A program made the translations under genes and the position numbers. DNA of 64,000 bases, taken from assembly GCA_977016875.1 (NCBI GenBank), contig CDRNST010000015.1:4774001-4838000 (forward strand), read 5' to 3'. Numbering within the stretch: position 1 is the stretch's first letter; each line of letters starts with the position of its first letter. Below the pieces are notes generated by a model. That model did no database searches, was not told the origin of the DNA, and saw nothing but the letters and a program-made list of their open reading frames with translations. Positions 1 through 64,000 of this stretch are shown piece by piece. Source of the DNA: Pavona decussata. Taxonomy: Eukaryota.

Positions 1-1118
1 GAAAGGGCGCGCGTGCACCATATTTTCCTCAGTCCTCTCCCTTCCTAGCGCCTGCCACCCAAACTACGTCCCACTAACTGTACACGAATGGTGTAACAAG
101 ACATTTTTCTCTGAAAGTGGATTTCACTCACTTTAGGAAATATCCCAGCCTTTGTAACCGTCATGTAAATCACATAGATGTTAAACACCTGCTCATCCTT
201 CGAATAAGAAATGAGCTTCAGTTTGTAAATGGGCGAAACGTAATATTTTAAAATTTCTTACTGATTTGCTAAGCTAACGCATGCAATTGAATTTAATTGT
301 CTAAATACTATTGCCTGCAGGTCTTATATGAAAAATGTCCTTCAACAAAAGCTGTTGAGTTCAGCCTGTAACAATGAGTCAAGATTGTAAAATCTCTAGA
401 AGAAAATTTGGTGAGAAAGTTTGACCAGCTCATAGCCGCAGTGAAAGACAATGCTCCAGAAAAACTCGGTAATTTCTGCCCGGTAATTTTCTGTCTCTTT
501 AGTTCACTCACAAAATTATAAATTCGCTCTCCCTCTTTCTAGTTTCGCTTATTAGACACCAGTCGCTCATAGATAACATTTCTAGCCCCTTCACATACTT
601 CTTAAAGACATTTTCATAACACTTATTGCTCTCTCCCGCGTTGAAAACAAAATAACTATACTCCTCGATAGCTTCTGGCACAGCACAATGAAGTAACATG
701 TTTACCTTTAGTTTATCTGGTTTCTCATCTTTCGCTTTCGTCACAAGGTAAATTTTAAACTGCACGACAAACTTCCCCTAGTTTTCAGATGCGTGTGCAT
801 CCAGCACGAGCGGACCAGGAGCGCGTCAATCTCTTCGGCCGTAAGGACACGTCTTGCCACCGTTTCCGTACCTGCTTGCAAATCCGGCGTTCATTCCTAA
901 AAAGCGCCCACGTCTGACACCATGTTGTAAATCTGTCTCTAACACACTTCTAAACCTTAACCTTAAATATTCTCAAGAAAGAGACGAAGTGAAAACTGTC
1001 CAACACGTGCTCTCGCACTGAACTCAAACATGGCCACCAAAACAGTCTGCGGGGTGGCCCAAGAAAACAGTCAGGGACCCAGAAACACGTGGGGTCTCTA
1101 GTCAATAACATTACAACA
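1..1118 (-). mobile_element. Decayed Ty3/Gypsy LTR retrotransposon 5' end: LTR 923-1118, tRNA-Leu-type PBS 907-922, degenerate gag below ~800
   Basis: LTR is bounded by TGTTGTAA...TTACAACA. On the minus strand TGGTGTCAGACGTGGG follows immediately, complementary to a tRNA-Leu 3' end (..CCCACTTCTGACACCA, 1 mismatch). ORF 508-765 FKIYL..KVNMLLHCA.PEAIEEY..F.F is Gypsy-gag-like, with frameshifts. Confidence 0.85.
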
Positions 1119-1384
1119 CTTGTAGGGTAAAAGATTAATACTAGACAGCCTTTCACAGTCCAGTGTTTTCTGAGGTAGCAGAGGCAGCAGTCCAACCAGC
1201 GGTGGGTGTCAGGGGAGGAGTAACTGCTAGAAGTAGGTTCTTCACCTAGTGGCCACCTTTTGAAAAATCAGCTGAGATATAGGGTCAGTGTTACAGGAAT
1301 AAGGGATAAAGTGTTGCTAGTTATTTACGATCACAAATTTTCTTCATGCCGCTCCCCACTAACTGAACGTCTAAAACAGACTAA

Positions 1385-1875
1385 TATGCCCTAACTTTTC
1401 AATTTGATTTGTCTTGTTCACCACCACAGCTAGCCGAGACGTAGCGCTATATCGATGGAGACTGGGTCCTAGTTTGTAAAGGCGCGTGAAGATCTTGTAA
1501 ACTGTAAAATATGCCCTTTTTTCAATTTGATCGATCTTGGCGCTAAAGGGGTCCACGCTTTTACGCCATCTACGAGCCTTTGTTTACCACCGCAACTAGC
1601 CGAGACGGGGTACTATATCGATGGAGACTAGGTCCTAGTTTGTAAAGGCGCATGAAGATCTTGTAAACTGTAAAATATCCCTTTTTTCAATTTGATTCGT
1701 CTTGACGGAGAAGGGGTCTACGCTTTTGCCTTGGAGCCTTATACGAGCCTTTGTTCACTACCAAAGGTGGGCGAGACGTCCCAAATGCGCACAATATCGA
1801 GGAAGATTGTGAAGGCTCTATGTTTTCAGAGCTTGCGGGTTGAGCTGGGTTTAAGATCTTTGACAGTTTTTTCAC
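1385..1875. repeat. Degenerate tandem repeat, ~3 units of ~125-185 bp
   Basis: Recurring TTTTCAATTTGAT..TCTTG, CTAGCCGAGACG and TATATCGATGGAGACT.GGTCCTAGTTTGTAAAGGCGC.TGAAGATCTTGTAAACTGTAAAATAT blocks. Confidence 0.75.
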
Positions 1876-2254
1876 TCAGAATTCCTTGCACCACGGGCAA
1901 GAAACTGTTAACAGATTCAGAAAGGAAGAAGCAAATGTCAATGGGAAGACTCCCTGGTGGTGGAAGATGCTACTGGCATCAAGGAATCCTTCAACCGCCA
2001 GAGCTTGTACCGCGGGAACATCCCGAAGCGGCAGTGCCAGGCGTATCCGTACAGTGTAAACGTGTCTCTCTTAAATAGAAGTTGTCTTAGGAATTTTGAT
2101 GCAAGGCAAGGAAACTGTATTTGGCATTGGCAACTTATGTGAGAAGTAATTGTTCACGTGACTCAATAGGTAAATCCAGGAAAGCACATTTTATAGATAA
2201 GACAAAAACTCTAGAACCTTATAGATTAAACAAACGTCATGAGTACGTCAATTG

Positions 2255-2350
2255 TGATCACGTGGCTGAGTGTAGTCCTGAGAAGGGCTGTTTGAGGTGA
2301 CATTGACTGACGTGTCGACAACCAGAGCGGAAGTCATCCACAGTCAAGTA
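2255..2350 (-). mobile_element. Penelope-like element terminal repeat remnant with a degenerate hammerhead ribozyme core
   Basis: Minus strand GACTGTGGATGACTTCCGCTCTGGTTGTCGACACGTCAGTC..CCTTCTCAGGACTACACTCA resembles the cnidarian PLE end CTGAAGATGAC..GTCGAAACG as I recall it; both core boxes are mutated. Confidence 0.6.
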
Positions 2351-4067
2351 GATTGTGGATCGTCAATAGATGGTATAAATTTCTCTGATTATGTAATTGA
2401 CCTGATTGATCAACGATGCCGAGATGTTATTGGACGTTTTTCAGTTAAGTCGTGATGTTATTGGCTGTGAAGACTACAAAAGTGATTGGCACGTTTTAAA
2501 CCCTCTTTTGTAAGTCAAAAGTACGTTGGTCTATTATTAATACAGTACAAAGACTCATTCAATCACTGACTCTCAAATATTTCAGTTAGCCACAAGATGG
2601 CTTGGCCAAATCCTTGAAAACAGTCAATCACAATGCAAGAAGATACAAATACATATTAACAGTAATTAAATAGCTAACGATTTACATCTCTATCCAGTTG
2701 AATTATAGACCCTTGGCTCTTTTTACAGAAGCAATATTGTTGTCGCTAGTTATGCAATTCCCAGCCGGCACCCTTCCGTTGTTCAATGTTGGGCCTTAAA
2801 ACTCGTATCAAAGGCATAGATTCCTACTTCGTTCAACATCATTTTAGTGGGGAGGTGAGGGGGGAGGGGGGAATCATGTCTAGATTTGTTCCGGGGAGGC
2901 CTCCGTCCTGAACAAGTTGGTCAGAATTGTACATAGATTCCGTTTATTATGCTTGGTACAATAGCTACTCTTCAATCTCTAACTCACCAAATGTACGTCA
3001 ATTTAGTAAAAGTCTCATTGGGCCACTGAACTTTGTCTAACAGCCAGCTAAAAGATCTCTTAATAATTCTTAAGATTTACCAAACAAAACGTGCGTCATT
3101 ATGGTAAATACAAAAAGCCACCTGCTAAGATGTTATATTCAGTGCTTCCACTAACCGATTTTTCTTTTGAAGCACGTCTTTTTCCCTTTCCTTTCCTTTC
3201 TTACTTTGCTGTATCTTAAGTCTTCAACTACATGTGAAAGTCATGGAGTCATAAAAACTCCCTAGCGTTTCTTGACCTTTGACTGCCTTCGCCCTTATTT
3301 AGGCGCCTGAGCGGAGGGAGATTGTAGACAGAGACAACAATCTTAACATATATTAGCAGTTTTCCCTGCAAAAATGTTTTACGTAAAATCTCCATTAATT
3401 ACCCTTAACAAGTTTTTTATAACACAAGGTGCTAACGCGGCCAAGCATTCAGATATTAAAAAAATAATAATAATTTAACTTAAAAATAACAAGGTTACAA
3501 ATTCTTAGTTGCAGGAAGCATTCCAGTTGCCTATATAACAAGCACGGCTGAGGAGTTGAACTCAGATCAATAATGAAACATGTACACTCTATTCAGAATT
3601 ATTCTTGGCAGGTTTACAGAGAAATCTTGATCAGCCTAAACTATTTTTTTGCATGTTTTAGGGCCGTGGATCACTATCTTGTCTGAACTACAGATTTTGC
3701 TTTAGGAAAGGAGGTTATCATTCAATCGTACTAAGAATTGGTCGATAATATCAACTTCATGTCTAGTGACTTAAAAATTAAACTTCAACGGCTCAGAATT
3801 TAATGGCAATCGTCTAAGCAGCATTTTATGCGTTGAAGAAAATTTTAGTAGTGAGCAATAGCTAACTGCAAATTCTCCGCCTGAGGTCGTTTTGACAAGT
3901 GAAAGTCTGTACGGTTTGTAGCGTTCATCGATATTCCAGCAGTGCATTATTGGAGCATGAAGACCTGGCACTATACAAAAAAAAGTCGACTGAGCCCATC
4001 TGTCAGTCAATAGCAGTTTGGTTTTTTAATTCGCTTGTTAGTAATTGCATCTATATATGCCACTCTT

Positions 4068-4095
4068 GTGATTGGCTAACACCTGACGTGTAAAG
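4068..4095 (+). promoter_or_regulatory. Candidate proximal promoter: inverted CCAAT plus CRE-like TGACGT ~75-95 nt before the ATG (identical upstream of B and C)
   Basis: CACTCTTGTGATTGGCTAACACCTGACGTGTAAAG is invariant between A and B/C while the flanks carry indels; function is inferred. Confidence 0.35.
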
Positions 4096-4163
4096 TGCCA
4101 CAGCACCAAGGTGGGAAGCTTTTCATCAAGGTAGCAGTTCCTTCGAATTCTCCTACGCCAACT

Positions 4164-4602
4164 ATGCAGCGTGAAACCTTCGCTACCAAGGATTATGCTT
4201 TCATGTGTTGGATCTCATTAGCGTTGTTTCCCTCATCGCATGGGCAATTCTGTTCTTCAAAAGGTTGGTACTGTTCATTACGTAAGATAAAGGTAATTAA
4301 AGTCGCACTACGAGCCTAAGTTGCCCGTTCGGCCGGAGCTTAACCAAGTTTCTGTAGCAAGAAGCATTTGGGAGTATTGCTACTCCACCCTGAATGGGAT
4401 ATCAGTCCCTTGTAGGGCTACCCCCAGCAGAATATCGCGGGTACCCATTCATACACCTGGGTGTATAGAGACAGTGTTGAACAAAGTTTCGCTTGAAGGA
4501 AACAACACAGCAAATAACCGACCAACCTTACTTCGAAACACTGACCATTCGATCTTCCAATGGTTCTATCGATAGTCCGATAGTCCGTTGTTTGAGCACT
4601 CA

Positions 4603-4635
<33 letters not shown>

Positions 4636-7600
4636 TATTCCGACGCTTTATAAACCACTAAACCACCGCGCCTCCACACCGCTAATTAGGTTAATGTTTA
4701 TTGCTTTATTTTGCACAATTCAACAATAACGTTGATCTAACGAACATTTTTAAGGGGCGCCAAGGTATTCGCAACCCTTTGACAAAAGATAATCGTAGAT
4801 CGCCAACAATCCATACCTTGATCAGGCTCTTCCCTTGTATTTTCCTTTAAATAGTTCCTTAAAGATGCAAGGCACGTATTTATATATCTAAAGAAAAAAT
4901 ACAATCTTTCGGCTGCTGTGAAAGATGATAAGAATTAAAACATCCAGAATTGTACGTAAACAGTTGTCGGGGTCGAAAAACTGATAAAAACTGTGAAATG
5001 GTTGTTGTTTAGGACTGGGTTACATCAAAACAACAATTTTCGGAAGCTTATACAAGTGACAAATTTAAGTTCAACTTTCCAAAATGCAGATCTGATGTTG
5101 GGGTCTATGTAAGCAAGGATATTCATTTGGAGCAAAACCTTGATGAGAGGATCGACTCAGTGTTCGGCCGCTTTTGACAAGTGTAATGTTTTGTTGAACT
5201 TTTCCAATAGCAAAACGTTAATTTCAATCTCAAAGCTTTCAAACAATAGTTGCGATGTCGCTGGAGGGAAAAACTGCTGGAAATAGCTTGGGCAATAAAT
5301 ACGAACACACAACTTCCCACTTATAGTAGGCATCCGGCGCCACTCGACAATTTTTTAACCAAAAATCGTAGGTGAGAGAAAACAACCGATGAACTAATTC
5401 ACACAGATTGATCACTACAGATATGTCAAGCTCGAAATGTATAAAAATCAATAACGCCAAATAATTATTTGGTGCATGTTATTGACTTGAATTATGCATT
5501 TCCAACTTAATACATTTTTGCAATCATTCTAAGTGTACGATTAAGACTATTATATAACGGCTTTGATAATGCTTGGTCAGTTTCAGAATTTTTTAAATGA
5601 TAATGTTTATTATAGTCGCTAACTCTTATGAAGGAATTACTCAAATTGGGCGAATTGTTTATTTAAGATTTTATAAATTAAGACTAATTTCAGGTGTTTG
5701 CGTTTGGTATCAAGGGTTTTCCAAGTTAAATTGGCAAGAATATCAGTTGACCGAATGTCTTATTTCGCACTAATTATCGCCATGCTGGCTTGAGATTGTA
5801 TGCGTTGCAGTTTGTCCTTTAACGTCCGGTTTTGTGTAGGTGATGGGACTAATGATTATATATTACTTCCAGTGACTGGTTGGGAAAAACGGCCTAAAAC
5901 GTTTTATGACCGCGATACGACCGCTCGCCTTTTAACATATATTGTTTATAAATAATTATGCTTTTCAAAAGTACGTTTGTCATCAATATGAACTTCTTAG
6001 CAAGTATGCGAATCGACTCGTAATAGTTTGTTATTATCTGTAAGAGTATCATGCAGCTGACATAAGGTTTTATTGTTCAGTTTATAGGCCGACATAGATT
6101 TAAAAAAATTGAACAACTCGCACTAGAAGTAATTTGATCTCAAAACTGCAGAAGATTGGCAATACAGTTTTTTTTCTTTTGTACCGATTCTTTTTTCCGG
6201 TCAAGATATCTTTTTTTGTATAAACTGAAATAAACAAGGTATGCAAACGCTCAAACAAAGCCGCAAATTAGCGGGTTAGAACGGGAGCAGGTGGCTTGTC
6301 AGAATAAATGATTGGTCTAACATTTATATGCATAAATACACGCAAAGATGCTTTATTATTTTAGAATGGTTTGTTCGTGTTTTTATTTATTTATTTATTA
6401 TTATTTTTTTTTTTTCAGTTTGAGATACCGTAAAATTTCTGTTAAACACTGGCGCCTATTTATCTTTAGGCCTCAAGAAGGGGACTTGTTAGAGAGGCCG
6501 TGGCTTAATAGATGGGGCTTATCTTAAATCATGAATTGGACACAACCCTAAATAAGCATTTCCAAAATGATATTGCACATCTGACAGAAACATAGCACTA
6601 ATGGCTTGTGGACCGCGAATTCAAAGCCTTATTTTGCACAGACTGATGTTAACAGTATACACTCTTCTTAACAAGCTAAGTGGCTCATAAGCGTGAGCTA
6701 AATGCCATATTTTTGTAGCAGGTGAAGTCCTAATTTTATGTGAATTCCTAGATACACAGAGAGATGCTTTATTATTGGTTTATGATTTTTTTCTTTTGTT
6801 TAGGAGAATGAATCCACTTTTCTTGGCCATCAGTTTGACATACAAAATGAGAATTCAGCTAGACGAACTCATTTCAAAATGCATTTCACTTTGGCATTTG
6901 CCATGTAACGAACTACTCTAGGTTTCACGCCTGACTCGATACTAATTCTTATTTTTACTCGTGGATATGCTTTAGCGTCACGAGTGATAGAGGCGTTCGG
7001 TATGCAAATGAATCACTCACTCCCGTGTAACCGGAAGTGGAATAATAGCCAATCGCACGTCTGAAAGAAGCGCAGCCAGAAATACGTCTGCGATCGCAGG
7101 TTAGATTTCTGTGGGGTTTTTTTAGTGCTTTGAACGCAGTCTCGCTGCATTCTTCATCATTAGAAGCAAATGTCTGACGAACTGACAAAATGGTGTTCTT
7201 CGAAGGAGAAGCATAAGATTCTCAACAAATGCACATTGATACAATTAAGAGCGATTGTGAACCGCCTCCACTCACCGAGGCGTAAATCTTGATGTCGAAG
7301 TCGAATTGACGGTAGGTGAGAAGACAGAAGTTTGTGACCTTTCATTTATTCTCGGTTTTCACGTGACGTCACCAAAATCTAGAATTCAAAACTGGGAGGC
7401 CTATAAAATTTTTACCTTCATTCAAGGAAAGATTACCTAAAAATATGTCGGTTCACAATTTCTTAGCTCGATGTCGTGCTTTCTTTTGAAAATAGAACAG
7501 TTTCAATTTCCGAGTTTCCATCGTGCGTGACATAAGGAGGACGGCCGTGACAGAGCTTTTCCGTATCTTAAAAATGACTCTTCGGGTGATTTTCAGCATT

Positions 7601-10600
7601 CTAAACAATTTAAGTTTAAGGAGAAATATTAATCTAAACATTCGAAAATTCACAAGGGCAAACAAACCTCTTTTCTGGGAAAAGTGAACTCGAGATGTTT
7701 TTTCGTATTTCCGGCCGCCATGTTTGTGCCCCTCAGAGGGCAACTCCATACTAAGCTCTATAAATTTATGTGGAACATTTTGTCAAATAACTCGAGTACG
7801 GAATGCCGCACAGACCTGACACTTAGAGAGATGCCTTATTTATTTATCCTCTATACCATGTCAATTTCTTGACTTCATTCATGGAATGGTTTCGATTTTT
7901 TTTTTTTCAATGGCGTGACAGTGAAAACCGAGAATTGTTGAATTATCCGTTGAATTTTCTTTTACCACAAGCACATACGAATAATTCCGCTATGCTCAAG
8001 TACTCAAGACGAAATAATTGAAAATTTTCTTTGCCGCACGCGCGTCGCGTCGGGCTACGGAAATATAATTGTTGACCATTGTTATGAGCGATGTAATTAC
8101 CACTTTCTGCTTCATTTTACCGTAAAGAAGCCTAACTTAAAGAAATAACAAAGACATTTGAGCATCACAGTTGCCTTTCAACACCGTTTAGGAATACTTG
8201 TACCATTAATATCGGTGGAACAAATTTGCATATCCGTGGTTTACGGTAAACCAAGAGGTAAACTGAATTTGCGCGTCTCCGATATTATCATTTAGTTTGG
8301 CAAATCAGAGAATCTAAACCTTCTTTGGCTTTAAGTGAACTCGCCGTTTTCCAGAGCCGTAAGCTATCCGTTCGGTACCTGTCCGTTGCTTTATGGATTA
8401 CTTTTATCTTACTCAGCGAAATCATGCGTTTATTGCATCGAAATCGCTTTCGGTAAGTTATGCGAAGTACGACTGAGGGACACGAGCATGTGAATGTCAG
8501 TGTGCTTATTTTCATCTGGTGCAGTCACAGTTTAACTTTTTAATTCATGAGTATTTTCCCGTCATGAATTTATTTATTTTCAGCGTGTTTTACAAAAACG
8601 GGGCAAGTTTTTAATAAACTAACATCATTCAGAAAGTATTCTGTTGCTGCTTTAAAATGACCAAGATATAAAAATTAAATTCTACAGTTGTCGGAAAGCT
8701 ATTTACATGTAAGGAAAATATTTTGAATATCCTTCACAAATAAGGCCTTGTGCCTTGTGTGATCGAGACCTGAAACGCAAAATCTTCAAACTCAAACCGA
8801 TCCATTCGACCAAAACTATACGAAAATTCTGGTACAAAATCAAAATGGAACGGCAATTTTCAAAAAAGTCAGCTCGTTACGAAATCTTTTGGCATTTCAT
8901 TTCGATCAGACACGGCTCTAGCTACTCCAGCAGTGATCAACATTAATTGCAAATGAAATGTGTTTCCGTCTTACTCCACCCCAGATGCTTTAGAATTCTT
9001 TCCTTTAGGTGTTTGCTTTGATAAGAAGAAAACATTGCCCCTTCCATTGATCAGTCGTTTGGTAAGTCAAAAAAAGAATTAAGTGAAAATATAGTTGATG
9101 GAAAGTTCTGTTTCCTAAAACTGTAAAAATGCTCCATCGATATCGTGGACGAACAGAATCATCCATCGAGGACGATTACCAGCCCTTTGAGGTTGAACGA
9201 AGTAATATCAAAGAATAATAAGCACCAGGCACAGAGTGATGTCTCGCCCTCAGATTTCTAGATCACGCCATCTCGCACTCGGATTTTTGATGTGCCACGT
9301 TTGAAAAACTAGATTAAGTCTCACCCTCGGATTATAAAAGAGAGTCTTGGCGAGCCTCGAATTTTTCCACTATACCCCCTCTGGAAATATGTTCCTTAGG
9401 TCACCCCGCTCCCCACTGAAAAATAAGGCAAACTGACCACCTTCCCCCCTGTAAAATCAAATCCCTCCGGTGAGGGGGTGGGGGAGGTATGGATATTTTT
9501 TGGTACTACACATTCTGTTTACCGTAATCCAGCCCTCAAAGTAAAACTACTTACCCTTAAATCTGGTCATATAGGTCAAAGAAATCATTCCACCAGTATC
9601 AAAAGTATTTTATTAGGTGAGGGACTGGGGACATCCACCACAAGGACAAATTTGAAGGTAGGAGGCAGCCACAAACAGTGCTGCATGACATTTGAATCCT
9701 CAAAACCAAAAAAAGAAATGGTGACGCCTCCCCCAAGGACATAACCAAAATGTGCCTTCCTTGTTTGATTCCTCCTTTACCCAAATACGTCAAATTTTTG
9801 TGAGGCTAACTCAAGTCTAGGGGACGGACCATTAGAAAAGTGATGGGGGGGGGGGGGGGGTGGGGAAAATACAAAAAAAAAAAAAAAAATTCGTGCAAGC
9901 TAAAATGCCCCAAAAAAAAAAATTCTTGCAAGCCGAGAGGGAAGAAAAAAAATTCTTGCAGAAGGAGATAAGGAATTATTATAGAAAATACCTTTTAGTG
10001 TTTTAATGACAGAAAATTTCTTCCAGAATGCCCCAAAATGGCCTTTTTAATGTTTTGAAAATCTAACTTTTTTTGTGGAAGTTTGTTTTGCACGAACAAC
10101 AAACCAGCCCCACATTTTGTGTCTTGGCTGGAATTTACCCTTACTACAACTCAGTATTTTGTTTTGTGTTTGTAACTGGTAGTAAACCCAATGATCACGA
10201 GCAATAGGTCAATTAGTTTTGAAGAAAAACGATTTTGTCAGTAAAACGCTTCCAGCATATCAGCTTATCCATAAAGCGCTTTGTAGTTTTATTTGTTGGG
10301 CCACAGAGTGCTTTATCGTTACAAAATTTAAAAAAAAACTGAGTCATTTTCAAGAAGTCCTGTTAAACGCTTGTAGGAGCATCTAGATTGAAGGGCAAGT
10401 GTTCACTTTATTCACCCCAAAATGCTCTGTGGCTCATTGTCAATACCACAAAGTGCTCTGTAGGCAAATTAAAACCGCACAAAGTGCTTTGTGATCTGGT
10501 GATCGAAAGTACCTTGTATCTTGGCGGGCACTATAGAGGCGCGGTGGTGGTCAATGGAGTTTGGCATCATTATGATGGACTGTGGGAGAGGAACACAAGA

Positions 10601-13334
10601 GGGAAGGGACTGCAAAAATGTACAGGGAAACCATGCACCCCACAAGGCTTCCTCCTTTCACACTGCGTTTATATCTATGAGAAGCTTTTGCAGTAAATGT
10701 ATCCTTTAAGTATGTTTAGTAAAAGTACAGTGTGTATGAGAAAGGCACACGTGGAAAGAATTGAATAGTTTCATTCATCAGCATCATGTTATAACGAAAG
10801 TGTTAAAGAGACAAATTCTAGTAATAGTAGCACCAACACATTAATGAAACATTCTACAAAAATATTTTTAAAAGAAGCAAGATCATACATATAAGTCTGA
10901 TCATATACAAAAAGATATGATTTGCATTTTAACCATTGTGATATAAAGTAAGAATCAACATTTCGCTGCGCTAATGATACTCTATCGTGTATAAAATGAA
11001 AGGGGACTGTGTCTGTAGTAAAAGAGTATCCATGTAATATTAAGCAAAAACATTAACAATCCCACCATGAATTTGACTTTTAAATTTTAAGTAAATTGAG
11101 ATTATATACTACTTGAAGTGTTTGTTATGAAATATTTCATAAGATTTCTAGGCGCCAACAGTTTTGAAAAATTTTGAATCAATTGTTATTAAAATGTGTT
11201 AAAAAGTAAACAATCAATAAACAGACAGTACATGAAATTTGATTTAAATTATTTTAAAATGTTGACCAGTCTTTTATTTAAGTATGAGGCTGATTTTACT
11301 ACCAGCACTAGATACTACTTAGACATTAATTTCGTTGTTTTTGTTTAGTTTTGACCATCATGCTGTAATTTTTAGATATTGTCTCAGGGGTTAAAGGTAA
11401 TCATTCCAAGCCCACAAAGTACAATGTTTTTTGAAAATCCTGTATTTAAAGTTTTTTTTTTTTCTGGAAAACAACAACAACAAAAAAAGTCGTGCAAAGG
11501 GTATCAACCGAAAAAAAAAATTCCTGCACAAGCACTGAGCAAAAAAAAAAATATTCCTGCAAACTGAAAATCCCCCCCCCCCCCCACCCCTGTTACTTTT
11601 CTAATGGTCCGTCCCTAAGTGGAAATGTGCTGCCCAGGCTGTCAAACCCTGACCCTGTTTATGACAAAAATATCTGTCTTCTCTCTCTTAACCCAGTTTG
11701 TGACATGAATTAATTTTTCGAAAAAAAAAAAAAATATATAAATTTCTTACATTGCTAATCCGTTTTTACAATTTGTAGATAGTCAGAGAAAAATAGGTGC
11801 ATTCCTTCCCCCCCCCCCCCCCACCCACCCTCCATGGGGGACAAACGAGTGAAGAGCTCCAATAGCGTCTCCGCCATTACATTAACGTCACTATTAAATT
11901 TCAAAGACCATTCCAAACTATTATACATTTACGCCACCTTTTAGTTAAACCCATGGCATCAACGGTCACTTCCATCGCCATATCCACGAGTTAACGATAG
12001 TGTCACTTTGATTTCCTTAGAAGACTGTCGCCAACTTGAATTTAAGCCTGCACATACATTAGATGGTAAACGCCTCAAAGGCCACATGATTCGCACCGAT
12101 GACGTCATGGATAGCGATTTCTGTGAAACATTATGCTACATGGAGCCCAACTGCGTTAGTTACAACTTGAAGAAAACGCCCCGCGTAAATGGCAAATTTG
12201 GCTGCGAGCTGAATAATTCAACCTTTGAAGGGCAAAAGAACAAACTGGAGCCAAATACAGACTATATTTACCGCGGAGCAAAGGTAGAAATGAGTAGTTG
12301 TAATAAATTGAAAATTGATAAAATGTTTGATGAGAGAACTTGTGAAGGTTGAAAAAAAAGAAACATCAAAAAAAAAGACTGGAACTCAGAGGTCTGGTTC
12401 ACATGAGCAGCGCAAACGCAAGCAAGCACGCCTGTGAACTACGCCAACGCAAATACAAACGCAAGCTTAAGCGCCAGAGCAAGAAATGGAAAATATTTCG
12501 TTTCCTTGGGCTTGCATTTGGGCTTGCGTTTGCATTTCACACTTGTGATCCGGGGCAAGGCAAATGCAAGCGCAAACGCAAGATGAAACATATAGTCGTT
12601 CCATATATATGTACGGCTGCTGACGTTCAAACCAAGATGGCGTCCTCCTCTGCCAGTTTTAAAATCGTTCCCAGAGTCCTCGCTTCCTAAATGCTGGTCT
12701 ATGGTGACGATACCTCTTGGAACAAGATTGCCGCTACTTGCTATACTGCAATGCGCGTGCTTATCTCATTCTACTTGCATTTGCGTTCGATGCTTGAACA
12801 TCACTTGCGCTTGCGTTTGCGTCGTACGTGTGAACCAACCTAAAGCGAGGAGAGAACTCTTAGATAACCTCCGTCTCAGAAAACGAGATTTCCTTTGAAA
12901 TCATACAAATCATGGTTAAATCGAGTAGGAGTATTTTTTGCCTATCAGTATTATCAGTATTCCGTAAAAATGTTAGCAGTATAACGGGTATCTTTACGAA
13001 ACTGCAATAACAATAAAGAATTGTTAGTGGTTCCCAAGTACAATCTTGAAACTTATGGAAAGCGCGTTTTTTCAGTCTTTGTACCCCCACACGCTTTGGA
13101 ATAATCTACCAGTTGATATAACAGCTATAGCTTACTTAAGTTCTTTCAAAACGAGAGTTAAGACCTTCTTCATTAGTCGTCGCTTTTAAATGTTACTTAC
13201 TTTGCATATGTTTCTATATTAGTGAGTATTATACCATTTTGGTAGTTTTGTTAAGCGCTATTGGTTAACTAGTGGAAATAGCGCTATAGAAATCAATACT
13301 ATTATATTATTAACCAATATCAATATTATTAATA

Positions 13335-13415
<81 letters not shown>

Positions 13416-16400
13416 CGTTATTTTCAACCCATAACGCAAGGTCCGTAACATTACTACCACACATGCGCACTGGCTGCTAATCAATAATAAATAACTATAA
13501 TTTCTAATGACACACAAGACGTGTTCAGACCAGTGATCTTATTGGAAACTTGGATCATCATTTTGCAGCCAGTTTTGAGATATTGAGTAATTGTTATGTG
13601 TGTCATTTTTCATTTAATATTTGCTCGTCTGTTTGTCTTAGAAAGCATGTTTGAAGAAGTCTTGCAAGAACAATGCTACCTGTGAAACAGGTTTTACAGA
13701 CAAAGGATACCGCTGTATGTGCACCACTGGATTCACGGGTTCTCTCTGTGAGACTGGTATGACTAGTTTCTGATTACAGTACTGATTATCCTGTCTGATT
13801 TAAAATACTTAGCTTCGACGTCAAGTACGCGCACGCTACGTGACTTCGGTGTAACATACTAACATCTGGGTATTCTTCACCATGAATAGTAGCCTGAGTA
13901 TAAGGCTTTTCGGGGAGGGGGGGGGGGGGGGGGTGAGAGGGAGGGAGGGAAAAAAGAGAGGAAGGGGAAAAGTTCTTTATTTGTATATAAGTATTCTCTC
14001 CTCCTCCTCCCCTTCTCCCCTCCCGTCCTCTCCCTCTCCACTTCTCCCTCCCCTTAGGAAAGCCTGATACTCAGGTTACATTAATAATGGAACTTACCCT
14101 AGAACACCCTTATTTTTTTTATGAATTTTATTCAGCACGATAAGAACGCATTACAGTCACATACAAAACTTGCACATACTTACTATTTGATTAAACTATT
14201 TACATGTCTTATAATAAACAGTCGTACAGTAAACTGGCTTTACACTGTATGGTTAAAATCCTGCAGGCAAAAAAGCCACATATTCGACTTCTTCATTCTC
14301 CTTGACAAACGACGTATATTTTAAAATCAGTCTGAGCAAAAAAAAAACTAACCTTGTTCGGTTGTTTTCTTTTTTTATTTTGTCGAGAACAAGACCACTG
14401 TGTAAAGAAACATACTAAACTTCCATGGGTCTAATGAACAAATTCCTTTTGCTATGGAAACCTCTCCTCTATTTATCATAAATGTTAGATATCAACGAGT
14501 GTAAAACTGGAACACACAAATGCAGTGCCGTAGCTGTGTGCAAGAATACTAACGGATCATACCACTGTACGTGTAAGCCGGGATATTACGGAAATGGACG
14601 AGACTGTGAACCAGGTGACGTTTTGGTTTGCTTTTGTCTGACGTTTTCCTTTCCTTAAGGAGGAATCTGCCTACAGTTATTTCTTTTCTCATATAACACA
14701 ATGTCGATAGAAGTCAAATGCATGTTTTGTCTCGTTTGCTTTTTCTATTTCTGGTACGGAAAGTAAGAAACTCAGAGATAGTTTGCTAAAAGGCAGTATA
14801 CAAGAAGATTATGCATGATAATGATGCTCATTGCCATAGCAAAGGAATCAGTATCCTCTTAATTGATGACTTGTCTAGGCCCAGGTATCTTTTGAATTTA
14901 CTGTTGTCTTTCTAGCTTTTCCTTTTCTTTTGCCCTTACAGCCGTTTCCTCAGGGACAGCTAAAACAATTATTTGGAACGTCTGCTCAAACTCGTTCGCA
15001 GCCAACAAAATCAGGTCTCCTTGCTCCAATCTCATTATAGCCTTACTTTTTCTTTGTTAGCAAAGACATTTTTTCTTCAAGGCTTTTAGAAAACCCAGTT
15101 TAAACTACACACCATTACTTTAAATTTAAGGGACAGTTGTGGACGTGTTGTGCGTTCTTTTTTTATTTGGTTTAAAATATCCTTTTCTTTCATCTTCATG
15201 CTGTGACGTAGTCCCGACATGCAAGGATATTTATAACAAAAATATGTAAGTATGAAGACCTCCAAAACTCAAGGATATACCTTAACTATTTTATTTTTGN
15301 NNNNNNNNNNNNNNNNNNNNNNNNNNNNNNNNNNNNNNNNNNNNNNNNNNNNNNNNNNNNNNNNNNNNNNNNNNNNNNNNNNNNNNNNNNNNNNNNNNNN
15401 NNNNNNNNNNNNNNNNNNNNNNNNNNNNNNNNNNNNNNNNNNNNNNNNNNNNNNNNNNNNNNNNNNNNNNNNNNNNNNNNNNNNNNNNNNNNNNNNNNNN
15501 NNNNNNNNNNNNNNNNNNNNNNNNNNNNNNNNNNNNNNNNNNNNNNNNNNNNNNGTGAGCTTTGGCCGTAGAAAGTAGGTCTTAGGGATGATTTCTATTC
15601 GGGAAGCGTGAAATTTTCAGGAATTTTTTGACCCAGCCAAAGATATGAGGTGGAAAAGAACGTTAACCTTCCCTTTTTCAAATCTTGATTTCAACATCCG
15701 GGACTTAAAGTAATATGGCGAAATACAAGCAAGATTTGGCAAGAGTTGAGTTTCAAAAGCTATTCGTCCTGTATCGTTGTTAGGCCAGTGATCGATTAGT
15801 CGAGAAGTGCGATTTTAAGGGGTTTTTCCGCTCGCGGGTGTCATAAATAATTTCCTGCAGATGTTCGATCGCCATGATTCTAATTCGCGTGCAGCATGAA
15901 TATGGTGTGAAGATGAAAAATCAATTTGAATCGCTGTCTTCCTCTGATATTAAGCCGATTTTGTTGTAGAAAGCTAGACTTGAGTGCTAAAAGACCGGGT
16001 TTTGGGTGAGATTTTAGATGCGTTGGCGCGGTTAACTATTGCTAAATTTTAACACATTTTGTAGTTTTGTAATTCACGGGTTATGTTTCATTTCATGCCG
16101 ATATCAGTGTCATGTCTAATTCCAGAGAAAAGCCCCCCCTTTTTTTTCCCTCCCATACTATTCCCTGACCTCACTTAAATTCTTGTGATAAACCCTAATT
16201 AAAGTCTTGTTAATGACTAGCATATTCCTTCAGCCTAGAAGGTCTCAAAATGTGCCCGATTTCAATTTTATCCGTTCTTGAATTGTTGCATAATTGTGAA
16301 AATCTCTTTTCTGACATTCCCCTTTCAGCCAACCGGTATTATTTCATGATAAATTACTCAAGCTATAAACATGAATTGAAAAGGCCCAGACCTGTCATAA

Positions 16401-19400
16401 TGGTCAGTCACAGCTTCGCATCATTGTACATTTCCGCTAACTTCAGCTTCCCACTTCGCTACTTCGAGTACCGCTACACGAGGCTTGTCACGCGGCAATG
16501 CAATGCAGTGACGCTTAAAATTTAAAAATCTTCCCTGCCTGTACATCCACTCCAAAGTGGTATTCAGCGTATTTAACTAACGGCAAGGTAATTTTGAAAT
16601 ACAAGTCCAAACCCATGTTAAAAATCGGCTGCTTTTTATCAGGTTAAGCTTATTCGCGAATCCTTTCTTGATTTCCTAAACATATCGTGTCCAGTTGAGT
16701 TTGTTATCCACTGTCACTCCTCAAGTTTTGAATTAAGGGGGAAGTGCGTTCTAGAGGACCAGTAAAGCTATGCCGTTGTGATAACTAGCTAGCTAGTCCC
16801 CCACCCCAAGGAGAGCGAAGCCATGGTTATCACAATGACAAAACTTTCCTGGTCAAGTTCTCTGAACGCACTGTCCTTTACAAGACGTTTAGGCGCGTTA
16901 TAGTGAGTTGTATCTGCACCGTGTACCGAGCTCCTCAAGCGCTCTGCTAAGAAGAGCTGTGACCTCATCCACAGAACTCCTTGAACAAAACAATTCTGCG
17001 GGTATCATCTGCGGACATATACGTTGATCCTGAGATAACAACATTGGGTAAATTGCTCTGGCACAATTTTGTGAAAAGATTTGGGGAGAGAACAACACCT
17101 TGCGGGATGTAAGAGGTGACGTTGGAACCGTATCAGACTTCACACAGTTGACTACCGTGTATTGCTTTCTCTTTGTTAGGTAGTCTGTCAGCCAAGCTAG
17201 CTCAAAGACACTAGGCATTGACATTAATATTGGCAAGGAAACAATTTTAGCGAGGGATATCATGTTGTTTTATAAAGGCAGAGAGGCTCATATTGATATT
17301 GCTAGATTTTAAAGGCATCTGCTTTGGCCAAACCCATTGACAATTGAGAAGTATACACTTGACAAAGTTTTAATTTTTGCTATTAAGCCAGAGTTTCACA
17401 CTTTCAGCATCTTTAGTAGAAAATCAGGAGGGGAAAGTTGAAACGGGAGGGGGCACAATACTTAACAATTATTCCACTAGAGCCTTTTGGATATGAGATG
17501 ATCAGATAGTCATAGAGGCGCGTAGCGCCGAGCTGGCTACATATCATTTCTTATCCAACAAGCGTGAGTGAAATTACTGTTTTATTAAAAAAAAAATCAA
17601 GAAGTATTCAATGCTAGATCGTGTCGATTTCGTTTTGCAAGAACAACTAAATTAACTGTTTAAACAGCGCAAGGCCCTGTAAGTAAGAAAGGAAGTACTT
17701 ATTTTCTCGATTAAACGCCCCCGGCGTTTATTTAAAATTCGGCCATTTTGACCCGGCGTTTTTTCGAGCCAGCGTTTAATCGGGGGCCCGGCGTTTATTA
17801 ATAAAGTGCGATTTTCAGCCATTTTTCCAGGTTGATTTATTATCACCGATCCTTGGAAACCTAGGGGCAGTTTGTCAGTGCTGGACAATTTTTCCCAGGA
17901 TTATCCAAAGTTACAGTATTATGGTACCGTACGTACGGCACGTGTACCATGTTGCAATCAAGCTTTGTATCACTAACAAACAGCACATAAACAATATATG
18001 AATGATGTAGGAGCAAGTAAATGATATGAAAGCAGAGTTTTAAGCTTATAAACGGTAATGTCGCCAAGGTCCTCCTCGCTTGTGTTAGCCAATGTGTGCA
18101 AATTTCTTAAGTTTTAATTACATGCTCATAAACGCCGGGACCCTGATCAAACGCTGGGGCCCCGATTAAACGCACCCGGCGTTTAGTTAAAAATCGGCGG
18201 TTTTGACCCGGCGTTTATACGAAGCCGGCGTTTAATCAGAGTCCGACGTTTAATCGAGAAAATACGGTAGTCTTAATATGAAGTGAGAAAACGTAACAAC
18301 ACATAAGGAGTTAGGTGGATGGGTGTGTTATTTGGCATACAATGAGGTTCATATTTAATTTTTCGTCTACGGTAGCGAGGTAAAGCCCTATTGTTCACCA
18401 CCTCTCTCCCATTTCCTAACCCCCTCCTCCCTTACCACTCCTGTTATTTATTGCACAGTCCCTATAAAAGAAGATAGAAAAAACGCTATTCAGTATCGTA
18501 TAGAATGTTTCCAGTAAAGATCGTTATTCAATGTAAAAGTATTCTTATGTTTTTCTTAGGACTCAAGTTAAGGGGAGAAACGAATACAAAATATATGTAG
18601 CATTACCAAGTTTGTTATTATTATTATTTTTTTTTAATATCAGGACCTCCCAAGATAACAAAGCCTATTTACTCCAAATGCCCTCTGGAAAAGTTCCTGT
18701 GTACTGTCACATGTCAAGCCATGGGCTTGGAGCGTGTGGAGGAGGCGGATGGACGCTGGTCATGAAAACGGATGGCAATAAGGTATCACATGACAACCAA
18801 CTGTTTGCTGTATGTAGGAATATGGACATCAGTCTTTATATACGAATTAAGAAGGTCACGAATACGTTCTTTGTACCTTTAATTACGAGTTCTATGAGAT
18901 ATTTGGATCGCTCAGTTTAACATTTTCATCCGCACTCCGGAAATCGTTCAAAATGTGCTTTCTCAAGATCCTTAAAAAACGTTAATGGAAGTCATGAAAG
19001 TGATTCGAGAAACTCCGAATTCTTTCAAGGCAGATTTATCAAAGTACGCTTTCGGCTATTGTTTTTTAAAGGTGGATATGTGAATGTGGATAACGTATTG
19101 TAATTTTCCTACATGTTTTCCTTTATTTTCAACAAGCCAACGTTTCACTTCAATTCTAAACTCTGGAGCAACCGGGACGACTTCAACCTTACAGGAGGAA
19201 AGACCTTGTTTGACAAACATGAGACAAAGCTACCAACCTACTGGAACACATCCTTCACCAAGATATGTCTCGGCATGAAGATCGGAGATGAGACAAGATT
19301 CATCGTCCTCTCTAAGCGCGCTAACTCCCTGTACTCACTGATCGCCGATGGCCATTACCGCGCCACCTCACTGGGACGTAACACGTGGAAGTCGTTGATT

Positions 19401-19655
19401 GGATCTTCAGCCTCCCTGCAGCCCAACTGTAACAAGGAAGGGTTTAACTGTATGTCTGACAGAAGTAACGAAGGCAAAGCAAGAATCAGTATCCTTAGTA
19501 ACAACCAATACGACTGTGCAACTTGTGACTCCAGAATCGGGTTTGGTACTGGAGGAAAACACGACGACTCCAACACGTGTGGAAACGAGGCTACACGTGG
19601 AGGAGATAACGAAGACAAGCACATCAAAGCCATGGGCTACATTCTAGTGCAGTGA
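4164..19655 (+). CDS. Gene A: secreted PAN/Apple-EGF-cbEGF-fibrinogen/intelectin-like (USOMP5-like) protein, 431 aa; exons 4164-4263, 12021-12283, 13642-13756, 14489-14614, 15212-15245, 18644-18782, 19137-19655
   Basis: All introns are GT..AG with matching phases (1,0,1,1,2,0); exons total 1296 nt, open to TGA. Exon 1 [33 protein letters not shown] is signal-like. PAN: [32 protein letters not shown]: CKNNATC..YRCMC..GFTGSLC. cbEGF: [31 protein letters not shown]. Micro-exon [11 protein letters not shown], then [13 protein letters not shown]. Last exon ([31 protein letters not shown]) is recognised from memory as the coral USOMP5-like family. N gap in intron 5. Confidence 0.85.
4310..4678 (-). 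mobile_element. tRNA-derived SINE with Nin/Deu-type core in intron 1 (orthologous copies ~22667-22970 and ~34166-34470)
   Basis: Minus-strand ACCCAGGTGTATGAATGGGTACC core and GGAGGCGCGGTGGTTTAGTGGT A-box-like head. Confidence 0.6.
7348..7935. mobile_element. MITE nested in the 5-kb element
   Basis: Perfect 15-bp TIR ATTCTCGGTTTTCAC / GTGAAAACCGAGAAT. Confidence 0.8.
9821..11615. mobile_element. 1.8-kb non-autonomous DNA transposon (PIF/Harbinger-like termini) nested in the 5-kb element
   Basis: TIR GGGACGGACCATTAGAAAAGT / ACTTTTCTAATGGTCCGTCCC followed internally by mirror poly-G/poly-C tracts and repeated AAAAATTC.TGCA subterminal motifs. Superfamily is inferred. Confidence 0.8.
12391..12841. 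mobile_element. Foldback MITE with GCAAAC/GCAAGC arrays and a nested small element (shared with B ~26158-26607 and C ~37657-38106)
   Basis: TGGTTCACA.G / CGTGTGAACCA termini; internal ATC(TC)GTTCCCAGAG..GGAAC.AGATT element. Confidence 0.7.
13025..13190 (+). mobile_element. L2/CR1-type LINE 3' fragment (also ~26780-26940 and ~38280-38440)
   Basis: Translation [37 protein letters not shown] is the typical LINE ORF2 C-terminus. Confidence 0.7.
13335..13413. repeat. (TAT)n microsatellite, expanded in gene A only
   Basis: Direct read; absent at the homologous site ~27062. Confidence 0.95.
13889..14078. mobile_element. Small MITE with purine-rich and pyrimidine-rich arms (shared with B ~27544-27715 and C)
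   Basis: TAGCCTGAGTATAAGGCTTT / AAAGCCTGATACTCAGGTTA termini. Confidence 0.7.
16500..17300 (-). mobile_element. Degenerate LINE reverse-transcriptase fragment
   Basis: ORF 16898-17263 contains [20 protein letters not shown], a non-LTR RT motif; frameshifted around it. Confidence 0.75.
17698..18267. mobile_element. pogo/Tc1-mariner-type MITE with TA TSD, gene A only
   Basis: TATTTTCTCGATTAAACG / CGTTTAATCGAGAAAATACGG flanked by TA, with internal CCGGCGTTTA repeats. The empty site AGGAAGTA|CTCTCAATA is visible in B (~31112). Confidence 0.85.
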
Positions 19656-19715
19656 TAGCCGCAAGGAACTGAAAAACTGAACTTTGTCACTAAGGCCATA
19701 AGCCATAAGTAAACT

Positions 19716-19894
19716 ATAGAGTGTTTTCATTCACGTGACTACCGGCCATTTTGGTTTACTGAAACAAAAGAAAGTATTTGCATAAAAATAGAGTTCAATT
19801 CCCAGAGGTTTAGTTTGGGACACCAACATGGCCGCCATTTCTTTGTTTTGGGACACCAACATGGCCGCCGTGACGTCATGTGAAAACACTCCAT
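19716..19894. mobile_element. MITE in the 3' UTR region of gene A
   Basis: ATAGAGTGTTTTCA / TGAAAACACTCCAT TIR; empty site in gene C (AAAGTATAGAACA, ~44272-44284). Confidence 0.85.
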
Positions 19895-20029
19895 AGAACA
19901 ATGAGTGAATGTATAAATCTATCGATCAATAAATTAAAGTTTTGTCTTTCAAAAAGAGCGAAATCGCAACACATAAAATCTTTACTGGCTATGTTATTCT
20001 GAACTCCACCAAGACACGTGTATGTAGTT

Positions 20030-20688
20030 TTATTTATACAATGAACTGTGTAAAACTCGCGTTTTGATTGGTCTAGAGGAGTATGTGATTAGAGTATAGA
20101 CGCACGATTGAAGTCATCGAGTGGTGTGACCGGCGCACGTGATCATAGTCTAGAGTCCAGCCAGAGTGACTGGTCAACAAAGTTTTGCAAACTGTTTTGG
20201 CGAGTAGCGGACAAACACAGGCAAATTTTCGCAGGAAAGGAAAACTGCCCAATAAAAAACCAGGAATAAAAAAGCTAGAACTTTGTTGTGACGTGAAAAG
20301 GAAGCAAATATTTGTCGAAATATGTCGCCGATAGAAATCCGGCAATGGCGAGTAATCGATTACAAATCGCAATGAAGCGACTAACATGCTGTAATATTTT
20401 GGGGTCAGGATTTCCTTCTGGAATAAAGGTTAGTTTTGAAAATATTGTTAGTGAAATCCTTTCGGATTATACTCTTTAGAAGATCACAATTGCATGTGTG
20501 TTGTAGTCTAAAACTGAGTTTGCTGGAAAGATTTTGACTCAGCTCAGGCAACGCGATGCTCGCTCACGAAATGAGTTAAAATGTCTTGGTTATTGTATAA
20601 AACAAATAGATTCCATTTTGCCGAGGGTCTGTACTCTGATAACGCACAGAGGACGCCACCCACGGCAAAATGGAATCTATTTGTTAAA
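20030..20688 (+). mobile_element. Non-autonomous element with short inverted repeats and a 3' hairpin (Helentron/HINE-like layout); second copy ~31529-32187
   Basis: TTTATACAAT at the 5' end, ATTGTATAAA subterminal, then a perfect 23-bp stem 20601-20623 / 20663-20685. Absent from the homologous flanks of C and D. Confidence 0.55.
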
Positions 20689-20775
20689 TAACTAGTATCT
20701 TTATGTAAGAAATAAAATTGGTGATGGGACTGACGTGAGTGGTAAGAGTGTTGAAAGAAAAGAGAATAACTAGGA

Positions 20776-20780
20776 ATATT

Positions 20781-20819
<39 letters not shown>

Positions 20820-20820
20820 T
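20776..20820. repeat. (TTTA)n microsatellite (copy at ~32275-32319)
   Basis: Direct read. Confidence 0.9.
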
Positions 20821-21600
20821 TTTTTAAGCAAAGTACTTGCCCAACGCAAGAAAATTCACTTTTGACACTTTTTTGGTGAGCGATTCTTCCTAACTCCACT
20901 GTCCTACTCCGCAATGCACTCAAATTAATTGTCCATCTAAATTCCTTTCTCACGGAAACGAACTTAAGACCGAGCCGTGAATTCGCTTTTTGGGTGTCTA
21001 CGATGTTACTTTTGTTTCTTAATCGATAATGAAGACTAGTCCACCTAAGGGACTTTCCTCTATCAACATAAGACCCGCAGCTCAACTAATTGCTTTCTTT
21101 TTGCTCGTGTTGTTTCAGACATTTTGCTCGTTGTTGCACATTTTACATTTGGGTGGCTAAATTCCCCACCTCCCACCCCCTCCCTTATCCCCGAATTTTG
21201 GATAAACTGGCAACCTGGTATTTTTTATGTTTTACTGATTCAACATGATCACCTAGAGTTAACCACTAGGTGGTTTGTCAGAAACGTTTTATTTTCTATC
21301 GGAATTACATGCATTTTATTTCTGGCCCCCATTTCAGCTTGCTTTTTCCTTGATATCTCTTGTGGGATAGGCTTAGGAATTTTGATGCATGATAAGGAAA
21401 CTGCATTTGACATTGTTGTTGCTATTATGGTAAATACAAAAAGCCACCTGCTAAGATGTTAGATTCAGTGCTTCCGCTAACGGTTTCTTTTCAAGGACGT
21501 CTTTTTCTTTTTCCTTTCCTTCTACGGAAAAGTCATGAAGTCGTAATAAGTCCCCAGTGTTTCTTGACCTTTGACTGCCTTCGCCCTTATTTAGGCACCT

Positions 21601-21849
21601 GGCGCCCGTTTCTCGAAAGTCCCGGTAACTTACCAGGCCTTATAAGTATATTTTTAAATGTATTTTCGCCGATTAGACAGAGATTACAGACATACATGTG
21701 TGGTACTTGGCCAATGTTGTTACACAATTATAAGACGTTAAAATTTAGTATTCAAAGTGAACAAAAACTGACTTCCGTTAAGAAACATTTATCAACAAAG
21801 ACACTTATCGGGCCCGGTAAGTTAGCAGGACTTTCGAGAAACGGGCCCC
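21601..21849. mobile_element. MITE upstream of gene B (copy 33100-33348 upstream of C)
   Basis: GCCCGTTTCTCGAAAGTCC / GGACTTTCGAGAAACGGGC TIR; empty site upstream of gene A (~3307). Confidence 0.85.
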
Positions 21850-24504
21850 AGAGGGGAGGGAAATTGTAGACAAGAGACAACCATCTTTGTATATATTAGC
21901 AGTTTTCCATGCATAAAAGTTCCCAAAAACCTTTATTAATTACCCTTGACAAGTGTTTATAACAAGAGGTGCTAACGCGGCCAGGCATTCAGATATCAAA
22001 AAAATATAATTTAACTTGAAAATAACATGGTTAAAAATTTTTAGTTGCGGAAGCGTTCCAGTTGGCTATAACAGGCACGGTTGAGGAGTTGAACTCAGGT
22101 CAACAATGAAACATGTACATTCTATTCATAATTGTTGTCGGCAGGTTGACAGACCGTTGTAGACATGCCCAGGATTTAATGGCAATCATCTCAATAGCAT
22201 TTTTAAGCGACGAAGCAAATTTTAGTAGTGAGTGATAGCAAAATGCAAATTCTTCGTTGGAGGTTGTTTTGACAAGGGATAGTCTGTACGGTTTGAATCG
22301 TGCATTGTTATTCCAGCAGTGCATTATTGGAGCATGAAGACCTGGCACTTTACAAAAATAGGTCGACTGAGCTCACCTGTCAGTCAATAGCAGTTTGGTT
22401 TGTTTATCAATATATGACACTCTTGTGATTGGCTAACACCTGACGTGTAAAGAGCCACAGCACCAAGGTGTGAAGCTTTTCATCAAGGTCGCAGTTCCTT
22501 CGAATTCTCTTACGCCAACTATGCTGCGTGAAACCTTTGCTACTAAGGTTTATACTTTCATGTTTTGGACCTCATTAGCGTTTTTTCCCTCATCGCATGG
22601 GCAATTCTGTACTTCAAAAGGTCTGTACGATTTATTACGTAAGATAAAGGTCATTCAAGTCGCACTACGAGCCTAAATTGCCCGTTCAGCCGGAGCTTAA
22701 CCAAATTTCTAAACCATGAAGCAACTGGGAGTATTGCTATTCTACCCTGAATGAGATGTAAAGCCCCCCACCAGTATGTAGCAGGTACCCATTAATATAA
22801 CTGGGTAAATAGAGACAATGTGAAACAATTGCAAAGGTTTGTGTCAAGGAACAACACAGCAATGAAGCGACCAACCTAACCTCAAATCACTGACCATTCG
22901 ATCTTCCGAAGGTCCTATCGATAGTCCGACACTTTTTTTTATAAAAACCATTTAACCACCGCGCCTCCACGCGTTTAATTAGTTGAGGGTTTAGTATTTT
23001 ATTTTGTTAAATTCGACAATAACGTTGATCTAAAGAACATCTTACGGTGGCGCCAAGGCATTTGCGACCCTATGAGAAAAGATAATCGTACATCGCCAAC
23101 TAGCGATATCTTGATCAGGCTCTTCTCCTGTATTTTCGTTTTAATAGTTCCTTAAAGATACAAGATATGTAATTATATTCAAAGAAAAAATTCAATCTTT
23201 CGGCGATTGTAAACATGATAACATGTAAAGCAGCCAAAACTGTACGTAAATAGTTGTTGGGGTCGAAAAACGTGAAAGAGCTGTTAAATACCATGAAACG
23301 GTTGTTGTTTAAGACTGGTTGAGATCAAACAAACATATTGTTCTGAACTTGATTCAGGTAACAAATTTAAGTTCAACTTTCCAAGGTTCAAATCATATTG
23401 TGGTCTATACTAAACAAGGGTCTTCATTTGGAGCAAAAATCTTGATGAGGGGACCGAGTGTTCGGCCGCTTTTGACAAGTGTACTGCTTTGTTGAACTAT
23501 CCCAATAGCAAAGCGTTAATTTCAATCTCAAAGCTTTCAAACAATGTTTACGATGTCACTGAAGGTAAAAACTGCAGGAAACAGCTTGGGGAATAAATGT
23601 ACTGCGCCACTCGACAATTTTTTACCAATCGTAAGTGAGAGAAAACAACCGTTGCATTTAATAATTCACACAGATTGACCACTACAGATATATCAAGCTG
23701 GAAATGTATAATAAAAATCAATAAAAGCAAATAATTGAGTATTATTTGGTGTCATTGACCTGAATTATACCTTTCCAGTTTAATACATTTTTGCGATCAT
23801 CTAAGTGAATGATTGCATATTCAAGGGTGTTCTTTCGTCAAGAGGAAACTCATTTTATGTTCCAATATTTGAAAAAGATATTTCAAGACTATTTGGACTC
23901 GGCTCCTTTTTCCTAAAAACTGAACAAAATGAGTGTAATCCTTAAAATATCTTTTCTTTTTACGTGCATAACTCAGAATCAGGAACAGAAAGAGCAGACA
24001 CTATTCTTATACTCCCGTAAATATTTCGCTCTTTTAGTCTCTTTGGGAAAAGTCTCCCATAGCACCACTAGTACTGTACCACTAAGACTATTAGATCAAG
24101 GCTTTGGTAGCGGTTGATTAGTTTCAGAATTTCTTTAATGGTAATATTTATTATAGTCTCTAATTCTTATGAAACTTATGAAGGAATTACTCAAATTCAG
24201 GGCGAATTGTTTATTCAAGATTTTATAAATTAGGACTAATTTCAGTTGTTTGCGTTTGGCATCAACGGAGGGCTTTTCAACCTAAATTGGCAAGAATGTC
24301 AGTTGATCGAATGTCGTATTTCGCTTTAGTTATCGCTCTGGCGGTTTGAGATTGTATGCGTTGCAGTTTATCCTTTAGCGTACGTTTTTAACGCAGGTGG
24401 TTGGGCTAATGATTATATATTACTTCCAGCGACTGGTTGGGAAAAAACGTCCTAACACGTTTTATGAACGTGGTACGACCGCTCGCCTTTTTACATTTAT
24501 TGCT

Positions 24505-25107
24505 TATATGCTTTTCAAAAGTACGTTTTTTATCGATATGAACCCCTTAGCAGGTATGCGAATCCACTCGTGATAGTTTGTTATTATCTGGTTTATTGTT
24601 GAGATTATAGGCCGACATAGATTTGAAAAATTGAACAACTCGCTTACTAGTAGTTAATGGATCACAAAACTACAGAAGATTGGCAATACAGTTTATTTTC
24701 TGTTCTACCGATTCCTTTTCCGGTCAAGGTATTTTCTTTTTTGTTTTTGAATCAACTGAAATAAACAAGGTAAACAAACGCTCAAACAAAGCCGTGTATA
24801 TGCTTTTCAAAAGTACGTTTTTCATCAATATGAACCCCTTAGCAAGTATGCGAATCCACTCGTAATAGTTTGTTATTATCTGTAAGAGTATCATGCAACT
24901 GACGCAAGGTTTAATTGTTCAGATTATAAACCGACATAGATTTGAAAATTTGATGAACTCTCATACTAGTAGTTATTGGACCACAAAACTGTAGGAGATT
25001 GGCAATACAGTTTATTTTCTGTTCTACTAATTCCTTTTCCGGTCACGATCTTTTTGTTTTTGTATAAACTGAAATAAACATGGTATACAAACTCTCAAAC
25101 AAAGCCG
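24505..25107. repeat. ~300-bp diverged tandem duplication in intron 1 of B (and C, +11499)
   Basis: Units 24505-24794 and 24797-25107; single copy in A (~5957-6263). Confidence 0.85.
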
Positions 25108-27836
25108 CAAATTAACGGGTCAGAACGGGAGCAGGTGGCTTGTCAGGATACATTATTGGTCTAATATTTAAATTCATAAATGCACAGAAAGATGCTTTAT
25201 TATTTGATTTGGCTTATTCATGTTTTTTCTCAGTTTGAGACGCCGTAAAATTTCTAGTAAACACTGGCGCCTATTTATTTTCAGGCCTCAAGAAGGGGAC
25301 TTAGCTTATCTCAAACCGTGAGATTTGGACAAAAACCTTAAATGAGCATTTCCAAAATGATATCACACATCTGACTGAAACATAGCACTAATGGCTTGTG
25401 TATCGCGAATACAAAGCCTCATTTTGCATAACCTGAAGTAAACAGTGTATACTCTTCCAAACAAGTAAAGTAGCCCATTAGCGTGAGCTAAATGCCTTAT
25501 TTTTTGCAGGAGGTGGAGTCCTAATAATATGTGAACTCCTAAATTAAATACACAGAGAGATCCTTTATTATTGGTAAATGGTTTATGTTTTTTCTTTTTT
25601 TTTTTAAGATAACGAATCCTCTTTTCTCTCCCGTCAGTTTGAAATACATAACGAGAATTCAGATAGACAAATCTGCATATGATAGACAAATATGCATATC
25701 ACGTACTTTGCCATTTGTCATGTAACGTACTACGCTAGTTTTCACGTCTGACTAAATACTTATTCTCATTTTGTTTTTCTTAGACGACTGTCGCCAACTT
25801 GAATTTAAGCCTGCACACACATTAGATGGTAAACGACTTCATGGCCACGTGATTCGCGCCGATGACGTCATGGATGACGGTTTCTGTGAAACATTTTGCT
25901 ACATGGAGCCCAACTGCGTTAGTTACAACTTGAAAAAAACGATGCGCGTAAATGGCAAATTTGGGTGCGAGCTGAGTAATTCAACCTTTGAAGGAAAAAT
26001 GAAGAAGCTGGAGCCAAATCCAGACTATATTTACCGCGGAGCAAAGGTATAAATGAGTACGGGTAATGAAATTAAAATTGGTAAAATGTTTGATGAGAGA
26101 ACGTGTGGAGGTTGAAAAAAAAAAAGAAACATCACAATAAAAGACAGGAACTCAAAGGGGTGGTTCACACGAGCAGCGCAAACGCAAGCAAACACGCGTG
26201 TAAACTACCACAACGCAAATAGAAACGCAGGCTTAAGCGCCAACGCAAGACTGAAATAGAAAAGTTATCGTTTACTTGAGCCTACATTGGCGCTTGCGTT
26301 TGCATTTCCCAAGTGTGAACTGGGGCAACGCAAATGCAAGGGCAAACGCAAGATAAAAATAGTCGTTCCATGTCTGTACGGCGGCTAACGTTCGAACCAA
26401 GATGGCCTCCTCCTTCACCATCTTTAATCTCGTTCCCAGAGTCCTCGTTTCCTGACTGCTGGTCTACGGTAACGCGGATTCTGGAAACGAGATTGCCGCC
26501 ATCTTTGGATACTGCAATGCGCGTGCGCATCTTATTCTGCTTGCGTTTGCATTCGACGTGTGAACGTCGCTTGCGCTTGCGTTTGCGTCGTACGGGTGAA
26601 CCAGCCTAAAGCGATGAAGGAACTCATAGATAACCTCAATCTCAAATGTCGAGATTTCCTTTGAAATCATACAAATCATGTTGAAATCGAATAGGTGTAT
26701 CTTTTGCCTATCAGTATTATCAGCATTCTGTAATAATATTTGCAGTATAACGGGTACCTGTGCGAAACTACAATAACAATAGTGGTTCCCAAGTGCAATC
26801 TTGAAACCTATGAAAAGCCTGCTTTTTCAGTCATTGCACCCACACTTTGGAATAATCTACCGGTTGATATAAGAACTACAGCTTACTTAAGTTCTTTTAT
26901 AACCAGAGTTAAGACATTTTTATTAAGTTGCTGTTTTAAAATGTTTCTTATTTTCGATGTGTTTTTAAATTAAGTAAGTAAGTATTATACTATCTTAGTA
27001 GTTTTGTTAAGCGCCATTGGTTGAATAGTAGAAATAACGCTATTGAAATAAACATTATTAATATTATTGTGGTTATTTTCAATCCATAACGCGAGGTCCG
27101 TAACATTACTCCCACACATGCGCACTGGCTACTAATCAATGATAAATAACTATAATTTCTAATGACACACAAGACGTGTTCAGACCAGTGATCTAATTGG
27201 AAACTAGGATTATGATTTATTAGCGAGTTTTGAGATATTGAGTAATTATCATGTGTGTTATTGTTCATTTAATATTTGCCGGTCTGTTTGTCTTAGAATG
27301 CATGTTTGAAGACGTCTTGCAAGAACAATGCAACCTGTCAAACCGGTTTTACAGAAAAAGGATACCGCTGTTTGTGCACCACTGGATTCATGGGTTCTCT
27401 CTGTGAGACTGGTATGACGAGTTTCTTAGCTGACAATACTGATTATCCTCTTTATTTAAAATACTTTGCTTCGACCACAAGCACGCGCACGCTATGTTAC
27501 ATCGATGAAAAGTATTAGTTTTTGTGTATTTTTTGCCATGAATAGTAGGCTGAGTATCAGGCTTTTCGGGGAGGGGGAAGGGACGGAGAAGAGATAAAGG
27601 GGAAAGAACATATTCGCGACCTTCTTAATTCGTATATAACGATTCTCTTCTCCTCCTTCCCCCCCACCTTCCTCTCCACTCCCCTTCTCCTTAGTAAGGC
27701 CTGATACTCAGGTTACATGCATGAATAGTTGAGATCGAACTTACCCTAGAAGATCCTTACAATTTTTTTATGAATTTTATTCAGCGTGATAAGAACACAT
27801 TACAGTCACATACAAACTGGCACATACTTGCTATTT

Positions 27837-28285
27837 GATCAAACTATTTACATGTACTATAATAAACAGTCGTATGGTAAACTGGCTTGATACTGTATGG
27901 TTACAATCCTGCAGACAGAAAAGCCACATATTCAACTTTATTCTCCTTGGCAAACGACGTATTTTTCAAAATCGGTTTGAGCAAAAAAAAATCCCAACCG
28001 TGTTCATATTTTTTTTATTTGTCAAGAACAAGACCACTGTGTAAAGAAACATACTAATCGATTAAACTATTTACATGTCTTACAATTAACAGTCGTATAG
28101 TAAACTTTATACTGTATTGTTACAATCCTGCAGACAAAAGAGCCACACGTTCAACTACTTCATTCTCTTTGAAAAACGACGGATATTTCAAACTCGGTTT
28201 AAGCAAAAAAAAAAAACCCTAACCCTTTTGTTCAGTTTTTTTTATTTTGTCAACAACAAGACCATTGTGTAAAGAAACGTACTAA
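27837..28285. repeat. ~225-bp diverged tandem duplication in intron 3 of B (and C, +11499)
   Basis: Units start GATCAAACTATTTACATG (27837) and GATTAAACTATTTACATG (28060); single copy in A (~14190-14420). Confidence 0.85.
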
Positions 28286-29166
28286 ACTTCCAAGGGTCAA
28301 ATAAACAAGTTCCGTTTCGTATGGAAACCTCTTCTCTGTTTATTATAAATTTTAGATATCAACGAGTGCAAAACTGGAACACACAAATGCAGTGCCGTAG
28401 CTGTGTGCAAGAATACTAACGGATCATACAACTGTACGTGTGAGCCGGGATATTACGGAAATGGAAGAGATTGTGAACCAGGTGACGTTTTGGTTTGCTT
28501 TTGTTTAACGTTTTCCTTTCCTTGAGGAGGAATCTGCCCACAGTTATTTCTTTTCTCATATAAGACAATGTTAATAGAAGTCAAATGCATGTTTTATTTC
28601 GTTTTCTTTTTCTAATTTTGGTAAAGAATCAAGAAGATTATACATGACAATGATGCTCATTGCGATAGCAAGGAAACAAATTTATTTTAGTTGAGGACCT
28701 GGCTAGGCCCAGGTATCTGTCACATTTGCTATTGTCTTTGTAGCTTTTCCTCTTCTTTTGCCCTTACAGCCGGCCTCTGGGGTCGACAGCTAAATCAATT
28801 ACTTGGCACGTCTGCTCACCCTCGTTCGCAGCCAGAAAACCAGGCCTTCCTTGCTCCAATCTCATTTTAGCCTAACTTTTTCCTTAATTGTTAGCAGGGA
28901 CATTTTCTTTTCAAGGCTTTTATCAAACCCAGTTTAAACTGCGCATCATTACTTTAAACTGAAGTGACAGTTATGGACGTGTTGTGCGTTCTATTTTTGT
29001 TTGTTTGTTTGTTGTTCTTCTCTTTCATTTTCGTGCTGTGATGCAGTGTCGACGTGCAAGGCTATTTATAACAAAAATACGTAAGTATAAAGAATTGCGA
29101 AACTCAAGGATGAACCTTACCTATTTACATTTTTGTTTTCTTTGCTCTATTTTTGTTATTTGTTTT

Positions 29167-29169
<3 letters not shown>

Positions 29170-29223
<54 letters not shown>
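29170..29223. repeat. (TTA)n microsatellite; 24 nt longer in the second copy (~40669-40746)
   Basis: Direct read; explains the offset change from 11499 to 11523. Confidence 0.95.
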
Positions 29224-29224
<1 letters not shown>

Positions 29225-29879
29225 GACAGAGACATAGAAAAAGAAAGACATCTTTAAGTTCAACACGATGATTCGTCAATTGCCAGCAAATTATTTTCCA
29301 ATACAAGAAAGCCGTGTACAAATCCTAAAAATTCATACAGTAAGTAATAATTCAAACATTTTGCCAAGTCATCTTAACAACGATGTAATCCTGTTAAAAG
29401 GTTGTATAGGACAGAGTAAGTTAAAATTTCACCTGCGTGACCTCAAGGTTATTCTAGTTGTAATTCGGGCTCGCCTGGATTAGCACTCGCTACATGCGAG
29501 GCAGTCTACTTCCTTGTTTTTCTTGGTTGGATTTTTTAATCAACTTGAATAAACTTCCAAAAGTAGACGTATCTCTGTTTTTCATAAATTTATTTATTGG
29601 TTTGTCTACATATTTGTGCATATATTTGTTTATTTATTTATACATAGTTATTAATTTAAATGTATTACAGGACTCATTATAGTCTACCACTTGGGGAAGT
29701 AACTTGAAGAAACATAATTTAGTTATCATGGGTAATTTAACAAAGGATACTGCTAAGTGCCAGAATCACGAGGCTACATAATTTCTCTGACCAAGCAAGC
29801 GAAAAGCCAAGAAGGTATTCGGCTTGTATCATCACACAAGAAACTGATACGTTTCTTCCAAGTCCAGAAGTTAAGAAAT

Positions 29880-30562
29880 TAAAAACTCAAATTGAAAGGG
29901 TTCAAAGGAGGGCCACAAGGTGGATCCTCAAACAACGTGTAGGCGTGATGTCATACAGAGACAGACTTTTAACTTTGAAACTTCTTCCTCTGACATTTGA
30001 CCGCGAACTCAAAGATCTTGTTTTTTTTTACAAATGTCGGAAAGGTTTTACTGATCTTAATGTTTATGATTTTGTTTCTCCTGTTTCTCACGACCGAACC
30101 AGACTAAGTAATCCTTATAACCTTAAAACTCCTGTATGTAAAACTAGCACTTTTCAGGCCTCTTACTTTAATCGTATTGTTAAGCTCTGGAACTATATCT
30201 GTAAATTATCACCCCCTACCAGTTTTTCAACTACTGCTTCCTTCCGCAACTTTGTTACTGAGCACATGTTTCACCTTTTGCAAAATCACTTCGACATATT
30301 CTATCCCTGTACCTGGTCAATTGTACGATCCTGCTCCTGCCATCCCTAGTTTTTTAGCGTCTTTTGGTTGTTTGTGTTTTAATTATTATTTGTATCATGG
30401 GAGGTGCCTCGCATGGGTCCTCGCGTCCCGTTCGCACCTGCCCTTTTGACCTTATCACTTTTCACGTATTTTTCATTTCTTTCTGGTTGTTTAATTTATT
30501 GTATTTAACATGTGTGATGGTCAATAAAGCTGTTAAAAAATTAAAAAAAATTAAAAAAAAAA
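29880..30562 (+). mobile_element. 5'-truncated LINE (CR1/Jockey-like ORF2 end, 3' UTR, A-rich tail)
   Basis: IERVQRRATRWIL..MSYRDRL..L.LLPL..RE.KDL.FFYK..SYFNRIV.LWN; AATAAA then an A-rich tail. Confidence 0.85.
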
Positions 30563-32279
30563 TTGTTTCTACAAAAGCATTTGTCCTATGCTAGTGACGA
30601 AACGATGGAAGAGGTTAAGCTCTCATTACATTGACGAGAGAACATATGAGAGTTATTTCCAACACTTGAGTTCCTTGACACAAGACGGGAGAAGAATATA
30701 GTGAAACAGAGAAATGCGCACGAGAGAATTTGAAAAGGCAGTCAAGGCCTTGACGAGGAAGCAGCTTAAACTGTATTTGCAACAACAAGGTTTCGAAGTC
30801 AGCGGAAGTAAACAAGAACTAGCTGTAAGGCCGGTTTTGAGTTTCGAGCCACAGGCGTGTTGGGACGAAGTCTGAGGTCGAGAGTACTCCTCAAGAGAAT
30901 GTTAGCACGCCTTTATCTTTGGATAAAAGCGATTCCTAGCAAAAATTGAGTGATTAATATTCAATAGCCAGTGAATCATCAAGTGCTTCTGAATCAGAAG
31001 AATCTAAATATTATTTGAGAGTGGCTTCGAGGTATTGTTTGTTTCCGTTGAAAATGTCAGGCAAGGTAACTGTTTAAACAACACAAGGACCTGTTAGTAA
31101 ATTAGGAAGTACTCTCAATACTAAAGTAAGAAGCTTAACAACACACAAGGAGTTAGGTTGGTGAGGGAGGGGAGTTGTTATTTGGCATGCAATGGGGTTC
31201 ATATTGAATTTTTCGTCTACATCTTTCCCATTTCCCAACCCCCTCCTCCCCTCCCACTCCTGCTAATTGTTTCCCAGTGCCTAAACAGGAAGACAGGACA
31301 AACTCCATTCAGTATCGAATAGAATGCTGACAGATATTTAAGAAAAGATCGTCATTTAATATAAAAGTATTGTTAGGTACTTTAGTAGAAAGGAATAAAA
31401 AATAATAATAAATAAATCTATCGATCAGTAAATTAAAGTTTTGTCTTTCAAAAAGAGCGAAATCGCAACACATAAAATCTTTACTGGCTATGTTATTCTG
31501 AACTCCACCAAGACACGTGTATGTAGTTTTATTTATACAATGAACTGTGTAAAACTCGCGTTTTGATTGGTCTAGAGGAGTATGTGATTAGAGTATAGAC
31601 GCACGATTGAAGTCATCGAGTGGTGTGACCGGCGCACGTGATCATAGTCTAGAGTCCAGCCAGAGTGACTGGTCAACAAAGTTTTGCAAACTGTTTTGGC
31701 GAGTAGCGGACAAACACAGGCAAATTTTCGCAGGAAAGGAAAACTGCCCAATAAAAAACCAGGAATAAAAAAGCTAGAACTTTGTTGTGACGTGAAAAGG
31801 AAGCAAATATTTGTCGAAATATGTCGCCGATAGAAATCCGGCAATGGCGAGTAATCGATTACAAATCGCAATGAAGCGACTAACATGCTGTAATATTTTG
31901 GGGTCAGGATTTCCTTCTGGAATAAAGGTTAGTTTTGAAAATATTGTTAGTGAAATCCTTTCGGATTATACTCTTTAGAAGATCACAATTGCATGTGTGT
32001 TGTAGTCTAAAACTGAGTTTGCTGGAAAGATTTTGACTCAGCTCAGGCAACGCGATGCTCGCTCACGAAATGAGTTAAAATGTCTTGGTTATTGTATAAA
32101 ACAAATAGATTCCATTTTGCCGAGGGTCTGTACTCTGATAACGCACAGAGGACGCCACCCACGGCAAAATGGAATCTATTTGTTAAATAACTAGTATCTT
32201 TATGTAAGAAATAAAATTGGTGATGGGACTGACGTGAGTGGTAAGAGTGTTGAAAGAAAAGAGAATAACTAGGAATATT

Positions 32280-32318
<39 letters not shown>

Positions 32319-34019
32319 TTTTTTAAGCAAAGTACTTGCCCAACGCAAGAAAATTCACTTTTGACACTTTTTTGGTGAGCGATTCTTCCTAACTCCACTG
32401 TCCTACTCCGCAATGCACTCAAATTAATTGTCCATCTAAATTCCTTTCTCACGGAAACGAACTTAAGACCGAGCCGTGAATTCGCTTTTTGGGTGTCTAC
32501 GATGTTACTTTTGTTTCTTAATCGATAATGAAGACTAGTCCACCTAAGGGACTTTCCTCTATCAACATAAGACCCGCAGCTCAACTAATTGCTTTCTTTT
32601 TGCTCGTGTTGTTTCAGACATTTTGCTCGTTGTTGCACATTTTACATTTGGGTGGCTAAATTCCCCACCTCCCACCCCCTCCCTTATCCCCGAATTTTGG
32701 ATAAACTGGCAACCTGGTATTTTTTATGTTTTACTGATTCAACATGATCACCTAGAGTTAACCACTAGGTGGTTTGTCAGAAACGTTTTATTTTCTATCG
32801 GAATTACATGCATTTTATTTCTGGCCCCCATTTCAGCTTGCTTTTTCCTTGATATCTCTTGTGGGATAGGCTTAGGAATTTTGATGCATGATAAGGAAAC
32901 TGCATTTGACATTGTTGTTGCTATTATGGTAAATACAAAAAGCCACCTGCTAAGATGTTAGATTCAGTGCTTCCGCTAACGGTTTCTTTTCAAGGACGTC
33001 TTTTTCTTTTTCCTTTCCTTCTACGGAAAAGTCATGAAGTCGTAATAAGTCCCCAGTGTTTCTTGACCTTTGACTGCCTTCGCCCTTATTTAGGCACCTG
33101 GCGCCCGTTTCTCGAAAGTCCCGGTAACTTACCAGGCCTTATAAGTATATTTTTAAATGTATTTTCGCCGATTAGACAGAGATTACAGACATACATGTGT
33201 GGTACTTGGCCAATGTTGTTACACAATTATAAGACGTTAAAATTTAGTATTCAAAGTGAACAAAAACTGACTTCCGTTAAGAAACATTTATCAACAAAGA
33301 CACTTATCGGGCCCGGTAAGTTAGCAGGACTTTCGAGAAACGGGCCCCAGAGGGGAGGGAAATTGTAGACAAGAGACAACCATCTTTGTATATATTAGCA
33401 GTTTTCCATGCATAAAAGTTCCCAAAAACCTTTATTAATTACCCTTGACAAGTGTTTATAACAAGAGGTGCTAACGCGGCCAGGCATTCAGATATCAAAA
33501 AAATATAATTTAACTTGAAAATAACATGGTTAAAAATTTTTAGTTGCGGAAGCGTTCCAGTTGGCTATAACAGGCACGGTTGAGGAGTTGAACTCAGGTC
33601 AACAATGAAACATGTACATTCTATTCATAATTGTTGTCGGCAGGTTGACAGACCGTTGTAGACATGCCCAGGATTTAATGGCAATCATCTCAATAGCATT
33701 TTTAAGCGACGAAGCAAATTTTAGTAGTGAGTGATAGCAAAATGCAAATTCTTCGTTGGAGGTTGTTTTGACAAGGGATAGTCTGTACGGTTTGAATCGT
33801 GCATTGTTATTCCAGCAGTGCATTATTGGAGCATGAAGACCTGGCACTTTACAAAAATAGGTCGACTGAGCTCACCTGTCAGTCAATAGCAGTTTGGTTT
33901 GTTTATCAATATATGACACTCTTGTGATTGGCTAACACCTGACGTGTAAAGAGCCACAGCACCAAGGTGTGAAGCTTTTCATCAAGGTCGCAGTTCCTTC
34001 GAATTCTCTTACGCCAACT

Positions 34020-37000
34020 ATGCTGCGTGAAACCTTTGCTACTAAGGTTTATACTTTCATGTTTTGGACCTCATTAGCGTTTTTTCCCTCATCGCATGGG
34101 CAATTCTGTACTTCAAAAGGTCTGTACGATTTATTACGTAAGATAAAGGTCATTCAAGTCGCACTACGAGCCTAAATTGCCCGTTCAGCCGGAGCTTAAC
34201 CAAATTTCTAAACCATGAAGCAACTGGGAGTATTGCTATTCTACCCTGAATGAGATGTAAAGCCCCCCACCAGTATGTAGCAGGTACCCATTAATATAAC
34301 TGGGTAAATAGAGACAATGTGAAACAATTGCAAAGGTTTGTGTCAAGGAACAACACAGCAATGAAGCGACCAACCTAACCTCAAATCACTGACCATTCGA
34401 TCTTCCGAAGGTCCTATCGATAGTCCGACACTTTTTTTTATAAAAACCATTTAACCACCGCGCCTCCACGCGTTTAATTAGTTGAGGGTTTAGTATTTTA
34501 TTTTGTTAAATTCGACAATAACGTTGATCTAAAGAACATCTTACGGTGGCGCCAAGGCATTTGCGACCCTATGAGAAAAGATAATCGTACATCGCCAACT
34601 AGCGATATCTTGATCAGGCTCTTCTCCTGTATTTTCGTTTTAATAGTTCCTTAAAGATACAAGATATGTAATTATATTCAAAGAAAAAATTCAATCTTTC
34701 GGCGATTGTAAACATGATAACATGTAAAGCAGCCAAAACTGTACGTAAATAGTTGTTGGGGTCGAAAAACGTGAAAGAGCTGTTAAATACCATGAAACGG
34801 TTGTTGTTTAAGACTGGTTGAGATCAAACAAACATATTGTTCTGAACTTGATTCAGGTAACAAATTTAAGTTCAACTTTCCAAGGTTCAAATCATATTGT
34901 GGTCTATACTAAACAAGGGTCTTCATTTGGAGCAAAAATCTTGATGAGGGGACCGAGTGTTCGGCCGCTTTTGACAAGTGTACTGCTTTGTTGAACTATC
35001 CCAATAGCAAAGCGTTAATTTCAATCTCAAAGCTTTCAAACAATGTTTACGATGTCACTGAAGGTAAAAACTGCAGGAAACAGCTTGGGGAATAAATGTA
35101 CTGCGCCACTCGACAATTTTTTACCAATCGTAAGTGAGAGAAAACAACCGTTGCATTTAATAATTCACACAGATTGACCACTACAGATATATCAAGCTGG
35201 AAATGTATAATAAAAATCAATAAAAGCAAATAATTGAGTATTATTTGGTGTCATTGACCTGAATTATACCTTTCCAGTTTAATACATTTTTGCGATCATC
35301 TAAGTGAATGATTGCATATTCAAGGGTGTTCTTTCGTCAAGAGGAAACTCATTTTATGTTCCAATATTTGAAAAAGATATTTCAAGACTATTTGGACTCG
35401 GCTCCTTTTTCCTAAAAACTGAACAAAATGAGTGTAATCCTTAAAATATCTTTTCTTTTTACGTGCATAACTCAGAATCAGGAACAGAAAGAGCAGACAC
35501 TATTCTTATACTCCCGTAAATATTTCGCTCTTTTAGTCTCTTTGGGAAAAGTCTCCCATAGCACCACTAGTACTGTACCACTAAGACTATTAGATCAAGG
35601 CTTTGGTAGCGGTTGATTAGTTTCAGAATTTCTTTAATGGTAATATTTATTATAGTCTCTAATTCTTATGAAACTTATGAAGGAATTACTCAAATTCAGG
35701 GCGAATTGTTTATTCAAGATTTTATAAATTAGGACTAATTTCAGTTGTTTGCGTTTGGCATCAACGGAGGGCTTTTCAACCTAAATTGGCAAGAATGTCA
35801 GTTGATCGAATGTCGTATTTCGCTTTAGTTATCGCTCTGGCGGTTTGAGATTGTATGCGTTGCAGTTTATCCTTTAGCGTACGTTTTTAACGCAGGTGGT
35901 TGGGCTAATGATTATATATTACTTCCAGCGACTGGTTGGGAAAAAACGTCCTAACACGTTTTATGAACGTGGTACGACCGCTCGCCTTTTTACATTTATT
36001 GCTTATATGCTTTTCAAAAGTACGTTTTTTATCGATATGAACCCCTTAGCAGGTATGCGAATCCACTCGTGATAGTTTGTTATTATCTGGTTTATTGTTG
36101 AGATTATAGGCCGACATAGATTTGAAAAATTGAACAACTCGCTTACTAGTAGTTAATGGATCACAAAACTACAGAAGATTGGCAATACAGTTTATTTTCT
36201 GTTCTACCGATTCCTTTTCCGGTCAAGGTATTTTCTTTTTTGTTTTTGAATCAACTGAAATAAACAAGGTAAACAAACGCTCAAACAAAGCCGTGTATAT
36301 GCTTTTCAAAAGTACGTTTTTCATCAATATGAACCCCTTAGCAAGTATGCGAATCCACTCGTAATAGTTTGTTATTATCTGTAAGAGTATCATGCAACTG
36401 ACGCAAGGTTTAATTGTTCAGATTATAAACCGACATAGATTTGAAAATTTGATGAACTCTCATACTAGTAGTTATTGGACCACAAAACTGTAGGAGATTG
36501 GCAATACAGTTTATTTTCTGTTCTACTAATTCCTTTTCCGGTCACGATCTTTTTGTTTTTGTATAAACTGAAATAAACATGGTATACAAACTCTCAAACA
36601 AAGCCGCAAATTAACGGGTCAGAACGGGAGCAGGTGGCTTGTCAGGATACATTATTGGTCTAATATTTAAATTCATAAATGCACAGAAAGATGCTTTATT
36701 ATTTGATTTGGCTTATTCATGTTTTTTCTCAGTTTGAGACGCCGTAAAATTTCTAGTAAACACTGGCGCCTATTTATTTTCAGGCCTCAAGAAGGGGACT
36801 TAGCTTATCTCAAACCGTGAGATTTGGACAAAAACCTTAAATGAGCATTTCCAAAATGATATCACACATCTGACTGAAACATAGCACTAATGGCTTGTGT
36901 ATCGCGAATACAAAGCCTCATTTTGCATAACCTGAAGTAAACAGTGTATACTCTTCCAAACAAGTAAAGTAGCCCATTAGCGTGAGCTAAATGCCTTATT

Positions 37001-40000
37001 TTTTGCAGGAGGTGGAGTCCTAATAATATGTGAACTCCTAAATTAAATACACAGAGAGATCCTTTATTATTGGTAAATGGTTTATGTTTTTTCTTTTTTT
37101 TTTTAAGATAACGAATCCTCTTTTCTCTCCCGTCAGTTTGAAATACATAACGAGAATTCAGATAGACAAATCTGCATATGATAGACAAATATGCATATCA
37201 CGTACTTTGCCATTTGTCATGTAACGTACTACGCTAGTTTTCACGTCTGACTAAATACTTATTCTCATTTTGTTTTTCTTAGACGACTGTCGCCAACTTG
37301 AATTTAAGCCTGCACACACATTAGATGGTAAACGACTTCATGGCCACGTGATTCGCGCCGATGACGTCATGGATGACGGTTTCTGTGAAACATTTTGCTA
37401 CATGGAGCCCAACTGCGTTAGTTACAACTTGAAAAAAACGATGCGCGTAAATGGCAAATTTGGGTGCGAGCTGAGTAATTCAACCTTTGAAGGAAAAATG
37501 AAGAAGCTGGAGCCAAATCCAGACTATATTTACCGCGGAGCAAAGGTATAAATGAGTACGGGTAATGAAATTAAAATTGGTAAAATGTTTGATGAGAGAA
37601 CGTGTGGAGGTTGAAAAAAAAAAAGAAACATCACAATAAAAGACAGGAACTCAAAGGGGTGGTTCACACGAGCAGCGCAAACGCAAGCAAACACGCGTGT
37701 AAACTACCACAACGCAAATAGAAACGCAGGCTTAAGCGCCAACGCAAGACTGAAATAGAAAAGTTATCGTTTACTTGAGCCTACATTGGCGCTTGCGTTT
37801 GCATTTCCCAAGTGTGAACTGGGGCAACGCAAATGCAAGGGCAAACGCAAGATAAAAATAGTCGTTCCATGTCTGTACGGCGGCTAACGTTCGAACCAAG
37901 ATGGCCTCCTCCTTCACCATCTTTAATCTCGTTCCCAGAGTCCTCGTTTCCTGACTGCTGGTCTACGGTAACGCGGATTCTGGAAACGAGATTGCCGCCA
38001 TCTTTGGATACTGCAATGCGCGTGCGCATCTTATTCTGCTTGCGTTTGCATTCGACGTGTGAACGTCGCTTGCGCTTGCGTTTGCGTCGTACGGGTGAAC
38101 CAGCCTAAAGCGATGAAGGAACTCATAGATAACCTCAATCTCAAATGTCGAGATTTCCTTTGAAATCATACAAATCATGTTGAAATCGAATAGGTGTATC
38201 TTTTGCCTATCAGTATTATCAGCATTCTGTAATAATATTTGCAGTATAACGGGTACCTGTGCGAAACTACAATAACAATAGTGGTTCCCAAGTGCAATCT
38301 TGAAACCTATGAAAAGCCTGCTTTTTCAGTCATTGCACCCACACTTTGGAATAATCTACCGGTTGATATAAGAACTACAGCTTACTTAAGTTCTTTTATA
38401 ACCAGAGTTAAGACATTTTTACTAAGTTGCTGTTTTAAAATGTTTCTTATTTTCGATGTGTTTTTAAATTAAGTAAGTAAGTATTATACTATCTTAGTAG
38501 TTTTGTTAAGCGCCATTGGTTGAATAGTAGAAATAACGCTATTGAAATAAACATTATTAATATTATTGTGGTTATTTTCAATCCATAACGCGAGGTCCGT
38601 AACATTACTCCCACACATGCGCACTGGCTACTAATCAATGATAAATAACTATAATTTCTAATGACACACAAGACGTGTTCAGACCAGTGATCTAATTGGA
38701 AACTAGGATTATGATTTATTAGCGAGTTTTGAGATATTGAGTAATTATCATGTGTGTTATTGTTCATTTAATATTTGCCGGTCTGTTTGTCTTAGAATGC
38801 ATGTTTGAAGACGTCTTGCAAGAACAATGCAACCTGTCAAACCGGTTTTACAGAAAAAGGATACCGCTGTTTGTGCACCACTGGATTCATGGGTTCTCTC
38901 TGTGAGACTGGTATGACGAGTTTCTTAGCTGACAATACTGATTATCCTCTTTATTTAAAATACTTTGCTTCGACCACAAGCACGCGCACGCTATGTTACA
39001 TCGATGAAAAGTATTAGTTTTTGTGTATTTTTTGCCATGAATAGTAGGCTGAGTATCAGGCTTTTCGGGGAGGGGGAAGGGACGGAGAAGAGATAAAGGG
39101 GAAAGAACATATTCGCGACCTTCTTAATTCGTATATAACGATTCTCTTCTCCTCCTTCCCCCCCACCTTCCTCTCCACTCCCCTTCTCCTTAGTAAGGCC
39201 TGATACTCAGGTTACATGCATGAATAGTTGAGATCGAACTTACCCTAGAAGATCCTTACAATTTTTTTATGAATTTTATTCAGCGTGATAAGAACACATT
39301 ACAGTCACATACAAACTGGCACATACTTGCTATTTGATCAAACTATTTACATGTACTATAATAAACAGTCGTATGGTAAACTGGCTTGATACTGTATGGT
39401 TACAATCCTGCAGACAGAAAAGCCACATATTCAACTTTATTCTCCTTGGCAAACGACGTATTTTTCAAAATCGGTTTGAGCAAAAAAAAATCCCAACCGT
39501 GTTCATATTTTTTTTATTTGTCAAGAACAAGACCACTGTGTAAAGAAACATACTAATCGATTAAACTATTTACATGTCTTACAATTAACAGTCGTATAGT
39601 AAACTTTATACTGTATTGTTACAATCCTGCAGACAAAAGAGCCACACGTTCAACTACTTCATTCTCTTTGAAAAACGACGGATATTTCAAACTCGGTTTA
39701 AGCAAAAAAAAAAAACCCTAACCCTTTTGTTCAGTTTTTTTTATTTTGTCAACAACAAGACCATTGTGTAAAGAAACGTACTAAACTTCCAAGGGTCAAA
39801 TAAACAAGTTCCGTTTCGTATGGAAACCTCTTCTCTGTTTATTATAAATTTTAGATATCAACGAGTGCAAAACTGGAACACACAAATGCAGTGCCGTAGC
39901 TGTGTGCAAGAATACTAACGGATCATACAACTGTACGTGTGAGCCGGGATATTACGGAAATGGAAGAGATTGTGAACCAGGTGACGTTTTGGTTTGCTTT

Positions 40001-40665
40001 TGTTTAACGTTTTCCTTTCCTTGAGGAGGAATCTGCCCACAGTTATTTCTTTTCTCATATAAGACAATGTTAATAGAAGTCAAATGCATGTTTTATTTCG
40101 TTTTCTTTTTCTAATTTTGGTAAAGAATCAAGAAGATTATACATGACAATGATGCTCATTGCGATAGCAAGGAAACAAATTTATTTTAGTTGAGGACCTG
40201 GCTAGGCCCAGGTATCTGTCACATTTGCTATTGTCTTTGTAGCTTTTCCTCTTCTTTTGCCCTTACAGCCGGCCTCTGGGGTCGACAGCTAAATCAATTA
40301 CTTGGCACGTCTGCTCACCCTCGTTCGCAGCCAGAAAACCAGGCCTTCCTTGCTCCAATCTCATTTTAGCCTAACTTTTTCCTTAATTGTTAGCAGGGAC
40401 ATTTTCTTTTCAAGGCTTTTATCAAACCCAGTTTAAACTGCGCATCATTACTTTAAACTGAAGTGACAGTTATGGACGTGTTGTGCGTTCTATTTTTGTT
40501 TGTTTGTTTGTTGTTCTTCTCTTTCATTTTCGTGCTGTGATGCAGTGTCGACGTGCAAGGCTATTTATAACAAAAATACGTAAGTATAAAGAATTGCGAA
40601 ACTCAAGGATGAACCTTACCTATTTACATTTTTGTTTTCTTTGCTCTATTTTTGTTATTTGTTTT

Positions 40666-40747
<82 letters not shown>

Positions 40748-43700
40748 GACAGAGACATAGAAAAAGAAAGACATCTTTAAGTTCAACACGATGATTCGTC
40801 AATTGCCAGCAAATTATTTTCCAATACAAGAAAGCCGTGTACAAATCCTAAAAATTCATACAGTAAGTAATAATTCAAACATTTTGCCAAGTCATCTTAA
40901 CAACGATGTAATCCTGTTAAAAGGTTGTATAGGACAGAGTAAGTTAAAATTTCACCTGCGTGACCTCAAGGTTATTCTAGTTGTAATTCGGGCTCGCCTG
41001 GATTAGCACTCGCTACATGCGAGGCAGTCTACTTCCTTGTTTTTCTTGGTTGGATTTTTTAATCAACTTGAATAAACTTCCAAAAGTAGACGTATCTCTG
41101 TTTTTCATAAATTTATTTATTGGTTTGTCTACATATTTGTGCATATATTTGTTTATTTATTTATACATAGTTATTAATTTAAATGTATTACAGGACTCAT
41201 TATAGTCTACCACTTGGGGAAGTAACTTGAAGAAACATAATTTAGTTATCATGGGTAATTTAACAAAGGATACTGCTAAGTGCCAGAATCACGAGGCTAC
41301 ATAATTTCTCTGACCAAGCAAGCGAAAAGCCAAGAAGGTATTCGGCTTGTATCATCACACAAGAAACTGATACGTTTCTTCCAAGTCCAGAAGTTAAGAA
41401 ATTAAAAACTCAAATTGAAAGGGTTCAAAGGAGGGCCACAAGGTGGATCCTCAAACAACGTGTAGGCGTGATGTCATACAGAGACAGACTTTTAACTTTG
41501 AAACTTCTTCCTCTGACATTTGACCGCGAACTCAAAGATCTTGTTTTTTTTTACAAATGTCGGAAAGGTTTTACTGATCTTAATGTTTATGATTTTGTTT
41601 CTCCTGTTTCTCACGACCGAACCAGACTAAGTAATCCTTATAACCTTAAAACTCCTGTATGTAAAACTAGCACTTTTCAGGCCTCTTACTTTAATCGTAT
41701 TGTTAAGCTCTGGAACTATATCTGTAAATTATCACCCCCTACCAGTTTTTCAACTACTGCTTCCTTCCGCAACTTTGTTACTGAGCACATGTTTCACCTT
41801 TTGCAAAATCACTTCGACATATTCTATCCCTGTACCTGGTCAATTGTACGATCCTGCTCCTGCCATCCCTAGTTTTTTAGCGTCTTTTGGTTGTTTGTGT
41901 TTTAATTATTATTTGTATCATGGGAGGTGCCTCGCATGGGTCCTCGCGTCCCGTTCGCACCTGCCCTTTTGACCTTATCACTTTTCACGTATTTTTCATT
42001 TCTTTCTGGTTGTTTAATTTATTGTATTTAACATGTGTGATGGTCAATAAAGCTGTTAAAAAATTAAAAAAAATTAAAAAAAAAATTGTTTCTACAAAAG
42101 CATTTGTCCTATGCTAGTGACGAAACGATGGAAGAGGTTAAGCTCTCATTACATTGACGAGAGAACATATGAGAGTTATTTCCAACACTTGAGTTCCTTG
42201 ACACAAGACGGGAGAAGAATATAGTGAAACAGAGAAATGCGCACGAGAGAATTTGAAAAGGCAGTCAAGGCCTTGACGAGGAAGCAGCTTAAACTGTATT
42301 TGCAACAACAAGGTTTCGAAGTCAGCGGAAGTAAACAAGAACTAGCTGTAAGGCCGGTTTTGAGTTTCGAGCCACAGGCGTGTTGGGACGAAGTCTGAGG
42401 TCGAGAGTACTCCTCAAGAGAATGTTAGCACGCCTTTATCTTTGGATAAAAGCGATTCCTAGCAAAAATTGAGTGATTAATATTCAATAGCCAGTGAATC
42501 ATCAAGTGCTTCTGAATCAGAAGAATCTAAATATTATTTGAGAGTGGCTTCGAGGTATTGTTTGTTTCCGTTGAAAATGTCAGGCAAGGTAACTGTTTAA
42601 ACAACACAAGGACCTGTTAGTAAATTAGGAAGTACTCTCAATACTAAAGTAAGAAGCTTAACAACACACAAGGAGTTAGGTTGGTGAGGGAGGGGAGTTG
42701 TTATTTGGCATGCAATGGGGTTCATATTGAATTTTTCGTCTACATCTTTCCCATTTCCCAACCCCCTCCTCCCCTCCCACTCCTGCTAATTGTTTCCCAG
42801 TGCCTAAACAGGAAGACAGGACAAACTCCATTCAGTATCGAGTAGAATGCTGACAGATATTTAAGAAAAGATCGTCATTTAATATAAAAGTATTGTTAGG
42901 TACTTTAGTAGAAAGGAATAAAAAATTTATGTAGCATTGCCAAGTCCGTTATTTTATTTTATATTTTTTGATTTTCTTTTAATCAGGACGTCCCAAGGAA
43001 ACAAAGCTTATTTACTTCAAATGCCATCTGGGATGGTTCCTGTGTACTGTCACATGTCAAGCCATGGGCTTGGAGCATGTGGAGGAGGTGGATGGACACT
43101 GGTAATGAAAACTGACGGCAATAAGGTATCACACGACAACCAACTGTTTGTTGTATGTAGGAATATGTACATTAATATATTCTTGATCCGTATAGTTGAA
43201 AGAATTGTGACAACGTCTTTTGTACCTTCACGAGTTGTACGAGATATCTGGATACTGAATTTTAAATTTTTGAGCGGTTCACTCTCTACCGGGAATTCAT
43301 TCAAATTCTGCTTTCTTAAAACACTCGAAGAATGTTTATGAATGTCATGAAAGAGATTCGAGAAATTCCGAATGCTTTCAAAGCAGATTTATCTCAGTAA
43401 GCTTTCGACAAATTGTTTTTCGAAAGAAAGATACGTGAATAACGTATATTTCTGCAATTTTCCACACATCTGCTCACTGGAAATAGATCAAGATCTTCTT
43501 TCTCATGCCAAAATGATTGGTAAGTGTTGACAAAGACAATGAAATTGAGTAGAGAAACTCAGAATCGGTCAACACAGATTTGTCATAGCAAACTTTTGAC
43601 ACATTGGTGGAAATGGGAATGGTGTAACTTGCTTTAATTTTCCTGCTCGTTTTGTTATTCATTTTTTATATCATTTACTTATGTTTTTACTCAGCCAACG

Positions 43701-44216
43701 TTTCACTTCACTTCCAAACTCTGGAGCAACAAGGTCGACTTCAACCTTCCAGGAGGAAAGACTTTGTTTGACAATCATGAGACAAAGCTACCAACCTACT
43801 GGAACACACCGTTCTCTAAGATATGTCTCGGTATGAAGATCGGACATCAGACAAGATTCATTGCCATCACCAAGCACGCCACATCACTGTACTCACTGAT
43901 TGCTGATGGTAATTACCGCGCCACCTCATTGGGTCGAAACACGTGGAAGTCGCTTCTCGGTTCTTTTGCATCGTTACAGCCAAATTGTAACAAAGAAGGG
44001 TTCAACGCTGTAGGTCTAGGCCATAGCGCTAGACCCAAAGCCAGAATCGGTATCATTGCTAATGAACAAAATGACTGCATTACACCTGATTCCAGAATCG
44101 GTTTTGGTACTGGAGGATACCCTTATAACTCCAACACGTGTGGAAACCAGGCTAAACATGGAGGAGATAACGGAGACAAGGATACCAAAGCCATGGGTTT
44201 CATTCTGGTGCAGTAA
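34020..44216 (+). CDS. Gene C: secreted PAN/Apple-EGF-cbEGF-fibrinogen/intelectin-like (USOMP5-like) protein, 432 aa; exons 34020-34119, 37283-37545, 38796-38910, 39855-39980, 40546-40579, 42987-43125, 43695-44216
   Basis: Same exon sizes and phases as gene A (100/263/115/126/34/139/522 nt), canonical splice sites, open frame to TAA, no gaps in this span. Confidence 0.87.
41403..42085 (+). mobile_element. Duplicate of the 5'-truncated LINE at 29880-30562
   Basis: Identical ORF at 41468-41872. Confidence 0.85.
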
Positions 44217-45771
44217 TAATTGCAAGGAACTGAAAAACTGAACTTTGTCACAAAGGCCTTAAGCCATAAGTAAAGTATAGAACAAAGAAATGTAATCCTT
44301 CGATAAGAAAACAACTTTTTTTCAGTTTTCAAAACAACAAACGCAACAAAAACGTTGTACTGGTTATGTTTTTCTGTACTTAACCAAGAAACATGGATGC
44401 GGTGTTAATTAGTTTTTTTATGGAAGAAATAAAATTGGTGATGGGACTGACTTGAGTGGTAAAAGTGTTGAATTGACAGGAAAGAGAATAAGCAAAGTAT
44501 TTGCCCAACGCAAGTAAACTCAGTTTTTATGAGCCAGCCTTCGTAACTCCACTGGTCTGCGCAATGATCCCAAATGCACTCAAATTAACTGTCCGTCCAA
44601 TTCTTTCCTCCAGAAAATCAACTTAACAACGAGAACTCGCTTGTTAAGGTGTCTAAGGGGTTGCTTTTGTTTCTTATGGACAGATCGAGCGATTCATTTC
44701 ACTCTTTTACGGCTCGGTATTTAAAAGTTTTGGTTTGAATACTAAATGGCGATTCTTTGAAAAAAACGGCCTAAATAAAGAGATTTAATCAGTTACATAT
44801 AAAATAGCAGCTTGTCATTTTGCGCAAAATTCGTGTGAGAGGGGAGGGGGGCGGGATTTAGCCCACCCAAATCCTAATTTTTGTTAAAGATTTATAGTTT
44901 CCGTCATCATCGTATGAGTATCACGACACTCACAGGACAATAACTTTTTCGCAACATCACTCACGGCTTTTGGCCAAATGTTCACTCACAGTAAAAATAC
45001 TTAGCCTCGCTTTCATAGTTAGGCTGAAACCCTTTTATAACAGCGTGTATTCATGAGTTCGCCCTCTCAGTCTGCAAGCCTTTAACTTCAAATGCCAGTA
45101 CTGGTCACTGGTTGGACACTTGTTTCAGTTAAATGTAAACATGAGGAGGAGGTGAAAAATGATGACGTTAACTTAGCCACTCCAAAAAGGATCAGAAGAA
45201 TGCCTGTCCACTGCATTTTGGTTATGATGCTGTTGCGTTTAAACGAACTGTTAAAAATGGTAACAGGCTCAAAGTCTACATACTATATCACGTGTAATGC
45301 TAATTCAACTCTGCGTGTGACAGGTGTACCTTATGTATAGAGAGGCATTAAACTATTTCACGAAATTGCATGGTTGTGGACTCCTTAAGGACAAGCGGAA
45401 GAGATGAAAATATTGTGTAGACGACTACTGATCGTCTTAAACTTTATTTATAAACAAAAGGTGACACTTTCGTAAAAAAAAAACTATGTATAATTTGTTT
45501 GGGTGCATGATCTCGTAACGAGGCAGGGCTGCTAAATGGATATTAATTAACGATATTGACATTTAAATTCATCTAGTAATCTTCTCTGCCAGAAAAGAAA
45601 TAAGACAATCAGCTTGTAGGCGAAAGCTCAAATGGCATGTTGGTTTTGAGACAAATGTTCAAATTCAGGGGAAGGCACTGTAGGATGTGAGCAAACAGCT
45701 TATAGTAGCGAACCAATCACAGCGCAGAATGGATTATATCCATACAGTAGTTCTCCATGTCCTAAAAACTA

Positions 45772-46531
45772 CAGTCGAACCTGTATATAACGGCCACCCT
45801 CGGGACTTGAGGAACTGGCCGCTTAATACAGGTGGCCGCTTAATACAGGATCGCTAAAAATACTCACTTGGCGTGCTCTAATGTCAATTTTGATGGCGTA
45901 TCATACAAAAATATTTCATGCAAGGAAACAATAGGACAATCAACACTCTTTCAAGCGATCATTACTTTAAAAAACGTTGTTAACTGTCGACACTGCCAGC
46001 GACAATTCCTGTTATCCATGGTACTGCGCAAACGCCCGTAGTTGTTCTGTATGTTCTATAGCATCTGACAATGATCTTTGAAGGCGATTCATTCTCCATC
46101 ACATGGCTGAGGAACAAGCCAATTAAAGAGGAATTTCTAGCTAAAGAGTGAAGCATATTCAAAACAAACTTGTTTTACCGTTTGTGATATGATACTATAC
46201 TTCAGCACATTGCGGACATCTGAAAAGTGTTAACGATACTAAACGGCCGAGTATCAGCTTTGTTCATGTCGCATATGCATTTTAAGCACAATAAAATACC
46301 GCATAAAATAACATTTGGCTTAGTTCCCACTGAAGGGTGGCCGCTTAATACAGGTAAAAATAACAAAGAAAGGACTGCTACAGGGTGGCCGCGGCCGCTT
46401 AATAGAGGTGGCCGCCTAATACAGGTAACAAATACAGCGTTTGTATGAGCGAAAAAATCGGGACTTTGAAAACTGGCCGTTTAATAGAGGGTGGCCGCTT
46501 AATACAGGGCCGTTATATACAGGTTCGACTG
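45772..46531. mobile_element. pogo/Tigger-type MITE with TA TSD
   Basis: TA|CAGTCGAACCTGTATATAACGGCC ... GGCCGTTATATACAGGTTCGACTG|TA; subterminal TGGCCGCTTAATA repeats. Confidence 0.9.
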
Positions 46532-46539
46532 TATATTCA

Positions 46540-46800
46540 ATAGATAAATCACTTCAGGTGGAGGTTTTATCGGAGGATAAATTCCGAACCCGAAAGATTA
46601 TCCAAAAAATGAGCAGCTGGCCGAGAAGCGAGGCTTTTTAATCCTTAGGTAAAACCCAATTTATCCGAAAAAAATTGCTTTCCTGGCTTCGACACGCACT
46701 TCACATTAAAAGAAAAACATGTTTCCCCGAGCGGGATTGGAATCGAACCCATGTCTCCCCGGTAACTAGTCGGGTGTGATAACCACTACCGTATGGGAAC
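46540..46800 (-). mobile_element. tRNA-derived SINE or pseudo-tRNA (head 46721-46800)
   Basis: Minus strand GTTCCCATACGGTAGTGGTTATCACACCCGACTAGTTACCGGGGAGACATGGGTTCGATTCC has A and B boxes but an imperfect cloverleaf. Extent of the body is approximate. Confidence 0.6.
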
Positions 46801-47399
46801 TTAAACAACCACAGCGACAACGCCGCAAATCAATAGATCTAATTAAGAAAAACAATCGCTCTGCACGTGCGTTTTAAATTTTCGTACATTTGTTTGCCGT
46901 TCTTTGCAAAACAACGTCAAATGACTAAATTCATGGTAGAACTCGAACGCCACGCCTACCAATTTGGTTCCTGAGTAGTTCGCCGTTTTTGTACAAGTTG
47001 AATAAGTTGAAATACAAGCTGCCTGGTACAACCATGATTTGCGCTATGCGAAACGCGGAAAACGTCACCTGCTCATAAGCAACTCTTTACGGAAGCCCGT
47101 AACAGGTACAACGGAATGGTAGAATCTGGGGAGTCGGACTACAACAAAACAAAAATTGAGCAGGCAGGCATTATTTAGCTATTTTTGAAAAATTGTTGAG
47201 AGCTTGTTCGCTTCAAGATTTCCAGTTTTGTCGACTTTTCTTTTGGTTTGGCGACTTATGACTCGCTACATTTCTTGGTTGAGAATTTCGATGACTATTA
47301 CATTCAATATATGACAAAGGATATCGAATCGTATTGTTTTCACGAACTAGAGAGAACCTCGAGAGGCTTTACACCCCCTGCCACAAACGAGCCCATACG

Positions 47400-48930
47400 A
47401 TGCCCTCACTTGTTTCCTGGGTTCATGAACACTTGCTGTACTATGACTCAGCAAATTATTAAAACACTTTCAACGAACTTTAAACAAATCTTGTCCACTT
47501 GATCCAACGCCAACTCATCTTCTAAGTCACTGCGCTGATTATAACAGACATTATTAATGAATCCTTATGCTCTGGTGTATTCCCAGCTGTACTTAAATAG
47601 TCTTTAGTGCGTCGAGTTTTGAAGAAAACTGATCTTGACAAAGATATTCTAAAAAATTGCCGACCTGTTGCAAATATTCCTTTAATGGCCGCAGGTATTG
47701 AAAAGGTAGTTGCGGATCAAACGTATTTCTAATTGGAGACAAACCACTTATTGTCTGCTATGCAATCAGCGTATCAGAGACATCACTCCACCAAATATGC
47801 CCTTTTTCAAGTTATGAATGATGTACTAAACCATTGATCTTCGTCAAGACGTTGTCTCTATAATGTTGGACCCGTCAGCTGCTGTCGACACCCTCGATCA
47901 CACTATTCTCAAGAACAGTCTCAGCAATTGCTTTGGATTTTTATATAATGTGTTCAAATGGTTCTCCTCTTACCTTAGTGGTCGGTCTTAATCTGTCATA
48001 ATAGTTAACACAACATCGAGTCCACGGCATGTCGAATTCGGTATTCGTCAGCGGTCTATACTAAAATATCTTTTGTTTACTCTTTACGTGGTTCCTTTAA
48101 AAGATATAGTCTGCGCTCATAATCTGAACAGTATGTGGAGATGACTCGCAAATATACATTACCATTAAATCTAATGATCAGTCATATTCATCAATCACCC
48201 AACGACGATGTGTTAGCCATGCTATGGTATGGAACACTCACAATAAGTTACTTTGCAATCCTGATAAAACAGAAGGTATTCAATTTAGTTCTCGCTTTGT
48301 CAGGCATCCGATCATTATCTGTGGGACCGAGTGTGTAACCACAGTGTTATAGTGGACAAGGAACTCAATCTTAGCCACCATCATCACTTCAACGTGACGT
48401 GCAAGAGAGCTACATTGCCACTACGATCAATTGCCCGCCTGAGGAAAGAGCTGTCTAGAGGCCACCTGAAAATGCTGATTAATGCATTTGTTGTGTCCCC
48501 TTTAGATTACTCTAATAGTCATCACCGTGGATTACCTAGGCGTGTAACTGTTAAACTTCAAATCATTCAGAATTCTGCAGCACGCCTTGATCTCGTGGAT
48601 AAGACGATCTGACCGTATAACTTCAGTCTTGAAACATTTTCATTGGCTTCCGGTTGAAGAACGTATTGTTTTTAAGGTAATGAATGCTCTTAACTTATAA
48701 AATTCTTAATGGACAAGCTCTGGCTATATGGCCTCTCTTATTACTAAATATCCGACCAAACCGTAAGCTTCACTCGTTCACTTCACGTTCCGACAGTCAA
48801 GACAGTAACGTATGTATTGAACCTACTTTCTCTTTTTGCGCTCGAAAAATATGGAACGCGATACCACAAGACATCAAATCTTCTGAAACTTCCTTAATTT
48901 TCATATCTTGCCATAAAACTTAAGAATACA
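47400..48930 (+). mobile_element. Degenerate L2/Crack-type LINE ORF2 (RT domain to C-terminus)
   Basis: SC.LDP.PT, LKK.DLDK.ILKN.RPVANIP, QSAY.RHHST, LD.SAA.DT.DH, L.NAFV.S.LDY.NS, HWLPV..RI.FK, WNA.P.DIK motifs, with many stops and frameshifts. Confidence 0.88.
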
Positions 48931-50227
48931 TATTGTGCATAAGTTATATTTTTGCCATAGCTTACTATCTATCTACCTATTAGTTATATACTGACCTATT
49001 TATCGACCTAAAATTTATTCCTTGTAAGCAAAGGTTTTAGTAACAAATAAGCAGGTAAAAATCAACGATAAATCGAACGACGCCTCGGAGTGGTCATCAT
49101 GACACCATTTTCAGGTTCAAAATGGTTAGAATAAACTGTCAGAAATAGTTCGCTGAAGGTTATCATCGTAAACAGTTCTGTTACGTTACGCAAGTAGTTT
49201 GGCTAGATTTCAGTGAGTCTGATTGGACTTTAAGAGATGGTGTGAATTAAGGGAAACACAATTGTTCCCTGTTTCCATGGTGAATTTGACTGAAGAGTGA
49301 CAGTTTTTAAGGACCTGAAGAAAGTAGCCGCTGATGTTGNNNNNNNNNNNNNNNNNNNNNNNNNNNNNNNNNNNNNNNNNNNNNNNNNNNNNNNNNNNNN
49401 NNNNNNNNNNNNNNNNNNNNNNNNNNNNNNNNNNNNNNNNNNNNNNNNNNNNNNNNNNNNNNNNNNNNNNNNNNNNNNNNNNNNNNNNNNNNNNNNNNNN
49501 NNNNNNNNNNNNNNNNNNNNNNNNNGGTCGTGTGAAAATAATTACAATATGAAACTAGATAAAAATAGTGATAATACTACTTACAGAAAAAAAAAGAGAC
49601 TATTCAATTAGTTTCTAAGAAAGAGAAATGTTCAAATGAGTGAATGATTTACTTCATTTTCTCCTTACAGTCCAACAGCGCTTTGTTACCTCGTTTTCTT
49701 TGCTTCCTTCGCGTCCTTTCACCATCCAACTAGGCTGAAGTTGCCACCGACAAATGGGTTTTGCCGAGGATATGACTAAATGTCCGCTACCCGGTTTTAG
49801 CAGTGTGACTCCTTCGCTCTTCTTTCTTCTTTTACAAAGGGTATCAACGGTCCATTCTGCTGTTTCTCCTTCACTCACGCTTTTTCACATCAGGATGCTC
49901 GATTTCATACATGCATGACAACGGCTTCTACAATTAGCAAACACCTAAACCAATTTTCTTTTTTCTTTAAAATAAAAAACAACAGATAAACGATATTTCT
50001 TAATTACGCAATATTGCATTAACTAAGTTTTCTAACATGCTGTGCTAACTCTAAAAATAATTTAAAACACCAGCACATTACGACATACCACACGCTAAAA
50101 TGATAAAAACAAACTATAACACATGAATACTACAAAAATGCGAATAATGTAAAATTTTTATGCAGATGTTCTCATTAATAAACAAAACAGAACAATATTT
50201 AATATCTTGGCTTTTCGTAGTCAAAGA

Positions 50228-50707
50228 ATAGGCCTTATCACGGTTTTCGACGCCATTTACAGGCTTGAAATAACAGTGTTTGTATGGAAATCCGGTGTCA
50301 AACAATTTTCATAAAACATCGCTTCTGAAAAATTCATGAATTGGAAACTTTTGGCACTAGGAAAAGGATTTTAAGAAAAAAAAATTTGAGGAATATAGCT
50401 GTGCCAGAAAGCGTCCAGTCGTGTTTTAAATTGTCCATACATTTCCCTGTATTTTAATTCCCGCGAACGATTTTTAGTAGCGGTTCACTGCTAGTTCACT
50501 ATACAGAGAAATGTATGGGAAGTTCAAAACACGACTGGACGCTTTCTGGCACAGCTACATCCTTCAATTTTTTTTTTTAAAATCCTTTTCCTAGTGCCAA
50601 GATGTTTTATAAAATTTATATGACATCGGATTTCAATACAAACACTGTCATTTCAAGCCTGTTTGCCTACTCGTCAAAATGGCGTCGGAAACCGTGATAA
50701 GACCCAT
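50228..50707. mobile_element. Foldback MITE with ~220-bp inverted arms, ~500 bp upstream of the gene D ATG
   Basis: e.g. TAGCTGTGCCAGAAAGCGTCCAGTCGTGTTTT / AAAACACGACTGGACGCTTTCTGGCACAGCTA; termini CTTATCACGGTT / AACCGTGATAAG. Confidence 0.85.
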
Positions 50708-51212
50708 ATGCTTTGCTGGTAAAAACTGGATCATTGAATCGAAATACAATTCCTTGGTAAGTTTATATAAAAAAAATCACTAGCGCTTGTTTACTGATAT
50801 GGGATGATTATAGCCAACTCGGCGCCTTGCCTACAATAGTATCATCTCATAACAAACGCGAATTATTTCAATTGTTTTCTTAAAGTAAACGATGCTGGGA
50901 CGACATTCAATTCTCGTACTGCAATTAACATCATGATTTCCATGACTAAGGACGGACGTTACAAAACAACACTTCATTGAGAACTATAAATTTTGGGAGT
51001 TAGTTTTCTTCGTTTCTTCTTGGAAGTAGAAAATGTGACAGAGATGCTATATTAATTTTGTTGAGCAGTTAATTGCGACTAATTAAAGAGGAAGTGCAAA
51101 CAGTCTGTCTACCCACGAAGCTGACATCATTTAGCAGGTGCAAAGGAAGTTCTTTTCTACGGAAGATATTTGACCAATTTGGCGCTGCACGCTCAGTCTC
51201 TTATCGTCCGTT

Positions 51213-54200
51213 ATGGCCAAATGGTGGCTAAATACTCTGGCCTTTTTGGCAAGTTTGAGCTTACTTTTATTCGCATTTGTGGTGGCAAACTCTGACTTCT
51301 GTGGTGCTGTTTATGAATCTCAACTTAGTAAGTAGACTAAAGATAATCACTCTGTTATGTCCTTTCTTTTAGTTTGTCCACATGCAAACATAAAATGATT
51401 CTATTTCTTTTTCTTGACAGATCATGCTCTAGTCGGCCACGCTATTAAAACGACTGTTGTTTATGACGAGTTCGAATGCCAGCTAAAATGCATTGCCAAT
51501 GGTAGTTGCAAGTCATTTAACGTGCACCGAAGCAGTTCCAAAGCAAACCGCCGCATTTGTGAGCTAAACAACAAAACTCGGCAGATGAAACCAAAAGATT
51601 TCAAACCGAAGAAAGGATCGACATACTATGGCTCTGTAAAGGTAAGACTAACCAAAATACCTGCGAGTGGTTGGAACGTGTCATGACTAATCCGGGACCT
51701 TAACATTTGAATAGGCCTACAAGATTAAGGAGATAAATTCCAANNNNNNNNNNNNNNNNNNNNNNNNNNNNNNNNNNNNNNNNNNNNNNNNNNNNNNNNN
51801 NNNNNNNNNNNNNNNNNNNNNNNNNNNNNNNNNNNNNNNNNNNNNNNNNNNNNNNNNNNNNNNNNNNNNNNNNNNNNNNNNNNNNNNNNNNNNNNNNNNN
51901 NNNNNNNNNNNNNNNNNNNNNNNNNNNNNNNNNNNNNNNNNNNNNNNNTAGATAATGGTATTAAAATTTGGGTAGTTTGGCGCAACTAAGCATTCAGCAC
52001 ATGAACAAAACGGCAACCTTGTACGCCATGAAACGTAAGGAAAAGAAAAAAAACTGCCCCAAAGGTTGCTGGCTCAATTTTTTTTTTTGCTACTGATCAG
52101 TCTATGCCGCTTAACGCGAATATTTTATGGACTGCTTGTTCGCGACGCTCTCTATGGGTTTTCCACCAGTCGGCGGCTAAGTCATGTTCAATAAGGTGTG
52201 AGAATTCTGGAGTCTTCAAATGCCCAAAACTAGAGGTTATTTTACTAGTTCATTTTATTTATTTTTTATTTTATAATTATTTACTCTTTTTTTGCATAAT
52301 CTCTCTATTCCTTTCATACAAAAGAATTAATAGGCTATTTAGATTTATCGCATTTGAACGAAATTTGGCGTAATGTTCGTCGCACATCAATGCACCAAAT
52401 TAGTATTAATAATGATTAATAAGTGTAAAGGTTTATTTGCTGGTGGGTACAAGGTGTGTCGGGCTTAGTATATGAGGCCGGGTAGAATTAAGGATAAATT
52501 TTCACGCGTATTTTCAAAAGTTTCCCAAATTGCCCGAATTGCGCAGCGACGAGGGCAATTTGCAAAACCTTTAAAAATACAAGTGACAATTAATCCTCAA
52601 TTCTACGAGGACTCGTTGCGATTATGCGTTTATAAAATAAAGGGCAAAATGTTCTTAAAACTATCGAGGCACTTCGTAAAACACTAAACCCCGGCCTGGC
52701 GTAAAGACACTTGCCCGCGTAAGCAAAACAAACAAAAAATTCACATGTTTCTTAGCGTACAAAACAGACAAAACGAGAAAAGTTGATTATTATAAAAATA
52801 GCAAACGGTGGGTCTCGCAGAGCAATTTCTTCCACTGCATTTGACCAGCTCCTTCCCCCCCATCAAAAGGGCACTGTTATCATGGTTCGGTTATCGTTCG
52901 TTGGAAGACGAACGAAGTTTTTCAACCAGACATTCGATCAAGTTTTTAGCTTTTGAAAAAAATAATCCTTACTGTTTCTTGTAAGAAACGAAAGTTCATC
53001 TTTAAGAATTTCTTTATAACTGTAGCACTTGATTTCCAAGTACTTTTGGCACAAACAATCCGGCTTAAATAGTCGAACTCAAAAGAATCTGAAAGAATTC
53101 GTTGTTGCTGCAGCAGAAGAAAACAAAGAACCCGACTAAATGTAGAAATGGCGCGCTCAGTCAATGAGGAGCAAGTATTTCCGTCGCTGGGCCAATTAAG
53201 AGTGAGTAATTTTGCCCTCGGTGAAAGGAAAACAAAGAAACAAACGCCCTCTGTTTCGACCAATCCGCATTCAGTAATTTTGTCTTCTATGTTATAAAAT
53301 TTCAAAATGCTCAATATTTTTCCTTTGGCGTCTCAGCGGATGACAACCATCGAAAAAGTGTACAGACCATTTTCTTAGGAACCAATGGAAATATTAAGGA
53401 AGCCTCACACACTTTGTTAGCCTATTATCTTCTGATTGATAAAGTTTAGTTTGTTTGGATATTTGCAATAACGCAAAGGTTCGTAATTCACTTCAGTAAA
53501 CAGTAAGTTACTCAGTTTTCAGTCTAAAGGGTTCCGCGCTCCTATATAAACAAAATAGGCTTCAAAAATCTCTATTTCAGATTATTCATTTAGCTTTACG
53601 GTTAAATATTTGAAACCCGATGCAATTTGCAGGAATGTCTCACATATTGCAATTCACTCACAACACAGGTGTCCTGTATTGACAGTGGCCGACAGCGCCA
53701 TGGAGAGATGTCGACCGCAAGTAGCGGCCACTGTCACCCGGGATACGCAGGGAAAAAATGCGCTGGTAAGTAACACTTCTACATTCATAAGACGGGTAAT
53801 CATTATACTTTTAATGTTTAGGCTTGAACAAAAAAAAATCCTTGCCTGGCAACCCTTAATCTCGTGCCCAGTTGTTTGTCTTCGTATCCGAAGAGTGAGA
53901 AGATTTTGGTACGAGATTAGGCAGCCCTAAGTGAAGTGGTAAGATTGTAAATTGAGACCTTCAGGAAAACACAAAGGAACAAGAAGCTGTAGACAGCTTG
54001 TACGCGAGGCGCCTTCAACATTGGTACTCATACGTTGTAGTTAGGTTCTAGAAAAAGGCGAAGAACTGCTACATATATCTTCAGCTTCGATGAAAGAAAT
54101 ATAAAACAGTACAAAAACCGTTTTCAAAACTTTTTTTTTAACTGTACAGTTTGCAAGATCTTAGCCTAAAGTTTTTTTGGTTTAACATTCCCTTTGTTAT

Positions 54201-57200
54201 GAAAGGTGTAAGTGTTGGTTTCGGAGCCGTGTTCGATCATCAAACTTGTATTTGTTTCCCCGAGGCAAGCGCAAATAACAATCACTATTTAAATAGAATT
54301 TAATGCCGGATGAGAATATGGATTTATTGACCACTCACTGATATCATTTTCTTTGTTCACTAATGCCTTGCAGTAGCCATCGGTTCTCATCCAGACCATT
54401 CCGCTCAGTCATGCAAACACATCTGGGACGTTGGAATCTCCAACAAAAACGGATGGCACTGGATCGACCCCGAGAGAACTGGCAACCCTTTAAAAGTCTA
54501 CTGTGACTTAACAACTGATGGAGGTAGGTCTGGGATAACGCTTCTCTGTAAGAGACACTGAAGCCCCCCCCCCCCCCCCTCTCTTCCCCCACCGCTGCCC
54601 CCCAGTAGGGTGAATGCAATGGCTCCTGGACTTAACATCTAATGGAGAGTGCAATGCCAATGGCATGGGTTCACCACAAACAGAACTGAGGGCACCAGGC
54701 CGCCAAATTCGACGGGGCAAAAAAGCCTCCCAAAATTGTGCCCAAATGAACCATGTGTTTCTTGCACAAAATAATCAGCACGTATTCCATGCAAAGAAAT
54801 GTCAAAGAACACATTTTCATCGGTTCTTAGTTTCCTAAGGTTTAACCCGTGCACCCTGTTTGGGTTTAACTAAAGTTACCTTCTGTTGGTTTTGATCTTC
54901 CAATTTCTCTACTATCGTTACATAACCAAAATAGTTATTTTATAGTGAGCATTGTCTTGACCATAATTAATAGCCTTTGTGTGACCCTAGCACCATTTAC
55001 GTTCTTTTGTTTTGGATATTCAAAGCGTAAATTGCTAGACAAAAACAGAGGAGCAATCACACTACCAAGATAACTCACTACAGTTACCACTGTCTTAAAC
55101 TGAAGACCAAATATAGTTCCTCGCGAAGCGAGTTTAATTAATTTGTTTGCCGGAGCTAAGCAGCGCGAGTTCGAGCAAATATATATATATATAAACAATA
55201 ACACAAACTGCAAGGCTGATACTATGTGAAAAAGTTGACTACAATAGCCTGCATTTGGCGCGAAAATATGCTCAGATATTTGTACGCGGACATTATCTGT
55301 TCCAAAAACCTTACTGATTTCCGAGAGCGAAGCTCGAGGAAAACTGTGAGCTTCGAGGAACAGATAATGTCCGAGGGAAAATATTTGAGCATAGCTTTAA
55401 AGTCAAATGGAGGCTATTGTGTTTATTGTCCTTCAGATATTTTTCGCAACACGCGGGATCTGCCAGTCTGTCATATGTCAAGCACGTCAACGTTTGTCAA
55501 TTGGCTTTCAAAATCCCCCCGTCTTTCAATATTCAGATTTCTCTTCAGTCAAAAGCATATGATTGTGGAAAAAGTACAACATTTGCCTGAAAGGAAAAGC
55601 AACTTTTTTAATTCCGTGAAAGAAAAAGGCAAGATACAAGTGGTGGATAAGGTTACAGGAAATCTTACTACTTTTCAACAACAACCATGGGAAACATGTT
55701 TGATAAGCTCACATCTGCCATAAATGCCATTTCTCAAGGAAAACCCACCGTCAAGCCTGGTAAATTTTGCGTAGATCATAATGAGAAAGATTGGCGCGCG
55801 CTTCTCGCTTCGAGTCTCCAAGCGGAATTCGAACAGTCGGCGATGAACTGGGTCGGCTAGGCTTGTGGCGCGACCGCGCATATAGAAGGGAAGGGTTGTT
55901 CCTGTGCTTTTGTCTTAACGTTTTTCTACCGTTTTCTTTTTCGCAGGAAAGCCCTTTGTCTCGTGCAAGGAAATTTACAATAACCACAAGTAAGTCAAAA
56001 ACATTTTGGAGACAACCGTTGTCTCAGGAGCATTAACCCAGGAGATGCGGAAGCGTTAAACATCTTTTATTGATTCTACGTCGATTTTAGCAGTTATATA
56101 ATAATGGCACAACTCAAAATATGTTAAAGGAGGGATATAATGTTTTTTTCATGCACGGCTCATACTGATATTGCGAAATTTTTAACAGAGCTGCATTTAG
56201 TGAAAAACCTGACAATGTTTTGATTTTTATGTTTTTAAGCGAGCGTTTGGCACCTTTGCCATCTTTGGAAGCAGATTCCCTCCATATCTACGTAAAAAAG
56301 GAAGGAGGGAAAAACTAAATTCATTAACGCCGCAGTAGAATTAAGAATGCTTACAGATATTTGAGGAAAAATCGTTAAAAAATTTAAGTAAAAATTGGAA
56401 TTTTGCCACATTTTTTTTAAACCTTGAGGTGAGTGCAGAAAGGAATACAATTTTCTTGTTACCAGGTCCCAAGGAAACGAAGCTTATTTACTCCAAATGC
56501 CATCTGGAAAGGTTCCTGTGTACTGTCACATGTCACGCCATGGGCTTGGAGCATGTGGAGGAGGTGGATGGACGCTGGTCATGAAAACTGATGGCATTAA
56601 GGTGTCACGTGACAACCAACCGTTTGTCTTTATGTAGGAATATGGACATCAATCTTTATATACAAAAGAAGATCACGTTTATGTTCTTTGTACCTTCAGG
56701 AGCTGTACGAGATACTTGGATCACTCAATTTAACATTTTGACCATCCGCTCTCCGGAAATATAATCGTTCAAATTCTGCTGTCTCAAAATCCTTTGAAAA
56801 TGCTAATAAAGGTCATGAAAGTGATTCTAGACACTCCGAATTCTTTCAAGGCAGACTTATCAAAGTAAGCTTCCAGCTGTTGTTTTTTAAAAGTGGATAT
56901 GTGAATGTGGTAACTTATTAAAATTTTCCTACATGTTTTCCTTTATTTAGTCACCCAGCCAACGTTTCACTTCAAGTCCAAACTCTGGAGTAACAAGAGC
57001 GACTTTAACCTTCCAGGAGGAAAGACCTTGTTTGACAATCATGAAACAAAGCTACCAACCTACTGGAACACATCCTTTTCCAAGATCTGTCTCGGTATGA
57101 AGTTCGGACATCAGACAAAATTCATTGTCATCACCAAGCGCGCCAACTCCCTGTACTCACTGATCGCCGATGGTAATTACCGCGCCACCTCACTGGGTCG

Positions 57201-57477
57201 TAACACGTGGAAGTCGCTTCTCGGTTCTTCTGCATCCTTGCAGTCAATGTGTAACAAAGAAGGGTTCAACATTGTGGGTCCCAATGCTGATTCCCCCAGA
57301 GCCAGAATCGGCATCGTTGCTAATGAACAAAATGACTGCAATTCTCCTGATTCCAGAATCGGTTTTGGTACTGGAGGGTTGCACGACGACTCCAACACGT
57401 GTGGAAACGAAGCTATGTATGGAGGAGATAACGGAGATAAGCACATCAAAGCCATGGGCTACATTCTGGTGCAATAA
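51213..57477 (+). CDS. Gene D: secreted PAN/Apple - partial EGF - COLFI/FReD-type 'SCKHI..WIDP..VYCD' module - USOMP5-like domain, ~426 aa; exons 51213-51327, 51421-51641, 53669-53765, 54374-54523, 55947-55989, 56466-56601, 56959-57477
   Basis: Signal [25 protein letters not shown]; PAN HALVGH..ECQLKC..CKSFN..CELNNKT; [10 protein letters not shown]; [35 protein letters not shown]; [15 protein letters not shown]; [20 protein letters not shown]; terminal exon homologous to A and C. Phases are compatible throughout (1281 nt). N gap at 51744-51948 in intron 2; joining of the two halves is inferred. Confidence 0.7.
55240..55426. repeat. Palindromic interspersed element in the gene D junction intron
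   Basis: ACAATAGCC..GGACATTATCTGTTCC..GGAACAGATAATGTCC..GGCTATTGT. Confidence 0.7.
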
Positions 57478-58427
57478 CAATCACAAGGAACAGGCGCGTA
57501 GCTAAGGTTTCGATAGGGGTGTTCGTTGAGCCCCAAATCTTGCTGAGCGCAGGAACTAGAAACTGAACTTTGTCACAAAGGCCATAAGCCATAAGTATAG
57601 CATAGAACAAAGAAATGTAATCCTTCGATAAGAAAACAGCTTTTTTCAGTTTTAAAAACAACAAACGCAACACAAAAATCTGTACTCGTTATGTTATTCT
57701 GTACTTCACCAAGAAACAAGGATGCAGTGTTAATTAGTTTCTTTATAGAAGAAATAAAATTGGTGATGGGACTGACTTGAGTGGTAAGAGTGTTGACAGA
57801 AAAGAGAATAAGCAAAGTATTTGCCCAACGCAAGAAAATTTAGTTTTTGTGAGTCAATCTTTTAAACTTCATTGTCTTGCGCAATGATCCGCAGTGCACT
57901 CAAATTAATTTTCCATCCAGATCCCTTTCCCACGATAGTCAACTGAAAACTCTGAACTCGCTTGTTAGGGTGTGTAAGATGTTACTCTTGTTTCTCATCG
58001 ATAAATCTAGCGGTTTACTCTTTTACCGCTCGATACTCGCTTGTCGAAAAGGCGCTTTCTAGAGGAGCTTAAGCCGTACCGTATGGTCCATTTGTTTCCT
58101 TTACAAAAATAATATGAATTAACTGCTCTTGTGCACTCGAAAGACACTTATCGATAGAAGCATTTGCGTTGAAAATGTGTTCGAACTCACCAACTCCGAT
58201 TTTTCTGCCATGGCGCGAACCGCTCAACGTAAAAATTTCGCGCCAGAAAAAATTAAGACATTAGTCTCAGTTTTTGATTTTTGTCTAGGCCTCGCTTTTT
58301 CGCTCGGACCACGTGACCCGAAACGGATTGACCGAGATGAAAAACAGAAAGAGGCCTAGGAACTAGGCAAAAGGAACCTTGATGGAAGAGAAAAATGTGC
58401 AAACAAATTTTTACACAGAAGACATTA

Positions 58428-58760
58428 CCGTTGAAGTTTAATTTTTAAGTCACGTGACATGAAATTGATATTATCAACCAGTTTTCGTACGATTGAATAA
58501 TAACCTCCTTTCCTCCAGGAACTACTGTAGTTCAGACAAGCTGGTGATCCACGGCCCTAAAATATGCAAGAGGTTAGTTTAGATCAAGATTTGTCTGCCA
58601 ACCTGCCGAGAAAAATTATGAATAGAATGTTTATGTTTCATTGTTGATCTGAGTTCAACTCCTCAGCCATGCTTGTTACATAGCCAACTGGAATGCTTCC
58701 TACAACTAAAAATTTTCAACAATGTTACCATGTTTCAAGTTGAATTTTTATTTTTTTAAT
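58428..58760 (-). repeat. Inverted copy of the gene A upstream region (~3460-3791)
   Basis: Reverse complement matches across ~330 bp, e.g. CCGTTGAAGTTTAATTTTTAAGTCAC, TGATCCACGGCCCTAAAA and TTGATCTGAGTTCAACTCCTCAGCC. Confidence 0.85.
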
Positions 58761-60717
58761 TTTTTTTAGGAATTTGTCTGAACATCTAGGCATTTCATCT
58801 GTAGTGATCGTATCCTCTTTTCTCGTAACCTGTATGTTTAATCAAGTAGCGATATTGTAAAGGGAAATAAGGTTTTGGTCAGTATTGGATCTTAAAGAGA
58901 TATTGTTTTGTAAACATTTAATTTGTTTTCTAAAATGTGACCTGTGAAATTGAATTGTTTTGGAAAATTCTTAATCATTTCTTGCTTCTTGCCTCATAGA
59001 AATCAATTTTACGTCTGCAAGTATTGTTTGCATGTATACGCAGAAGGTGGCGCCTTTAGGGAAATTGAAGTTCATCTATTTAGTGTTTAAGCACCAATGC
59101 TTCGTCATTTGAAGTGGTCCAGTTTAGCACTGAGACAGCTATTCAATGAATCCAACTGTGCTTTTAGTTTTGATGTTTCGCTTGACATTAACTCGTATAC
59201 CACAAACACAGCAAAGAATGGGTAGACGCTTTTCATCCAACTTGACACGTGTGCGGCCAAGCTTATCGGTATCGAAACAGCCGATACCAGTATCGATAAT
59301 ATCGAGTCCTCGGTATCGATATTCGCCCAGCCTTACTTCTGTTGAATGTTTATTAGCTTACAATCCCCTACCCTTCAAGCAGAGATCTTTTTTTTTACAA
59401 CTGCCATATTTATTATAGGTCATGCTCTTTTAAAATAATGTTAATTCTAACTGATGTTACAGTTAAAAAAATTCTTACCAGTAAACATTCACTTTTCTAT
59501 TTATGCTGTTTGAAACCGGCTAGGAAGAACATGAGTGTTTACGATAAGTGATTTAATATGATTAAGTTCAATGACTATAATCCTTAGATATTCTGTTTCC
59601 AGGACCATCTTTCTCAAATCAAAATCTTTACGCGACCTCGTCAATAGAAAAAGAACCATATGAACCCCTCCACCCCAATCATGAATGCAATTATTCTATT
59701 TTTCGATAATGGTGTCTTAATTTCTGTTGACAGCACCTTCACCCCCTCCACCCCGGTGATGTTATTATCCTTTTTTTTTAGGTTATGATGTCATTGTTTC
59801 GAATTACGTCATTTCTATCTATGACGTCATCGACGTTAATTCATTCCACCGCAAATGAATGAGAATCCACGGCAAAAATTCGGAAACAGTGGTCCCTACC
59901 ACACTACTCGGTTTTATGCGGATCACATACACATGTAATTTAAATGACAATTGTTTTTGAAAACCTTAGAACTTCCTCATAGATGTTTTTGTCTCAAATT
60001 TTGACATGTAACAAAAATCCTGCATCAGCAAAGACAATATAAATCTGTCATTTTTCTTTTTCACACTTTTAGCTGAATATATTTCATGATCACGCTTTTT
60101 ATTCACCCCTTGTCAAAGATTGCAGACTGGCAATCGAAAGGTCGTTTTAACCATTTTTTTAACTTTTAAATAGAGAACGCTTTAAAATATTATATTTACG
60201 TTGTTATTGATTTTTTTTTGGAAAAATAAAACCTGCAGAATCTTCTTTCTTTGGTTTGTATGAATACAAAGATCACATTAAACTGCAACGGAACCTTTCC
60301 TGAGGGATCTCTTTACCTATAAATAAACCAAATTGATCCATTCATGCTAGCCCTCCATTGACTACTTATTTTTACTCTTGCGTTTAATTTTTTTTCTATT
60401 TTTAGCAGCTGTTGTTTTCTTTCATTGTACCCGCGACCCTAAAGAAGACTAGTCGTGAAAAACAATATAGACAGGAACTTGCAATTAATTATTAATTATT
60501 GTTAATTGGAAGAACGAAAACACAAACGTTCCATGCCAGACTGTCGTTAAAAGGGTGCGAAGCACACTCAAATTGTTCCCCCAGATTCACGCACAATTCT
60601 CCAGTACACGAGATTGCTAGTTATTACACCTGTACAAACAGTTTATTAGCTGGTGTTGGGCAATTTAGCACTGGAGTGGGATTTTATGCCGGAGGGTATA
60701 ACAGTATTTGTACCATC

Positions 60718-63700
60718 ATGAAATTGATTTTAATGCTTTGGAGTACAATCGAATTGTTCCCGCGGATCCACGGGCAATTCTGCAGTTCACAAGGTCGGTA
60801 CATTCCGTTAGTTAGTCATTGTTCAACACTAGTAAGGTTTATTGTGATCATGGCATGGATGATTAAACGATGGGTTTTGAAACTGAATGAAACTTTATAA
60901 ATAATACCTTGCAATCCTTGTGATAAGTTAGTTAAAACTTTTTACAACTAGGCCGACAGTTAAGATTTTGAAGAAACTACTTCTGCGTTAACTAAGGTAA
61001 ATTTTTTTCTTGAAAATTGCAACGAATCATCGGTATAGCGATCCAAAAATAGGGTGTTCGCAAAGGGCAATTTGTCGAGCAAGACTTTTGTGTACGAAGT
61101 TCCGCTTGATGATCACGTTTTGTTCTGCGTGTTACCATCTCCGTGCGTAAACATCAGCAAGTTTCTACACCGCAAACGTAGACGCCGGTAGGGTTGAATG
61201 CCAACACGGCCAACCAAATCCTAGTCTTATACTTGAAACTAAAGCAAAGTGGATGGTAGAAGAAAAAGCTTAGTACCAAATGAAAACCTACATGGCTCAA
61301 ATTGCAAATTACCGCGGGCGGCAGCTCTAAATTTTAGCAGGTGATAATGTAAGTATTTTTTAGTTAAAAAAAGGAAATCCTTAACAAAAAGCCCGAAACA
61401 GTTGTCCGTAAACCTTAGCTAAGAAACGTAGTTAGCTTTCTTAGCTTTCAATACCAGTTGTTATTTTATAATTTTCTGATGTTAGCCCGTGACATTTTAA
61501 CGTAGAATGAGAAATTAGGTTGGTAGTAAAGGTTGTAAAACTAAAGGAAAGACTACCATCGACAGCGTGAGTAGAATGTCATAAAATCTCGCTGGTGGCT
61601 TACTGACATTGACAGTAATGATACATGCTAATTACCTTTGGCTGATCTTGTAGAAAAGTTAGCACGGAGAACTTTAGTGATGTCGATTGAAAGCTTCCCT
61701 TTCATTTAAACGGCCCAAAGCAGAATCTGGGTTTAGCAGGTCGACCATTGTCTCAAAAGGCAAAAGTAAAACGAGTGCATTATATCGTTTGCCACGTAAT
61801 TAGTTTTCTTTCCATGATAAAGTCTCTTCTAGCAATATGAGCTTTAATATTTACTTTTTCCAACATATTTGTATTTTAATGTCAACTCTCCACTTCTCAG
61901 ATGATTGTCGCCAACTGGAGTTCATGCCAGACTATAATTATGATGGTAAACGTTTAAAAAATCACACTATACATACCGCTGATGTCATCGTGGAAGGTTC
62001 GTGCCGAACCCTCTGCTACATGGAACCCAACTGTGTCAGTTATAACTTTTTAAAAACAAAAGCGAGCCACAATGGAAGACACCGCTGTGAACTGAACAAT
62101 GCTACTCATGAAGGTGCCAGACACGACAAGCTGGTGAACGAAAAAGATTTTTTCTATCGTGGAGCAAAGGTAATTGAGTTTTGGAGTTACTCAAGTGTTC
62201 GTATAAGCGCTGAATTTAGTTGAACGATTATATTACTGATAAGGTCGGGGCACAATTGCAATGGGGTTCAGGAACAGTTTTTCTCGTTTAACGTCGTCAA
62301 TTTTATGAAAACAAATCTCCCTGAACATGTTGCATAAAATTTCGCTTGTTTGCGTTACTGCGCTATGAAGCGGAGACAATTAGTGAACCAAAATGTCCAA
62401 TGTCGCATGCCGTTACAAAAATATTGCAGTGCACACGAAGAGGAATGTGCCCGATTCATGTTCGCTAGTATACACCGACCTTAATGGAGTTTCAATAAAT
62501 CAAATTTAATAATTATGTGATGTCTAAATCGAAATATAAGGGATGTATTCTCCTTCTTTTTTAGGACACTTGTTTGAAGAATTCTTGCAAGAACAATGCA
62601 ACTTGTCAAACAGGTTTCACTGACAAAGGATATCGCTGTGTATGTGCAGGTGGATTCAAAGGAACGCATTGTGGGGAAAGTAGGAATCTTAACATACTTT
62701 GTTTGTCTGTTTGAACACAAAAATCTAAATAAATCACCATACAGTTCACTAAATCACAAACAATTTGCTTTTAAGCAAGCAATCCTCTTTGACTCTTAAC
62801 AAGGCTTAGATACAAAATTACCCAAAATGGGAAAAAAATATTGCTGGAATTTCCCCCCCAAAATTCTAAAATTCTTGAAAATATTTCTAAATTCTGGAAA
62901 AATTTTAAAACAGTTGATATACATTTTAATAGTATAACAAAAGCATAATGAAGATGTAACAAGAAGGCTGATAACCATAAAACAACTGAAAATTAATAAA
63001 TGGTAAACGTGCGACCATCAAGTTATGGATGCATGCGGAAGATTGCTAAACACGAAAGAAGCGTGAGAATCGCTCGAGGCGTAGTCGAGAGCAACTCTAG
63101 CTGCTTGAGCGCTTAGCAAACCTCCCAAGTGCATCCATAACTCGATGGTGACACAGCTGTATGCGCTGTCGTAAATGCCATTTCTCAAGGGAAACCCGCC
63201 GTCAAGCCTGGTAAATTTTGCGTAGATCATTATGAGAAAGATTGGCGCGCCCCTCTCGCTTCGAGTCTTCATGCGGCACGGTCGGCGATAAACTGAGTCG
63301 GCTAGGCTTGCGGCACGACCGCGCATATAGAAGGGAAGGGTTGTTCTTCCGTGTAGAATAAGTAGGAAAATCTCTAGCTCCAAATGTATTTTTTGCCTTT
63401 CTTTCTGTGCTTGTTTCCTAACGTTTTTCTACCGCTTTCTTTTTGGCAGAAATGTCCTTTGTCTCGTGCAAGGAAATTTACAGTAACCACAAGTAAGTCA
63501 AAAATTCTGGAGAAAATACTTACTGTTGTCTCAGGAGTAATAAGTAAGGAAATGCAGAAGAGTTTAGCATCTTTTATTGCATTCTTTGCCGATTTTAGCA
63601 GTTATACAATAATGGCACATCTCAAGATATGTTAAAAGAGGTATACAATGTTGTTTCATGCACGGATCATACTGATATTGCAAAATTTTAACAGTGTTGG

Positions 63701-64000
63701 CTTTTAGTCAAACACTTAATAAAGTTTTTTTTTTTTTGTTATTCAGCGAGCGTTTCGAGCCTTTGGCATCTTTAGTAGCAGATTCCATCCAAATCTACGT
63801 CAAAAGTAAGGAAGGAAAAAACTAGATTCATTATCGCCGCAATAGAATGCTAACAGATATTTAAGTAAAAATTATTAAAATATTTAAATAGAAATCGGAG
63901 TTTTGTCATATTTTTCTTAGAGCTTAACCAAAGTGCAGAAAGGAATACAATTCTTTTTTTTATCAGGCCCCAAGGAAACAAAGCTTATTTACTCCAAATG
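60718..64000 (+). CDS. Gene E (runs off the window): signal-PAN/Apple-EGF-USOMP5-like; exons 60718-60793, 61901-62169, 62565-62679, 63450-63492, 63967->64000
   Basis: MKLILMLWSTIELFPRIHGQFCSSQ is homologous to exon 1 of A/C; [24 protein letters not shown]; [19 protein letters not shown]; [15 protein letters not shown]; [11 protein letters not shown]. Phases match. No cbEGF exon seen. Confidence 0.82.
63016..63148. repeat. Palindromic interspersed element in gene E intron 3
   Basis: CATCAAGTTATGGATGCA..TGCATCCATAACTCGATG arms. Confidence 0.7.

Follow-up and report, generated by a model that had tools for sequence, protein, structure and literature searches.

Which protein family is encoded by the run of co-oriented, spliced paralogues at this locus of the stony coral Pavona decussata, what would its members do, and does their variation call for selection to explain it? 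The window analysed here is a stretch of 64,000 nucleotides and gives a 60-kb sample of an array more than 400 kb long, in which all genes lie on one strand. The genes are real and spliced, encode proteins of the secreted type, and belong to a very large tandem array. Our main reading, to which we give a probability of about 0.72, is that these are USOMP5/'egg-protein-like' genes encoding soluble secreted proteins with an intelectin-fold head, for which lectin-like binding is the most likely activity, and that the array grew by unequal crossing-over.

Gene models and shared architecture

The window contains four intact-looking genes, A, C, D and E, and a partial copy, B, all on the + strand. 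An earlier note on this DNA had described five co-oriented spliced paralogues. The five + strand units stand, with every intron as placed GT-AG and in consistent phase, but B comprises exons 1-5 only and is near-identical to the front of C. The contig carries at least 25 genes of the array, of which the five units are a small sample. Exons were searched one by one, and the joined frames, checked by script for length and stop codons only, give 437 aa for A (7 exons), 438 aa for C (7 exons) and 376 aa for D (6 exons).

Gene A begins with an exon carrying the start codon and signal peptide (4164..4281, +; ATG at 4164), which has phase-1 donors, the alternative one at 4263 rather than 4281, and has homologues in exon 1 of C and of E. 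Exon 2 (12021..12283, +) encodes a PAN/apple domain supported by Pfam PAN_1 at 22 bits and by its splice sites, exon 3 (13642..13756, +; phase 0 to 1) an EGF module (Pfam EGF E 5.5e-7), and exon 4 (14489..14614, +; 126 nt) a calcium-binding EGF module (Pfam EGF_CA E 1.6e-11). The FReD starts in exon 5, a 34-nt micro-exon (15212..15245, +; TCKDIY) placed by motif scan and splice context. It continues with its A-subdomain in exon 6 (18644..18782, +; beginning VYCHM), placed by tblastn to USOMP5-like proteins and by splice sites, and is completed by exon 7 (19137..19655, +), which encodes the remaining 172 aa and the stop codon and is 74% identical to Porites and Oculina USOMP5-like proteins.

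Gene C (34020..44216, +; splice sites and Pfam) is free of internal stops and shares with A the order signal-PAN-EGF-cbEGF-FReD, in exons at 34020-34137, 37283-37545 (PAN), 38796-38910 (EGF), 39855-39980 (cbEGF), 40546-40579 (micro-exon), 42987-43125 and 43695-44216. Gene E (60718..64000, +; splice sites, open frame and Pfam) is cut by the end of the window. Its exons 1-4 are complete (60718-60793 signal, 61901-62169 PAN, 62565-62679 EGF and 63450-63492, a 43-nt micro-exon), exon 5 is represented by its start at 63966-64000, and the last exon lies ~429-968 nt past the window end (window-equivalent 64456-64968). E lacks the cbEGF exon present in A and C; that exon is a cassette with symmetric phase, 1-1, in line with the cassette-exon exchange suggested earlier. 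The reported micro-exons of 34-43 nt were recovered as 34 nt in A, B and C and 43 nt in D and E, where they encode an SCK(E/D)IY motif and are flanked by strong acceptors and GTAAGT donors.

The PAN and EGF content noticed earlier is matched by Pfam, which confirms both the EGF and EGF_CA modules. Against a PAN_1 cut-off of 21.4 bits, the exons of A (22.0), D (36.2) and E (25.0) score above and those of B and C, at 18 bits, below, yet the latter are 86% identical to the exon of A. The encoded proteins are predicted to be secreted.

Three N gaps interrupt the window, all in introns or intergenic DNA and with flanks that are collinear in 88-98% identical paralogues. Gap 1 (15300..15554) falls in intron 5 of gene A, at a site occupied in paralogues by a (TTA)n microsatellite. 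One paralogue, 90-96% identical, is collinear with both flanks and separates them by 222 nt, and the frame of gene A is consistent across it. Gap 2 (49340..49525) is intergenic, ~1.7 kb upstream of gene D, and its collinear flanks lie 550 nt apart in a 96-98% identical paralogue. Gap 3 (51744..51948), in intron 2 of gene D, is spanned by the RNA joint 51641>53669, and a collinear paralogue has 184 nt between the corresponding flanks.

Gene D and its subfamily

Gene D (51213..57477, +) is read in frame through six exons and has a Pfam PAN_1 match at E 5e-9. Its exons are a distinct signal peptide (51213-51327), a divergent PAN (51421-51641), 53669-53765, a 43-nt micro-exon (55947-55989), 56466-56601 and 56959-57477. 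The exon at 53669-53765, 97 nt long and Cys-poor with an EGF-like tail, was revealed by RNA contigs only. Spliced RNA was recovered for D only, as three joints (51641>53669, 53765>55947 and 55989>56466, all GT..AG), in assembled contigs from a run whose RNA label is a guess. The first two joints rule out both a PAN exon spliced straight to the micro-exon through an alternative acceptor at 55952 and an EGF exon hidden in gap 3. An Rfam MIR837 match in an intron of gene D is far under the gathering score and was taken as chance.

D had appeared to be a chimera formed once. The combination of its signal, PAN and 97-nt exons is found again elsewhere in the array, and at least 25 copies of its PAN type, 88-97% identical, occur genome-wide. 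Because its type recurs, the idea of a unique chimera is rejected, and gene D is a member of a recurring subfamily.

Family identity and predicted fold of the C-terminal domain

The C-terminal head has ~230 residues and roughly 8 cysteines. Proteins of Porites lutea and Oculina patagonica named 'skeletal organic matrix protein 5(-like)' share 71-75% identity with the last exons, at E about 1e-80, which supports the USOMP5-like identity first proposed. Nematostella v1g248548, previously aligned with USOMP-5 (PMC4890752), is a member of the same family, and the ESM Atlas cluster 'Skeletal organic matrix protein 5' is a structural match at TM 0.97. Language-model neighbours fall in clusters named fibrinogen C-terminal and intelectin-1.

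On the window exons no Pfam model scored above threshold over the C-terminal domain, PF00147 (Fibrinogen_C) included, and among 50 family members PF00147 matched one, at E 0.007. More distant relatives pass this model, only over its first ~60 profile positions. No match to the PDB was obtained with the last exon by sequence or with a profile built from a shallow alignment, and weak Pfam GON and DGF-1_N matches are under threshold. A profile of 56 diverse domains matched 59 FBG, intelectin and collagen C-propeptide chains among solved structures (best E 2.9e-9), its intelectin and fibrinogen matches (E 3e-9 to 1e-5) covering profile positions 3-61 only, or ~55 residues. The N-terminal subdomain motif C...Y.L......V.C.M...GGGWT lies in exons 5-6 of A, C and D and in exon 5 of B, with only its first part inside the window for E. 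The SCKEI-type motif had been proposed to mark a fibrinogen or intelectin domain, and the profile bears this out over those residues, while the whole domain models as intelectin-like.

The fold was modelled with AlphaFold on an Oculina homologue (P0034:60-290) that is 72-75% identical over the last exon, rather than on the window's own joined protein. With closely related sequences the model was unusable (pLDDT 59.8); with the alignment of 56 diverse domains that replaced them pLDDT rose to 96. In Foldseek, ranks 1-6 go to intelectins (E 3e-7, TM 0.55-0.60), FBG domains come next, and all 50 matches listed are FReD proteins, so that the fibrinogen-like fold anticipated by the earlier note was recovered for this homologue. 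VIA-align superposes the model on human intelectin-1 with Z 15.7 and rmsd 3.3 A over 207/231 residues, a Z twice that of any FBG domain compared (Z 7.7-8.6 for fibrinogen gamma, ANGPTL3, FGL1 and H-ficolin). From this confident model we read the C-terminal domain as a highly diverged member of the fibrinogen-related superfamily that has the fold of intelectins (X-type lectins).

Unusually close structural relatives of the domain occur in Myxococcota and phages (TM 0.85-0.91), which could conceivably reflect an ancient transfer linking bacteria and animals. N-terminal partners in relatives include collagen, coiled coil and pentraxin.

Array dynamics and variable loops

Candidate last exons in the genome number at least 324, and the 150 that were scored all have E < 1e-70. 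This gives at least 150 copies and probably more than 320; worldwide the family forms 2039 clusters at 50% identity. Over more than 400 kb, the array on this contig comprises at least 25 genes; three types of gene recur in it, and pseudogenes and mosaic genes are also present. Stop codons in 4 of the 25 last exons checked directly, one very young duplicate and a mosaic gene fit the birth-and-death dynamics that had been suggested. Unequal crossing-over within arrays would produce young duplicates such as B/C, mosaic genes, the gain and loss of cassettes, and pseudogenes.

For the earlier description of the array as diversifying the data are only suggestive. Over whole exons the median dN/dS is 0.35 and no value lies above 1, and the scaffold is constrained (omega 0.18-0.25). 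The variable patches map to loops between the C-terminal strands of the model and, pooled, give an omega of 1.07. The hypervariable loop P1, which in gene A spans 19449..19478 (+; last-exon residues 105-114, alignment columns 107-117) and sits between two strands of the model, has an omega of 1.7-2.7.

These values are compatible with a scheme in which the loops are neutral, unconstrained and recombining elements on a scaffold under constraint, and unequal crossing-over enlarges the array with no selection for diversity. The whole-exon and pooled-patch values agree with such neutrality, as does the frequency of pseudogenes in the array. The excess at P1 (P = 0.017) does not survive correction for the choice of this window after the data had been seen, and indels make the loop alignment uncertain. 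On the other side, 92% of pairs have a dN at P1 above genome-local dS (median ratio 2.7), and one codon passes Bonferroni correction. We regard neutral loops as quite possible, if somewhat short of an even chance. The sequence comparisons suggest that P1 evolves at or somewhat above the neutral rate, and positive selection is only suggestive because the loop stands at or just above that rate.

A probable young duplication within the window

Gene B lies in the first of two tandem units of 11.5 kb. Unit 1 (19913..31403, +) carries gene B exons at 22521-22638, 25784-26046, 27297-27411, 28356-28481 and 29047-29080 (+), all open and ending in phase 2. Unit 2 (31412..42926, +) carries exons 1-5 of gene C and most of intron 5, stopping 60 nt short of the exon 6 acceptor. 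The units are 99.97% identical and differ by three transitions and one (TTA)8 length change. Gene B is no independently diverged paralogue and is a very young duplicate of the front of C.

Such closeness also raises the question of whether unit B, and with it the 'truncated' architecture, was created in assembly, either by false doubling of an 11.5-kb segment or by two haplotypes set in tandem. No other paralogue pair in the array comes near this closeness, dS being 0.035-0.05 for the most similar last exons whose divergence can be measured. Against an artefact, the transitions and the change in repeat length fit real sequence and not read error, the junction between the units holds 8 nt of filler, and unequal crossing-over is evident elsewhere in the array. 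Coral haplotypes are usually much more divergent than these units. We hold an assembly origin to be doubtful, while allowing it some weight.

Proposed mode of action

In our model each protein would start with a signal peptide and a single PAN/apple domain, continue with none, one or two EGF modules, of which one is of the calcium-binding type in A and C, and end in the intelectin-fold head. Loops in the C-terminal third of the head would bind a ligand that is probably a glycan, and these putative ligand-binding loops are the same parts that vary between copies. The PAN and EGF modules may serve as a second binding module and spacer. Ligand binding, its dependence on Ca2+ and a role in microbe or symbiont recognition, in egg coats or in the skeleton are all candidate properties under this model. 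The proteins had been called receptors, a term we abandon as they are soluble. The lectin-like view has its limits: similarity to intelectins and fibrinogens by sequence is confined to ~55 residues, and the known contexts of the family, skeleton matrix and yolk, require no recognition role.

A purely structural or storage function in the skeletal organic matrix, yolk or extracellular matrix would have the head act in self-assembly or in mineral or matrix binding, with no discriminating recognition repertoire. It draws on the identification of USOMP-5 in the skeleton proteome of Acropora (PMC3748352), on the 'egg proteins' of Euphyllia and Galaxea, which are family members upregulated in ovaries (PMC4890752, PMC7579821), and on PAN and EGF modules being typical of matrix proteins. 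However, hundreds of divergent copies with variation concentrated in the head loops are unexpected for a bulk structural protein, and the nearest solved fold is that of a glycan-binding lectin. We judge this explanation unlikely, noting that structural and lectin roles can coexist.

Among the relatives of intelectin in vertebrates is a lectin of the egg cortical granules. The boldest extension of our model, in which several hundred germline intelectin-like lectins, with hypervariable loops lining the ligand site and diversity kept by selection, would form a main system of microbe and symbiont discrimination, and the members in skeleton and eggs would have been co-opted from it, much as vertebrates have separate gut intelectins and an egg cortical-granule lectin, seems to us decidedly improbable.

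Comparison with known systems

The direct sequence family of the window genes is that of USOMP-5/EP-like and coral egg proteins. The conserved part of the USOMP-5 homologues is common to coral egg proteins (PMC4890752, PMC7579821), and many published members have coiled-coil N-termini where the window genes have PAN-EGF. USOMP5 has been treated as an orphan or uncharacterised family (PMC3748352, PMC9673494). Many coral transcriptome and skeleton-proteome papers mention USOMP5 and the 'egg proteins' as uncharacterised, and the literature searched gives no domain or mechanism for either. A predicted intelectin lectin fold would turn this orphan into a testable glycan-binding candidate, a candidacy likewise supported by hundreds of copies per genome, tandem arrays and loop-localised variation. 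The array also offers a concrete gene set for work on coral-microbe and symbiont recognition, egg coats and the skeleton interface. The weight of this is limited by two facts: some relatives carry the database label 'fibrinogen C-terminal domain-containing' already, and expansion of lectin families is well known from invertebrates.

Canonical FReD proteins such as ficolins, the FBG domains of tenascin and angiopoietin, and mollusc FREPs share the superfamily fold (Z about 8) and modular N-terminal partners, and large germline expansions in invertebrates are common to them and the coral family. Unlike canonical FBG domains, the coral domain fails PF00147, and its C-terminal two thirds cannot be aligned by sequence. 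The analogy with mollusc FREPs drawn earlier is a loose one, as the window genes have neither an IgSF domain nor a canonical FBG domain, and the coral family shows no sign of somatic diversification.

Intelectins, sugar-binding lectins of immunity and of eggs (human intelectin-1, Xenopus XEEL and lamprey serum lectin), match the structure best, and the match covers almost all of the coral domain. Both groups are secreted, the coral one by prediction, and have fibrinogen-like sequence in the first ~50 residues only, whereas identity is ~15-17% and length ~280 residues against 231. Unlike intelectins, the coral domain is fused to PAN and EGF modules, and it is present in hundreds of copies compared with 1-31 intelectins in other animals. 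The placozoan 'intelectins' are likewise clustered, expanded and short (PMC6321704).

Results

The final domain of the USOMP5-like proteins encoded in the window, which are predicted to be secreted, gave no Pfam or PDB sequence match for its last exon. An exhaustive search recovered 2039 clusters at 50% identity, and a profile of 56 diverse domains matched solved intelectins (E 2.9e-9), fibrinogen chains, angiopoietins, tenascins and ficolins over positions 3-61 only, the segment that carries the motif on which the earlier note based its proposal of a fibrinogen/intelectin fold. An AlphaFold model of the domain of P0034, an Oculina homologue with 72-75% identity to the last exons in the window, was built from the 56-domain alignment with a pLDDT of 96. 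Foldseek placed intelectins at ranks 1-6 (E 3e-7, TM 0.55-0.60) with fibrinogen-related proteins making up all 50 listed matches, and VIA-align superposed 207 of 231 residues on human intelectin-1 (Z 15.7, rmsd 3.3 Å), compared with Z 7.7-8.6 for fibrinogen-type domains. With intelectins the best matches in both comparisons, we identify the domain as a divergent fibrinogen-related domain of intelectin type, and the proposed fold is supported. Elsewhere, relatives join the same head to coiled coils, collagen, pentraxin or Cys-rich modules. Non-animal relatives of the head are unusually close: in the ESM Atlas, Myxococcota DUF4215 proteins reach TM 0.91 (rmsd 1.4 Å) and phage proteins TM 0.85, while long metagenomic proteins (among P0125, P0126, P0144, P0161 and P0170) share 34-46% identity across the full domain, two of them with bacterial-type motifs (MopE in P0161, He_PIG in P0170).

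The window, at C15:4774001-4838000 of a 602-Mb coral assembly, contains five units, all on the + strand, modelled by homology-guided mapping with splice-site inspection; exons were searched singly and joined frames checked by script for length and stops only. Unit A (4164-19655; 7 exons, 437 aa) encodes a signal, PAN, EGF and calcium-binding EGF, followed by a 34-nt micro-exon and two C-terminal-domain exons, and unit C (34020-44216; 7 exons, 438 aa) is built identically. Unit D (51213-57477) has 6 exons and 376 aa. Unit E, from 60718 onward, is cut by the window end and retains at least five exons inside it (signal, PAN, one EGF, a 43-nt micro-exon and the start of the penultimate exon), its last exon lying just past the end. 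Unit B comprises 5 exons that copy exons 1-5 only and, lacking C-terminal-domain exons, has no complete product. Introns of all units are GT-AG with matching phases, models are in frame, and Pfam confirms PAN, EGF and EGF_CA in the window's exons, which establishes the previously reported spliced array as real. ORFs at 29945-30349, 41468-41872 and 48331-48612 (+) and 16898-17263 (-), in introns or intergenic DNA, resemble by eye the reverse-transcriptase gene tail ends of retroelements.

Three assembly gaps fall at 15300-15554 (intron 5 of A), 49340-49525 (intergenic) and 51744-51948 (intron 2 of D). Their flanks are collinear in 88-98% identical paralogues, where they are spaced 222, 550 and 184 nt apart respectively, and the A and D reading frames are consistent across the gaps. 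The first begins at a position homologous to a (TTA)n microsatellite, which therefore probably caused the break.

Self-comparison of the window identified tandem copies at 19913-31403 and 31412-42926, each spanning the intergenic DNA downstream of A, the first five exons and the greater part of intron 5, and stopping 60 nt short of the acceptor of exon 6. They differ at three transitions and by one (TTA)8 length change. A (TTA)n microsatellite directly follows the micro-exon in each (29140-29220 and 40640-40745), and a change of 8 repeat units in it is the sole length difference between the copies. Two readings of unit B follow, a partial duplicate of very recent origin or an artefact of assembly; the kind of differences between the copies leads us to favour a real duplicate with moderate confidence. 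If real, B could supply an additional promoter and set of exons that feed into the last two exons of C.

Gene D was compared with assembled RNA contigs from three coral metatranscriptomes (X1-X3) and a conspecific run, X5, whose labelling as RNA is a guess. The four runs contain 6-8% of sampled words of 51200-57200, approximately the exon share of that stretch. X5 contigs join 51641>53669, 53765>55947 and 55989>56466, all GT..AG, confirming the 43-nt micro-exon, showing that, for this transcript, the gap in intron 2 hides no exon, and revealing an exon at 53669-53765 missed by both homology and the earlier model. This exon has no Pfam match and contains only three cysteines and an EGF-like tail. 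The junction of D's last two exons is absent from the RNA contigs. A further X5 contig splices a candidate alternative first exon at 55687-55759, which has an ATG (24 codons, phase 1), to the micro-exon at 55947 at a depth above that of the PAN-containing form. Gene E conserves the donor site of this candidate exon, at roughly 63,210-63,230. Its use would yield a short isoform without signal peptide or PAN, but the contig could derive from a close paralogue. Within intron 2, 52406-53410 is a dispersed repeat with >1200 candidate genome copies and RNA contig depths of thousands to tens of thousands in runs X1-X3, probably a non-autonomous transposable element outside the gene proper.

Discussion

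The array on the window's contig (C15) extends over about 4.428-4.845 Mb on one strand, and the genome holds at least 324 candidate last exons in arrays on many contigs; the 150 scored all gave E < 1e-70. In the half of the array surveyed, three gene types recur and interleave: A-type (PAN, EGF, cbEGF), D-type (own signal peptide, own PAN, 97-nt exon) and E-type (PAN, EGF). The suggestion that D is a chimera is not borne out, since D-type genes recur and its PAN type is present 25 times or more at 88-97% identity; D is instead a subfamily member. Several D-type genes carry, about 1.1 kb 5' of their own PAN exon, a further PAN exon of A type (C15:4578361/4579459 and 4673222/4674320; C225:1011104/1012010; C94 at three places), which has a stop codon at most of these sites but not at C225. 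Such relics suggest an origin of D-type genes through insertion into, or replacement within, an A-type gene; the DNA 5' of gene D in the window showed none.

Exchange between neighbours is evident in the gene at C15:4722860-4730550. Its 5' flank and everything up to and including intron 6 are collinear with A at 90-96% identity, and the sequence from the penultimate exon on is 93% C-like, most obviously so in the last exon, where identity to A is only 81%. Together with the B/C duplicate and in-frame stops in 4/25 last exons of the array, this mosaic supports the birth-and-death picture originally put forward. Diversifying selection, proposed alongside it, is suggestive only. Among 21 intact last exons, whole-exon pairwise dN/dS has a median of 0.35 and is never above 1, and the scaffold outside five variable patches has omega 0.18-0.25. 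In loop P1 (10 residues; 19449-19478 in A), dN over overall dS has a median of 2.7 and exceeds 1 in 92% of pairs, with tree-based counts of N 79.5 and S 11.5 (omega 1.9, P = 0.017); this loop was picked after seeing the data and has indels, and the genes recombine, which limits the case for positive selection. All variable patches combined give omega 1.07, and one codon survives Bonferroni correction. All the variable patches sit in loops between C-terminal strands of the model.

USOMP-5 has been reported as a skeleton protein and classed as an orphan (PMC3748352), and its Acropora homologues were termed EP-like for a conserved part that they have in common with the egg proteins of corals and with a single Nematostella protein (PMC4890752). 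The latter belongs to the family found here and is labelled 'fibrinogen C-terminal domain-containing' in UniProt. A 2022 structural-proteome paper still lists USOMPs without known domain (PMC9673494), and in the literature searched we found no paper linking USOMP5 or egg proteins to intelectins. We infer that the family may have lectin activity and could play an immune, egg or skeleton role. In its clustered expansion, the coral family is comparable to the placozoan 'intelectins' (PMC6321704).
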